Shown: one piece after another, positions 1 to 64,000 of the stretch
Layout of the letters: each line of letters opens with the position of its first letter
Position numbering within the stretch: the first letter of the stretch is position 1
Origin: an uncultured Planctomycetota bacterium
Lineage (GTDB): Bacteria > Planctomycetota > Planctomycetia > Isosphaerales > Isosphaeraceae
DNA length: 64,000 nt
Reading direction: 5' to 3'
NCBI GenBank assembly: GCA_963823665.1
Contig: CAWGMQ010000010.1
Location: 2,080,001 to 2,144,000, forward strand
Made by a program: the position numbers and the translations under genes
Notes under the pieces: model-generated
Seen by the model: the letters and a program-made list of their open reading frames with translations, nothing else
What the model was told of the DNA's origin: nothing
Database searches by the model: none

Positions 1-3000
1 CTCCACGACCAAACCGCCGCCGCCCTGAAGATAGTCTTGAATCTCGCTCTCAGCGGCGATGTAGTAATTGATGTCATTTGCGTTGTCAGTCGGTCCGAAC
101 CACAGCTCTTGAAACTGGCTCAGGTCGGTCGTCGCCAGGTTGGCCGGGCTGATCTCGGTCAAATTGGTAAAGCCCGCATGCTGCAGCAATCCCAGCGTCG
201 AAGGACCGCCGGGGAAATCGCCGTCTTCAATGATTCCGATCGTCGGATTGGCCACGCCGCCAGCGGCGAATTGTGCCACGTTGCTACCCAGGGTCACCGC
301 GGCCGGAATGCCATAAATCCAGTGCGTGCTCGGATCCATTCCCATGTACACGATTCCGGCCTTCCCCGTGGCGGCGGTTGGGGCGATGGGATCGGCGTTT
401 TGGTTGTCGAAGGTGATGGTCGTCGTGACGGTCGAACTGCCCGGCGGCACGATGCTGGGACTGGCTGTGACCGAAAATGGGATCGCCTGGCCGACGCTGA
501 AGATCGTCGCCGCCGCCTGGCCGGGCAACGGATCGCCGCCGGGAGTCAGCAGCGAGAACCTCCACGCTGTAAACCCCGTCTGCCAAGCCGGTCGTCGGCA
601 CCTGGCCGAGGTCAACGGTGGAACCGCCGGCGCCGGGAACGAGAGTCACCGGCACCAGCGGCCGGGTGCTGAGCACGGTGCCTGAGGAACTGAGGATCTC
701 GAGCTGAGCCTCTTCATCGCGGTCTACGTTAGCCGCATTGAAAAGCTGGGCCGTCACGGCGACCGGCACGCCGGCGTTGACCTGCTGCGGGTTGGCCGTC
801 ACGCTGACGACGTCGGCGACGGCCGGGTGGATCGTCACGACCGCCGTGACCGTCTGCTGCGCCACCGAGGCCGCCGCCGTCACCGCCAGCACGAACACCA
901 CATTGACCTCCTGCGTCTGGGTGAGCGTGAGATTCACCGTTTGCGTCGCACCCACGGCCAGGGTCACCTGCGTCTGGGCGAACGTGGCCGTGACGCCGGT
1001 CGGCACATTCGCGGCGGTCAGCATCACGGTCACCGGGTCGGGGCCGACGTTGGTAAGCTGCACCGGGAAGACCTGGCTCTGGCCCGTCCCCAGATCGACC
1101 GAGGTGGGCGTCATGCTGATGGTGAACTGCTCGGTCGCCTCGACTGTCAGGATGCTGGTGAGATTGTTGAAGAACGCCGGCAGATCGGCGAGCAAGCCGC
1201 TGACATTCCCGCTGTTGGCATCGTTCTGGAGCGTCTGTAACGGGGTCACCAGTGGCGTCAAGTTCGGGTCCTGACTGACGCGGAGCAGGGTGCTCGTGTT
1301 GTTCAATTCGAGCTGCACATCGCTGAGAACTGTGGCGTCGGTCGGCGCGGTCTGTAGCTGATTAATGAAAGATTGCAGTTGGGTGAGCGTTTGGCCCAGT
1401 TGGACGTCGTTGTTGTTGCTCGTAATTTCGCTCGCGGCGCTGGCCGCCTGCGAGAGTGCCAGGACCTGCGCCGAGACGACTTGCAGGTCAATGGTCGTGC
1501 TCTGCTCGGTGGGCAATGCCGCGACGGCCAGCGCCGGAAGGGCTGTCTCGACGCTGCTTCCGTTGTTGGCAAAGCTCAAAGTCCCACCGAGTGCGACCTG
1601 CTGGACCTGGCCCGCCTGGAGGCTGGCAATCGTCGAGGACCAGGTGATTTGCTGACTTACTCCCGCGTCCAGATTGAGGTCCCAGATCAACTGCTCGGAA
1701 CTGGCGCCGGTGATGATCTGATTGGGAGCAACGTCGAATGAGCCGGTGTCGAGCGTCGCACCGGTGGTCGGGACATCGACCTCAGCGGTGACATTCTGGC
1801 TCGTCTGCGTCTGGTTAGTCACGGTGAGCGTGCCGAAGGCCGTCACCTCGCCCGCGGTAACTGTGTCCGAGTTGATCGTCAGCGTGCCGGTCACCGGTTC
1901 GCCGACCGCCAGCGCGGCCGTACCAGTGGCGCCCGTGATGATCTGGCCGCTGGTCTCCTCGGCGCGAACGGTGATCGTGTACGTTCCCGCGCTCAGGGAA
2001 GTGGTGTCGAACGAGCCCAGGTCGAGCGTGGTCGTGAGCGGCAAGCTCCCGAGACTGATCGGCACCGGCGTCGATGTGAAGACCGTGTGACCGTCGCTGT
2101 CCGTGACCGTGTATTGCACCTGCGCTTGCCGTGCATCGAGCAGGCCGGCATAAATGTCAGCGGAAACGTCAACCGTACCCCCGCTGCTAACCAGGGTCCC
2201 TGGATTCGGTGTCACCGACAGCACCGAAACCACGTCCTGCGTGACGGGCGGACCGACGTTGACCGTCGTCGCGAGCGACGTGTTATCGGGGATGTCGGCG
2301 GCAGGAGTAAGGGTCAGCGTCTGCGTGACCGATCCGCCGATGGGAATGTTCACCGGCGCCTCGTTTGTGGCCACGGTAACACCGCTCGCGGTGGCAAGCG
2401 ACACGGCAGCGCTGGCGGCGACGTTGCCGTCGTTGGTCAGCGGAAGCGTGTCGGTGACTGGCGTGCCGGGCGTGGTGCTGACTTCTGCCGGACTACCGGC
2501 CACGCTGACCGCGTAGATCGCCGGCATCGAAAAGTCCTCAGTGTCTTGCAGCACGTCCTTTGAGTTCGTCGCATTGGTGGCGGTGACGGTGAAGGAATAG
2601 TTGCCGATGGCGGGTATCTGGCTGCCGCTCGGCATGAGGTAGACACCGACAAAGCCGGTCTGGCCGGCGGGAATGGTGACGCTGGAGGCGCTGCGAGACC
2701 AGCGTGAAGCCGCTCGGCACATTGGAAAACGTCAGGTTTTCGGTCACCGGTGCGGGTCCGCTGTTGTCGATCTCTACCTTGAAGGCCGTCGGCAGTTCGG
2801 CGCCGTCGAAAGGTACGGTGAAAATAGGGTCGGTGACAACGCTTAGCGTCTCGCCCGCTGTCGCCGGCTTGATCGTCATCTCGAGTGTGGTCTGCGCCAC
2901 CAGGTTCGCATTGGTGCTTGATTGAGCGATAACCTGGATCGGATACGCGCCGCCCTGCAGTCCGGGTGCGGGAATGGCCGTCACCACACCGGCGCTATTA

Positions 3001-6000
3001 ATGGTCACGGTCCAGCCAGGCGGGGCTGTGGCGGTGAGGTTGTAGTTGTCCGCGAAGCTTGTGTTGACGTTGACCTGGAGTGTCTTCGGTGTGTTCTGGT
3101 CGGTCGTGAGCGCGACGGGAGTGGCCGACACGGTCAGCACATTGGCTGTGTTGCCATTGAGCGTGACTGCATCGAGATTGTTGCCGCCGCCGGCCGCGAC
3201 GGTGACGCTCCCCGTGTAGCCGTCCAGCGTGATGCCGCTGGTGGGATCGACCGGATCGCCGCCGACAGTGACGGTTCCCGTTCCAGGGCCGAGGTTGACG
3301 GTGCCGCTGGTGGCCGTGATGGCGACGGAACCGCTGAAGTTCGGCGAGGTGGTCGTGCCGCTGCCGCCCAGGTTTGCTGCGGTGGTCGTGACGGTGTAGG
3401 TCCCGGCGGGCAGCGTCTGGCCGTTCAACGTCAGGCCATCGGTCGTCAAAATAATCGAGGCATCGCCGGTGAGGGTCGCCGAATAGCTGTCCCAGTCGGC
3501 GCTGACGCCGAGTGAAGACTCCGCTGAGCCATAGAAGGAAAGGCTTCCCGTACCATTGACGCTGAAGGAATCCGACCCATTGATGGCCAGCGGAATGGCG
3601 TTGGCGGACGTGAATGCGACATTACCCGAGCCGATCACGGTTCCGTGGGAATTGCGGACCGTGGCGCTAGCTGCTTCAAGGGAGATCGCCTGAAAACTGC
3701 TGTTCGCCATACTGGACCACGAAGCCGTCATGTTGCCCGATGCCCCGGCGTTTAACGCTTGAACGGCACCGCCGACCTGGCCGGATGCCGCATTTGACTG
3801 AATATTAGTTTCCGCATTGAAGGTGTCAGTAGGTTGAGTCGGAAACGGCAAATCCAGACTCATCAACTCAGGTTGCAGTGGGGGATCGCCGGCTGCTACG
3901 AGACCACCCAAGATCGCGCCGATAACTAAAAACGCGACAGCAAAAGGAGGATAACCGGTCGTTTTACCGGCTATGGTAATTAAAGCAAGGCTCACAGCGC
4001 CTTTCGTAGCTACCCCCGCCGGGCTAGTTGCGGCATTATGTATGGACGTACCTAGACTTTTTAGGAGGTCCTTGAGTAGCTGATAGTATTCGGGAGGAGT
4101 AATGTAAAGAAAACTTGCGGATATTAATGCGATACTGATAACGGGAAGATACTCTTCAAAGGTTTCACCCAAAAATTCACCGGACTGCCCCTCTGCGACC
4201 ATTTCCCCTGTCGCTGGGTTGTAATTGAACCAGGCAGTAGTTTCCGTACCATTTGCTGTAAGCCCGCTGGTTGGAACGATTACCGTTTCACCATTTTGCA
4301 CATTCTTCGTGATTCTCGCGATCGCCTCGGCAGGTAAGTTCAAAGATTGCAGAAGCGTTAGATTATTTGCGCTGATGGCCGTCAACGGGATGCCCGCCTG
4401 AACTGATCGCTGAAAAATCATCACGGCACTTAAATTCTGACTTGCGGCGGATGTGGGAAGTAATTGACTTTCCAAGAAGCTGTCAAAAACGCCGCGGGCC
4501 GTGGCAAACCTCAATGCTGCCTGCGTACTCTGTCCGGGTGACGCGAGAACCCGAAGAGAATCACGGAGCAGATTCAAGGTGTACGTGACAGTCGATTGAT
4601 TGTTCGCAGTTACAATCCCGCTCGAAAACGCGGTCACCCTGGGTCGGTCGGAATATGCGGTAACGGAAAACCCGCTGTCAAGGTTGGCAGCTTCTCGGTC
4701 CGAGAGTACTGCGAAACTAGCTAAAAGGGCGGCGCAACTACGATCAACACATTCGCTTGATCTGTAAACGTGGGATTTGTCTCCGAAGAGACGGTCCCGA
4801 CAACTTGGCTCGCTTGGGCCTGTGCAAGCTGTGCCGCAGCGGAAGTTTGGAGCCCAGGAAGGATACTGAGCGTGGTCAGGTCCGCGGGTGTGATTATCGG
4901 TGGACCGGATGGGTTGAACCCAACGTTCTCGACGGGCGCCAGTCCTTGCCGCCCGGCGTATCCGATGCGGTCAACCAGGGTCTGGCTGAAAGTCGCCGCG
5001 GTCGTCCCTGCCCCATTCAAGGTGACGTTCAGGAAAAGCCCGGTAAGGATCTGACTGGCGAGCGGGAAACTGTCGAGGATTTCCTGGTACGGTATCCCTG
5101 CTATCGTCACAGCTTGAGTCGAGGGGAAGGCCTCATCCCCAAGGACGATGAAGGGAGTATAAGTATTCGTGACGACACCGGCGATGAGAGCGCCTGCGGC
5201 CTGGCTGCTAACGAAGTTTCCGATCGTCACTGGCCGGCCCACCAGATTCACATCATTGAATGTATGATCCAGGACGACCGTCTCTGTATACGGATTCGAT
5301 CCGAACGCCGCCGCACCCTGGCTGTAAATCTCCGCCGTGAGCGACACCTCGGCAGTCTGCCGGAGGTCGGCCGGCACATCCGTGAACGTGCCGGTGGGAG
5401 CGGTGAACGTCTGCCCGATCTGCCCCTCCGAAGCCACCTCGGCCATCAGCGGATCGGCGTTCACCCAGCCGCTACCGGTGTTGAACTCGAACCAGTAGTG
5501 ACTCTCCGTTTCCTGCTCGAGCGTCAGGCCGTCATCTTGCACTGATTGCTCGATCGACGATGCGGTGGCAACCGTCGTTCCGGCCGGGATGTAGCCGACC
5601 GTTTGATAGCTCGCCGGGAACATCGACAGAATTAGCGCGTCAGCCTGGCTGGCGGACAGAGTGCCCGAGACGTATTGGGCTGGGATGCCCGAGGCTCGCA
5701 TCAGGGCCACCCCGAGGCTCGCCACGTCCAATGCGTTGCCGGCGTCGGACCACAGCGTACCGCGGGCGCCGCGCAGCGAGCCGACGTACGAGTTGTAGCC
5801 GATGTCGTTTTCCAGGAAGTTGAAAATATTCTGCGCGTTGTAATCGAGGACGGCGGCTTCTTGCTGGATGAATGGGTCGGCAATCTGCTGGCCCGGCGTG
5901 TCGCTCAGGTTGGTCGCATCGGTGTCCGGCGTGGAGCTCAGCAGGGCGATGCCGCCGGGAATAGCGTTGATGCTGCCCGGTTGGAGCGTCGCGGCGGGCG

Positions 6001-9000
6001 TGGAATTCGAGATCGGGCCGGCATTGAGCGTGGCGAAAGCCTGCGCGCCGGCGTCCAACTTCAAGATGCTGGAATTCGCCAGCGACACCGTAATCGTCAC
6101 GCTGGTCCAGTAGTCCCCCTCGATCGTTCCCAGGCTGAACGCCAGGTTCTGCCCGCTCTGGTCCGGCTGCTGCGATGCGCTCACCAGCGTCACGCCGGGT
6201 TCCAGCGTATCGGTCAACAGCACGCCCGTGATCGAGTCGGCTTGCTGGTTGTAGACCGTGAAGGTGATGGTTTCCTGACCATTCTGCACGTCGCCGGCGA
6301 AATAGGTGGACAGAGTCCGGCCGACGATGATGTCCGTGCTGGGCGTCTCGGAGATTTGCCCGGGCAGGATGATTTCCTGCTGCGTGGTCGTGGGGAAGCC
6401 GGCCGCGGAAGCCGTCAGCGTGGGCGCTCCTGGCTGGGTGTCGGTGTATTCGAACGTGGCAATGCTTGCGTTCTGGGGAATGATGATCTGCCCGCCGGCA
6501 AGCGGCAGGCCGTTTGGCAAGGAGAAGCTACCGCCAGTGGAGCTGCTGCTCAGCGTGACCGTCACGCCGCCGACCCCCGCGGGCGCCGGGTCGCCGTCGA
6601 CGTCTTCGAGCTCGACCGTGATGGCTCCGGTGGGCTGCCCGGCGTCGGTGGTCTGGCCCAGCGATGTGAATACCAGCGCAGGCGGTTGCGACTGGAAGGC
6701 GCCGATGTCGAGGCTGCCGTTCACGAGGCGCGGCAGCCCGCGCTGGTCGGTGGCGGGCAGATTGGCGGCGCCGGCGTTGCCGGCGCCGATGGCGGGGCTA
6801 CCGGCAAAGAGAGCCAGAGTCTGCGTGGGACCACCGTAATTGCCCAGCGCGGACAACATCGGGTTGTCTGTGAAGACGTCGTGCGGCCCCACCGTGGGAT
6901 CGGTCGTGGGGTTGTTGACGGCCGTGCCCAGCAGGTTGTAGCCATCATCCGTGGTGATGGTGCCTTCGATGTCGCGATCGGCGTACGATGGGAAGTTGTT
7001 GCCGGCCACGATGCTGTTTACGAGAGTCAGCGTGCCGGCGCTCGTGATACCGCCACCGCCGGTGGCGTTTTCGAGCGCCGGCGAGCCTGCGCCGGCGACG
7101 CTGGTGCCGCCGGCGTAGCCCGCGGAATTGCCGGATATGGTGGAGTCGCTCACTGTGAGACTGCTGCCAAGCTCGTTGTCGATTCCGCCGCCCGAGTTGG
7201 CGGAATTGCCAAAGAACGTGGAGTTGCTCACCGTCACCGTGGCACCGCCGCTTGTGGCGTGGCTGTCGATGCCGCCGCCGTACTCGGTCGCGGAATTATT
7301 GGAGAACGTGGAAGCCGTCACCGTCACCGTGGCAGAGTTCTCGATGCCGGCGCCGATGCCGGCCCGATTGCCGGAGAGGGTGGAGCTGCTCACCGTCAAC
7401 ATGGCATTGTTGTCGATGCCGCCGCCGGAGCTGCCGGCGCTATTCCCAGACAACGTGGAGCTGCTTACCGTCAGCACGCCGCCGAGCTCGTTGTCGATGC
7501 CGCCGCCCAAGTTGCCGGCGTTATTCCCAGACAAGGTGGAGCTATCCACCATCAGCGTGCGAGTGTTATCGATGCCGCCGCCGGAGCCGCTGGCGGTGTT
7601 GCCGGAGACGGTGGAGCTGCTGAGCGTGAGGGTGCCACTGTTCTCGATGCCGGCGCCGGAGGCCGCGGCATTGCCCGAGATGGTATCGCCCATCACGGTC
7701 AAGGTGCCGTCATTGTCGATGCCGCCGCCGTTGTTGCCGCTGCCGGGATTGCCGTCCTCGATCGTGAGGCCACTCAGAATGGCCTGCGCACCGATATCGA
7801 CCAGGAAAACCTGGCTGGTGTTGTTGCCGCTGACGGTGATCTCGCCGCCACCTTCGATCGTTGTCGTGGCGTTGTCAACGACCGTCAGCTTGAGCACTCC
7901 CTGGGTCAGCGTGAGGGTGCTGCCACTCAGGCTGGGGGCAAAGTTGATGGTGTCGGTGACGCCGAGAATGGCGTCGAAATTCGCGGCCGCAATGGCGGAG
8001 CGCAACGAGACCAACCCGTTCGAGTCCGTGGGATCATCCGTGCCGCTGTTCTTCTGGCTGGCGTCGGCACTGTCGGTGACGACGAAGGTTGTCTCAGAGG
8101 CGCTGAAATGAAGGGTGGTGTCGCTGGGGGCGAAGTTTTGAGTGCTGCCAGTACCATTGCCGAGGGTCGTGTTCGATGATGCGGCGACGACGGCGCCGCT
8201 GGCAGCGCCGACGGTGGCCGGGCCGTTGGCCGAGGCGAGAACGCCGTTCTGGCCGAGGGTGTAAATGTCCACGCCCAGAGCCATGCCGCTGCCGCTGGTG
8301 GCGACGGCGTCATTGCTGAAGGTGTCGCTGTCCAGGGTGAGGCCGCCGTTGAGGTTGAATAGGGCGCCCCCATAAGCGGACCCGGCGCCGGCGCCGCCCG
8401 TGGCTGCGCCGCCCTGCGCCGTGTTGCCGGTCAGAGAGGTGGTGGTAAGGCTCACGGTGCCGGCCGCATTGAAGATGGCGCCGCCAAATCCGGCACCGCC
8501 GCCGCCGCTGCCGGCCGCCCCGTTGCCGCCGCCTGTGCCGCCACCAGCGCCGAAGCCGCCGATAGCGCCGGGGCCGCCGGCGCCGTAGGCGCCCTCGCCG
8601 CCGCCACCACCGCCGCCACCAAAGCCGCCGGCACCGCCACCGTTGCCGCCGCCATAGACGCCCGCCCCGCCGCCGCCGCCTCCGCCGCCGAACCCGCCCC
8701 CGAAACCCGGGGTGCCGCCATCGCTCGCCGGGAGCGCGATGCCGCCATCGCCACCGCCGCCGAAGCCGCCGCCGGAAGTCCCGCCGTACGCCCCCCCGTC
8801 CGACGATCCAGCGCCGCCGCCGCCCGCGCCTACGTTCCCGCCGTCGATACCTGGTGCCGGTGGCGCAATGAGCGAACCGCCCTGGCCGCCTGACGCGGTA
8901 TTGCTCGTGAAGGTGCAATCCACTGTCGTGACACTTCCGCCGTCATTGAATACCGCGCCGCCCAATCCCGCGCCACCGCCGCCGGCGCCGCCACCGCTCT

Positions 9001-11175
9001 GCGAGCCGCCAGCGCCACCCTGGGCCAGTCCGCCCGTCAGCGTCACCTTTTGCAGCGTCATGCTGCCGGTCGGCGCCACGTCGAACAGGCGGAAGGCGAG
9101 CACCTGGCCGCCCGGGTAGTCCGCCGCGCTGGTGTCGCGCGCGATCGTGATCCCCTGGGTGGCATCGCCCTGGATGGTGAGCTGGCCAGTGACCAGAAAA
9201 GCGGAGTCGCCGATGGTCGTATCGCCGATTTGTATCAGGTTGACGCTTTGCCCTGCGAGCGCGGCGCGAACACGATCGTATCGGCGACCCCGCCCGGGGC
9301 GCTGTCGGCCTCGGAAATCGCGTCGCGCAGGGAGACGCCGCTATGCAAAACGGCGTCTGATGTTGTCGTCACGGTCAGCGTCCCCGTCACGACGCCGTTG
9401 ACCATGAGCGTGGCGATGTTGCTGAACGCGCTGCCGTCGGCGTAAGTAAAAACGGCCTCATACTCGTCGCCGTTCATCGCGCTTGTCGCGGTGAAGCTCA
9501 GCGTGGTTGAAGTGGCGCCGCTGATGGGGCTGAACGTCTGGCCGCCATCTGAGCTGACCTCCCACTGCACCGTCGGCGTCGGAGTGCCCACAGGGACGGC
9601 CGTAAAGGTCGCCGTCGTCAAAGGATTGACCGTCTCACTGCCCGGTTGGATCGCGTCGCTATCGGGGACGGTGAGGCGGGTCAAGACGCTGTTGTTATTG
9701 ACGAAGTTATTGGTGCCGCCGGTGCCGTTGCCCAGGATCGTGTTGGTTCCCAGGGCGAGCGTCGCGCCGCTGGCGCTGCCGACCGTGGCGGAGCCGGTCG
9801 CCGAGGCGAGAACGCCATCGAGGCCAAGCGTGTAGATGTTGCTGCCTAGGGCGCCCGCCCCGCCACCCGGGGCGACGGTGTTGCCGAAGAGAGTATCGCC
9901 GGTCAAGGTGACAGAGCCGTTGAGGTTGAAGAGGGCGCCACCGTACGCAGATGCGGAGCCGGCGCCGCCCGTGGCTGCGCCGGCCTGCGCCGTGTTGCCG
10001 GTCAGAGAGGTGGTGGTAAGGCTCACGGTGCCGGCCGCATTGAAGATGGCGCCGCCAAATCCGGCACCGCCGCCGCCGCTGCCGGCCGCCCCGTTGCCGC
10101 CGCCTGTGCCGCCACCAGCGCCGAAGCCGCCGATAGCGCCGGGGCCGCCGGCGCCGTAGGCGCCCTCGCCGCCGCCACCACCGCCGCCACCAAAGCCGCC
10201 GGCACCGCCACCGTTGCCGCCGCCATAGACGCCCGCCCCGCCGCCGCCGCCTCCGCCGCCGAACCCGCCCCCGAAACCCGGGGTGCCGCCATCGCTCGCG
10301 GGGAGCGCGATGCCGCCATCGCCACCGCCGCCGAAGCCGCCGGCGGAAGTCCCGCCGTACGCCCCCCCGTCCGACGATCCGGCGCCGCCGCCGCCCGCGC
10401 CTACGTTCCCGCCGTCGATACCTGGTGCTGGTGGCGCAATGAGCGAACCGCCCTGGCCGCCTGACGCGGTATTGCCGGTGAAGGTGCAATCCACTGTCGT
10501 CACACTTCCGCCGTCATTGAATACCGCGCCGCCCAATCCCGCCCCACCGCCGCCGGCGCCGCCACCGCTCTGCGAGCCGCCATCGCCTCCCTGGGCGAGT
10601 CCGTTCGTGAGCGTGGCATTTTGCAGCGTCAAGTTGCCGGTCGGCGCCACGTCGAACAACCGGAAATCGAGCAACTGCCCTCCAGGGTAATCCGCCGCAT
10701 TGGTGTCGTGCGCGATCGTGATGCCCAGGGTGGGATCGCCCTCGATGGTGAGCTGGCTATTGATCAGAAAGGCCGAGTTGCCGAAGGAGGTATCGTCGAA
10801 AGCCGTCAGTTGAATGGTCTGTCCTGCCAGCGTGGGCGCGAACTGGATGGTATCGCCGCCGGCCGCGTGCAGCGGGCCGGCAATCTGGGTCTGCTCGAGG
10901 CCGCTGAGGCTGCCGATGGCCAGGGTGCCGTTTTCGACCAGGATGGCGTCGCGCAGCGTCAAGAGACCGCTGCTATTGCTGCTGTCGAGGACGCTGGTGT
11001 CGGCGAGACTGTTGACCGTGAAAAGCGCCGGGGCCAAACGGGCTTCCAGGACCTCCACGAAGAGGCGGCAGAATCTTCTGCGCAGCGACTCTCGACGTTT
11101 CGGCTTGCGGCACGACGGGAACAGCCCGTCCGGGAAAGAGTGCCTGAGATGGCCGGGTGTGACGACGAATGACAT
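1..11175 (-). CDS. Giant secreted/surface protein, runs off the window at position 1. LEARLAPA N-terminal motif, Gly-rich and GGGIDN beta-helix/choice-of-anchor Q-like repeats, transglutaminase-like domain, Ig/CARDB-like repeats. Four frameshifts (~9261, ~4730, ~2694, ~558)
   Basis: ORFs 9235..11193, 4721..9103, 2538..4637 and 284..2722 join into one coherent protein when single bases are restored (FAP|ALAGQSVNL, VVA|RALLASF, TLVS|SASSVTIP, VEV|SLLTPGG). ATG at 11175 with GAGGGA RBS. LGNYGGPTQT...DQRG...DIGAFQ motif present. Confidence 0.85.
8330..10660 (-). repeat. Near-identical internal duplication of a ~750 bp Gly-rich block (~8330-9090 and ~9900-10660)
   Basis: TGGCTGCGCC at 8401 and 9972, TCGAACA at 9081 and 10652 (offset 1571). 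Both encode SLIAPPAPGIDGGNVGAGGGGAG...AIFNAAGTVSLTTTSLTGNTAQ. Confidence 0.95.
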
Positions 11176-11508
11176 TGGAGTCCCTCTGCTCACTGTGTCT
11201 CAGGACGGCGCGAACCATTCGTCATCGAATCTCTTCCCATTCCGGTGACGCGCGATGGATCACGTGCGTATCGATCTCTGAAATCGCACTCGGGCCACGC
11301 CGCAGCCATGGCGTTGTCTGAACGGCTCAGGTTGCGGTTCTGGGCTCTGTTTCATTTTGGCTTGCGCCCTGTTGCTTCGCTAGGCTCCGAACGGATGGCA
11401 AATGTGACACGATTCGAATAAAAAAAATGAATTATCTTCGAAAACGGGATCGCCGTTAAGAGCAAAGGGCATAGCAGCAAAGGACATACGCAGTTTAGGT
11501 GAATTCCC

Positions 11509-11595
11509 TCGGAGGAGCTGTTCAACAGCCTGCGCGAGCATTTCAATGCCCAGCAGATGGTGGAACTGACCACGGCGATGGCGTGGGAGAATTTC
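11509..11595 (+). pseudogene. C-terminal remnant of a carboxymuconolactone decarboxylase/AhpD-like gene
   Basis: Reads SEELFNSLREHFNAQQMVELTTAMAWENF, typical of the CMD-family C-terminus. No start codon or N-terminal part. Confidence 0.6.
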
Positions 11596-11726
11596 CTGGT
11601 ACTCTGGATCATGCCCCGGATTTCCCGACAGCCTGGATTTCCTTTTACCTTTCCCTTAGCCTTGGGGCGACTCACGAGCGACTGTCACCAACCGTGCATT
11701 CAGCACCGATACAAAAGGAGAATCTG

Positions 11727-11969
11727 ATGGATCCGTTTCTCGGCCAGATTCGGCTAGTGCCCTACAACTTTGCGCCTAGAGGTTGGCAGTTTTGCGAAGG
11801 ACAACTCATCCCGATCTCATCGAACCAGGCCCTGTTTGCCCTCCTCGGCGCAACGCATGGCGGGGATGGGAAGACCACCTTCGCCCTGCCAAACCTCAAG
11901 GGCAAAGAGCCAGGTCCAAATATGCATTACTGCATCGCGCTGGTAGGTGCATTCCCTAACAGGCAGTAG
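11727..11969 (+). CDS. Phage tail collar domain protein (microcystin-dependent protein MdpB-like), short 80-aa form
   Basis: MDPFLGQIRLVPYNFAPRGWQFCEGQLIPISSNQALFALLG..GGDGKTTFALPNL..YCIALVGAFP. AAGGAG RBS before the ATG. Confidence 0.9.
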   Translation: MDPFLGQIRLVPYNFAPRGWQFCEGQLIPISSNQALFALLGATHGGDGKTTFALPNLKGKEPGPNMHYCIALVGAFPNRQ

Positions 11970-12013
11970 CCTGGATTTTCGAGATGGCGGTGAGCCTCGC
12001 CCCCGCATTCCGC

Positions 12014-13144
12014 TTACCAAGGCGATTTGGTTCCTGGCACCTTTTCCCGGTTCGGCAACAGTTGTTCGAGCAGTCCGCTGAACCAGATGGCGTCCGTATC
12101 CGTGCTCGGCTTCGTCAACAGCATGAAAGTGTGTCCATTGGCCTGCCAAACCGCTTCGTGGGGGCCATATCGCTCAGTCAAAAATGCGTGGTGAACGTTC
12201 TGGCCGTGGATGCTCAGGATCTCAGTCGAACAAGGCTGAAGATCCGGCCGCGGCGGATACGCAACACCGCCGGCCTCTTTCGACGGAGAAACCAACAGCC
12301 GCAGGTATCGGGCTGGAGGCTCGTCGGCCTCGTACACGTAGTCAACCTCTTGAGGCTGTTCCTGCGATCCATAAACAAACGCCGCGTTCAAACGAAAGCC
12401 GTAGGCAGGCGGCGGGGCGACTTCTCGACCGGGCAGATCGGTGGGGAGATTCGTCGCGCTGTAGACAGCCAGTTCAACGGTGGGAGGCGTTCGCTCGTGG
12501 GCAAAATATCCGCAGGGGACAGCGATGGTTTGCTCCTGGTGACGGCTCTGGTAGCACAACTCTGAAATGGGAGTTGCGAGAATGCGTCTTCTTGCGTCCA
12601 GATCGACAGGGCACATCCCGCAGCAGATGGCCCGCAGCTCGTCGTCGCCAAAGGCGCCTTCGTAGGTGGAAAGCTCGATCGTGGTGCGGTCGATGCTCAC
12701 GGCCGCCGCACGGGCCTTGCGAAAGTCAGTGCCGAGCCAGCCGATGTTCTTGCCCACTTCAAACGGCTCGTTCCGGCTTTTCCAAAGGCAAGGGTGGTCA
12801 AATGCGGGAGGCGCCCAGTCGTAGAGGAACTGCTTCACGCGCAGGCGCCGACCACTGCCGACGATCTCAAAGCGGAGCGAACACCGGTTGTGGTCGTGCC
12901 AGTCCGGCCGGCCTGCTACGTCGTTGGTGCGACCGGGAGGGGCTTCTGGACGCAAGGTAAGATTCTCGAGCGATAGACCTGGCGGAAGATCGCGCGGCCG
13001 CATGACGACAAAATTGCACCATGGCTGGACTTGTTCCCACGCGACAGTGCGAATTCTTGACTCCTCGCAATCGACGGAACTCGCCGCCCTATGTCGCCAG
13101 TATTCTGAGCCAGCGTGGCTTTCGGTTGTTGTTTCCCGGGTCAC
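12014..13144 (-). CDS. Hypothetical protein (376 aa); its 3' end reads through a REP-like repeat
   Basis: Long ORF with globular composition (RLRVKQFLYDWAPPAFDHPCLW), GGAGGA RBS upstream. C-terminal EKVPGTK is encoded by the repeat. Confidence 0.7.
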   Translation of the reverse strand: MTRETTTESHAGSEYWRHRAASSVDCEESRIRTVAWEQVQPWCNFVVMRPRDLPPGLSLENLTLRPEAPPGRTNDVAGRPDWHDHNRCSLRFEIVGSGRRLRVKQFLYDWAPPAFDHPCLWKSRNEPFEVGKNIGWLGTDFRKARAAAVSIDRTTIELSTYEGAFGDDELRAICCGMCPVDLDARRRILATPISELCYQSRHQEQTIAVPCGYFAHERTPPTVELAVYSATNLPTDLPGREVAPPPAYGFRLNAAFVYGSQEQPQEVDYVYEADEPPARYLRLLVSPSKEAGGVAYPPRPDLQPCSTEILSIHGQNVHHAFLTERYGPHEAVWQANGHTFMLLTKPSTDTDAIWFSGLLEQLLPNREKVPGTKSPW

Positions 13145-13216
13145 GTCACGTTCCTCCCGCAGGCGATGAATCGGTTCCTGGCACCTTTTCCCCCGCGGAT
13201 CAGGGTTTTTGAGAAG

Positions 13217-13654
13217 CTACCGCCGACCTGCTTTGGGCTGCTGACCTACCTTGGGCTTGGGCTGCTGACCTACCTTGGGCGTGTAGGGAAATCGTTCCGG
13301 ATCGATGCGCGAGAGGGCGATGCCGGCCGCTTCGCGGACCCTGGCGTCACCGTCGTGCTCCTCCGCCTTCTGGAGCGCGGGGATGGCATCCTTGGCTAGT
13401 TCGTGAAATTCGCCAAGTTTGAGGGCGGAGCTGCGGCGGACATCGCTGGCCCTATGCGTGAGGGCCTCGATCAACGCCGGAACGACCTTTGCCGCGTCGC
13501 CCTTTGCCCGCGGCAAGGTGTGCGCCGCTTTAACCCCCTCTATTTCATTGCCCGACTTCAGATCCGCGATCAACTCGTCGGTCGATTTCCCATTGTTGCA
13601 GCCGGCGCACGCCACCAAGCAAAGCAAGAGAACCAAACCTGTCTGTACGCGCAT
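13217..13654 (-). CDS. HEAT-repeat lipoprotein downstream of the DUF1559 gene
   Basis: Lipobox-like LVACAGC; HEAT motifs VVPALIEAL..DVRRSSALKLG, AIPALQKA..RVREAAGIALSRI; GGAGG RBS. Confidence 0.8.
   Translation of the reverse strand: MRVQTGLVLLLCLVACAGCNNGKSTDELIADLKSGNEIEGVKAAHTLPRAKGDAAKVVPALIEALTHRASDVRRSSALKLGEFHELAKDAIPALQKAEEHDGDARVREAAGIALSRIDPERFPYTPKVGQQPKPKVGQQPKAGRR
13233..13280. repeat. Perfect 24-bp tandem repeat (x2) encoding PKVGQQPK
   Basis: TTGGGCTGCTGACCTACCTTGGGC occurs twice in tandem. Confidence 0.95.
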
Positions 13655-13738
13655 CACTCTAGTCCTCCATCTGAATAGGGGCGAAGAACAAGGCGAGCGG
13701 CCAGCGTCCACCGGTTTCTGGTGCGCGGCCCGCGGCAA

Positions 13739-14848
13739 TCAATAGGAATCTGACGAGATGATCTCGCCGCCGGCTCTGGTCATCAGGTATTGATAACTGC
13801 CCGGGCTGATGCCGGTCTTGAGGAAACGCACCGAGCCGTCGCCGATGAGGAAATTGCATCCACCTGGGTGCATGCTCCAAAACACATCGGGGTCGAATAC
13901 CGGGTTGTCGCTGTTGGGCTTGTGCGTGGCGTTGCCGTGGCCGAGGCACAAGGCTTCGTCGAAGTCCGCCTGGTCGTAGGCGGTGCCGTTTCCGGTATTT
14001 GGGCACTGGGAGGGCGGAGTATTGGGGGTTGTCCAGGGCGTGGTACACATCCAGGCGGGGCACCTTGCTCCCGTCGGAGCGCCGACCCAGGTGGTTGGGG
14101 AATGCGCGGCGCAGCGCTCGCCGATGGCGAGTGTGTTGCTCATTCCGTCAGTGACGGCGGCGATGCGGGTGTTACTGTTGCGCCAAAACATGCCGATGCC
14201 GGCCGCGCCAAACCCGCACGTAATGCCGCTGCCGCTGCCATAGATGCCGTCTGTGGGGTCTCCGTCCAGGTCGTTGCCGTCGTAGGTGTTGGCGTAGAAG
14301 GGTTGGGGGTTCCCGGTGGCGTTCATAAAGCATTCCTCCCAACCGCAGACAGCGGCGTAGTTGGAGTGCGCCACCGTGATGATGGGGTTGGTGAACGTGC
14401 TGTCGTAGAGGATGCAGGGCTGCGGGTTGTAACCATCCGAAGGACACTGGAACACGTTCATGTTGGTTAGCACACTCGTCGAGTTGCTTGGGCTGGTTAT
14501 TCCCAGGCTGAAATTGGTCGCGTTATACAGGGGCGTCTGCTCCAGGTTGGGCAGCAACATGGCCGCCCAGCCCCAGCCGGTTCCCATGTCCAGGTCGGGA
14601 GTATTGTTGGGGTTGTTTTGGTAATCGATGTAGCCCGGAGGAAAGACGGACATTTGGTTCTCGTAGTTGAAGAGGGCAACGCCGATCTGCTTCAGGTTGT
14701 TGACGCACTGGGCCCGGCGAGCAGCTTCGCGAGCTGACTGAACTGCGGGCAGGAGCAGGGCAACCAGGACCCCGATAATCGAGATCACGACCAGCAGCTC
14801 GATGAGCGTGAATCCCTTGTGATCAGTTTGTCGTTGACTGCGCTTCAT
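13739..14848 (-). CDS. DUF1559 prepilin-type N-methylation domain protein with H-X9-DG C-terminal motif
   Basis: GFTLIELLVVISIIGVLVALLLPAVQSAREAARRAQCVNNLKQIG; TDGMSNT; SMHPGGCNFLIGDGSVRF. Confidence 0.97.
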   Translation of the reverse strand: MKRSQRQTDHKGFTLIELLVVISIIGVLVALLLPAVQSAREAARRAQCVNNLKQIGVALFNYENQMSVFPPGYIDYQNNPNNTPDLDMGTGWGWAAMLLPNLEQTPLYNATNFSLGITSPSNSTSVLTNMNVFQCPSDGYNPQPCILYDSTFTNPIITVAHSNYAAVCGWEECFMNATGNPQPFYANTYDGNDLDGDPTDGIYGSGSGITCGFGAAGIGMFWRNSNTRIAAVTDGMSNTLAIGERCAAHSPTTWVGAPTGARCPAWMCTTPWTTPNTPPSQCPNTGNGTAYDQADFDEALCLGHGNATHKPNSDNPVFDPDVFWSMHPGGCNFLIGDGSVRFLKTGISPGSYQYLMTRAGGEIISSDSY

Positions 14849-15216
14849 GAATCTCTCTCCGATAAAAACAGACACGATGAATGATCAGTGAAAACCGGGA
14901 GGTGGACCCGATCGAAAAGGTCGTTGAACGAATAACCGACGTGACGACGTAAACGCCGCCCGCCACAATCAAGCGGGGACCGGCCCGGACTGTGGGGCCC
15001 AAGCCGAGTGAGAGCTAACTAGCTAGCGCGCCGCGACGGATTCTGTCGGCCACGATCAAGATGATTGCTGCGCTCTGGTCCCAGCGGTGGCCCGGAGCGG
15101 GGCTATACCAGCGGAGATCGCGGGCCTGGTCGCGCGTGACGAGCAATGCTCAAACGGCGGAAATGGCCCGTGAACGCGTAGCGTAACACCGCGGAGGCGA
15201 CAGACCGCGCGTACGA

Positions 15217-15570
15217 TCACGACAACGTGAAATTGGCAAACGGCGGTGCACGTGGGAATGACGGAAGGGGAATTGAGACCGGGTGTGACAGGGCGGCAAC
15301 GGGCGACACGAACTCGTTCACTTGCTCGAACGAGGTCGCGGTGAAGACTTCAGCGAGTAGTTGCCCTTTCGCCACAAACTGGCAAATCAGGCAGTTATCC
15401 GCTCCATCACGCGGCGATTGAGCGGAGTCGTCGCTATGCTGCGAAGTCGAGTTCGCCCCAAGCTTGTGCGATGACCCCGGCAGCGCGTGCAGGCACGGGC
15501 CACACAGCGTAACCGCCACGTGACATGTGAAAACCAAAGCAAACAGGAAACGCCGGCCGATGGGCAGCAT
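15217..15570 (-). CDS. DUF2946-like protein with CxxC and a C-terminal RAPP motif (putative metal-responsive leader)
   Basis: Hydrophobic N-terminus, His-rich linker, DNCLICQF, and PSFPRAPP near the C-terminus. Lies upstream of and co-oriented with the DUF1559 gene. Confidence 0.75.
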   Translation of the reverse strand: MLPIGRRFLFALVFTCHVAVTLCGPCLHALPGSSHKLGANSTSQHSDDSAQSPRDGADNCLICQFVAKGQLLAEVFTATSFEQVNEFVSPVAALSHPVSIPLPSFPRAPPFANFTLS

Positions 15571-15637
15571 CACAGTCTCTTGGTGTGCCGCGAATAGAGT
15601 TACCGAAGAAGTAGTGTGAACAAGGCATCCAGGTTTG

Positions 15638-16366
15638 TCAATACCCTGGCTCCGAGCGGCGCGATTGCGCGAGGTACGGACGGACGCGGTCCGCGAGCAG
15701 CTTGTAGCCCTCGGCGGCGAAGTGGAGCCTGTCCTTCATGAACAGCTCGGGTCGGGCACTGCCGTCCGGCGTGAGGCTGATGTCGTATGCATCGACATAG
15801 CCGACTCGCGGCATATCGAGGGCAAGCTCACGAATAAGCCTGTTCAATTCGCGGTTCTTGTCGGCCTCGCCCCATCGCGCGGGTGCCGGGCTAACGGCAA
15901 TGTAGAGGATCTCTGTTCTGGGCAGTCGGGCGTGAACCACGCGGACAAATTGTGCGAAATCAGCCGCCACTTCTCTGGGAATCCGCCCGGCGTGGATGTC
16001 GTTGCCCCCGGCCCGGAGAAAGATCTGCTTGGGCTCATGCGGGAAGATCAGGCGGTCGGCGAAGTGGGTGGAATCCACGATTTCCGTGCCGCCAAAGCCG
16101 CGGTTCAAAACCTGGTGATCCGGGAAATCGGCGGCAAGTGTTTTCCAGAGCCTGATCGTCGAGGAGCCGATGAAGAGGATTCCACCCTTGGGAGGGGGCT
16201 TTTCGCGATCCGCCGCCTCGTACGCGGCGACTTCTTTTTCGAATTTCGCGTAGTCGCGCGCGGCCGCGTATCGGCTGCTGGGCGCGTCCTGGCCGGGTAA
16301 ACGCGCCGGCGAGATCGCCGACAGCAGGCTCAGGGCCATTGTCGCACTGGTTACCAGTTTGGTCAT
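15638..16366 (-). CDS. Secreted SGNH/GDSL hydrolase
   Basis: Blocks LFIGSSTIRLW, NRGFGG, AGGND, DRLH; signal peptide. Confidence 0.92.
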   Translation of the reverse strand: MTKLVTSATMALSLLSAISPARLPGQDAPSSRYAAARDYAKFEKEVAAYEAADREKPPPKGGILFIGSSTIRLWKTLAADFPDHQVLNRGFGGTEIVDSTHFADRLIFPHEPKQIFLRAGGNDIHAGRIPREVAADFAQFVRVVHARLPRTEILYIAVSPAPARWGEADKNRELNRLIRELALDMPRVGYVDAYDISLTPDGSARPELFMKDRLHFAAEGYKLLADRVRPYLAQSRRSEPGY

Positions 16367-16718
16367 GATTGCGCACCTCGGGCCAATACCGCCGTGTCAA
16401 CCGCTCAACGCGCTGGTACGTTTGCAACTGGAGAAGAGCGTTGTGACTCCATCGTACAGAGCCGTTAAAGGCTCGCAAGGGGTGGTGCGTTTCCAGGTCG
16501 CCGTTGGCGAATCATCTCACCGTGAGCTGGGGCCAGCATCAAGCTCCCGGCCGACGCCGGTGAATTGGCGGTGTGCGAGCACGGGTGTCATCACAAAAAT
16601 GCTCTTGTAACCGCTCTCAAGATTCATTGTTGCTCAACGATTACCCTTGGCCACCATTCAGGTCGCTGTGAAACGGTTCCTGGCACCTTTTTTCCAATCC
16701 TGTCGACGGAGCAAGGGG

Positions 16719-17774
16719 TCAACGCCGGGCAGGCGGAAGGATGTGATGGCCGAGCCAAAGGAATGTGGGGGGCTCGGCGCGCTCGATGTAGAGAAGGTTA
16801 TGGCGGCCCGTGGGGTCCTCGACAAGATCGACGGCGACGCCGCGCAGGGCGGCGAGCCACGCGAAGGACTTGACCTGGGCGTCGAAGTTGTAGTTGTCGC
16901 GGCCGGGATAGTTGATGTACATGGCCAGATCGCCGGACTGGAGGCCGGTCGACGAGAGGAGGTCAGCCGGATTGTCGCGGGCAACCTTGGCGATCATATC
17001 CGGCCCGGGACCGTAAACTGGTTCAAGGAACGTCTTCACGCGCCGGCGGCGCAACCCGCCGTAGTAGTGGGCGATGATCATATCGCGGTCGTACTCCGTC
17101 CGCTCGCGGTAAGTGGCGGGGTCGAAGTCGTCGCCGTAGCGGCCTTCGCGATTGTCGTAGCGCATGTTGAGCGGCCCGCCGATGGCGGCGACGACGCCGA
17201 AGAGATCGCGATGCCTGAGCGCGATCGCCATCGCGCCGAAGCCGCCGGCCGAGACGGCGAGCAGCGCGTGCGCGTTGCGCTCGGGTCGGATCGAATAGTT
17301 CCGCATCAGGAACGGTACGATCTCGGCGACGACATGATCTTCAAATCGCCCTCCTAGACCGTTAACCCAGAGGGAATGAGGGGAGTTGATCCGATTTTTC
17401 CCATCGTACGTTCCGTCCGGAGCCGCGATGATGGCCGGCGGGATCTCGCCGGCGCTCATCATCCGGTCGAGTGCTTTCAGGTCGAAGGGGCGCAGAAGGT
17501 AGTGCTCGTCGATGACGGCGCCGTGGAGGAACAGGATGAGGGGGTAGGCGACGGAGGGGTCGTAGCCCGGCGGTAGGTAAACGTATAGGTCGCGCGTCCT
17601 CCCCAGGATGGGCGACCAGATCCGCCGGTCGGCGCCATGGTTCCCGGTAAAGTCGATAACCCGACCGTGCAGCTTGCTGTTGAGGCGATCGAGGTTAACC
17701 CAATTGAAAATTTGTGCCTTTGCCGGGGCGGTGGCCGAGGCGACCAGCAAAAGAGCCGCAACGACGCGTCTCAT
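16719..17774 (-). CDS. Secreted alpha/beta hydrolase-fold esterase
   Basis: YVYLPPGY, LFLHGA, AVSAGG nucleophile elbow, DNYNFD, GRHN; signal peptide MRRVVAALLLVASATAPAKA. Confidence 0.85.
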   Translation of the reverse strand: MRRVVAALLLVASATAPAKAQIFNWVNLDRLNSKLHGRVIDFTGNHGADRRIWSPILGRTRDLYVYLPPGYDPSVAYPLILFLHGAVIDEHYLLRPFDLKALDRMMSAGEIPPAIIAAPDGTYDGKNRINSPHSLWVNGLGGRFEDHVVAEIVPFLMRNYSIRPERNAHALLAVSAGGFGAMAIALRHRDLFGVVAAIGGPLNMRYDNREGRYGDDFDPATYRERTEYDRDMIIAHYYGGLRRRRVKTFLEPVYGPGPDMIAKVARDNPADLLSSTGLQSGDLAMYINYPGRDNYNFDAQVKSFAWLAALRGVAVDLVEDPTGRHNLLYIERAEPPTFLWLGHHILPPARR

Positions 17775-18099
17775 GAACCATCCTTTGAAAATGTTGCGCG
17801 GTCCGTTTTTCGCGCTTTTTACCGAGTTATCGGGCGAAGGAGCGGGGACTCGATAGGCAACAATCCGGTAGACCCCCAATTCTTGCGGGGTCCTGCCAGA
17901 TGTATTACCTGAATCGAAATGACCTCGATCGTATTGTGCCAGGTCGACGAGAAACGAAGCGATCGATGACGTGCGGAGTGAAGTTTTAGCGGTTAGACTG
18001 TTTGCCCTCGATTCTTCCCATTCGATCAATTGGCGCATTGCTGGAAAAGTAGGGACGGCGGCGTTCCGGGGACAGGTTCCGTGAACACCGGGGTGCGTG

Positions 18100-19533
18100 C
18101 TATTCACGCACGGGGTATTCCCGTCGGGATCGGGGATATCGGACGCGTCGTATCATCGAGCCCTTCCCATCGGCAGGCCATTGTCTGAGCCCCGCGACGA
18201 GCTGCTCCGACTTCGGGCTGAGCCTGCGGAGGGCACGGGCGATCCCGGGCTTCTGCTCCTGGGGTGACGTCTTCCAAGCGGTCGCCAGGCAGGCGAGGAC
18301 GCGGTCCTCATCCGGCGTCCCTCGACTGATCTCGGCGAGGGACTCGGCGGTCAGGCCGCGGAGGTTGGAGACTTTCCGGGCCGACTCGAAAGTCGAGAGG
18401 AGGAGGGGCACGGCGGGCGCGGCGGATCGGCCGAGGATTCCCAGGGACCAGACGGCCTCGGCCAGTACTTCCTCCTCAGGCTCCAAGGCCGGGACGGACC
18501 GAGCCGGCGAATCAGGGCGAGCGGGGGCCGATTCGCGGCTCGCTCCGCCCCGACGCTTCAGGAGCTCGCACAGGAGCTCGACGGATCCGGGTGGGCATTC
18601 CCCATCCGACGTCACCTCACCGATCGCCCCCGCCGCCATGCCGATGATCCTGTCGCGATCTACGAGCGAATCGGGGGGATGGGGCGTCTCAAGCTCCTTT
18701 CGAAGCAAGGTCAAGATAGCGGGCAGCGCCGGCCTGGCCTCTCGGCCCATGTGGTTGATCGCCGCCGTGCAAACGAGGCACACCTGGGTGTTCTCGCTCG
18801 ACAATCCTCCGATCAAGAGCGGGAGCACCGAGGGCTCGAGGCGGACGTGCCAGAAGAGGTCCGTGAATGCGTTGCGAGCGACCGGACGTTCGGTCGGAAG
18901 GCGTCGCAGCGCCACGGGGACGATCAGTTCGGGCCCCTTGCGATAATCGAAAAGGGCTTCGACCGCGCTGGCGCGGACCTGTTCGTGCGCGTCGTCCAGG
19001 CAGGCGACCAGTCGAGGTGGCGGGGCGTCGAGCCGGCCGCTCGCGGCGATGGGTCCCAGGGATCTGGCCGCCCTGGCGCGTAGTGCGGGCGAACGATCGT
19101 CGAGCAGGGCCGTGAGGGCCTCCTCGGCGACGGGTACTTCCCCGGATAAACGCGGACTCACGTCGCCGATGACGGTAGCCGCCGCAGTTCGGACCACCTC
19201 CGATTCGTCCTTCATCGCCCGAATGAGATGGGGAAACACCTGCGCGAGCTCGGCACCCGTCAACTCATGGCAGAGGACGATTCTTTGCGCCCTCCCTGCT
19301 TCGTCGCCCTGTTCGATCTCCCGGATGATGACCGCGATCGGTTTCCTGGCTCGATTTTCCAGGCCAACTCGCCTTCCCACGTCCCGTGCCATTCGGACGA
19401 TGCGCGACCTGGTTCCATCCTGCTGCGGTGATAGGGAGATATAGATGCCGATAGCCGCCGCGATGATCGCCAAGGCGGTCAGCGCAAGCCGGACTCTGCC
19501 GATTCTTTTGCCGCCATCGGGAGCGTCCGGCAT
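18100..19533 (-). CDS. N-terminally membrane-anchored HEAT-repeat protein
   Basis: TM segment LALTALAIIAAAIGIYISL; repeats DESEVVRTAAA, DDRSPALRARAARSLG, AAPAVPLLL. Confidence 0.85.
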   Translation of the reverse strand: MPDAPDGGKRIGRVRLALTALAIIAAAIGIYISLSPQQDGTRSRIVRMARDVGRRVGLENRARKPIAVIIREIEQGDEAGRAQRIVLCHELTGAELAQVFPHLIRAMKDESEVVRTAAATVIGDVSPRLSGEVPVAEEALTALLDDRSPALRARAARSLGPIAASGRLDAPPPRLVACLDDAHEQVRASAVEALFDYRKGPELIVPVALRRLPTERPVARNAFTDLFWHVRLEPSVLPLLIGGLSSENTQVCLVCTAAINHMGREARPALPAILTLLRKELETPHPPDSLVDRDRIIGMAAGAIGEVTSDGECPPGSVELLCELLKRRGGASRESAPARPDSPARSVPALEPEEEVLAEAVWSLGILGRSAAPAVPLLLSTFESARKVSNLRGLTAESLAEISRGTPDEDRVLACLATAWKTSPQEQKPGIARALRRLSPKSEQLVAGLRQWPADGKGSMIRRVRYPRSRREYPVRE

Positions 19534-19599
19534 TCTTCGGTCTCCAAGACTGCGGGTACACCCAAGTAGAATCTCGCGTCCAACACGCAGTTTACATGG

Positions 19600-20060
19600 G
19601 CGTTGTGGCGCAAGCTATGCCTCTGGCTGCCTCGAAGCGCGTGAGCGATCCGATGAATCCAGTCGTTCACCGTTGCTGCATCCAAAATCCGCTCGACCGT
19701 TAATTCCCCGGGCATTCCCTGAAACTGTCGCCCCGCGCGCCAGAGGCGTTTGTACGGGGGCGGCCCCAAGAGCGCGATGCGGCGCCCCTCAAACTGCGCT
19801 ATGTCGGCGGGGCACGCTTCGTTCCAGATCCAGTGCGATGCGAGGTCCATGGTCTTGTGCTTCGAGCAGGGTGCCATCGGGCTGCAGCGCAGTCCAGTTG
19901 CAGAGGTTGAATGCATCGGTGACGTTTTCGCCGCCGCTCTCGCCGATGCGGGCATCCTGGTACTCGGCGACGGTGCGCGGGCTCGGCGCCTCGCCCTCAA
20001 CTGATGTCGTCGATGAAGGCCTGGACTGAATTCATGAACGCCGACATGATTCGATTCCTT
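19600..20060 (-). pseudogene. Frameshifted fragment of a hypothetical protein
   Basis: NVTDAFNLCNWTALQPDGTL in one frame continues as SHWIWNEACPADI..FEGRRIALLGPPPYKRLW..GRQF in another. Confidence 0.45.
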
Positions 20061-20689
20061 ATTCACGGTCTTACCCGGCCTCGACGAGATCGACGGCCAT
20101 CGCATGCCTCGGCCGTATAGCGCCCAGGATCAGCGACGCGCGGGAGGGAACCGGGCCGCTTCGTGCTCGCGCCATAGCTGCTCGATCAAAGCTCGGCCCT
20201 CCGCGGGTTAAAGACGAAGCCCAGCGGACCACCCAGCTCGAGCGGCCTCCGAGCGTAACACAAAAGCTCGCGGAGGGGTGGGGCGGCTGTAGCGCGAGGC
20301 CAGGCGGTCAGTCGTAGTCGAAGACTTCGCCGTATGCCTCGCCGTTCAACTCTTCGGCACGATGCACCGACAACCATATAGGTTCGTCGCACAGCCCCTC
20401 TCGCGCCAAGGCACGCACGAGCGCACGACTGGTACGGATACTCTAGGCGGCGCGACCCAGTGGGGCGAATCGCGGAGCGGACGGACTGCACCTTGGTCGG
20501 GCATTTACTCGAGTCTCTGTGCACGGTGGCGTGTAGAAGGCAGCTATTTGGTTCCTGACACCTTTTCCCTGGCCGACTTGAAACGGATCGTATCAATTCG
20601 ACGTTCTCTTGACCATAAACGAAAGACTAGCATAGCGTGGTCTAGCGATGACGGGCATTGATACGTTCGCTCGCGCCGAGGGGATTTTG

Positions 20690-21196
20690 ATGGAGAAGTG
20701 GCCAGGTTGGTCTGCACCACTTCTGGGCGTGATCGGCGGCGGCCTGGGTGGCCTTGCGCTTGCGGGCGATTCGAAGAACCGGTTTCCTGCATGGCAAACT
20801 TCTCTTGCTGGGGCCGTGGCCGGTCTGGCGGCCGGGCTCATTGTCTGGGGTTTCGACAGACGACATTCGAGTTCCAAGCGGCTGCGCGACGCGGCGAGTG
20901 CACGAATCGCTGTCGGAAAGGCTTCGCGCTGGACCGGGTTTTGCCTGCTGGCGACGGGCCTGGCCTGTATGGGAGTTAACCACGCCTTGGCTCTGTTCGC
21001 CCAGAAGAAGTTCTTGCCGCTGGCGGTCGGTGGCTCATTTCTCGCCGGTGTCGGTGTCGGAGGGATCGTATTGCCGCAACTGTTCACTCCAGCGACGGCG
21101 GGCGAGAAGATGCCGTGGTGGGTGCATGTCGTTGGCGGAGCGTTGGCCGTAGGTGGCCTGGCGGTCGGGTTCTATCTTTGGCTCATGGTTTATTGA
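20690..21196 (+). CDS. Multi-pass membrane protein of unknown function
   Basis: About five hydrophobic Gly-rich segments; GAGGGG RBS; lies between two REP-like repeats. Confidence 0.75.
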   Translation: MEKWPGWSAPLLGVIGGGLGGLALAGDSKNRFPAWQTSLAGAVAGLAAGLIVWGFDRRHSSSKRLRDAASARIAVGKASRWTGFCLLATGLACMGVNHALALFAQKKFLPLAVGGSFLAGVGVGGIVLPQLFTPATAGEKMPWWVHVVGGALAVGGLAVGFYLWLMVY

Positions 21197-21473
21197 CATG
21201 AAAAACGAACGTTCTTCTTGTCGCTCCGGTGGCCTGGTGGCTTGGTGCCAGCATGGAATCCACCGCGATATGCTGCGATGGTACCCATCTCGGGCCAAAA
21301 ATCGAACGGACGGGGTTCTCACTCTTGCGACCGCTTTTGACCGGTTCTTGCTGACAATTCTCCCGGCCCAGCATTGATATCACCGGGAATCGGTTCCTGA
21401 CACCTTTTCCGAGCCTTTTCCGAGCTCGCGGTGCGAGTGATCATAAATTCCAGGCCATAGTTGGAGGCAAATC

Positions 21474-21857
21474 GTGCAAGAGGACCAAATTCGTGATGTT
21501 CTCAATGCGCACTGGCACGCTTCGGCGATCGGAGATGAGATCGCCGAACACGATATCTACGCAGACGATGCCGTCTGTGAATACCCTCAGTCGGGTGAAC
21601 GAATCGTCGGGCGAGTTAATTTACAGGCGCGACGGAGCCATCATCCAGGCAAGCCTTCAGGTTTTAACGTCAGGAGAATCCTCGGAAAAGGTAATCTCTG
21701 GATTACCGAATATATCATCACCTACCAAGGACGACCGACATACACGGTGAGCATCATGGAGTTTCGCGACGGCAAGGTCATGCACGAGACCCAGTATTTC
21801 GCGGACCCTTTCGAGGCTCCGGACTGGCGGAGCCAATGGGTCCAGCGGATCTCCTGA
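21474..21857 (+). CDS. SnoaL-like/NTF2-family protein
   Basis: YADDAVCEYPQSGERIVGR, VSIMEFRDGKVMHETQYFADPF; GGAGG RBS. Confidence 0.9.
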   Translation: MQEDQIRDVLNAHWHASAIGDEIAEHDIYADDAVCEYPQSGERIVGRVNLQARRSHHPGKPSGFNVRRILGKGNLWITEYIITYQGRPTYTVSIMEFRDGKVMHETQYFADPFEAPDWRSQWVQRIS

Positions 21858-22025
21858 CACCTCACCGCCCGCGCTCATGCTGGGTCATCAGTTCGTCCAG
21901 CCAGCGAAACACGTCGTAGTTCTCGATCTCGGCGAAGCTCTGGACGTGGACCCCGGGTGCACCGCCGTTGTCACGGCAGCGTCTCGAAGGCTCCGACGGT
22001 ATCGTCACCTCCACCGCCGAGGGAA

Positions 22026-23356
22026 GGGATGGCAGACACCCACCGATCTCATGTGAAGCTGGCATCCCGGTGCAAATGCTGCCACTGGGCTCGTCCCGAA
22101 GCAGCCGCGGCGTCGGCTGTCGGAACTGCTGGTTCGCTCCGAGTAAACCGTCCTTGCTTTCGAGTTTTTTCTCAACGCTCTTGACACCCGGGCACGATTG
22201 GTATTTTTGTCCATTACTGTTCTTGTGAATACTCTCACTAGTGTGCTGCACCTGCCCGGTGGAGGACAAGTCTGCCGGCAGATTTTGGGCCGGTCGCTTC
22301 AAGTCGCAGCCGCTTCTCGATGAGGCTGCGCTCCTGGCGTGCAGCGTCTATGTCGATCTCAACCCGATTCGGGCGGGAATCGCCCGTACGCCGGAGGAAT
22401 CGCAATTCACGTCGGGGTCTGACCGCATTCTGAGCCTCGCTGAAACTCCGAGTAAATTGCATTCATCGTGCGAGGAAAGCTGCGCCGAAACTCTTGATCG
22501 CCCGGATGCGTGGCTGTGCGAACTGACGTTGCGGGAGACCGACGTCGATCCCCGAACCGGGCAGACCGAAGGCTCACGCGCTGCGCCGTCGGAAACGGTT
22601 CCGCCGCGCGAACCGATCGCGAGCGACCTTGTCGATGCCGCGGAGCGTCGGGCACCTGCTGGCTCTTCTGCCGCGGTCTCGACCGTGCCGCGCCAGGCGG
22701 CGTCGAAACGGCCGCTCCCTGTGCGGGCGTCGGATCAAGGGTTTCTGCCGATCGAGACAAGAAAGTACGTCATGCTGCTCGATTGGACGGGGCGGGAACT
22801 ACGGCGCGACAAGCGTGGGGCGATCCCTGAAGACCTGGCTCCGATCCTGGACCGGCTGGGTGTGGATCGGGCGAATTGGGTGGACACCGTGCGTGACTTC
22901 GGTCGCATGTTCAAGCAAGCGGCGGGTCGAGCGAGTTCGCTTGTGCGCGCTGCGCCGGGTTGCTCACGGCGCTGGTTTCAGGGCAAGGCGGCCGCGCGAG
23001 TTGCATTTCTGTAAGTAACCGGCTCGCTCGCTCGCTTGCTCGCCAGCGCTGGTCGAAGCTGCGGACGCGGAATCTGATCGGATTTGAGGTCGCACAGCGT
23101 CGTTTTCTTCGCCGGCGCGGCAAGGGACGTAGCAGGGCCGTCGGTGTCGGACTGGTCACAGCAACGGACGGGTGCAAAACGCCGGCGACGTAGCCGAGCG
23201 CACCCAATTGCTGACCGTGTGTGGCAAAACGCGTGCTTTGACGTAGTCGGCCGCGAGGCACCCTGCGATCGCGGGACGTGAACCGGTGGGAACCACGCGG
23301 ATCTGGCTTTCCCGAGGCCCGACTGTCGACTGCAGAGGGTGGGTGTCTGGGTTCCC
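22026..23356 (+). mobile_element. RAYT (Y1 HUH transposase) element copy A, internally deleted (HUH region missing); remnant ORF 22241..23014
   Basis: GRFWAGRFKSQPLLDEAALLACSVYVDLNPIRAG. Bounded by inverted REPs GGGATGGCAGACACCCA and TGGGTGTCTGGGTTCCC. Confidence 0.85.
22181..22207 (+). promoter_or_regulatory. Putative sigma70 promoter of the RAYT element; equivalents at 25930 (+), 43861 (-) and 54422 (-)
   Basis: TTGACA is conserved in all four copies, followed 15-16 nt later by T(A/G)TTTT preceded by TGG, a weak extended -10-like element. Confidence 0.45.
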
Positions 23357-23683
23357 GTTAGAGATTGGTACACCGAGCAGGAGAGGCTTCTAACGGACAT
23401 GAAGGTACGAATAGATCAACTCAGGAAGGCGATTCAGGATCCTGCGATGAGCAAAACAACACTACGAAAAATGCTCAGCGAATTCAATTTGGAATTGCTT
23501 CACGCAAACGCTGACTTGTTGCCCCAACAAACCCGCGCTTATTACACTCCGCAGCAGAAAGGAATGCTCGCGAGGACTCTCAAACGTGGACGGGCATTGC
23601 GACAATTGATCTCGAAAGTTAATACGATCAACAATTCCCCGGCAAATGTCCAGCCGCCAAAAAACGCGCCAGGCCCGACATGA
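23357..23683 (+). pseudogene. Headless low-GC ORF end, probably an orphan RHS C-terminal tip
   Basis: Open frame runs from the RAYT right end. Helical with a Pro-rich end (VQPPKNAPGPT) like both RHS tips in this window; visibly lower GC. Confidence 0.45.
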
Positions 23684-24155
23684 TTGATTTAGCGTGGCAT
23701 AGCGGTCAGGGCTCCCGTTCGGCAAAACCAGACAGTCCATCTGTGACGGACTGCGGAGGTGCGCGTCGGTCATTTGCCGAGCCGTCTGAAACGAATCGCT
23801 GGGCGTGCCAGTCCTCGAGAACCGCGCTCGTCGCTATACCGACGACCAGGTTAGCGCCCGCGGCCTGAGTTGCGCGGCCCCCCCGAGATTGCTCGCGTCG
23901 TTCGGTTCGAGTAGAATGAACAGGTGCGATATGGGCTTCGTTGCGACTTGCTGAGGAGTCCGGATTCCACGGTTCCGGTGCCACTTTCCGTGCCCGCCGC
24001 TGCCCAGTTCGCGCGAAGGCGGTCCCGGCATTCAATATCCAAATGTTCAGCGATCCACATGTCATTGGATGTGGCGTGCACATCTTCGTCTGCCCTGATT
24101 GGTTATGGGGCGGCGCCTTTAAGTGCCCTCGGTTTTATACGTGCGAGGCTCGAGC

Positions 24156-25334
24156 ATGAACCTTAAGGCGAGGCGGTTGCAGCTACGGTCGTGTGCTGGT
24201 CGCCCAGGCTCGCGGTGCCTCACTTTGCGTTTCAGCCTGCGCTTTTTTATTGTCTGCACGCTCCTCGTTGGTGTGCCATTAGGTTGGCTGCTCCGAGGAG
24301 CTCGAGGTCAGCAGCAGGCGGTTAATGCCATACAGTCAGGGGGGGGCGCCGTATATTACGAAAACAACTGGTGGAACTCGAGCTTCGGCTCGAGCGGGCG
24401 GGCTGGGTTTCTAGTAGATCTCGTGCACCGGCTGGGCCCCGACTTCGGCGCAAACGTGTGCTCGGTTCGGCTGAGGAATCCCAGCCCTAAGGCCTTCGCG
24501 TCCCTTGAGCGCCTTGGTCAACTCGAGCAACTGATAGTTTACCAATCGTCGAATGTCGATGCTGGGCTCAAGTATGTCGCTCCGTTGGCTCGCCTTTGCG
24601 ACGTTAGGCTTTACTACACGTCGGTTGGCGATGACGGCGTCGCGAGTTTGAGGGGGTTATCGAATCTTGTCAGGCTGGAGTTGGTAAGCGGGCGAGTAAC
24701 CGACTCAGGCTTAGCACATCTGATAGGATTGAGTAGTTTGAGGCAGTTGGAGTTACGCGCGCTCCCGATAACTGAAGGCGGATTGGCTCACGTTCAAGGC
24801 CTGACGAAGCTTGAGACACTTAAGCTCGAGGGCGTAGTTGTGACTGACGCGGGTCTCCGCTATTTAAGTCGCATGGCTAAGCTCGTGAAGGTGACTCTTC
24901 GGGAATCGGAGATTACGGACTCGGGACCTTCGACTCTGGCGCGGCTGACACAGCTTCAGGAGTTGGACATTGTTGGCCGTGGGGTAACTGACGTTGGTCT
25001 GGAGCGACTGAGGTCCCTCCGCAACCTCTCGTTCCTCGCCATTATCGACTCGCAGATTTCGGACGACGGGATGGGCGTTCTGGGTGTCCTTCCGAAACTT
25101 CAGGGGCTGGACCTGAGCGGAAGTCGTATTACTGATACTGGCGTGCTGAAGCTAAGTCGGCTCGGCAACCTCTCGTACCTTGCCTTGCGTGACACCGAGT
25201 TGTCGGACGCCGGCCTCCGACACCTGATTTCGTTGCGCAAGCTGCGGGTCCTATCTGTTGACGGGACGAGGATTTCCGCGGCTGGAATCAGGGAACTGGA
25301 ACGCTCCTCGCCTGGCATTGAAGTATTGCACTAG
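24156..25334 (+). CDS. Leucine-rich-repeat protein with RFSLR-type N-terminal membrane anchor
   Basis: LRFSLRFFIVCTLLVGVPLGWL followed by many LxxLxL..xTDxGL repeats. Confidence 0.92.
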   Translation: MNLKARRLQLRSCAGRPGSRCLTLRFSLRFFIVCTLLVGVPLGWLLRGARGQQQAVNAIQSGGGAVYYENNWWNSSFGSSGRAGFLVDLVHRLGPDFGANVCSVRLRNPSPKAFASLERLGQLEQLIVYQSSNVDAGLKYVAPLARLCDVRLYYTSVGDDGVASLRGLSNLVRLELVSGRVTDSGLAHLIGLSSLRQLELRALPITEGGLAHVQGLTKLETLKLEGVVVTDAGLRYLSRMAKLVKVTLRESEITDSGPSTLARLTQLQELDIVGRGVTDVGLERLRSLRNLSFLAIIDSQISDDGMGVLGVLPKLQGLDLSGSRITDTGVLKLSRLGNLSYLALRDTELSDAGLRHLISLRKLRVLSVDGTRISAAGIRELERSSPGIEVLH

Positions 25335-25774
25335 GCTCCCCTCAGGGCAGATCTTCCGCGGGCCGGGTCGCCCCGGGGATTATTCCCTGGAACTCCTAGA
25401 AATTCTGGTCTGCGCGGTATATTGGCCTTTTTGTCACACCGCCTCGGTTCCATCAATGGGACCGATCATCGAAACGGAGTCAGTTTCGATCACCGCGGCG
25501 GCAGCGCCTTGGGTGGCCGGATGGGTTTCTGCGTAATTGGTGCGCACTTCCACGTCGCTCGGCACGTTATCAAAAACGCGGAGCCAATCAAATCAGGAGT
25601 GTGGCGTGGCCGAGCTCGGCAAGGGCGGGTCAGCCAGGCATTCGACCTCGTTGAGTACGGCGTGGTGGACTAGGCCACCGCCAATTCTTCACAGCGGACC
25701 ACCACGGGTCACAAACAGGATGACCAGGCCGCGCCAAGACGAAGCCCCCCACCGGAAGCTGTTCGCGGATTCTG

Positions 25775-26196
25775 GGGATGGGAGACACCCACCGATCTCA
25801 TGTGAAGCTGGCATCGCGATCCGGATGCCGCCGCGGGGCTCGTCCCGAAGCAGCAGCGGCGGTGGCGGTCGTAGCTCCTGGTTAGCTCCGAGCAAATCGC
25901 ATTTGCTGTCGAGTTTTTTCTCAACACTCTTGACACCCGCGCCATTATTGGTGTTTTTGTCCATTACTGCTCTTGCGAATATGCCCGCTAACATACTGAA
26001 CCTGCCTGGTGATAGAGCTTTACGTGCCGGCCTCTGGGCGTCGCCAAATCGTCCACGAGGAATGCATTGGCGTTGTGCGAATGGGTTGTCCGAGCGACCA
26101 ATCGCGAGGAAAATTCTGCCGGCGGATTCCGGGCCGGCCGCTTCAAATCGCAGCCGCTTCTCGATGGGGCAGCGCTTCTGGCATGCAGCGTCTATG
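25775..26196 (+). mobile_element. RAYT element copy B: left end plus an internally deleted, truncated transposase remnant
   Basis: GGGATGGGAGACACCCA left REP and the conserved leader; IVHEECIGV is fused to CEWVVRATNREENSAGGFRAGRFKSQPLLD. Confidence 0.8.
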
Positions 26197-26329
26197 GAGT
26201 ATCGGCGCGATATGAAGACGGATTCCTCGGTGAAACCGAACGAGCGAGGGGGGCCAGGAATCTGGTAGGATGGCTGTGGTGAGGCCCGGTCCCGTTCCCA
26301 GCAGCGCGGCTCTCCGAGGAGGAGACACC

Positions 26330-26641
26330 ATGGCGGTTGATCAGATGATCCAAAAGGTCCAGGACGCCTTGAAGCTCGGTAAGGTGAAATCGAAGCTGCC
26401 GCGGAATCCCAAGTTCGTCGACATCCGCGTCGAGGACTACGTCGACTCGGACGGAGACGATGCGCTGCGGGTGACGATTGTCATCGACGAGAATGTGGAC
26501 GTCGAGAATGTGAGCGGTCAGGAAATCACGGACCTGAAGAGCGCCGTTCGCCGCCGGATTCGCGAGCTGGGCGTCGAGCTCTGGCCTTACATCCAGATCG
26601 CCAAACCGAGCGAGCTCGAACAGGGCGGCGACGAGGAATGA
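26330..26641 (+). CDS. Small acidic protein, nucleotidyltransferase-like partner of the HEPN gene
   Basis: EDYVDSDGDDALRVTIVID; GAGGAGG RBS; stop codon overlaps the HEPN start (ATGA). Confidence 0.65.
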   Translation: MAVDQMIQKVQDALKLGKVKSKLPRNPKFVDIRVEDYVDSDGDDALRVTIVIDENVDVENVSGQEITDLKSAVRRRIRELGVELWPYIQIAKPSELEQGGDEE

Positions 26642-26876
26642 GCTGTGTACAAGGATCTTCTGGAACAAGCCGTCCGGCTGGCGGAGCTCGATGCCAAGAA
26701 GCCGAAGTAGGCCAACCTTCGTCGTGCGATCTCGGCGGCCTATTACGCCCTTTTCCATATGCTGGTTGACGAAGCCTGCCGAGTCCAAGTCGGGGCACAG
26801 CACAACCAGGCACCGTACCGTCAGGTCCTGGGCCGTGCCTTTGCCCACACTGTGATGAAGGATGCCTGCAAGTGAT
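26638..26876 (+). pseudogene. HEPN-domain gene with a nonsense codon and truncation
   Basis: DLLEQAVRLA..KPK*ANLRRAISAAYYALFH, with in-frame TAG at 26708. Confidence 0.8.
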
Positions 26877-27685
26877 CAAGATCACCGATGGTTTGCCCCC
26901 TTGTGCGGCGGGCGGCGTGAGTTATTGCATCGCGGCGTGAGCTTGAATGCACGCCCATTGGCGAGGATGACGCGTGTGCGACATCCTGTCGCAGATGTCG
27001 CGGCTCCTGCCGCGAAGGTTTTTCGCATTGGTGCCGATCCCGGAGCGGAGCTTCGTTCGACCGAGATCCGAACGGGAGCCAGGCCGAGCTGCGACACTCG
27101 GCCTGGGCTCCGGTCTCGGCCCCTGAGTCGGCGCTCGGGTTGCTCCTCAGCAGAGCCCTATCCTCCGTTCAGGCCGCTCCTCATTGGGGCGGTCGTGCTT
27201 GCATACAACTTCTTGCACCACGCGACCGGCCATTCCTCGACAGTCTCGCGCCTCCTTCAACACGCGCGATGTATTCGAGCTCATCCCACATGCCGCGAAG
27301 CCCATCAACCCCGTTCCGTTCCCTCTCTTCTCTATAGGGGGAACGGGAACGCGCCCTCAGGGCAGTCAGCCCAGGCGCTGCCAGCCTGCGGCCGTACGAC
27401 GCAGCCGGCCGGGTCGCTCCAGCGACTCGAGCACCTCGCCCAGTCAATCGTCCTTCCGCCAGGCAGTCATGCAGCCGGGCGCGCGTGCAGTGACATCATC
27501 GAAGCACCATCGAAGTGGTTGATCACCGGTGGCGTCGTTCTCCCGCCCGGCCGCTTCGCTGACTGCGCTGGCCTACGGACGGGCAGGTCGGAATCGGACG
27601 CTAAATGCCACGCCTTTCGGAATGTCCCGTCCCGTTCTCGGACTTCGAGTTGTTCAGATTGCCCATGCCCTTTGGAGGAACAACC

Positions 27686-28030
27686 ATGAACTCTGATTCG
27701 AACGACAGCGACCGGCCGCCCCACGACGACGCCCAGAACGGCCGGCCGGGGAAACGCATGCTCTGGTACACCTGCGATGACGGAGGTGAAGGGGTCACGA
27801 CCTACACCTACGAGATCGGAGAGGAACCCTGGCAATTCGCCTTCACGCACGACGCGGCCAAGGGCGTGTATGTGCTGGCCAAGGCCGACGGCACTACCGA
27901 GCGATTCCGTGATAACCCGGCGCGGCACCTGGTGGTCGAGCAAGATCCCGTGACCGGTGAGATGCGGCCGGCCGTCAAGCGCGGCCAGCCAACTTATATC
28001 TACCTGTGCCGCGAGCAACGCGAGCCGTGA
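27686..28030 (+). CDS. Conserved 114-aa hypothetical protein, copy 1
   Basis: GGAGG RBS. A paralog of the same length lies at 40256..40600, with synonymous and conservative differences. Confidence 0.88.
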   Translation: MNSDSNDSDRPPHDDAQNGRPGKRMLWYTCDDGGEGVTTYTYEIGEEPWQFAFTHDAAKGVYVLAKADGTTERFRDNPARHLVVEQDPVTGEMRPAVKRGQPTYIYLCREQREP

Positions 28031-28075
28031 CAACGCTGGAAAATCGTGTTCAGGGCAGGCACCAACGGGGGTCGG

Positions 28076-28306
28076 ATGAGCCAATCGCCCGGGATCGTCG
28101 GCCGCTACCTTGACTTGATGCACGAGGTTCTCATCAAGGCGATCTATCAAGATCGGGCCGTTGACCCGTGGTCGCAGCCGGTCTTCGACGTTCGCAAACG
28201 CGACTTTGGTCTAGATTGGCCGCATCAGGCCTTTACGATGATCGGCCGCATACGCCTGCGATCGCTACGGGACTGCTGCGACCTTGTCTTGCGAGAGCGA
28301 ATCCCG
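28076..28306 (+). pseudogene. Truncated TylF/MycF-family O-methyltransferase (N-terminal part only)
   Basis: RYLDLM..GLDWPHQAFTMIGRIRLRSL..ERIP, ending just before the expected GDxxExGVWRG motif. Confidence 0.75.
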
Positions 28307-28369
28307 GCAGATGGCAGTCGGAGACCGTCCGCCGGTTTGAGGCGCATAAGCAGCGTCCCGAGCAGCGAG

Positions 28370-28582
28370 TTAGTGGGATTTCTTCAATAGGCCCGAATCG
28401 TCACCCGACAGCGCCCCAATCTCTGCGGCATGTGTCGTGCCGATGAGCCGCCCCTGGAACTGCCGCTGCCACTCGATGTAGTACGCAACCAGGCGCGTCG
28501 GATCATGGCCGACTCGCGCCGAGATCCGGTGGCGAACCTCCCGGACTTCCTCGATGACGGGATCACTCACTTCCGGATCCAT
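28370..28582 (-). CDS. Small putative antitoxin partner of the PIN protein
   Basis: DPVIEEVREVRHRISARVGHD; overlaps the end of the PIN gene. Confidence 0.7.
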   Translation of the reverse strand: MDPEVSDPVIEEVREVRHRISARVGHDPTRLVAYYIEWQRQFQGRLIGTTHAAEIGALSGDDSGLLKKSH

Positions 28583-29060
28583 TGTTCCCTCCGAGCAGCT
28601 CAAGCGGGGTGACCAGCGCGGGGACGAAAAGCCCGAGCATGGTGTTAACGCGGCGTATGTGGCCGAACTTGTTCGCGTTGGCCAAATGCAGGCAATTCCA
28701 TGTCACCAGGAAATCGCACTTGTGGTAAGAGGCCAGCGCCAGGTGGAGCGCGTCGCCGCCGGGGTCCGCGGGCATCACCTTGTGACGGATGTAGGTCTCG
28801 ACGATCTCGGCGATGGACGGCTCGATGGCCAGGAGCGGGATCTGCCCGACCAATGCGAGTCGCTCTGCGACGCGGGCAGGGTCGCCGCCGCACAGCTCGT
28901 CGAGTACTGCCGGGCTTGTCACCAGTTCGTATCGCTCGTGGGCCGTGACCCACCAACGCCGGGTCCAGTCCCGGCGCGCCACCACATCCGGCGAAGAGCG
29001 TACTTCGTGGTAAAAGCTGAAGATTGTGGTCTCGACATATGCGCGAGGGACGAGCATCAA
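28563..29060 (-). CDS. PIN-domain (VapC-like) toxin
   Basis: YVETTIFS, TSPAVLDEL, DALHLALA, DFLVTWNCLHLAN, VTPLELL. Confidence 0.92.
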   Translation of the reverse strand: MMLVPRAYVETTIFSFYHEVRSSPDVVARRDWTRRWWVTAHERYELVTSPAVLDELCGGDPARVAERLALVGQIPLLAIEPSIAEIVETYIRHKVMPADPGGDALHLALASYHKCDFLVTWNCLHLANANKFGHIRRVNTMLGLFVPALVTPLELLGGNNGSGSE

Positions 29061-29319
29061 ACATTCTCAGTAGCCGTGTACGCGACGGAGGTTGGCAAGG
29101 GCGTTTCCGCCTCCCTCCAGCATACTCGGCCTGCCCCACCCATGCCCAGAGCGACCGGCGCCGCACCAGGCTGCCGGTTCGGGCACGGCCGTCGAACGGA
29201 GGCAACGAGCTTCGCGCCGAGTTTAAGAGCAGACCGAACCGCCGAGGACAACCGTGAAACGTACCCGAATTTCGTGTGCGACGAGTCGTGGCCGTCAATC
29301 AATCAGGGAGTCATCATCC

Positions 29320-32300
29320 ATGTCATCGCAACCGTCGTCTTCGAGCCGTGTTCTTTCTATGGGGTACGCTGAGTTCGCCCGCTGCTTTGGGCGGTTTGAG
29401 ATTGCCGGGGCACTTTGTGGCTACACGCCGCAAGTTGACACACATGCGGTGCTCACGCTGCTGGCGCATGCCAGGCCGCGTCGGCTTCTCGAGATTGGCA
29501 CTGCGCTGGGGCACATGACGGCAAATTTTAGCAGGTGGACTCTTGATGATGCGCAGATCTTCAGCCTGGGGACTCTCCAGGAGACTCGGAAGACTTCGCC
29601 CGGGGCGCGGGAGCAGCAGGTCGAGGAACCGGGGCGTGGCGAGTTCGGTCGGTTTGCTGACCAGTTCGGCAAGGCGTGGAAAGTGTTCTTCATCATCGCC
29701 GACTCGATGGTCTATGACTTCGGCCGGCTGGTGCCGCTCGATTTTGCGTTCATTGACGGGGGGCACGACCTCGAGCACGGGCTCAACGATAGTCGCAAGG
29801 CGTATCAGGCCCTTGACCATGGTGGCTGGCTTGTCTGGCATGACTTCGGCAGCCCGGTGCCGTGGGTCAAGGTGCGGGAGGCGATTGAGCGGGTGGGCTT
29901 TTCTGAACCGCTTGTGCATGTGGAGGGGACTCAGGTCGCGTTCCTGCGCAAGCAGGCACCGCTGCCATCGCCGCCGATGGAGCCTGTTCGTCGTGGCCCG
30001 GTGCGCGTGGCCTGGGAAGGAGACCCACAGGGGCTGCACTCGCTGGCACTCGTCAACCGAGCCCTTTGCGGGGCGCTGCTGGAGCGCGGGCACGATCTTG
30101 GGTTGATCTGGGATTCGAAGGCCGCCGAAGGGACGATGCCCATGCGGCCGCCTGATGCTCGCCTGGCTGAGCGGTTGGGCCATGGGCCGGTACACGGGCC
30201 GGCCCAGGTGCACGTGGGGCACCAGTGGCCGCCGCGGCTGGAGCCACCGCGGGATGGCCGCTGGGTGCTGATGCAGCCGTGGGAGTATGGGAGCCTGCCG
30301 AAAACCTGGCTGGGGGCTCTTCGGCACGTTCACGAGATCTGGGCTTACAGCCGATCGGTCCGCGATTGCTATCTCGAAGCCGGGGTCGCGCCTGAGCGCG
30401 TTCATGTTATACCGCTGGGCGTGCAGCCGGACGTATTCCGGCCTGGGCTTGAGCCACTGGCCTTGAAGCCAGGTCCGGATTTCCGGTTCCTTTTTGTCGG
30501 GGGGACGATTTTCCGCAAGGGAATCGATGTGCTCCTGGCGGCTTTCGCGCGGGCCTTTGAGCCTGGAGACAACGTCGGGCTGGTCATCAAGGACATGGGG
30601 ACGAAGAGCTTTTACCGCGGGCAGACGGCCGAGGCCAAGATTGCCGGATTGCGCGAGCGGGGATATTCGGTCGAGTACATTGAGCGGGATTTGGATGAGA
30701 GCGAAATCCCCAGGCTTTACGCGGCTTGTGATTGCCTTGTGCATCCGTTTCGTGGCGAGGGGTTTGGCTTGCCGGTCGTTGAGGCGATGGCGTGTGGGCT
30801 GCCGGTGATTGTTACCGGGGCGGGGCCAGTGTTGGATTATGCGAGTGAGGAGACGGCGTTTCTCATTCCCGCTCGACGCGGGAATTTCGCTGAGTTTCGA
30901 GTGGGGGATTTGGAGACGATCGGGCGGCCTTGGCTTTGGGAGCCGGATGGTGATGCGTTGGTTGACCAGTTACGAATGGTGGTGCGCGATCGGGCGGGTG
31001 CTGCGGCTAGAGGTGCCGCTGCGTCGGGTTGGATTCGCGAGCGGTTTACGTGGGCTCGTTCGGCCGAGGCGGTTGAGCGGCGGTTGCATGTGCTGGCCAC
31101 CGAACGAGATCGCAGCGAGGTCAACGGGGTACCGGCGCGGACCACAGGGCGAAGCCCGACGCAGCACGAACGCCTAGTTCCTGGGCCGCAACCAAACGAA
31201 CCCGTTCTGCTGACTCAGGTGACGTCATCGGTTGTCAGCACTACGCCAACCGCGCGCGCCAAAGTTAGCTTGACGATGATCGTGAGAGATGAACAGAAGA
31301 ATTTGGCGCAGTGCCTCGAGTCGGTGAAGGGACTATTCGACGAGACCATTGTCCTGGATACCGGCAGCAAGGATTGCACGGTTGAAATCGCCCGATCGTT
31401 CGGGGCGCGAGTGTTTGATTTCGTGTGGGTCGATGACTTTAGTGCGGCCCGCAATGCGGCACTGGCTCGTGCACGAGGCGATTATGCGTTCTGGCTTGAT
31501 GCGGATGATCTGATTGAGCCGCCCGAGCGCGCCAAGCTGGAGGAACTGTTCCGCCGGGTGAATTCCGCCGGAAAAGTGCCGGCGTTCGTGGTGCGGTGTG
31601 CATGCGATCCCGGGCCGGATGGAGAAGGCGGTGACACGGTTGTTGATCACATCCGGCTGTTTCCGCTGATTGAAGGTGTGCGGTGGACGTATCGCGTGCA
31701 CGAGCAGATCCTGCCCGCACTGAAGAGAGCTGGTGTGCCTGTGGAGTGGACTGACATCACCGTGCGGCACACGGGGTACTCTGACCGGGCACTCCGATTG
31801 AGAAAGCTTGAGCGGGATTATCGCATTTTGCGTGAAGAGCTGGTCGAGCGGCCGGACGATCCGTTCACGTTGTTCAACCTGGGATCGATTGCGATTGAAC
31901 GGGCCGAGTGGAATGAGGCGCTCGGGTATCACGAGCGCAGCCTGGCGGGCTCGGTACCGAGTGATTCGATTGTCCGTAAGCTGTATGCGCTGATTGCGCG
32001 GTCTTACCAGATGCTCCGGGATTATCCGGCGGCCCTGGCGAGCTGCGCCGAAGGGCTTTCGCTCGATGCCGAGGATGCCGAGTTGTGGTTCCGCAAGGCG
32101 GTGGTGCATCGGTGTGGTGGCGATTCGGCTGCGGCCGAGGAGTGCTGGCGGCGGATCTTGACGCTCTCGCGGCCCAAGAAGTTTGCCAGCTTGGATCAGG
32201 GGATTTATGGGCATCTGACGCGGCGGAATCTCGCGGCGCTGGCTCACGAACGGGGTGATGTTGAGGAGGCGCGGCGGCAGTGGCGGGCGGTGTTGGAGGA

Positions 32301-32352
32301 GTGCCCGGGGGACAGGGAGGCCACGGAAAAGCTGGCGCAGTGCCGGAAGTAG
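29320..32352 (+). CDS. Four-domain fusion: class I SAM methyltransferase + GT4 + SunS-like GT2 + TPR
   Basis: LLEIGTALG and FIDGGHD; FVGGTIFRKGIDVLL and EGFGLPVVEAMACG; SLTMIVRDE, DTGS, DFSAARN, LDADD; C-terminal TPR helices. Confidence 0.93.
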   Translation: MSSQPSSSSRVLSMGYAEFARCFGRFEIAGALCGYTPQVDTHAVLTLLAHARPRRLLEIGTALGHMTANFSRWTLDDAQIFSLGTLQETRKTSPGAREQQVEEPGRGEFGRFADQFGKAWKVFFIIADSMVYDFGRLVPLDFAFIDGGHDLEHGLNDSRKAYQALDHGGWLVWHDFGSPVPWVKVREAIERVGFSEPLVHVEGTQVAFLRKQAPLPSPPMEPVRRGPVRVAWEGDPQGLHSLALVNRALCGALLERGHDLGLIWDSKAAEGTMPMRPPDARLAERLGHGPVHGPAQVHVGHQWPPRLEPPRDGRWVLMQPWEYGSLPKTWLGALRHVHEIWAYSRSVRDCYLEAGVAPERVHVIPLGVQPDVFRPGLEPLALKPGPDFRFLFVGGTIFRKGIDVLLAAFARAFEPGDNVGLVIKDMGTKSFYRGQTAEAKIAGLRERGYSVEYIERDLDESEIPRLYAACDCLVHPFRGEGFGLPVVEAMACGLPVIVTGAGPVLDYASEETAFLIPARRGNFAEFRVGDLETIGRPWLWEPDGDALVDQLRMVVRDRAGAAARGAAASGWIRERFTWARSAEAVERRLHVLATERDRSEVNGVPARTTGRSPTQHERLVPGPQPNEPVLLTQVTSSVVSTTPTARAKVSLTMIVRDEQKNLAQCLESVKGLFDETIVLDTGSKDCTVEIARSFGARVFDFVWVDDFSAARNAALARARGDYAFWLDADDLIEPPERAKLEELFRRVNSAGKVPAFVVRCACDPGPDGEGGDTVVDHIRLFPLIEGVRWTYRVHEQILPALKRAGVPVEWTDITVRHTGYSDRALRLRKLERDYRILREELVERPDDPFTLFNLGSIAIERAEWNEALGYHERSLAGSVPSDSIVRKLYALIARSYQMLRDYPAALASCAEGLSLDAEDAELWFRKAVVHRCGGDSAAAEECWRRILTLSRPKKFASLDQGIYGHLTRRNLAALAHERGDVEEARRQWRAVLEECPGDREATEKLAQCRK

Positions 32353-32480
32353 CGGGCACATGCCACGTCCCTGCTGCAGTGGGGCACTCGCCTCGGAGTC
32401 ATTTACGGATCTGCCAGGGGTGGTGACCCTGGCCATTGACCTCTACGCCGTCCGGCGTAAACAGAGAGGAGCGCTGCGCC

Positions 32481-33455
32481 ATGATCATTTCACAAACGCC
32501 TTACCGGGTCAGCTTCGCAGGAGGTGGGACTGACTTGCCGGTGTTCTATCGGCGGCAGTACGGGGCCGTACTCAGCACGGCGATCAATCATCACATTTAT
32601 GTCACCGTTCACCGGCGTTTTGAGCCATCCATCCGCGTCAGCTACTCACGCACCGAGGTCGCCGACACGCTGGACGAAGTTCAGCATGAGCTAGTGCGCG
32701 AAGCGATGCGCCTCGCCGAAATCGACGAACCACTCGAAATCACCACCATCGGCGACGTACCGGCCGGTACCGGCATGGGGTCCAGCAGCAGCCTCACCGT
32801 GGGACTTCTGGGTGCTCTCTACGGATTCTGCAACCGGGTTGTCAGCCCCAAGCTCCTGGCCGAGCAGGCGTCCCGCATCGAAATCAACGTTCTGGGCAAA
32901 CCGATCGGACGCCAGGACCAGTATGCGGCCGCCTTTGGCGGGCTGAACTACATCCGCTTTAACAAGGACGACACCGTCGACGTGGAGCCCGTGCCGTGCC
33001 GCGCGGAGACGCTCGAAGAGCTCGAGCGGCGGGCTCTACTCACCTATACCGGCCAGACTCGCGACGCCAGCACTATACTCGAGCGCCAATCCAGCATCAC
33101 TGAAGATCATATGGAGGTGCTGACGTCACTTCGCGATCTCGCCGACGAGATGCGAACCGCACTCGCCGGCGCCGGCGACCTTGATCATTTCGCGGAGCTT
33201 CTCCACCGAGGTTGGGAACTTAAGCGATCGCTGGGATGCGGGATCAGCAACCGCCAGATCGACGACTGGTACGCGGCCGCACGACGAGCGGGCGCCTGCG
33301 GCGGCAAACTGCTCGGGGCTGGCGGAGGTGGGTTTCTGCTGCTTATAGCACCACCCTGGCGGCACCGCGCTATCCGCGAAGCACTTGGACGACCGCGGGA
33401 GCTGCCGTTCAAACTCGCCCGGCACGGAAGCCGGTTGATCTTTATTCATGCTTGA
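32481..33455 (+). CDS. hddA: GHMP kinase, D-glycero-alpha-D-manno-heptose-7-phosphate kinase-like
   Basis: TPYRVSFAGGGTD, PAGTGMGSSS, IGRQDQYAAAFGG, GGKLLGAGGGG. Confidence 0.85.
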   Translation: MIISQTPYRVSFAGGGTDLPVFYRRQYGAVLSTAINHHIYVTVHRRFEPSIRVSYSRTEVADTLDEVQHELVREAMRLAEIDEPLEITTIGDVPAGTGMGSSSSLTVGLLGALYGFCNRVVSPKLLAEQASRIEINVLGKPIGRQDQYAAAFGGLNYIRFNKDDTVDVEPVPCRAETLEELERRALLTYTGQTRDASTILERQSSITEDHMEVLTSLRDLADEMRTALAGAGDLDHFAELLHRGWELKRSLGCGISNRQIDDWYAAARRAGACGGKLLGAGGGGFLLLIAPPWRHRAIREALGRPRELPFKLARHGSRLIFIHA

Positions 33456-33569
33456 GGACTGAGCGTGGACTTTGGCCGCGAGTATCCGCGCAACCAAAAA
33501 TCCCGGGCGTCACGCTAGAGCCTGGACGACGAGGTGTTCCGCAGAGACTCTTTATGGGGCTCGCACGAC

Positions 33570-34820
33570 ATGGCACATCGCTTACTCTTCGCTTCTATTC
33601 ACAGCTACCTCGACCCCTCCAGCGGGGCGGCTCTTGCGACGCGAGAGCTCCTCGAATTGCTGGCAGGGCGCGGATGGGACTGCCGAGCGTTCACTTGCGG
33701 CGTGCTTGACTATCAGAACGAGACGCCTATCGAGAATGTGCTCGCTTCAATCGAGCGGCCGGCTACGCGGTCGGGCACGGCGCTCAGCCTTGGTGGCCAG
33801 GCCGAGATCTTTGACCTACAAGTTGGTGGCGTGCGCGTCACACTGCTGCCCACGTCGTGCAGCCGCGCCGATAAGGCACCCAACCCGCGTGAGGGCGCCA
33901 TGTACATCGACCTCGCCGAGCAGGTGCTGGATCGATTCCGGCCTGAGATTCTGGTGACCTACGGCGGGCATCCGGTCAGCCGTTCTCTGATGCTGAAGGC
34001 CAGGGCCAAGGGTACTGCGGTCGTTTTTCACCTGCACAATTTCGGCTACAACGATCGGCGCGGATTCGAGGACGTCGATGCCATAATCTTCCCGTCAGAG
34101 TATTCACGCCGGCTCTACACGCGCCGGGTCGGTATCGACGGCGTTGTCATTCCTGACCCGATTCGGCTCGAGAAGGTGATCGCCGAGAACCCCGAGCCGC
34201 AATACGTGACGTTCATCAACCCCCAGCCTGAAAAGGGAGCGGCCGTCTTTGCGCGGATTGCGCTCGAGCTCGGTCGACGGCGGCCGGATATCCCGCTCCT
34301 AGTCGTCGAAGGCCGAGGTACCGCTGACGGCCTCGCGGGGTTGCCCGTCGATCTCTCGGGGCTGACGAACCTGCACCGGATGGCGAACACGCCCGATCCG
34401 CGCGATTTCTACCGGGTCAGCCGGGTGGTGCTGATGCCATCCCTCTGGCGGGAGTCGCTCGGCCGCGTGCCGATCGAGGCGATGGCGAATGGCATTCCAG
34501 TACTGGCCAGCGATCGCGGAGCGCTACCCGAGACCCTGGGCGATGCCGGGTTCGTGTTCACGATCCCTGATCGGTGCACACCAGCCAGCAGCGTGGTGCC
34601 AACCGCGCAGGAAGTGGCTCCCTGGGTGGCCGTGATCGAGCGACTGTGGGACGATGCGGAATTCGAGGCCGAGCACCGGAGACGGGCGCTGGCTGAGGCG
34701 AAGCGCTGGGATGTGGACAGGTTGGCCGAACAATACGAGGCTTTCTTCCGCTCATTATGCCAAAGCGAAGTAAAGCGCGCCACCACGCACGCGGTGCGAA
34801 ATATAGTCGTTGGCAATTAG
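33570..34820 (+). CDS. GT4-family glycosyltransferase
   Basis: FINPQPEKG; PSLWRESLGRVPIEAMANGIPVLASDRGALPE. Confidence 0.93.
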   Translation: MAHRLLFASIHSYLDPSSGAALATRELLELLAGRGWDCRAFTCGVLDYQNETPIENVLASIERPATRSGTALSLGGQAEIFDLQVGGVRVTLLPTSCSRADKAPNPREGAMYIDLAEQVLDRFRPEILVTYGGHPVSRSLMLKARAKGTAVVFHLHNFGYNDRRGFEDVDAIIFPSEYSRRLYTRRVGIDGVVIPDPIRLEKVIAENPEPQYVTFINPQPEKGAAVFARIALELGRRRPDIPLLVVEGRGTADGLAGLPVDLSGLTNLHRMANTPDPRDFYRVSRVVLMPSLWRESLGRVPIEAMANGIPVLASDRGALPETLGDAGFVFTIPDRCTPASSVVPTAQEVAPWVAVIERLWDDAEFEAEHRRRALAEAKRWDVDRLAEQYEAFFRSLCQSEVKRATTHAVRNIVVGN

Positions 34821-34894
34821 CGCCCGGTTTGAGAAGCGCGGAGTGGATACCGAGGGTCAGACGAAGCGCCATTCGTCGACGCCAGACATTTGCG

Positions 34895-35635
34895 TTAGAT
34901 TTCCACGAAGGGACCATCTCCCTTCGGATGTCCGCACCCCCGGACCCCGTACCCGGGCTTGGAATAGTGGAAATGGACGGCGGGATCGAGAAATCGGCCT
35001 TCGATCATCAGGTCGGCCTTCACGAAGAAGGCATTCACGCCCCGTGAGTCGGTGGCGACCAGTGAGTATCCCTTCTTGCGCCCGAGACGAGCGAGCGAAG
35101 CAAGGCTGGCACCATAATAGCTCGTCCCATCCCAAGTGTGTTCATGGTTTTCCACCATGACCCACAGCCGTGGCGGAGGGAAGCTCGCGTTGTACTCGAT
35201 CACGACGATCCGGGGATGCCAGTTCTGGATGGCCGCCCAGACCCAGTAGTCGTTGCCGTCGATGTCGATCGAGAGCAGGTCAAACTCTTGGGGGATGTGA
35301 TTCCCGGAAAGGATCTGCTCGATGTTGTCCGAACTCACGCGGGCGCGAATGCACCGAATGCGATCATCTCCGGCGTACGTGCGGCTGAGCCCGTCGAACT
35401 TCGCGCTATTCCCTTCGATGAAGAGGGCGCCCCATCCTTCCTTCAAGGCCAGGCGCGCGCAGTTACATTCGAGGCCGGTTTCGGCCCCGAACTCCACGAA
35501 GAGACCCGTCTTGATACCGACCCTCCGGAGGATCTCCTCGATGATGCCATCTTCGCCATTCTGCGAGTAGACGCGGCGCTCGTGTGCGCGCAGGTCCCCC
35601 GCCACGTCCCGTGCCGCGAAATCGCTATGACCCAT
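34895..35635 (-). CDS. FkbM-like methyltransferase associated with glycan loci
   Basis: YSQNGEDGII, FVEFGA, LSIDIDGNDYWVW, PRIVVIEYN; GAGGAGG RBS. Confidence 0.85.
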   Translation of the reverse strand: MGHSDFAARDVAGDLRAHERRVYSQNGEDGIIEEILRRVGIKTGLFVEFGAETGLECNCARLALKEGWGALFIEGNSAKFDGLSRTYAGDDRIRCIRARVSSDNIEQILSGNHIPQEFDLLSIDIDGNDYWVWAAIQNWHPRIVVIEYNASFPPPRLWVMVENHEHTWDGTSYYGASLASLARLGRKKGYSLVATDSRGVNAFFVKADLMIEGRFLDPAVHFHYSKPGYGVRGCGHPKGDGPFVEI

Positions 35636-36347
35636 GGCATCGACCTCCTCTGTTCTCGAAATGTTCAACAATCGCGTTGTGCGCGGGCCGCACCCGGATT
35701 ATCGTTGCCCGGATTTCGATCAGCACAGGCGCAGACGCCGCCGCACAAGGCACCTTCTCTCCCATGACTTGAACCGTTGTTCTCGAATTCGAAGATACGG
35801 GGACATGAACTAGCCCGATCCGGACACCTCAACAAGCATTGGCTGACACCTCATCCCAGGAGAGCAAAAGGTAGTCAATCGAGTTCGAGAGAGGGAAGCA
35901 ATCCTCGCCTTTTGGCCGTAAACCAAGGCGATCCGACAAGCGGGCAACTCGTTAGCCGCTCTTTCCGCTGCTCGATTTCAGTCGATAGCCGAGACCTCAA
36001 CGGACTGGGTCCTACGCCGCCATGCACTCCATTATGTCATTCGGATTCAGTTTTACCGCGCGCGTCTCCGTCATCCTCCTTGCCCCAAAACGCTCCTTTG
36101 AAACGCACCGAGTCAGGATAAGCTATCTGCAAACGAGCGTGAACCCAGCGCCAGTTCTGTTCAAAGACACTGCTAATGAACCTTCCGACGTCCGGGAAAC
36201 CCGCCATTGCAAGAGGGCCTGCGGGCACCCTACCGAACTGAATCAAGTGGATCTCGATGTGCGAGCTCGGATTCTCAAGCCGGGTCGATTATCCATAAAA
36301 AACGCTTCCTATTTCCTCTAATCGCGTCGACCTGCGAGGGCCGCTCC

Positions 36348-36713
36348 GTGCCTGTCGAAGTAACACCGCTTTTCCGGCGCGATGTTCTCCGCCCTCACCT
36401 CATTTACGTCCATCCGCCCGGCGATGGCAGCGCTGTTCGGGAAACCCTCGCGCGATGATCCCGGCTACTCTGGTATCCTCAGGCTGACACCCTCAAGGAG
36501 CACGAACTTCTCCCCGACGTCCTGACCGACATCCTTTGTGGAAGCCTCGGTTACACTCGAGCCATCGACACCAAGGACCGCTGCACGCTCTCGCGCGAAA
36601 TTCGTCGAAGTAGACGGCAGGTTCGCCGACGCCGTGCTCGGTGAGTTCACTCCCGCGGCGATCTGGCTCTAGTGGCTGTAGAAGGCAAGGGACCTACGGA
36701 CCCATTCGATCGG
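36348..36713 (+). pseudogene. N-terminal remnant of a type IIG/IIL restriction-modification enzyme
   Basis: VPVEVTPLFRRDVL..*..KEHELLPDVLTDILCGSLGY..VEVDGRFADAVLGEF..VEGKGPTDPFDR (D...ExK nuclease motif), with a stop and frameshifts. Confidence 0.65.
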
Positions 36714-36850
36714 AACCTTGATCTATCGATGATGGTTGTCGAGCTTAGATTCTACTTTCCCAGAATGGGAAAATAGGATCGTCCGGCCATAAGTCCCACA
36801 TTGCAATTTGGTTAGGACTATCGAGTCTTGGGTTTTGGGGTTGTCCTCCC

Positions 36851-39016
36851 TCACCTTTGAGTTTCGCCTGGCATCGACTCCAGCAGGGCACGTACGTAAG
36901 CGGCGGCGGTGATCGCTGCGTAGTTCTGCCACGTGTCGTTCTTGGTCATGTCGGCATAGTCGCAGATGCCGCGTACGACGAGGTAACCGATGCCGAATTG
37001 CCATGTCGCATCTTGGATACCCGAGCCTTCCATCTCAACTGCCTTTACGCCGAACTGGTCTCGGAGCAAATCGCGTTTGCTCGGATCTTTCAGCAGAGTA
37101 TTCGCGGAGGCGATGGGCCCAACGAACACCCGCGGCTTGTCGACGCTGCGCCTTGCGTCCGGTGGGTGCGAAACGGACCTGGCGGTGCCGGCGAGGACAT
37201 CTGTCGCAGGATCGGGCCTCATCCATCCCAGTTGTGCCGAGCAGTGGTCGAGCCAGCGGTTCCAGGGCCGCTTACCGAAGTGTTCATCAGCTACCATTGC
37301 GTCGACGGCGGCCAATAACTCGGCGCTTGGGCGATGACCGGCCGCTCGAACTTCTACGGCCTTGTCGGTCTTTTTCCTCTTTGCGGACTGTTTCACAAAA
37401 TCGTATTGAACGACGCCCTTCAGATTTGACACCACAATATCACCAAGACGGACATGGTCCTCGGGCTTCTCCGGATCCGGGATACCGGCTGCGATGCCGC
37501 ACATGATGATGGACTGGATCGATGGGAAATGCGATAAGAGTACGCTTGCCCGGATTGATGCCACATTGTTTCCGATACCGCACTGTGCAATTACTATGCG
37601 GTGCGCACCACCCTGTGATGATGGTATCTCACACCTCCAGTACGTCCCGCCGCCACCCGCCCCAACGATGTTTATTTGCGGAGGTTCTCCGAGAGCTGCC
37701 CGAACTGCGGCGAGCTCGTGCGGTAGGGCCGTGATAATCCCAACTTGCGGCCCGTGGTTGTCGGAAAACTGACGCTTTGAGGCCACTGCTTCGAAAAGCC
37801 CGCCGCATCCTTCAAGGCCCGATAACAGGCGTACCATGTCATCCAATGAGCGTGGGTTGAGTGAGCCAACGTAGTTCTGGAGGTCCGACGAAATTGGTAA
37901 CTCCATCGGCGGCGGGCCTTGTGGCCAGGGAGCAGCCTTAATCATCCTATCGGCTTTCAGAATAGCTGTCATTGCGTCCCCTTCAACGGGACCCGGCGGC
38001 AATCCCTCGAATAGCTTTCGCAGATCGTCGAGAGCAAGACAGGCGTAGACCGTTCGAATCGATCTAAGCTCCGGATCGGATTCAGTTTCGAGTCCACTGA
38101 TCAGACGCCCCAATCGTCCTAGAGCTTCACGAGCAGACAAGAGCCACGGTAGAGCGGCGGAATCCTCGGATCCACAATCGCTTCGTGGTTGGGACGTGTT
38201 CTCAGAGAGCGCTTGGACTACTTCAGACTCCGTTGACTCGAGCGAGGATTGCTTTGCGTTAGTTCGAGTGCGCGAACCGAAGCGCCCGTGCTCGTCCGGC
38301 GAGACCGCTAGACTTCCGTCGGCCCGCAACGGTCGCCTGCTGCCGTCCGTCAAATTGCACGGATTGGGTAATTTCTCGCTCTCGGAAACGTCAAAGCGCG
38401 TCCCGCGAACTCCTTCCCGAATCTCGTGTACGGCGGATTCGAGCGCTGGATAGTCCCCGCGTTCGAGCGTCGGGAAATCCGGGCCCAAGTAAGGACAAAA
38501 AATCCAAGAACGGCGAAGTGATTCAAGCTCTTCAGTCGACCTTATCGAGGGTACAGCCGGTGGGATGCCTTCATTCTCCGCGTCCCTAGCTGCGTCGAAA
38601 CGCCCCTGATCCGGTACCTGGCCTACCTCCTCAGCGAGAAATGCTTCGACGTGGGATCGGGCTGCAGCGAGATAAGCACGCCGTCGTGCTTTCCATAGGT
38701 CCCATTGTTCCGAAAGATACTTGCGCCCATCCGCCTCAATCACGCGATTCCATTTCCACCGCCTGATCAACGAATAAAACACTTGTTCCAAAGGTTTCAA
38801 TCCTATCCGTACACGGACCGGTAGCTCCGCCTTCTCGAGCGTTCCCAACGCAACCGCAAGTCTCCTCGCCTTCTCGGCGCCATCGATTTCCCACTCACTG
38901 TTCATCCGCACGTTTGGATGAAGAAACGATATTTGTAGGAAACCCAAAAACACCCCGGCGTCTTGCGTTAGGTTCTTGACGCTCTGCGTTTGGGTTGTGA
39001 AAGACTCTTCGACCAT
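36851..39016 (-). CDS. Protein with a C-terminal purine nucleoside phosphorylase/MTA-SAH nucleosidase (PNP_UDP) effector-type domain and an unknown N-terminus
   Basis: VGIITALPHE, CGIAAG, VRLGDIVVS, AVEMEGSG, VRGICDYAD, WQNYAA. Confidence 0.88.
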   Translation of the reverse strand: MVEESFTTQTQSVKNLTQDAGVFLGFLQISFLHPNVRMNSEWEIDGAEKARRLAVALGTLEKAELPVRVRIGLKPLEQVFYSLIRRWKWNRVIEADGRKYLSEQWDLWKARRRAYLAAARSHVEAFLAEEVGQVPDQGRFDAARDAENEGIPPAVPSIRSTEELESLRRSWIFCPYLGPDFPTLERGDYPALESAVHEIREGVRGTRFDVSESEKLPNPCNLTDGSRRPLRADGSLAVSPDEHGRFGSRTRTNAKQSSLESTESEVVQALSENTSQPRSDCGSEDSAALPWLLSAREALGRLGRLISGLETESDPELRSIRTVYACLALDDLRKLFEGLPPGPVEGDAMTAILKADRMIKAAPWPQGPPPMELPISSDLQNYVGSLNPRSLDDMVRLLSGLEGCGGLFEAVASKRQFSDNHGPQVGIITALPHELAAVRAALGEPPQINIVGAGGGGTYWRCEIPSSQGGAHRIVIAQCGIGNNVASIRASVLLSHFPSIQSIIMCGIAAGIPDPEKPEDHVRLGDIVVSNLKGVVQYDFVKQSAKRKKTDKAVEVRAAGHRPSAELLAAVDAMVADEHFGKRPWNRWLDHCSAQLGWMRPDPATDVLAGTARSVSHPPDARRSVDKPRVFVGPIASANTLLKDPSKRDLLRDQFGVKAVEMEGSGIQDATWQFGIGYLVVRGICDYADMTKNDTWQNYAAITAAAYVRALLESMPGETQR

Positions 39017-39914
39017 TTAACGACTTGCCTCTCAGTTCGCTGACGAGTTGGAAGAGGTTCGGTCACGGTCCTATTATTCCACAACCGCGCGGAACCTACG
39101 TAATCATCGTATACCTCAACGCGGAATCCCCAGTCTCAACTGCGCATCGAGACAGCGAAGGATCTCATCGCTGAACGCAGACGAACTCCGGAGACAATTG
39201 CCGGTCCTCCATTATGTTGAACCCAAGTTCGTCAATTCGCTCGCGCCAACGGTACACGAAACCGATCATCGCACGGACCCGATCAAGGCATGCTTCGGCC
39301 TGTTGGCGAGTCAGGCGTTACGTTTGCGTACTGTGCACAAATACAGTTTCGGTGTCAATGACTGTACTCGGCGCGCTACCGAACGCGACACCGATCTCCG
39401 GACCTTCATTTCGCCGCGAGCCACGAGCACCGAAAGACCGTCGATCATCATGTGCGAGAATTATTGGTCGTGTGGATAGCCGGCGGCACGAGCGGGTACC
39501 GATTCCGCGTTTCCAATGAGCGCGTGCTATGCACGTCGATCGTTTTAGCGACGGGCTGCTGAGAACTCTGCCGTGAGGCATTCGGCAGGTCGCGGCATTC
39601 GCTGCGGACTCTGCTTCTGCGTGAATCATTTGAGCCGTCCACGCGCTGAAGGAATTATGACGCTTCGATTTGGGCGCGGACTTTGGGCCGTTGCAACGTG
39701 TGTGACTCAAGAGCGTGTCTTTGAAGTCCTCAAAACAATAAAAAAAGGTACGCCAACTTTCGGCTCCCCGCGAGGGAACGAAAGGAGTCGTACCGATCAT
39801 TCGCATCGAACTATCTCACGGACGTGACGGACGAAGATGGCGAATCAAACCGACTCGCTTAGGATGATCGCGATGGCCTTGAAAGTCCGTCACCGCCCGA
39901 TGCAGACCTGTTGA

Positions 39915-40065
39915 CGGCAAAGAGAGAGGAAGAACCGCTCGTACTGTTCGGTCAGCCGCTGCCCATCCCAGCGCTTCGCCTCCGCCAGCCCTTTTCCGGT
40001 GCTCTGCCTCGAATACCGGATCGTCCGACAGCCGCTCAATCACGGCCACCCAGGGCGCCACTTCC
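39915..40065 (-). pseudogene. 3' fragment of a GT4 paralog of 33570..34820
   Basis: EVAPWVAVIERLSDDPVFEAEHR..EAKRWD..EQYERFF aligns with ~34610-34760. Confidence 0.85.
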
Positions 40066-40255
40066 CGTATGGTCGAGACTCGTGATTCGCGGGGTTGCTT
40101 CTCGTGGAATCAAGGAGGTCGCTTGCGGTCGCGGCCGTCTCCTTGTCGAAACACCGTGCTTGATCGCTGCATTGCTCGCTGGACATCGTGGCGAGGGCGA
40201 TCAGTTGATCAAGCCAGCCATCGGTGCCGGCGCTGAACACTCTTTTCCTGCATTG

Positions 40256-40600
40256 TCACGGCTCGCGTTGCTCGCGGCACAGGTAGATATAAGTCGGCTG
40301 GCCGCGCTTGATGGCTGGCCGCAACTCGCCGGTCACGGGATCTTGCTCGACCACCAGGTGCCGCGCCGGGTTATCACGGAATCGCTCGGTAGTGCCGTCG
40401 GCCTTGGCCAGGACGTAAACGCCCGCAGTCGCGTCGTGCGTGAAGGTGAATTGCCAGGGTTCCTCTCCGACCTCGTAGGTGTAGGTCGTGAGCCCTTCAC
40501 CTCCGTCATCGCAGGTGTACCAGAGCATGCGTCTCCCCGGCCGGCCGGTCTGGTCGGCGTCGTGTGGCGTTCGGTCGCTGTCAGGGGAATCAGAATTCAT
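40256..40600 (-). CDS. Conserved 114-aa hypothetical protein, copy 2
   Basis: MLWYTCDDGGEG..FRDNPARHLVVEQDPVTGE..PTYIYLCREQREP and the leader CCCTTTGGAGGAACAACCATG are shared with copy 1. Confidence 0.88.
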   Translation of the reverse strand: MNSDSPDSDRTPHDADQTGRPGRRMLWYTCDDGGEGLTTYTYEVGEEPWQFTFTHDATAGVYVLAKADGTTERFRDNPARHLVVEQDPVTGELRPAIKRGQPTYIYLCREQREP

Positions 40601-40831
40601 GGTTGTTCCTCCAAAGGGCACGGGCGACTCGATCAAAGTGAACATCCCTGGTGCACACTTCCTTCACGTGTGTTCGTTTTTTTTGTGGTTTAGGATCCTC
40701 TCTGACCCAAGCCCCGCCTTCGGCGAGCGCCCAGGCTACGATTGATTGTGAATGCGCTACGCACAAACAACCTGTAGAATCCTCTCTGTTTCCTTCGTTT
40801 CCTCCTGTTCCAAAAAAATGGAGCCCGCGCT

Positions 40832-41236
40832 ATGCACCCGCTTTTCTCCAAAGCAAAAAACCTCACTGGTGAGGTCATTGGGGCCGCTATCGAAGTGCAC
40901 CGGATCATGCGGCCGGGCTTGTTGGAGAGCATCTACGAGCGGTGCCTGGTGCGCGAGCTCGAATTGCGTGGCATTCCAGTGCGTGACCAGCAAGAAGTCA
41001 TCATCGAGTACAAGGAGCTGGTGTTCACGGAGACGTTGAAGTTCGATCTGCTCGTCGACGACTGTCTTCTCGTTGAGCTCAAGGCCGTCCAGGATGTCGT
41101 ACCGATCCACAAGGCACAGTTGCTCAGTTACATGAAATTACTCGACGTGCCGCTTGGTCTCTTGTTCAACTTCCACGAGATCAAGCTCTCGGACGGGGTT
41201 TCGAGGCTGATCCTGCCCGGTGCAAACCAGTCTTGA
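40832..41236 (+). CDS. GxxExxY protein (PD-(D/E)XK-like)
   Basis: IGAAIEVHR..PGLLESIYE, DLLVDD, VELKA, AQLLSYMK, GLLFNF. Confidence 0.95.
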   Translation: MHPLFSKAKNLTGEVIGAAIEVHRIMRPGLLESIYERCLVRELELRGIPVRDQQEVIIEYKELVFTETLKFDLLVDDCLLVELKAVQDVVPIHKAQLLSYMKLLDVPLGLLFNFHEIKLSDGVSRLILPGANQS

Positions 41237-41587
41237 ACATGAGGCAACAGAGTCAACGAAGACCGGAGCGGAGAACGAAGGTTCAACACAAGTGGACCAG
41301 CTTGTCCGATCCCAGCACTTCACGCTGAGCTCGGGGATGGGGACAGCTGTGTCCGGTGAATTCACTGATTTTGAACAGGAGGTAACCGAGTTAACGGAGA
41401 CCGGAGCCGACAACGCAGGTTGAGTTCAAGCATTTATGATCCTTCGAAGGCATTTCCAAATCTCCACCTGGCCAGAGTGGTGCTACGGGAAGATAATCGG
41501 CCGGTCGTGCTCGATTGCCACTGCACAAAGTTCCAACAGGCATTCGAACGAAGCCCCAAAAGGCGCTTCAAGGTCGGGTACGGGCCA

Positions 41588-42150
41588 GCGCCCAGGCTAC
41601 GAGTGATTGTGAATGCGCTACGCACAAACAACCTGTAGAATCCTCTCTGTTTCCTTCGTTTCCTCCTGTTCCAAAATGGACCCCACGTTATGCACCCGCT
41701 TTTCGCCAAAGCAGACAGACTCAAACTCACTGGTATGAGATTACTCGACGTGCCGCTTGGTCTCTTGTTCAACTTCCACGAGATCAAGCTCTCGGACGGG
41801 GTTTCGAGGCTGATCCTGCCCGGTGCAAACCAGTCTTGAACATGAGGCAACAGAGTCAACGAAGACCGGAGCGGAGAACGAAGGTTCAACACAAGTGGAC
41901 CAGCTTGTCCGATCCCAGCACTTCACGCTGAGCTCGGGGATGGGGACAGCTGTGTCCGGTGAATTCACTGATTTTGAACAGGAGGTAACCGAGTTAACGG
42001 AGACCGGAGCCGACAACGCAGGTTGAGTTCAAGCATTTATGATTCTTCGGAGGCATTTCCAAATCTCCACCTGGCGAGAGCGGCGCTACGGGAAAATGAT
42101 CGGCCGGTCGTGCTTAATTGCCACCGCACAAGGTTCCAACAGGCATTCGA
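41588..42150 (+). repeat. Tandem, internally deleted duplicate of the GxxExxY unit (~40727-41550)
   Basis: Same upstream flank and MHPLF start, then a jump to ATTACTCGACGTG. About 300 bp appear identical to ~41137-41440. Confidence 0.9.
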
Positions 42151-42219
42151 ACAGGTTCGCGCCGTTCGCGTCTCGGAAGCAATCGTAAAGCGACTCGGCC
42201 CGTCCGCCGTCCTCGGAGG

Positions 42220-44020
42220 GGGAAGCGAGACACCCACCCTCTTGAGCGGGTTCCTTGTGAAGCCAGGCTCGCGTGACTCTCATTGTTTCGCACCCCGCGA
42301 TTGCTCGGTGCCCTGCGGCATTGCGGCAGACGAAGCGTGCAGCTCGTACTTTACCACGCTCGGCCAGCGAGCGTATGCGCTTGCGTAAATCGCCAGCGCT
42401 TCCACGCGTCGGTTGCTGCGAACCGCTCGATATCGACGGCGTTGCTTCGTCGCTCGCCGCGCGGTCGAACGGAACGACGTTCACCCGCCTCGAATCCAAT
42501 CGAATTCAGCGTCTGCCGCTACGACCAGCGCTAGCGAGCAAGCCACTCACTTACAGAAACGCGACGTGCGCGGCCGCCTTCCCCTGAAGCCAGCGCCGCG
42601 AGCAACGCGGCGCAGCTTGCACAAGCGAGCTCGCTCGACCTGCGGCTTGCTTGAACATGCGACCGAAGTCACGCACCGTGTCCACCCAATTCGATCGGTC
42701 CACTCCCAGCCGGTCCAGGATCGGAGCCAGGTCTTCAGGGATCGCCCCACGCTTGTCCAGCCTCAATTCGCGGCCCGTCCAATCGAGCAGCATGACGTAC
42801 TTTCTGGTCTCGATCGGCAGAAACCCTTGATCCGACGCCCGCGCAGGCAGCGGCCGTTTCGACTCCGCCTGTCGCGGCACGGCCGAGACCGCGGCCGAAG
42901 AGCGAGCAGGTGCCGAACGTCCCGCGCCATCCTCATGGTTGCTCGCGATCGGTTCGCCCGGCGGAACCGTTTCTAACGCTTCAGCCGGCGAGCTTCCGGA
43001 CTGCCCCGTTCTGGAAACGACCTCCGTCTCCCGCAACGTCAGTTCGCACAGCCAGGGATCCGGGCGATCAGAAGTTTCGGCCGAGCTCTCATCGTGCGAT
43101 GAATGGAATCCACCCGGAGGTCCGGCGAAGCTCAGAATGCGGTCACACCCCGACGTGAATTGCGATTCCTCCGGCGTACTGGCGATTCCGGCCCGTATCG
43201 GGTTGAGGTCGACATAGACGCTGCAAGCCAGAAGCGCTGACTCATCGAGAAGCGGCTGCGATTTGAACCGGCCGGCCCAAAATCTGCCGGCGGACTTCTC
43301 TTCGTGATTGGCCGCCCGGGCGACCCATTCGCACAAGCACCTCATGAACCACGATAGACTCGACAGCCGGCCGCGCAGGATCGCCAGCCTGTCAGCGTCG
43401 GCCGTGAGCATCGCCAAGTCGAGGTCGTCGGGTTCTGCTGGCTCGCCCGTAACGTCGTCACGTAGCGGAAATAGCTTGCGCAGCGCAGCGCAACTTCAGC
43501 GTCGGACCACTGCTCGACACTGTCCGGTCGATTGCGGAGCACGAGATGCAGGTGGTTGCTCATAATGGCATAACCGCACACCTCGACGCCGAAGAGTCCG
43601 GCGAGGTGGCGAGGCCGATCGAGAATCCAGGCCTTACGGTGAGAGTAATCACGACCGGAGTAGGTGTCGGTGCCGCAAAGAAAAGCTCTTCGAACGCAGC
43701 GAGCGATGCAGTGATAAACGCCGACGCACTCCTCGTGGACGATGTCGCGGCGGGCAGAGGCAGGCACGTAAGGCTCCATCACCGGGCAGGCGCAGCACAT
43801 TAGCGAATGTATTCACCAGAACAGTAATGGACAAAAATACCAAAAGTGGTACGGGTGTCAAGGGCGTAACGAAAAAACTCGACGGCGAGGACAGCATGCT
43901 CGGAGCTAACCAGGAGTTGCGCGGGTCACTACCGCAACTCCTCCGGGACGACCCCGGTGGTGGCATCTGGACCTGCATGCCAGCTTCCCATGAGATCAAT
44001 TCATGGGTGTCTGCCATCCC
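42220..44020 (-). mobile_element. RAYT element copy C, the most complete; transposase 42551..43767 with one frameshift near 43483
   Basis: VYHCIARCVRRAFLCG, MSNHLHLVL (HUH), YVDLNPIRAG (catalytic Tyr); inverted REPs at both ends. Confidence 0.9.
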
Positions 44021-44670
44021 GTTGAATGGACGTGTTTGCACGGTTTTATCTGGCCGATTCGGGCTCGGTAGAGGACGCAGTGTGGCGGCTCTCGCCGCGC
44101 GGTTGGATAGCCTCTTGTCCGTTTCAATTCTGGGCCGTCTTCCGCTTGATTTACCCTCTCGACCCAATCCGGAGGCATCTCCACCGGCCAACGCGCTAGT
44201 AACGACTGTTCCTCCGGCGTTCCCTGACACCGTCGCCACAAACTCGACCACCGCCACTCTTCCGCTCGCAGAACAAAATTCGCGCGCAACGCATTGCGCT
44301 CAACGTACCGCGCGACAACCCAGAAATGTCCATCAGTCTCCACAGGGAACGACTTGTACCGGCCCTGGTACACGTGGCCCAGACCCGCATAGCCGCGATT
44401 CTGTTGCCATCGCCGCACGTGCGTGGCTCTCAGGCGTTGCATGAACGCCGCCAACTCTCCGTCATTTTCCGGCCAAACAAGCAGATGCCAGTGGTTCGGC
44501 ATCAGGGCGTACGCACATATCCGCGTCGCTGATTCATCGACGGTTTCCCGCAGGATAAGCTCGAACGCTTGGTAAACCGTCGCCTTCTCGGACAATTGCA
44601 TGCGGGCCACGCCACGATTCAGAACGTGATAGACCAACCCACCCGGAGCGACTCGCGCTGCTCGCGGCAT
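44021..44670 (-). mobile_element. Second RAYT-family Y1 transposase with a degenerate 3' end
   Basis: MPRAARVAPGGLVYHVLNRG, LMPNHWHLL, QGRYKS, RYVERNA, WRWSS. Confidence 0.9.
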
Positions 44671-44975
44671 GATTCCATCGTGGACCAACTCCCCCAATTT
44701 GTCAATATGGGACCTGTCCCCGTTTCCCCTGTCCCCGTTTCCCCCGTCGGTGATTCATCGACGGTTTCCCGCAGGATAAGCTCGAACGCTTGGTAATCCG
44801 TCGCCTTCTCGAACAATTGCATGCGGGCCACGCCACGATTCAGAACATGATAGACCAACCCACCCGGAGCCACTCGCGCTGTTCGCGGCATGATTCCATC
44901 GTGGACCAACTCCCCCAATTTGTCAATATGGGACCTGTCCCCGTTTCCCCTATGGGACCTGTCCCCGTTTCCCCC
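44531..44975. repeat. ~200 bp tandem duplication of the RAYT-2 5' end, with amplified REP ATGGGACCTGTCCCCGTTTCCC (44707, 44928, 44952, partial at ~44728)
   Basis: 44531-44730 matches 44752-44951 with a few substitutions. Confidence 0.9.
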
Positions 44976-45029
44976 CGGCCCCTTCTTATCTGCGTCGTTC
45001 AGCGTCCTCTGCGGACGACTCTTCTCCAT

Positions 45030-45420
45030 CTACATGACGATGATCGGCCGCTCGTGCTCAATTGCCACCGCACAAAGTTCCAGCAGGCATTCAAACAGGT
45101 TCGCGCCGTTCGCGTCTCGGAAGCAATCGTAAAGCGACTCGGCGGTTCCGCCTTCCTTGGAGGTGCCGTTGAGGCCTTCTCCGTTCCTTGCAGGTGGCAA
45201 CTCGCGAAACGCGGCTGCGATCTCTTGAAGCTGCCGCCCGAACGGCCCGACGTCGTTCGGTGACCATTCCAATGTGGTCGTGCAGCCGCTTGCGTGGTGG
45301 AAGCGTTCTTGAGCGCACTTGCAAAGCGACCCGGCTACCGTGCGCGCTTCCGCGACGCGTTGAAAAGCGCCCTTCATCCGTTCCGATGGCAGCTCCCGAA
45401 ATGCGGCCGCGATCTCGCTT
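45030..45420 (-). pseudogene. Degenerate tandem fragments of an unknown gene (EIAAAFRELP..SLYDCF..NLFECLLELC); further 3' fragments at ~42086-42215 and ~41485-41550
   Basis: EIAAAFRELP is encoded twice within 45030-45420. DNA at 45040-45145 matches 42097-42200. Confidence 0.55.
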
Positions 45421-45561
45421 CCGGCTGCTGGCCCGGCTCTGCCGGACGGGATTGGTTACCCGCAGGGTTCCAGTAAAAGGTTTCACATCGGAATGATCCT
45501 CCTTTCCGAGCTTCTGGGTGCAATGTCTGTCTTCCCCTCTGTCTTCCACCGCTTGCCCGGA

Positions 45562-46074
45562 TCACTCCAAGCCTAGAGACTTCGCTGCTTCCCGCATCTC
45601 CATCGTCACCGGGTCTTGCGCGAAGGGAAACCAGATCTGATCCGCAGCGTCTTCAAACTGTCGCCTTACGTCGGAATACCGCTGGGCAGCAGCCTTGGCT
45701 TGATCTGCAGCCTCGAGATAAATTCGCCGGTCTCTCAGTTCGATGGTGTAGAAGCGGCTCCGAAGGGAAGATCGCCGCAGCCTGGCAGGATCTCTCTGCA
45801 CCGTCGGGGAACGCTTGCCCTCGGTACGCTCCGCAGCCATTTGCGCTGATAGATGCTCGAGAGACTGTGCTACGCGGTCGGCCGTCGCCCGGTAGAACGA
45901 CTCGTTTGCGATCTCAAGCTTCTCGAGCGTAGCCAATTGCGAGGCTCGTTTTCGACAGGATGATTGCACTTGCTTGAACCTGAAGGCATCGACGAGCGTT
46001 CCGAACGCGACGGCGATCAGGGCCACCGCCGTCATGAGCTGGAGCACCGTAAGCCTCAAGCGTGCTGACCGCAT
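45562..46074 (-). CDS. Membrane-anchored helical protein downstream of RHS1
   Basis: RLRLTVLQLMTAVALIAVAFG anchor (RFSLR-like), a helical body, and a WFPFAQDP end. Confidence 0.75.
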   Translation of the reverse strand: MRSARLRLTVLQLMTAVALIAVAFGTLVDAFRFKQVQSSCRKRASQLATLEKLEIANESFYRATADRVAQSLEHLSAQMAAERTEGKRSPTVQRDPARLRRSSLRSRFYTIELRDRRIYLEAADQAKAAAQRYSDVRRQFEDAADQIWFPFAQDPVTMEMREAAKSLGLE

Positions 46075-46718
46075 GTGCCGCACTCACGAGAAGTTCGGCA
46101 AAATCGCGCGCGGCCCCTCGGCGCGAGCGTTCGGCCGTTGATGGAAGGTCGATTCCGCCCGGGAGAATGGGTTGGTCGGAAGGGTCCGACTCTGAAAAGA
46201 ATTAATGTAATATACCTCCGTCCTTCTGCGTAAGGACAAACCAGACCGAGGACCGCATTCAAGTGTCATCCACTCTCGAGCGGCGCCGTTTACGGAACCT
46301 CTCGGTAACTTCATGTCCCTGGGTATGCATCATTATTCTATGCGCGTTCGATCTCGGGAACAAATCAGCCCCGGAGACTTGGGGGCGCCAAGCTACGGCT
46401 TCTGTCGCTAGCCAATGCCGACAGCTAGCGTCGCACCCGACCGCCTTGGACCACGCATTGACAAACGCGGAGTATCTTTCCGGGTACAGGTCGCCTGCCT
46501 CGTCCGCTCACGGTTAATGTTCGTGCCTGAACTGGGCGCGTTTCCTCGCGGAGTACCGAGGCGGTCAACCCCCGGTAGCCTGGCTATCGATGCCCAGCGG
46601 CGACGCACGCCTCCCGGAGCACGTGTAGCCCGCGTGGGAAGTCTACGCTGGCCGTTGGGGGTGGTTCTCAAGCCCGGCCGCTGGTCGGCGGTCACGGCTG
46701 GGAGCGTCGACGTGGCCA

Positions 46719-49700
46719 CTAGATGGGCGGCGGAACAACCGGGCGCGGTGGGACTCCGTACTCTTGAATCACTTTGTCCAGGTCTTCCAAGATTTCAATA
46801 ATTGTCCGTGCAGAATCCTTCTTGTCCTGTACATCCTTTATTTCCGCAGCCAACCTGGCCAGCAGTTTCGGGTTTGTTGTTTCTTTGCTTTTTTGAACAA
46901 GCCAATTTAGGTCCTCGGTCATCTCCCCATTAACTGTGGTAATTGCATCGATTAAGTCAAGAATTAGCTGTTCTGTGACCTTGTTTGGTTCCCCTGGAAT
47001 CACCATGAGATCATCCATCTGCGGATCTGCCGGAACAACCATTTCGGGATCAGCGAGCAAGTTCGGTGGAGTCAGATTGAGGAGGGAGTTGCCCTCCGGA
47101 CCGAAGAGGTCCACGGGCAAGTCGGGAAGCTGTTCAGGCGCCGGCTGCTGGCTCGCGCTCGCAGTACTCGAGGGCGCGGCGACCACGGAACCGCCAAGGG
47201 CCAAGGCAGGTCCGACCGTGGTGCCTACGGTCACGCCTGCGCCAGATAATAGGACACTGGCAGGTCCGATCACATCTGGCGCGTTGCCCGAAACGTCCCT
47301 CTCGTCCGGCGGGTCGTTCCCAACGTAATTGAAGAGATTCGTTGTGCTGGACGTGAACAAGGCTGGGTCGAGACTTGTGAAGCGGCCAAGCTCCTCGTCG
47401 TAAGCCCTCGCCCGATCGTAATATCGTCCGGTTGTTGAATCATACTCCATCCCCGCAAACTTGAACCGATCCCCGTTGCTCGCGTTGGTCTCGGTCGTGA
47501 TGTTGCCGAAGCTGTCATACACCACGTGATCGAGCACCGAGCCAGCCGAACTCACCACGTCGCGAACCGAATCCAGCTTGTCGGTCAAGTACCACGCTGT
47601 CGTTCCCCCCGAGCTTGTTCGCGCGAGCAACTCGTCCACGACCGCGCCGTTGACCATCCCCGGGCCGGAGACGTAGCGCGTGAGCAGTGCGCCACCAGAG
47701 CCGTTGAAATCAGCGTAAGGGAAGGAATTCGCGCTCGTGCCGTTGTAAATAGTCCAGGTCGTCGAGCCGCCGGAATCCTGGATCCCGATCCGTTGGTCCA
47801 GAGCGTTATACGTGTACGTCGCAATCAGAGTCCCGCCCTGTTTCACTTCCGTCAAACGATTGCGATAATCGTACGTGTAGGTGGTGTACGTGCCACCGCT
47901 GTCCGCGCTTGTCATATTGCCCGCGCTATCATAGGTGTACGTGACCACGCCCGGCGAGGTCAGCGTCTCATTCATCACTGTCGTTGAGTACCCAGTCCCG
48001 GTTCTGCTCCCGTTGGCATCGTACGCGTAGGACTCGACCTGAGCTCCGCCCTTATATACGCTCGTGAGTTCATTGCCGTTGTCGTATGTATAAGTATATG
48101 TTCCCTCTGCATCCACCAAAGTTGTCACTCGGTTCGCATTGTCGTAGCTGTACACGTACGTAGCGAGCGCCGAGCCGCCCGAAACGTAATCCGTGATTGT
48201 CGTCTGCCTGTCAGCAGCGTCATAACCGTATGAGGTATTCACAGCGGTGCCACTGCCGCCGATCGTGCGCAATTGCGCAGAGATTTGGTTATTGGGCGCA
48301 TACGCCGTTACGATCTCCGGGCCGGACGTGCCGTTGTACGACGTCGTGATCGTGGTCAGCCGCTGGCCTGCGTCATACAAGTATGTCGTGATCCCAACAT
48401 TGCCCGAGACGTTGTCGGTTACGCTTGCCAGGTTGTTCTGCGGATTATACGTGGAGGTCAGCGTCACGCTCGGCTGGCCGGTTCCCGGGCCGGAAGTCGC
48501 CGAGGTGAGCTCATTGCCGCCCGAGTCATATGTAAACGTCAAGGTGGCATAGGCATCGTCGGCTCCGGTGAGCTCGATTATCGGCGTCGTACGTGTACGT
48601 AATTTTCTCGGCAGGCGATGCGCCAACCCAGGTTTCACCAGTCTGGTCCCCATCCGCATCGTAGGAATAGGTCGTGCGCCGGCCGTTCGCATCGGTCGTA
48701 TCCGTGAGCTCACCGTCATTGTCGTAGACGTAGGTCACCGTGGCGGAATTGGGCAAGGTCTCGGTCGTGACCCGATCGTCTGAATCGTAGGCCCACTGGG
48801 TTTTGTTGCCGTCCGGATCGGTCAAACTGATCTCCCGCCCGGCGGCGTCGTAGGCAATTACTGTCGTCCCGCCCGAGACGGGGCTGGTGATCGTCGTCGC
48901 CCTGTTCAGCGCGTCGTATTGAGTGGTCGTCGTATGGCTCAATCCGTCCGTCACCGTGATTTGATTGCCGCCCGAGTAGCCGTAGACGGTGGTGTCTCCC
49001 GAGATCGGAGTCGTGACCGTGGTCAGACGGTTCATCGAATCGTACGCATACGACGTTGTGTTATTATTGGCGTCGGTGACGGCGATCTGATTGCCAACCC
49101 CATCGAGCGTGATCGTCGTGGTATTCGAGTTGGCGTCAGTTTCTGCAATCAGCCGATCGTCCTTATCGTAAACGAACGAAACCACGGTGCCGCCACCGCT
49201 GCTCGCGGGATCCGATTCCGTCGATTCCCGTCCCGTGGCCGTGTACGAGTATGTTGTGGTGTTCCCCAGGGGGTCGGTCGAAGTGGCCACCCAGCCCCGA
49301 TTATCATACGTCGTGGTCGTGATCCGGTTCATTGCGTCATCAACCTGGATCACCTCCGAATCACCATCATAGGTCGTCGTGGTCCGGTTGCCGTTCAGCG
49401 GATCGATCACCACCGTTGGCCGGTCGAGCGCGTCGAAGACCGTGGTCGTGACGCGCCCCATCGGGTCTTTCACCGTCACCTGGTTGCCGTCCGAATCGTA
49501 TCCGTAGATAGTCTGCAAGTCCAATGGATCGGTCACGGTGGTGAGCCGGTTCATCGAATCATAGGCATAGGTGGTGGTGCGCGCCGTCCCGCCGCTCGGC
49601 GTCGGCTCCTGGTCCTTGGTCAGATTGCCTCCCGAATCGTAGGTCAGCGTCGTGATGTCGTTCAGCGCGTCGGTCGAGCCAGTCTCTCTATTCATCGCAT

Positions 49701-52617
49701 CGAACGAGTAGGTGGTCGCATTCCCCGCGCTATCGACTGACTTGATCACATTGCCTTGTGAATTAAAGGATTGGAGGTTTGTTGTCCCGTCAGGCAGTTG
49801 CACCGTCGTCAAGCGGTCCTGGCTATCGTATAGATAGGTCGTGGTATGATTATTCGCGTCAGTAAATGTGCTGAGCTGGCCGGTCGATGTGTAGGTCATC
49901 GTGGTCAGGTTCGTCAGCGCATCCTCGACGACGGTGAGGTTCCCGGAGCTGTACGTGTAGCTCGTCGTGTTCCCATCAGCGTTGGTGAACGTGAGCGGCT
50001 CGGCATCGCTGTTGTAGGTGTAGTTTTCCTCGTTTGTATCTTCGTAGATAATGCTGACCACGTTGCCCTTGGAGTCATAGCCAAACTGCGTATTCCGATT
50101 AACCTGGTCCACGGTCACGGTCGCCAGGCCGTTGGAATTCCTGTCGAAGAGCTGATCGTTGCCCAGGGGATCGATGATGTTGCCGGGCAACCCCATGCCC
50201 ATCCAGTCGGGCTGAATGGTCGTCGTGTTGCTATTCGGGCTCGTGTACGTGCTGCCCGCCACGGCGAGCAGTGTACTCGGAGCCGGGCTGCCCGACGTGC
50301 CGCTGTTCGTCCAGCCTGCCTCCTGGTCGTTGGTAAAGTCCTCGGTTGTGCTATCTGGCCGGTTCACCGAGCTTACACGCCCACCAGAATCGTAGTTTAT
50401 GGTGGCGGTGTGCGAAAGCGGGTCGGTTATCTGAGTCAGTTTTCCACCCGACGCGTAGCTATAGCCCCAGGTGCTGGCGTCTGGCAATTCCGCCTGGGTC
50501 AGGTTTCCACCAGAATGAGTGAGCGTGGTGAAGCGCGAGGCTGGGTCTTCGATGCTCTGGAGATAGCCACCGCTGTACGTGAAGGTTGTGAACTTGCCGA
50601 GGTAATCTTCGATCGTGGTCAGGTTGCCGCCGCTGTAGGAGAACGTGGTGTGATTTCCGTTCAAGTCGATGATGGCCGTCTCCGAGCCGCCGGAATTGAA
50701 CTTGATTTGCGTGCCATCGGTCAGGGTGCGAGTCCATCCACCCCCCGAATTGCTGACCAGCGTCGAGAACTCACCGGCGGGGTCGGTATAAGTGCCGCCG
50801 CCGCTGCCGCCGGTGGCAAACCACAGCGAGCGGCCGTTGTCGCCCAGATCAAGAATCACACCGCCTGTTGCAGACGTGATCTGCTCCAAACCCTGCAACG
50901 TCCAGCCAGCGCCAAATTCGTTGCTCGAGTAGTTGAGCAGATTCGTCTCGCCACTGTATGTCAAAGTCGCCACCCCCGACCCGATATCCACCACCTGCGC
51001 CGAGTAGGTGTACCGGCCGGTGCTCAGCGAGGTCGCATTGGTCGCCTGGAGGTTGATCTGCTGCACGTCTCCCGTGTTCAGCGTACTCGTACTGGTGGAG
51101 GTGTTGTAGTAATAGGTCGTGAGCGGCGTGCTGCCGTTGAAGGTGAGCTGGGCGCTCACCTGGCTCGGCACCGTGGCAGGAATCGTGTTCTCGACCGTCA
51201 CGATGGGCTCCGGTTGCGCCGTCAGCGAATCATACGTCAATGCGAGTGCGGGCACATTCGGGTTGTAGCTCGGCAGGTCAATCTCGGTGTCGAGCGACCC
51301 ACTGTTCGCATCGACCGACGCGTTGTCACTTGGAAATGAGGGCGAAGACAGAAGCTGCTGGCTCGGCGCCAGCGAGGTCGCCCAGGAGGCATTCGTGCCG
51401 CCGCCCGATGGGCCGCTAACCGGCCCTCCCGGCGGCATCCAAAAATCGTACGTGTACGTCAGGGTTTGTAAGGAAGTATCCGTCACCGAAAGAGTCACCG
51501 AGGTGGAATGACCGTACCCAGCCTCGTTGGTGTTGTCCCACCGGAAGTTGAGCTGGTCGGTGCTGGTGCCGGAGATGGAAGTTGCTGGCAAGCCACTTGT
51601 GTTCCAACTGTACGTCGATACAGTAGCGCCAGAAACCTGCGCGATCAAATCCACCCAGCCGTCGAGCGTGGCGAGCTGTTCGACACCCGGCTGCAACACG
51701 ACGCCGGATTGATTATCCAGCACATAAAGCCCAAAGGGAGCCGAAACGCCCGGTGTGAAGCCGGCGTAGTTGCCGGTCACCGGGTCCGGTGTCGAACCTG
51801 GAGGCGGAGTGCTCCCACCCGATGGAGTCGAACCCGGGTCGGTAGCCGGGCTGAGCGTGACGCCACCGCCGCCGCCCTGGTTGCTCTCGCCGGAAGCAGC
51901 GCCGGCTCCGGCGTGGACGAGCGAGATCTTCGCAACCGGCGGAGCGCCGCCCGTGCCGGGTGATGCGATCTGAGTGCCGGCGCCGCTGGCGCCCGCAACA
52001 GCCGCCAACAATGCGGCCGAAGCGCCACCACCGGCGCTCGCGGCCGGAGTGGATGCAGGTAATCGCAACGGCGTGATGGCACCGCGCGCGGCGTTCTGCG
52101 TTCCGCGCGATGCGCTCGCTCCACCGCGCGGTGCCTGCGCCGGCCCGCCACCTGGTCCCTTGGCTGCATGCCACGGCTTCGAGATTCCCTGGTCGACCGC
52201 CGGCTTGGCGCTCAATGTGAGCCAATTGTTCGAAGCTTCACTGCTGGAGCGGCGCCCGACCGCGCCGGACGCTTCAGCCGCAGAGGAACCACCCGTCCCC
52301 GCGATCTGACCAATAGCGAGCGCGTCAATCGACCTCAGCAGCTTGGCTGGAAGTGCGTACGGCTTCCTGCTGGATCCGCCCGCCTTCTTTACCGCGTCCT
52401 TGGCTGCCGTAAGCATGTTGAGTGCGCGATTCGCGCCATCGGGATACATGAACCCAAGCGCGATCAAGTTGCGGAGGGCGTTCGTCGCCACCCCCACAAG
52501 GCTGATGGGTTCGGTGATCTGCGTCCTCGACTCAAGCCGGTCCAGGCGATCCACATTCCGGCGAAGCATCCGGCGGCGGCGTTCGGTATATCCGATGTGC
52601 AGGCGGAAGAGACCCAT
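46719..52617 (-). CDS. RHS/YD-repeat protein RHS1 (~1,965 aa) with an LESR-type N-terminal motif; one frameshift near 48576
   Basis: ORFs 48526..52647 and 46719..48719 join at YDADN|ELTGA. YD repeats; core YDSFG..FAGMEYD..RAYD..GRFTSLDP..YVGNDP..DVSG; GGGAG RBS. Confidence 0.93.
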
Positions 52618-53408
52618 GGCGCACTCCCTGAAATAGTGCGGAGACATTGCCCCGCGCCGTCCTTCCCGCTGTTGGGGCTGGTTCGGGACGTATGAGGATG
52701 CGATGCGAACGACCGATAGAAGCGATCAGGTACGAGGGCAAAACACGTGCGTAGAGGCAAGCCGTCACACGTCGTGACACCGGCCGCCCGAGTGAATTCT
52801 CGAACGGGAAGCTGATCGGCGAACGTATGTGCTGCCTTCAGCGGCGTGCCGATCTAGAAAAATGTGGGCTCTCTATATTATATACGGACATGAGAAATGC
52901 CGAGTGTTTCATGATTCCGGAAAACTTTTTCATTTTGACGTAAAGTTTCGTTAAAAGGGCCCCAGCGAATTGCCGCGGAGGAACGCTCGGAGCTCCGGAA
53001 CGACTCGGTGCAAAAAGTCCCGCACGCAGCCCGGCCTCACGCCTAGCTCGCGCGCAATCGCCGCCGAAGTCTTGAGCTCGATGAATCGATCCGTGGCGTT
53101 GCTTGTGTGCCTGCGCAGAATGGGCGGTGCGCACAACGGCCGAGGCAGATGAGATCGTCTTAATTCATCACGTGTTTAACAAGGCCCCCGCGTCCCTGCG
53201 AAACCAAGCCGCTCGCAGGGAGTGAGCATTCCCTACTCCATTGACCCCGAGTGAGGAAACGCTCGCGAAAGCACCTACCCCATGCCTAAAAGAGCAGAGA
53301 ACGGTATTGAAGCGATTTCTCGCAGTGAAATCAATAGGACAGAAAAAGAATTCCGCAAGATGAAAACGCCAAGCGGCGGCGAGCCGGAGAAAGCTCTTCA
53401 ACCGGGTT

Positions 53409-54699
53409 GGGGGAAGCGAGACACCCACCCTCTGTGAGGGGGAAGCGGGAAGCGAGACACCCACCCTCTTGAGCGGGTTCCTTGTGAAGCCAGGCTCGCG
53501 TGACTCTCATCGTTTCGCACCCCGCGATTGCTCGGTTCCCTGCGGCATTGCGGCAGACAAAGCGTGCAGCACGTACTTTACCACGCTCGGCCAGCGAGCG
53601 TATGCGCTTGCGTAAATCGCCAGCGCTCCCACGCGTCGGTTGCTGCGAACCGCTCGATATCGACGGCGTTGCTTCGTCGCTCGCCGCGCGGTCGAACGGA
53701 ACGACGTTCACCCGCCTCGAATCCAATCGAATTCCGCGTCTGCCGCTACGACTAGGGCTCGCGAGCGATCAGGCCGCTTACTTACAGAAACGCGACCTGC
53801 GCAGCCACCTTACCCTGAAACCAGCGTCGTGAGCAACGCGGCGCAGTGCGCACAAGCGAATTCGCTCGACCTGCCGGTTGTTTGATCATGCGACCGAAAT
53901 CGCGCACTGTGTGCACCCAATTCGATCGGTCCAAACCCCGCCGGTCCAGTACGGGAGCCAGGTCTTCAGGAATTGCCCCACGTTTGTCCCGCCTCCCGTC
54001 CCGTCCAATCGAATCGTTACGGTGCGGAAAGCGCATGCGCCAGCGCACGCGCGACTTCAGCGTCGGACCACTGCTCGACACTGTCCGGTCGATTGCGGAG
54101 CACAAGATGCAGATGGTTGCTCATAATGGCGTAACTACACACATCAATTCCGAAGAGCCCGGCGAGGTGGCGCAGCCGATCGAGAATCCAGGCCTTACGG
54201 TGAGAGTAATCACGACCGGAGTACGAGTCGGTGCCGCAAAGGAAGGCTCTGCGGACGCACCGAGCGATGCAGTGATAAACGCCGACGAACGCCTCTTGGA
54301 AAATGTGGCGGTGGGCAGAGGCAGGCACGTAAGGCTCCATCACCAGGCAGGTGCAGCACATTAGCGAATGTATTCACCAGAACAGTCATGGACAAAAACA
54401 CAAAAAGTGGTACGGGTGTCAAGCGCGTAGAGAAAAAATCGACCGCGAGGACAGCATCCTCGGAGCTAACCAAGAGTTGCGCGGGTCACTACTGCAACTG
54501 CTCCGGGTCGACCCCCGGTGGCGGCATTTGGACCGGCACGCCAAGCTTCCCATGAGATCAATTCATGGGTGTCTGCCATCCCGGGACGACCCCCGGTGGC
54601 GGCATCTGGACCGGCATGCCCGCTTCGCATGAGATCAATCGATGGGTGTCTGCCATCCCCTGCCTTCCCCGAAGCAAACGGTGGATGTCTGCCTTCCCC
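53409..54699 (-). mobile_element. RAYT element copy D, internally deleted (catalytic Tyr region missing), with duplicated termini
   Basis: HCIARCVRRAFLCG..NHLH is fused near 54010 to DWTG..DKRGAIPEDLAP. Right REP at 53409 and 53447; left end ends at 54582 and 54660; extra REP at 54680. Confidence 0.88.
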
Positions 54700-54753
54700 A
54701 GCAAAAGCTGACGTGCACCCCTCCCCGTTTGACGAAGAGCCGACGAAAAAAGG

Positions 54754-57700
54754 TCAGTTGCCGGGCGCCGCTAATTGTATTATTGGAAAGCAATCTTCCG
54801 GCGAGCCGTTTGCGACTAGGATGCGCCCGGCAGAGCCGAAAAGCGGTTCGCGCAGAGCGGAGGCATCGTCAGCAGCGAACGAGAGCCAGTCGCGCACGTC
54901 CACCATTTGCTGCGCGTTGACGGGCAACACAAAGTGGCGATTGATGGGCTGTGCGTCTACAGCTCCAACGCCAGCCAGGAGGGCGTGCGTCAATACACCG
55001 TGGCCAAGCGGCTCGACCGCGCGGTCGGCTTCGTCGGCCGTAAGCGCGGCGATTGTATAGATACCATATTCGCGAGTTAACCGCTCGACGGCCCCGGACA
55101 GAGATGCGCTCAAATTAGCTGTTCGCGCTTGATCGGGCTGCTGCAACGTGGCGCGGGTGTCCAAAATGACCAGCCGCTTGAGCGCCCGCGCGCCACTAAT
55201 CGTATCCAGGATGTCGTCGCACGACAGCACTTGACCGCGCTTGTTTGTTTGGGTTTGTTCGTCCCCAATTTCCGCATCATGTGGGACGAGGCAAAAGCGT
55301 TGATCCAAAATCAAACCGCGTCCGGCGAAGAAAACGATGAGCGCGTCTTCCGGCGCCGTCTCGGCAGCGACTGCGCCTTGAGCCGCTCAAGGATTGCGCT
55401 CCTGGTCGCTTTTGCATCGAGCAGAACGGTTGTGCGTCTCTCCCGATAGCTACTTCCCGTGCGCTTCCGAAACAGCTCGTCCACTGCGATCGCGTCCTGC
55501 ATGGCGTAGCGTGGATTCACTTGGGGATTTGGGTACTCATTGACTCCAACCGCCAGTAGAAACAGGCGCGGTGCAGACGCGGGATTCTTGTGCTCAAGCT
55601 CGATCCGCGCGGGCTCAGCTTCCCACGAGCCATCGGCGTTCGTCGCAACGACATCAATTCGATTTGTCCCGTCGACGAGGGTGATTGGGAATGAGGCGCC
55701 AACAGTTTTGCCGCTGCCACGAGCTTCCGGTGCCGCCTTCACTCGCGCACCTTGATGAAATACGCGGAGGTTGGCGATGCCGCCGCCACGATCGCGGGCC
55801 ACGGCCTCGACGACGACGTCAGCGGTTGCAACCGTTTTCCTGACGGGCGCGATGATCTTGAGTTCCGGTGGCGCGCGCTCGCCGTCCCGCCAGCCGGGTA
55901 ACGGTCGCTCGCCGCGCAGAATCTGAGCCAGCAGCCCGGGACGGTAGAGCTCGTGGAAAAACCGGTCCACCGGCACCACGTTGAGGCCGTTCCCCATTCG
56001 GCACGCTACAGTGCGTCGAGCGCCGGCTGAGCCGTCGAAAAGTCCTTCGGGGGTTATCACGAGCCACTCTTGGCCTGGACTGACGAAGACAAGCGAGGCA
56101 AGGTGGTCGCCGGTGGCGACGTCCCACACGCGTGTGGTTCCATCGCTGGAACCGGTGATCACAACTCGGTCGTCGCAGTCGAACGCAATCGAATTCACGC
56201 AGCTCGAGTGTCCTCGGAAAGCGCGGATTTGCTCACCAGTCTTCGAATCCCAGAGCGCGGCGGTTGCATCCCATGAGGCGGTAAGCGCGTACCTGCCGTC
56301 GAGCGCAAAGGCGACGCAAGTGACCGGACCATCGTGGCCACGGAACTCGCGAATGCGGCTCCCAGTGGCTGCGTCCCAGATGACCGCAGTTGTGTCCGTT
56401 GAACCCGTCAACACGGTCCGCCCATCGGGGTGAAATGCGACCGCACGCACGCCTGCAGCATGCGCTCGGAAGGTAAGAACGCGTTTTGCGGTTTGTTCGT
56501 TCCATAAGATGGCCATGCCATCGCTTGACCCCGTGAGAACAGATCGTCCGTCCGGGCTGAACGCGACTGATTGAACCGGACCTGTGTGAGCTTTGAAGAC
56601 CCGGATCGGTTGGCCCGTGGCAACATCCCAGAGCATTGCGGTCTGATCGGCCGAGCCAGTAAGCACTCGCCGCCTATCCGGGCTGAACGCAACAGCTAGC
56701 ACGCCGTCCGAATGGCCGTGGAGCCCCCGAATGGCATTGCCTGTCCCGATATCCCAAATAACTGCGGTCTGGGCAAGTGAGCCGGCAATCGCCCACTTTC
56801 CGTCTGAGCTAAATGCGACCGAAGTCACTGCGCCGAATTGGCCCTTGAAGGAACATCCCTGGCGACACACTGCCGGGTCCCAGAAGACGCAGGTTCCATC
56901 ACCCAGGCCCGTGAGTATGCCGCGGCCCGCGTGGCTAGCAACAGAGAGCACGCGTTTAACCTGGGCACGAAGCACCCGGACCTGAACGCCGGTGGCAGCG
57001 TCCCAGACGACAGCATTCGAATCGTTCAGCCCCGTTAACACCCGCCGGCCGTCCGGGCTGAAAGCAACAGCACACACCGGTTCCCCATGCCATTGAAAGG
57101 TGCGGACCGGTTTGCCCGTGTCAATTTGCCACAACCTCGCCGTCGTGTCACTCGAGCCAGTGAGTGCGTACCGCCCGTCTGGGCTGATCGCCACCGAGTT
57201 TACTTCTCGTTCGTGTCCTCGAAGCTCACGCTCTCGCCGGCCGCTCGCGGTATTCCAAAGCGTTCCGACTCCCTCCCCCGAGCCCGTGAGCGCATGTTTC
57301 CCGTCAGGACTGAAAGCGACGGAATCCACGGCACCCGCTTCTCCACGCAAGGTTTGAAGCTTCGCACCGGTGGTGGTGTTCCAAACGATTGCGGTTGTGT
57401 CGTCCGATCCCGTGATCACGCGAAGGCCGTCGGCGCTGATTGTGACCGAGTTTATTGCGGATGTATGTCCGCGCAAGATGCGACGCTGCTCGCCAGTCCG
57501 GGCATTCCAAACCGCGGCGTTCGCATCGTCTGAACCGGTGATGACAATACGGCCGTCGGAACTGACCGCTACCGACCGCACGGAGCCGTGGTGACCGCGC
57601 AAGACGCGCGCTTGAATTCCCGTCGCCGTCTCAAGAATGGTCGCGGTACCATCTGCTTGACCCATAAGCACGTGTCGTCCATCTGGATTGAAAGCGACTG

Positions 57701-58205
57701 AGAACACGCCTCCGGTAGAGCGTCGGTAGTGACGGAGTTCCCGGCCCGAGGCGGCGTCCCAGAGGACGGCAGTGCTGTTATCGGAGCTGGTAAGCACGCG
57801 TCGGCCATCCGAGCTGAATGCAACCGACGACAATCCCATGCTGTGCGCCACATTGATGTCGTGTCCCATCGGCACGACAAGTTCTTGCCACGGCAAATGC
57901 GACGGGAAAAGCGGCACATAGGCGTGCCAGTCCGCCTTCAGAAACAGTTTTCGCGTAGTCGTTTCACCATCACGGAAGCGAGCGACGACGTTGTGGGACG
58001 ACAGACCGTTGGTTTCGTCGACACTCAGCTCGATGTGGCGGCGCCCGGCATTGTCAACGCCGTCAATGAAAATGGTCGCGTCGGACGGCGATTCTATATC
58101 GACCAGCGCGTGAAGAGCGGCGTGTTGCCGTGGCTCATACGCCGCGGACAACGCCGCCGACAGAAGAATGCGAACAATGACTGACGATGGCACGAGGCTT
58201 CCCAA
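54754..58205 (-). CDS. Secreted WD40-repeat protein with a C-terminal caspase (peptidase C14)-like domain; frameshift near 55372
   Basis: About 14 GH..VAFSPDG..TGS.D.TA.WD repeats; WLVITPEGLFD linker; LAVGVNEY, DALIVFFAGRG, VILDTR, GHGVLTHALL. Confidence 0.9.
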
Positions 58206-58661
58206 TTAGGGTGACTCCGAGAGGCGGCGTTGACTCGGGTGTACGCTGACCGGAGGGAATTGGCGGAGTACCGGAACCGCCTTGCTAGGGACATACAGAA
58301 CTCACGTTGGCGGCAAAATCGGCCGACATCCTCCGCGAATTGCTCCCCAAACGCATTGTTCTCATTCTAAACTCTTTCACGCTCTGGAACTACAGTCGCG
58401 TTCGAAATTCTCGCGCGGGCCCTTGGACGCCCTCCAAAGGCAACTTGGTCGGAGAGCGATGGGTCCGATGGAGGTCGGGCCGTTGCCACTGCACGACTCG
58501 CACGAAGCGCGCACGCCACAAATTTCAATCCGCCTGTGTTTCCGATCCGAAACGTCGCGTCCGCCGAAAACGGCACGTTCAAACGATTGCGCCGGGCGAT
58601 ACTACCTCGCACCGGAGCCAGGCTAACCGTCGGATGCCTCGGGGAACCAGTTAGTCGATTT

Positions 58662-61600
58662 TTACGGTAGACCGGGCGGCAGCGGCGGCCAGAAGACTGG
58701 GAGCTGCTCAACAGGCGGATACTTGATGGGTTTTTCGCCCCCGACACGGCCCGTCCCGGTATAGATCTGATACTTAGTCGGCCCAACTGTTGCTCCGGGC
58801 ACCCCGAGCATGGCCGCGTTGCCGTAGTCCTTTGTGGGCTGGAAATAAGAGAAAATTTGCCCGTCCGCATCGATGCCGAATAGCTCGGTATATGGATTAC
58901 CCGACGGGATTAATCCCCCGGCATGTGTATGAAAAGTGCCGAAGAGGACCCAGCCCTCAATATTCGGCGGGGCACCAAATCCGACGTGAGTGCCATCAAT
59001 TTGAAAAGTATTCATGTTAGTTACCATAATCTGCACTGATTGCACTGTTTTCCCGTTAATCTGCATTGTTTTCTGTTTAAGCAGCACCCAGCGCCGAACT
59101 TCCGGCTTTCCAGTCAGGCCGATGTGAGATTGCCACGCAGATGCCATTATCGATTGCATAAATGGATTTGTAAGCAAAGACGCAAAGGCGTTTCGTTGGC
59201 CCGGCCTAAAGTTTTTGGGCGAGAATACAATGTTGACTGGCGGCTCCTGCTGAGGACCACCGCTCATTCCCACTCCAGTTTGGGTCGCTGCGTTTAACCC
59301 TGCTGCAACCGTATCCGCCACCACGGATTGAACCCCTCCAGCCGCGGTCTGCGTGGGCGTCGGCACAAGCGACGAAGGGTCGTCCTCAACTAGACCGGAC
59401 GAATCCGTGCCGTTTGGGCTTGAACTATCGACGTACTCATACAGATCCGGATTCCTGGTGCGAAACCCAGCCGGGTCCACCGACGAAAATCGCCCTATGG
59501 ACGGGCCGTACCACCGCGCGTGATCATAGTATTCGCCCGCGGTCGCGTCATACTGCATTCCCGAATACTTGAACCGGTCTCCGTTGCTCGCGCTCGTCTC
59601 GGTCGTGATGTTCCCGAAGCTGTCATATACGATGTGATCGAGCACAGAGCCCGCCGAGCTCACCACATCGCGAACCGAATCCAGTTTGTCGGTCAAGTAC
59701 CACGCCGTCGTTCCCCCCGAGCTGGTCCGGGCGAGCAGCTCGTCGACAACGGCGCCGTTGACCATCCCCGGCCCAGAGACGTAACGCGTGAGCAGCGCGC
59801 CCCCAGAGCCGTTGAAATCAGCGTAAGGCAAGGCATCTGCGCTCGTGCCGTTGTATATAGTCCAGGTCGTCGAGCCGCCTGAATCCTGGAGGCCGATCCT
59901 TTGATCCAGGGCGTTATAGGTGTACGTCGCAATCAGCGTCCCGCCCTGTTTCACCTCGGTCAGGCGATTGTGATAATCATACGTATAGGTTGTGAACGTT
60001 CCGCCGCTGTCGGCGCTGGTCATATTGCCAGAATTATCATAAGTATATGTAACGATGCCCGGCGAGGTCAGCGTTTCGTTCATCACGGTTGTCGAATACC
60101 CGGTTCCCGTTCGATTGCCGTTGGCGTCGTACGCGTAGGACTCCACCTGCGTTCCGCCCTTATCCACGTTCGTAAGCTCGTTGGCATTGTCGTACGTGTA
60201 AGTATATGTGCCCTCCGCATCGACCATGGTTGTGACTCGGTTGGCGTTGTCGTAGCTGTAGACGTAGGTCGCTAGCGCCGATCCGCCCGAAACATAGTCT
60301 GTTATTGTCGTTTGCCTGTCAGCAGCGTCGTAACTAAATGAAGTATTGACAGCCGTGCCGCTGCCGGCGATCGTCCGCGATTGCGCAGAGATTTGGTTAT
60401 TGGGCGCATAGGCTGTTACGATCTCCGGGCCGGCCGTGCCGTTGTGCGACGTCGTGATCGTCGTCAGCCGCTGACCGGCGTCGTATAAATATGTCGTAAT
60501 TCCAACATTGCCAGACACGTTATCGGTCACACTGGCCAGGTTGTTCTGTGGATTGTAGGTTGACGTCAGCGTCACGCTCGGCTGGCCGGTTCCCGGCCCA
60601 GACGTCGCCGAGGTCAGCTCATTGCCGCCCGAGTCGTACGTAAACGTCAAGGTGGCATAAGCGTCGGCGGCACCCGTGAGCTCGTTGTCTGCGTCATATG
60701 TATACGTAATCTTCTCAGCCGGCGACGCGCCGACCCAAGTTTCACCAGTCTGATCGCCATCAGCATCGTAGGAATAGGTCGTGCGGCGGCCATCCGCGTC
60801 GGTCGTATCCGTGAGCTCACCGTCATTATCGTACACGTAGGTCACCGTGGCGGAATTGGGCAAGGTCTCGGTCGTGACCCGGTCGTCTGAATCGTAGGCC
60901 CACTGGGTTTTGTTGTTATCGGGGTCGGTCAGGCTGATCTCGCGACCGGCCGCGTCGAACGCGATCACGGTCGTTCCGCCCGAAACCGGGGTAGTGATTG
61001 TAGTCGCCCGGTTCAAGGCGTCGTATTGCGTGGTCGTGGTGTGCCCCAGGCCATCCGTCACCGTGATTTGATTGCCACCCGAGTAGCCGTAGACCGTGGT
61101 GTCTCCCGAGATCGGAGTCGTGACTGTGGTCAAACGATTCATAGAATCGTATGCATAGGAAGTAATGTGATTATTGGCGTCGGTCACCGCGATCTGGTTG
61201 CCAACCCCATCGAGCGTGATCGTCGTGGTGTTGTCATTGGCGTCGGTCTCGGCAATGAGCCTGTCGTCCTTATCGTAGACGAATGAGACTACCGACGCGC
61301 CGCCGCTGTTCGCGGGATTCGAATACGTCGACTCCATACCCGTGGCCGTGTACGAGTAGGTTGTGGTGTTCCCCAGGGGGTCGGTCGACGTCGCCACCCA
61401 GCCCCGATTATCGTAGGTCGTGGTCGTGATCCGGTCCATCGCGTCGTCGACCTGAATCACCTCCGAATCACCATCATAGGTCGTCGTGGTCCGGTTGCCG
61501 TTCAGCGGATCGATCACGACCGTCGGCCGGTCGAGCGCGTCGAAGACCATGGTCGTGACTCGCCCGATGGGGTCCTTCACGGTCACCTGGTTGCCGTCCG

Positions 61601-63254
61601 AATCGTATCCGTAGACAGTTTGCAAGCTTTGAGGCGCCGTCACCGTGGTAAGTCTGTTCATGGAATCATACGCGTACGTCGTCGTGCGAGCCGTCCCGCC
61701 GCTCGGCGTCGGCTCCTGGTCCACAGTCAGATTCCCTCCCGAATCGTACGTCAGAGTCGTGACGCCGTTCAGGGCGTTAGTTGACCCGGTTTCCCGCCCC
61801 AAGGCGTCGAAGCTGTAGGTCGTGGCGTTGCCGGCGTTGTCGACGAACTTGGTTACATTGCCCTGCGAGTTAAAGCTGTACAGGTTGGTCGTCCCGTCGG
61901 GAAATTGAACCGTCGTCTCCCGGTCTTGGCTGTCGTACAGATAGGTGGTGGTGTGATTATTGGCGTCGGTCGTGGTCTTGACCTGCCCGGTCGACGTGTA
62001 AGTCATCGTCTCCAGGTTCAACAGCGCATCCTCGACGACGGTGAGGTCCCCCGAGCTGTAGGTATAGCTCGTCGTGTAGCCATTGGCGTTGGTGTAAGTG
62101 AGCGGCTCGGCGTCACCGTTGTAGGTATAGTTCTCCTCGTTGGTGTCTTCGTAGATAATGCTGACGACGTTGCCCTTGGAGTCATATCCGTACTGCGTGT
62201 TCCGGTTCACTTGGTCCACCGTCACGGTCGGCAGGCCGTTGGAATTCCGATCAAAGAGCTGGTCGTTGCCCAGCGGGTCGATGATGTTGCCGGGCAGACC
62301 CAGGCCCATCCAGTCGGGCTGGATGGTCGTCGTGTTGCTGTTCGGGCTCGTGTAGGTGCTACCCGCAACTGCAAGAAGGGTACTCGGAGCCGGGCTGCCC
62401 GAAGTGCCGCTGTTCGTCCAGCCGGCTTCCTGGTCGTTCGTGAAGTCCTCGGTCGTGCTGTCTGGCCGGTTCGCCGAGCTTACGCGCAAGGCAGAATCGT
62501 AGTTAACCGTAACGGTCGAGGAACGAGGATCGGTGATCTGGGTAAGCTGCCCACCCGAGGCGTAGGTATAGTTCCAGGTCGAGGCGTCCGGCAATTCCGC
62601 CTCGGTCAGGTTTCCGCTGGAGTGGGTGAATGTGGTGATGCGGCTGGCCGGGTCCTTGATCGTCTGGAGGTAACCACCACTGTAGGTGAAGGTCGTGAAG
62701 TTGCCCAGGTAGTCTTCGATCGAGGTCAGATTACCGCCGCTATATGAGAATGTGGTGTGGTTACTATTCAGGTCGGTGATGGCCGTCTCGGCACCGCTGG
62801 AATTGAACGTGATTTGTGTGCCGTCAGTCTGCGTCAGGGTATAAGCGCCGCCGCTGCCGGAAGCCTTGACCAGGGAATCGAATTCACCGGGCGGGCTCGT
62901 GTACGTTACACCGCCGCCGCTGCCCGCGGTCCCCGTAAACCAGAGCGAGCGGCCGTTGTCTCCCAGATCGAGGATCACACCGCCCGACGCGGAAGTGATC
63001 TGCTCGAGGCCCTGGAGCGTCCAGCCCGCACCGAAGGCATTGCTTCCGTAGTTGAGCAAGTTCGTCCCGCCGCTATAGGTCAGGGTGGCCACGCCAGACC
63101 CGACATCCACCACCTGCGCCGAGTAGGTATACCGGCCGGTGCTGAGCGACGTCGCATTGGTCGCCTGGAGATTGATCTGCTGCACATCTCCCGTGTTCAA
63201 CGTGCTCGTACTGGTGGAGGTGTTGTAGTAATAGGTCGTGTGCGGCGTGCCGCC
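58662..63254 (-). pseudogene. RHS/YD-repeat protein RHS2, 5' end interrupted by IS66, with a JAB/DUF4329-like C-terminal tip
   Basis: Colinear and highly similar to RHS1 from TTYYYNTSTST through the core. Tip contains GTFHTH..PS. Homology to RHS1 stops at ~63255. Confidence 0.88.
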
Positions 63255-63902
63255 GTAAGCGCCCGGCAGAACCATACCCCCCGCGGCGCGGCAATGACCG
63301 GCTGGCCCGCAGGCCGGCAGGCGGGCGGGCGAGCGGTGGCGTAGCCAGAGCTGCTCGCCGCTCCGACAAGCCGCGTGACCATGGAACACAGCCCGGCATG
63401 CCAGCGGAGCCAGCCGTCCGTACCTTCGCAAACGGGGCCGTCTGGGGATCGGTTGGGTTCCGATCACGATCAGCCTGCCGTCGTCCACGCCAGTCGCATC
63501 GTCGCCGTCATGACCGGCCGGCGACTGCTACCCTGGAATCAGACCACCAGGCCGTCCACGACGGGACCATGCTGATCCGTGGACCGAGAAGCCGCACCCG
63601 CCTGCTTGGCCATCGCGCGACGCCCAGCGCGACGGCGACGTCGTGATCGCGCCGCGGCCTCGGCCTCGTCGCGGCGGTACTCCAGAAAGTGCTCCGGGTG
63701 CGTCGCGATCCAGACGTCGGGCAAGAGCGTGTTCCAATCCGGCTCACCGGTTGAGATGGCGACCAAGAGATCACGCACGTAGGCAAACGGCTCGATTCTG
63801 TGTCGCTTGGCTCCAGCCAGGATACTGAAGCAAGTCGCCACCGTCTGACCCCCGCGGTCGCTCCCTACGAATAACCAGTTTTTACGGCCGACGGCACACG
63901 GC
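63255..63902 (-). mobile_element. tnpC: IS66-family right end with the transposase C-terminus (63539..~63900)
   Basis: AVGRKNWLFVGSDRGG..AKRHRIEPFAYVRDLL..LLPD; terminal GTAAGCGCCCGG at 63255 matches the IS66 inverted-repeat pattern. Confidence 0.88.
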
Positions 63903-64000
63903 GGCGCGCAAACGTGGGGTCTCGATCGAATTGGTCGTTGCATCCGTTGCGACGTGAAAAAAAATCCGGATTTTCTGGTCGACAAACTGGCCAAATCCGG

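Follow-up and report, generated by a model that had tools for sequence, protein, structure and literature searches.

Why does one stretch of planctomycete DNA carry genes for RHS proteins on one strand, a run of glycosyltransferase genes on the other, and a gene for the same 114-amino-acid protein beside each? We analysed 64,000 nucleotides from an uncultured member of the Isosphaeraceae (the window). Our answer, which we hold with slightly better than even confidence, is that the window contains two oppositely oriented and complementarily decayed copies of a Planctomycetia-wide RHS cassette, whose soluble glycosyltransferases likely add sugars to the RHS polypeptide while it is still in the cytoplasm, ahead of its export. 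Few bacterial weapons are as common as RHS proteins, and in the papers that we searched, we saw no sign of a glycosylated RHS protein or of an RHS modification cassette.

The earlier note described a mirror-image module, and the genes that it named are all where it placed them: the anchored LRR protein, both 114-aa genes, the TylF remnant, the methyltransferase-GT4-GT2-TPR fusion, the kinase, the stand-alone GT4 and its scrap, RHS1, and the helical protein. Two paralogous copies are indeed present, but there was no local inversion; the arrangement reflects copies that decayed separately, plus copies of insertion elements. The plus-strand arm retains its transferases and has no RHS core; the minus-strand arm retains RHS1 and has lost its transferases. 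In a nucleotide comparison within the window, homology between the arms was limited to the 114-aa gene, a 152-bp scrap of the GT4 gene, and copies of a REP/Y1-type transposon (22020..23356 on the plus strand, with further copies at 25775-26196, 42217-44020, and 53444-54659), which is also present elsewhere. Most of the apparent symmetry comes from these transposon copies, and we do not consider the mirror image to be a meaningful architecture. When we compared the LRR protein of the plus arm to the helical anchored protein of the minus arm, we found no similarity.

The two copies of the 114-aa gene (27686..28030 on the plus strand and 40256..40600 on the minus strand) are 91.6% identical at the nucleotide level. 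The genome contains 8 copies of this family. (Some of our counts for this genome rest on the matches listed in genome-wide search tables and should be read as "at least.") The dS between the window's two copies is 0.166, versus 0.09-0.10 for the C5/C8 and C8/C3 pairs, so the window's copies are not each other's closest paralogs. This implies that they are two members of the 8-copy family, and we rejected a local inverted duplication.

RHS1 (46719..52617, minus strand) is a clade-A RHS/YD protein, as judged from Pfam's RHS_repeat, TIGR03696, and a phylogenetic tree. (The tree left out three rows, which were a duplicate and two internal repeat matches, as well as bodies under 230 aa.) Read as a single gene, RHS1 encodes about 1970 aa, which comprise an Arg-rich N-terminal motif of a planctomycete type, a linker rich in Pro/Gly/Ala/Ser/Thr, a YD shell, the core, and a tip of approximately 185 aa. 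The N-terminal motif is common to 14 ORFs of the loci that we fetched. RHS1 carries a one-base frameshift near 48576. In run X2, one contig with identity over 268 letters does not have the extra base, so the break in the reading frame is likely an assembly error. RHS2 (58662..63488, minus strand) is a tandem clade-A paralog that matches RHS1 at 84% of nucleotides across 3.7 kb and has a different tip. Its 5' part was lost at an IS66 remnant (identified by an IS66 match), and we found no RHS N-terminus for it in the next 20 kb. Neither tip had a credible match in Pfam or NCBIfam.

We consider these RHS proteins to be putative antibacterial toxins. They have a YD-repeat shell and an RHS-associated core that ends in a DPxG-type motif, and variable C-terminal tips are found on near-identical cores, followed by immunity-type genes. 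Across the loci, the genes that come after RHS tips include Imm70, LRR, and ankyrin genes. In the window, the slot after RHS1 is occupied by an ORF for a membrane-anchored helical protein (45562..46074, minus strand), whose position suggests an immunity role; it had no match in Pfam or NCBIfam. Beyond it is the remnant of an Imm70 immunity gene (45030..45377, minus strand), which is 79% identical to the Imm70 gene of the C8 cassette. The anchored LRR protein of the plus arm (24156..25334, plus strand; identified with Pfam) is a possible immunity protein, and LRR genes come after RHS tips in the G014, G042, and G062 loci. We rejected it as an RHS-specific partner, since it is one of 60 matches in this genome, mostly far from RHS genes. 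We found no match to the T6SS sheath protein TssC in this genome (G000, 92% complete) or in two of four relatives (G029 and G095), and residues 1-472 of RHS1 had no family match, so RHS1 does not show the PAAR or VgrG N-terminus of T6SS-delivered Rhs proteins.

On the plus arm, the 114-aa gene is followed by the remnant of a TylF-type O-methyltransferase (28076..28390, plus strand, Pfam), which is cut by a PIN toxin-antitoxin-type pair and is intact in the C3 and C8 copies. Next is a fusion of a methyltransferase (MT24), GT4, GT2, and TPRs (29359..32352, plus strand, Pfam). The conserved core enzyme of the cassette corresponds to the GT2-TPR portion, and H147-E148-Q149 is invariant in 28 homologs. 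The stand-alone GT4 (33570..34820, plus strand, Pfam) is a frequent second enzyme of the cassette, and a 3' scrap of it (39916..40065, minus strand, 82.9% identity to 34610-34761) is the sole remnant of the minus arm's transferases. An FkbM-type methyltransferase (34895..35635, minus strand, Pfam) also occurs inside the G029:C2 cassette. Other loci differ in their modules, with Fringe-like, sialyltransferase/cytidylyltransferase, and radical-SAM genes. Our annotation of loci kept to the genome set, since most of the metagenome contigs are short and several loci on further genome contigs repeat ones in that set.

Between the fusion and the stand-alone GT4 is an optional GHMP sugar kinase that is HddA-like (32481..33455, plus strand), from which a heptose-containing glycan had been proposed. 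The kinase is found at just 3 of 52 loci and scores 160.5 bits against a family cut-off of 600, and we rejected heptose as a core feature on these grounds. Also, none of the partner genes for GDP-heptose (GmhA, GmhB, or HddC) were among the flanking proteins that we scanned.

Do these transferases accompany RHS genes beyond the window? Of the 85 GT2-TPR loci in ten Isosphaeraceae genomes, 32 are downstream of an RHS core of the same orientation, by 15 kb or less (0.76 expected), versus 2 upstream and 3 on the opposite strand; for 48, there is no RHS core within 15 kb, whichever way it points. Among 16 genomes from four other families, 18 of 23 GT2-TPR loci, from 14 of the genomes, are within 20 kb of an RHS core (0.52 expected). 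The transferase can be downstream of, upstream of, or head-to-head with the RHS gene, so the coupling survives rearrangement. RHS and the glycosyltransferase are the sole families that are common to all 12 of the other-family loci that we fetched. Thus, the coupling is real, and it is wider than the earlier note claimed, as it spans five planctomycete families. Near-complete genomes with an intact RHS-GT2-TPR locus include G014, G107, G109, G210, G615, and G624.

The coupling also depends on the type of RHS protein. A close GT2-TPR is found downstream of 28 of 41 clade-A RHS genes (the other 13 have no close GT within 15 kb) versus 8 of 109 other RHS genes, and the close and distant types of GT2-TPR sort by RHS clade. 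Across genomes, where kin are not independent, the GT is present in 42 of 57 with clade-A-like RHS and in 20 of 64 without; 15 of the 57 have no GT match at E <= 1e-50. Of the GT2-TPR regions without an RHS core, we examined 21: only 6 contain RHS scraps or tips, and there was no other recurring secreted protein that might be the substrate. We also scanned 337 flanking proteins (145+117+41+34) with Pfam. No Wzx, Wzy, initiating transferase, flippase, polymerase, or ABC exporter was among the matches listed. With RHS linkage above expectation and no Wzx/Wzy among these matches, the earlier note's inference that the set of transferases belongs with RHS genes, and not with LPS or EPS synthesis, passed the test that the note had set for it. 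The note's argument for glycosylation from the Ser/Thr richness of RHS proteins does not hold up: the S+T content of linked RHS cores (mostly 21-28%) overlaps that of unlinked ones (21-27%), which are equally rich, and we discarded this measure as a discriminator.

Glycosylation would likely be cytoplasmic and stepwise, with the RHS polypeptide as the substrate. The GmaR/SunS-like GT2-TPR would grip the RHS chain via its TPRs and place the first sugar on Ser/Thr residues of exposed parts (the low-complexity linker, the N-terminal domains, and the outer face of the shell). The glycan would then be lengthened by interchangeable modules (GT4, GT2, and others) and capped by methyltransferases. It would thus be specific to each locus and would protect or disguise the carrier after export. 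In the window, RHS1 would be modified in trans by the intact enzymes of the plus arm, its own transferases having been deleted.

The closest solved relative of the core enzyme is Listeria GmaR (PDB 22ao, E=5.7e-23), which adds O-GlcNAc to flagellin. Both are a soluble GT2 plus TPRs. The flagellin gene was absent from all five of the genomes that we tested (controls were positive), so we rejected flagellin as the substrate. As described in parts of PMC12645811, GmaR-type glycosylation is cytoplasmic and stepwise and acts on a genetically linked exported protein, which is what we propose for RHS; also, lipid-independent glycosylation is cytoplasmic, and its enzymes are often closely linked to the genes for their substrates. 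Unlike in the GmaR system, the gene that is linked here encodes an RHS toxin, and the enzyme occurs in fusions with GT4, GT2, and methyltransferase modules, which vary.

Our loci also resemble those for glycosylated adhesins. In those systems (serine-rich repeat proteins with accessory-Sec GTs, HMW1/HMW1C, and AIDA/Aah), a large exported protein is encoded with its own cytoplasmic glycosyltransferases. That arrangement is shared, as is the variation of the glycan between loci, but the enzymes belong to other families, the proposed substrate is a toxin container, and there are no recurring accessory secretion genes. Among RHS/YD polymorphic toxin loci, parts of Zhang et al. 2012 (PMC3482391) likewise describe a conserved core, variable tips, and tandem orphan modules, with Imm70, LRR, ankyrin, and Hint neighbours. 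In those parts, glycosyltransferases appear only as toxin tips, whereas here they form a separate maturation cassette.

The coupling of RHS to GT2-TPR in five families leads to a direct and testable prediction of a new class of glycoproteins. It also offers a substrate for the many unassigned giant multi-domain glycosyltransferases of Planctomycetia, and it suggests that bacterial competition may have a second variable layer, formed by glycans.

Alternatively, the enzymes might mature the cargo: the short tip or Cys-rich end would receive an O- or S-linked glycan, as a glycocin does, before being packed into the shell, with the IscU-like protein handling the cysteines. We consider this unlikely. 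The linked tips are short (mostly 66-245 aa, versus 570-1640 aa for most unlinked RHS of this genome), and the second-nearest solved enzyme is SunS (E=1e-17). The SunS/ThuS glycocin S-glycosyltransferases (TIGR04195) share the GT2-TPR layout, a DxD-type motif, and the HEQ motif, but the window's GT2-TPR scores 71.3 bits, versus an equivalog cut-off of 350. Some of the appeal of this idea comes from a second subtype of the cassette, in which Cys-rich clade-B tips (4-13 Cys each) are paired with a degenerate IscU-like gene; 17 of 28 such genes come after an RHS within 10 kb (0.22 expected). Its product scores below all four of the family cut-offs. Of the Cys positions that we scored, which we take to be the IscU ligands, the first is substituted and the other two are largely retained (7 sequences), which leaves the three-ligand set incomplete. 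Against maturation of the cargo, there is almost no sequence in common between the tips (BLAST paired none of 19), they are poor in Ser/Thr (mostly 3-17%), and many clade-A tips lack Cys. Also, glycocins carry a single sugar, unlike the products of elongation by multiple GTs with methyl capping. Around the 52 loci, considering ORFs of about 75 aa or more, we found no recurring family for a glycocin-type short leader-core precursor with a peptidase-ABC exporter.

It is likewise unlikely that the glycan instead marks some other component (a surface protein or the toxin's receptor), either to label self or kin or to confer resistance, and must travel with the toxin gene. This would fit with the high modular diversity of the GT and tailoring domains among loci and with the frequent survival of intact transferases where the RHS has been deleted (the window's plus arm is an example). 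But no export gene, flippase, or membrane-anchored transferase was among the matches listed for the loci; the slot after the tips is already filled by ordinary immunity genes (Imm70, ankyrin, LRR, or DUF4279); and the type of GT tracks the clade of the RHS core, not the tip.

Hitch-hiking, in which the transferases would have nothing to do with RHS genes beyond a common mobile island or common insertion hot spots, is disfavoured and seems very unlikely. IS elements and toxin-antitoxin inserts abound in the loci, and an RHS core is missing from over half of the GT loci, yet the strand and side asymmetry is strong (32:2:3), adjacency is retained through three gene orders in five families, GT type matches RHS clade, and no such recurrence is seen for other genes of the islands.

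This returns us to the 114-aa protein, whose disordered N-terminus precedes a small beta-hairpin domain; copy 1 has GGAGGA upstream. The dN/dS of its core is about 0.2-0.7, and the core's AF2 model has a pLDDT of about 95. When we searched the PDB with the family profile, the only matches were three Rhs cores (E=0.011-0.038). PF05593 (RHS_repeat) matches 17 of 150 family members (best E=1.7e-5); the window's own copy alone has no such match. Conversely, the family profile scores RHS ORFs at up to 16.6 bits, versus 1.5 for reversed ORFs. Fold searches gave nothing above background: Foldseek had no match at E <= 0.001, and the best Z was about 3.1, to assorted beta-propeller blades. From these profile matches, the protein appears to be an RHS-derived, free-standing YD-repeat "mini-RHS" that is family-restricted and dispensable. 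The earlier note's view of it as a dedicated accessory factor is right insofar as the protein goes with the system, being encoded at 43 of 52 loci, and its gene often lies between the RHS and transferase genes; but it is dispensable, and is itself RHS-derived. It is present in 24 of 121 family genomes, versus 62 of 121 for the GT, and was absent from the 12 other-family loci that we fetched. The idea that it is the glycosylated product (a glyco-RiPP-like precursor), with a secondary link to RHS, is most improbable: its gene is usually placed at the head of the transferases, in many cases within 0.3-2 kb of them, and its N-terminus is rich in Ser/Pro/Asp, but the gene is found in 0 of 400 other genomes of the phylum that we searched, most GT-bearing family genomes lack it while keeping the GT-RHS adjacency, and there is no protease or exporter nearby.

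The mini-RHS is probably a substrate mimic or an adaptor. It and the degenerate IscU are two newly defined accessory families. We can extend our proposal, though this is doubtful: the locus-specific glycan on the RHS container might be a second polymorphic layer (for targeting, kin recognition, or shielding), with the mini-RHS guiding or tuning the enzymes and, in the second subtype, the rewired IscU processing Cys-rich cargo.

Finally, 23357..23683 (plus strand) is the 3' end of a gene that was truncated by a transposon, and begins exactly where the transposon ends. It looks to be coding, with an open frame of 108 codons, which is equalled in 84 of 2000 shuffles. We found no homolog in this genome, among 19 local RHS tips, or among longer proteins, where the search is weak evidence. 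Its GC content is 0.49, versus 0.47 for the last 100 codons of RHS1, and it is possibly an RHS tip.

RHS cores and GT2-TPR, the conserved core glycosyltransferase of the cassette, recur together far beyond the window, and the RHS-glycosyltransferase system is real and class-wide. The earlier note proposed to test whether RHS-core genes are enriched near homologs of the 114-aa protein and of the GT4; near GT2-TPR, RHS cores are indeed enriched. We compared coordinates genome-wide in ten of the 24 Isosphaeraceae genomes that carry the 114-aa gene, which avoids selecting loci through that small gene. These genomes contain 85 GT2-TPR loci. A co-oriented RHS core precedes 32 of them at a distance of at most 15 kb, where 0.76 would be expected; another 2 sit upstream of a core, 3 have one on the other strand, and the remaining 48 have none within that distance. 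Outside this family, GT2-TPR homologs are present in 50 of 284 genomes from the class. In the 16 best-assembled of these carriers, which represent four other families, 18 of 23 GT2-TPR loci have an RHS core no more than 20 kb away, against 0.52 expected; in both comparisons the genomes are kin and not independent, which overstates the significance of the linkage. In the other families, the glycosyltransferase is mostly upstream of RHS, and RHS and the glycosyltransferase are the sole families common to all 12 loci (which were chosen for known adjacency). Head-to-head and glycosyltransferase-first orders also occur in near-complete Isosphaeraceae genomes, where RHS was found in 8 of 12 regions (6 were picked for having RHS) and the 114-aa gene in none of the 12. 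Shared insertion hot spots would hardly explain an adjacency that persists in five families and under three different gene orders.

We also examined 21 of the regions with GT2-TPR and no RHS core. Four contain internal RHS scraps, one contains a CdiA-type tip, one contains the start of a clade-B RHS (see below), and the remaining 15 have no recognisable RHS trace. Among genomes with clade-A-like RHS, 15 of 57 have no glycosyltransferase match. Both observations weigh against RHS glycosylation by these enzymes; the loci without RHS and the genomes without the transferase may be due to enzymes working in trans or to gradual decay. At another locus of the source genome (G000:C4:2534464-2547391), a sister-clade RHS has three GT2-TPR genes around it, on the strand opposite to its own.

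The family profile of the 114-aa protein matched 24 of 121 Isosphaeraceae genomes and 0 of 400 other genomes from the phylum (11 candidates scored in each). Across 52 loci around 114-aa genes, some of them on short contigs, same-strand RHS sequence is upstream in 29, GT2-TPR is downstream in 32, and 20 have both. RHS, GT2-TPR, or an IscU-like gene is present at 43 of the 52, which ties the small protein to this system; the kinase (3/52) and TylF (5/52) are rare. When flanking ORFs were clustered, RHS and glycosyltransferases dominated the recurring families, besides mobile genes, the IscU-like gene, and LRRs. In three genomes, ECF sigma factor genes are just upstream of cassette-linked RHS (L091:12319-12978, L074:2550-3173, and L080:18898-19452).

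Within the window, all of the genes that the earlier note named are present, but its mirror-image module stands only as two paralogous cassettes in opposite orientation. Self-comparison of the window gave three kinds of inverted homology: the 114-aa gene (27686-28030 and 40256-40600; 91.6% identity over 403 nt), the 3' end of the GT4 (33570-34820 and the scrap at 39916-40065; 152 bp, 82.9%), and a REP/Y1-type transposon (so labeled from a weak match to NF047646), whose copies account for most of the seeming symmetry. The anchored partners, an LRR protein (24156-25334) and a helical protein (46074-45562), are unrelated. The 16.5 Mb source genome (92% complete) has eight copies of the 114-aa gene, and the two in the window are not the closest pair, hence our reading of the mirror as paralogous cassettes. 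The - arm contains RHS1 (52617-46719), an immunity-slot gene, an Imm70 remnant, the small gene, and, of the GT4, only the scrap; the + arm contains the small gene and intact transferases, without an RHS core. With 60 matches of its family in this genome, the anchored LRR cannot prove that the + arm derives from an RHS locus. The orphan-tip candidate (23357-23683) appears to be what the transposon left of a genuine gene, namely its 3' end; homolog searches with this fragment found none. A one-base frameshift interrupts RHS1 near 48576 and is probably an assembly error, because one short contig from sequencing run X2 (depth 3) does not have the extra base and matches at all other positions over 268 letters. 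RHS2 (58662..63488, - strand) is a 5'-truncated tandem paralog of RHS1 with a different tip.

The window also contains local tandem duplications at 41132-42152 (418 bp at 97%) and 44521-44975 (234 bp at 93%), together with Imm70 scraps in three places (41483, 42086, and 45030). A pair of putative nucleotidyltransferase-like and HEPN-like genes (E = 0.027 for the HEPN match of the intact copy) is broken in the window (26330-26875, + strand) and occupies the same place after the transposon in the cassette on contig C3 (L017:1864-2706).

The solved sequences nearest to GT2-TPR are GmaR and SunS; GT2-TPR is not a SunS equivalog. It occupies the C-terminus of fusion proteins and stays constant there, joined to partners that vary (GT2, GT4, or methyltransferase modules), as in the window's methyltransferase-GT4-GT2-TPR (29359-32352). 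Cassette neighbours include Fringe-like, sialyltransferase/cytidylyltransferase, and radical-SAM genes. The LPS/EPS locus that the earlier note raised as an alternative was not borne out: no flippase, polymerase, or ABC exporter was among the matches listed (top five per protein) for 337 flanking proteins, with 145 of 163 candidates in the downstream set. No flagellin was found in the 5 genomes searched; a search for a T6SS sheath gene in 5 genomes found it in only 2, and not in the source genome.

We lean, at little better than an even chance, towards cassette enzymes that would modify RHS in the cytoplasm, adding sugars to the polypeptide one step at a time ahead of its export. This would work like known substrate-linked cytoplasmic protein glycosylation, except that the likely substrate is a toxin container. 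It is unlikely that the enzymes glycosylate the cargo instead, and marginally less likely still that another component receives the glycan, as a label for kinship or resistance. That the transferases hitch-hike with RHS genes is quite improbable, given how the coupling survives changes of gene order and recurs across families.

In a tree of 49 RHS cores, in which sequences from other genomes were selected via the 114-aa gene, linked RHS split into clade A (support 99/96; includes RHS1 and RHS2) and clade B (100/99). Another large clade, made up of source-genome RHS most of which have long tips, is never cassette-linked. A close GT2-TPR is downstream of 28/41 clade-A RHS versus 8/109 other RHS. 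Clade-A proteins share an Arg-rich N-terminal motif, without a match to any family model, followed by a Pro/Gly/Ala-rich linker with ~17% Ser/Thr. The motif resembles the planctomycete LEPR-XLL export motif. Ser/Thr richness, which had been taken as a mark of modified RHS, does not set linked RHS apart from other RHS. An unlinked RHS of the source genome (C5, near 1015920) has a 737-aa tip that ends in ~16 tandem Asp-rich, Cys-containing repeats.

In clade B, the tips are rich in Cys, and an IscU-like gene that lacks the first Cys accompanies the RHS. These IscU-like genes lie within 10 kb after an RHS in 17/28 cases (0.22 expected), never after a clade-A RHS, and ahead of a distant-type GT2-TPR in 12/28; in two loci from another family, the gene is between GT2-TPR and RHS. 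The degenerate IscU/NifU-like gene has 46 matches in 19 of 121 Isosphaeraceae genomes, and examples tightly linked to RHS with Cys-rich tips are L059:2669-3052, L020:19324-19704, L133, and L187:10826-11203. Two loci encode repeated ~110-aa Cys/Pro-rich proteins between GT2-TPR and RHS (L184:1528-2294 and 11606-11938; L194:6928-7260), beside RHS with Cys-rich N-termini; these small proteins are possible substrates for S-glycosylation.

The 114-aa gene is under purifying selection (core dN 0.04-0.06, dS 0.08-0.25). Its product has a confidently predicted beta-hairpin core, and structural comparison gave no match. Against 177,635 PDB sequences, the family profile hit only three Rhs cores (E = 0.011-0.038); its best score was 16.6 bits for RHS ORFs and 1.5 bits for the same ORFs reversed, and 17 of 150 family members match RHS_repeat. 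These similarities identify it as a predicted free-standing mini-RHS, and we infer that it acts as a mimic or adaptor. That it is itself the substrate is very improbable.

The system is apparently undescribed so far. We found no description of such a cassette in the literature searched (main texts, mostly outside subscription journals; such loci may be listed in the neighbourhood tables of PMC3482391 and PMC8195603). In the text seen of PMC3482391, glycosyltransferases occur as toxin tips only; the portions seen of bioRxiv 10.1101/2024.02.26.582050 do not mention "glycosyl", and those of PMC8195603 describe GT4 conflict effectors and do not mention RHS. The sources also included PMC12645811 and PMC12419801.

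Between the arms, 36851-39016 (- strand) encodes a 721-aa protein that looks like a conflict-system effector, with a C-terminal domain from the purine-nucleoside-phosphorylase superfamily and an N-terminal half without assignment. Immediately after RHS2 is a large WD40 protein (54754-58205, - strand) whose tail is split by a frameshift; the tail has no family match and is probably caspase-like, judged by a motif. A very large gene for a Gly/Thr-rich exoprotein with a transglutaminase-like domain (1-11193, - strand) runs through several frames and contains an internal direct duplication of 1571 bp.
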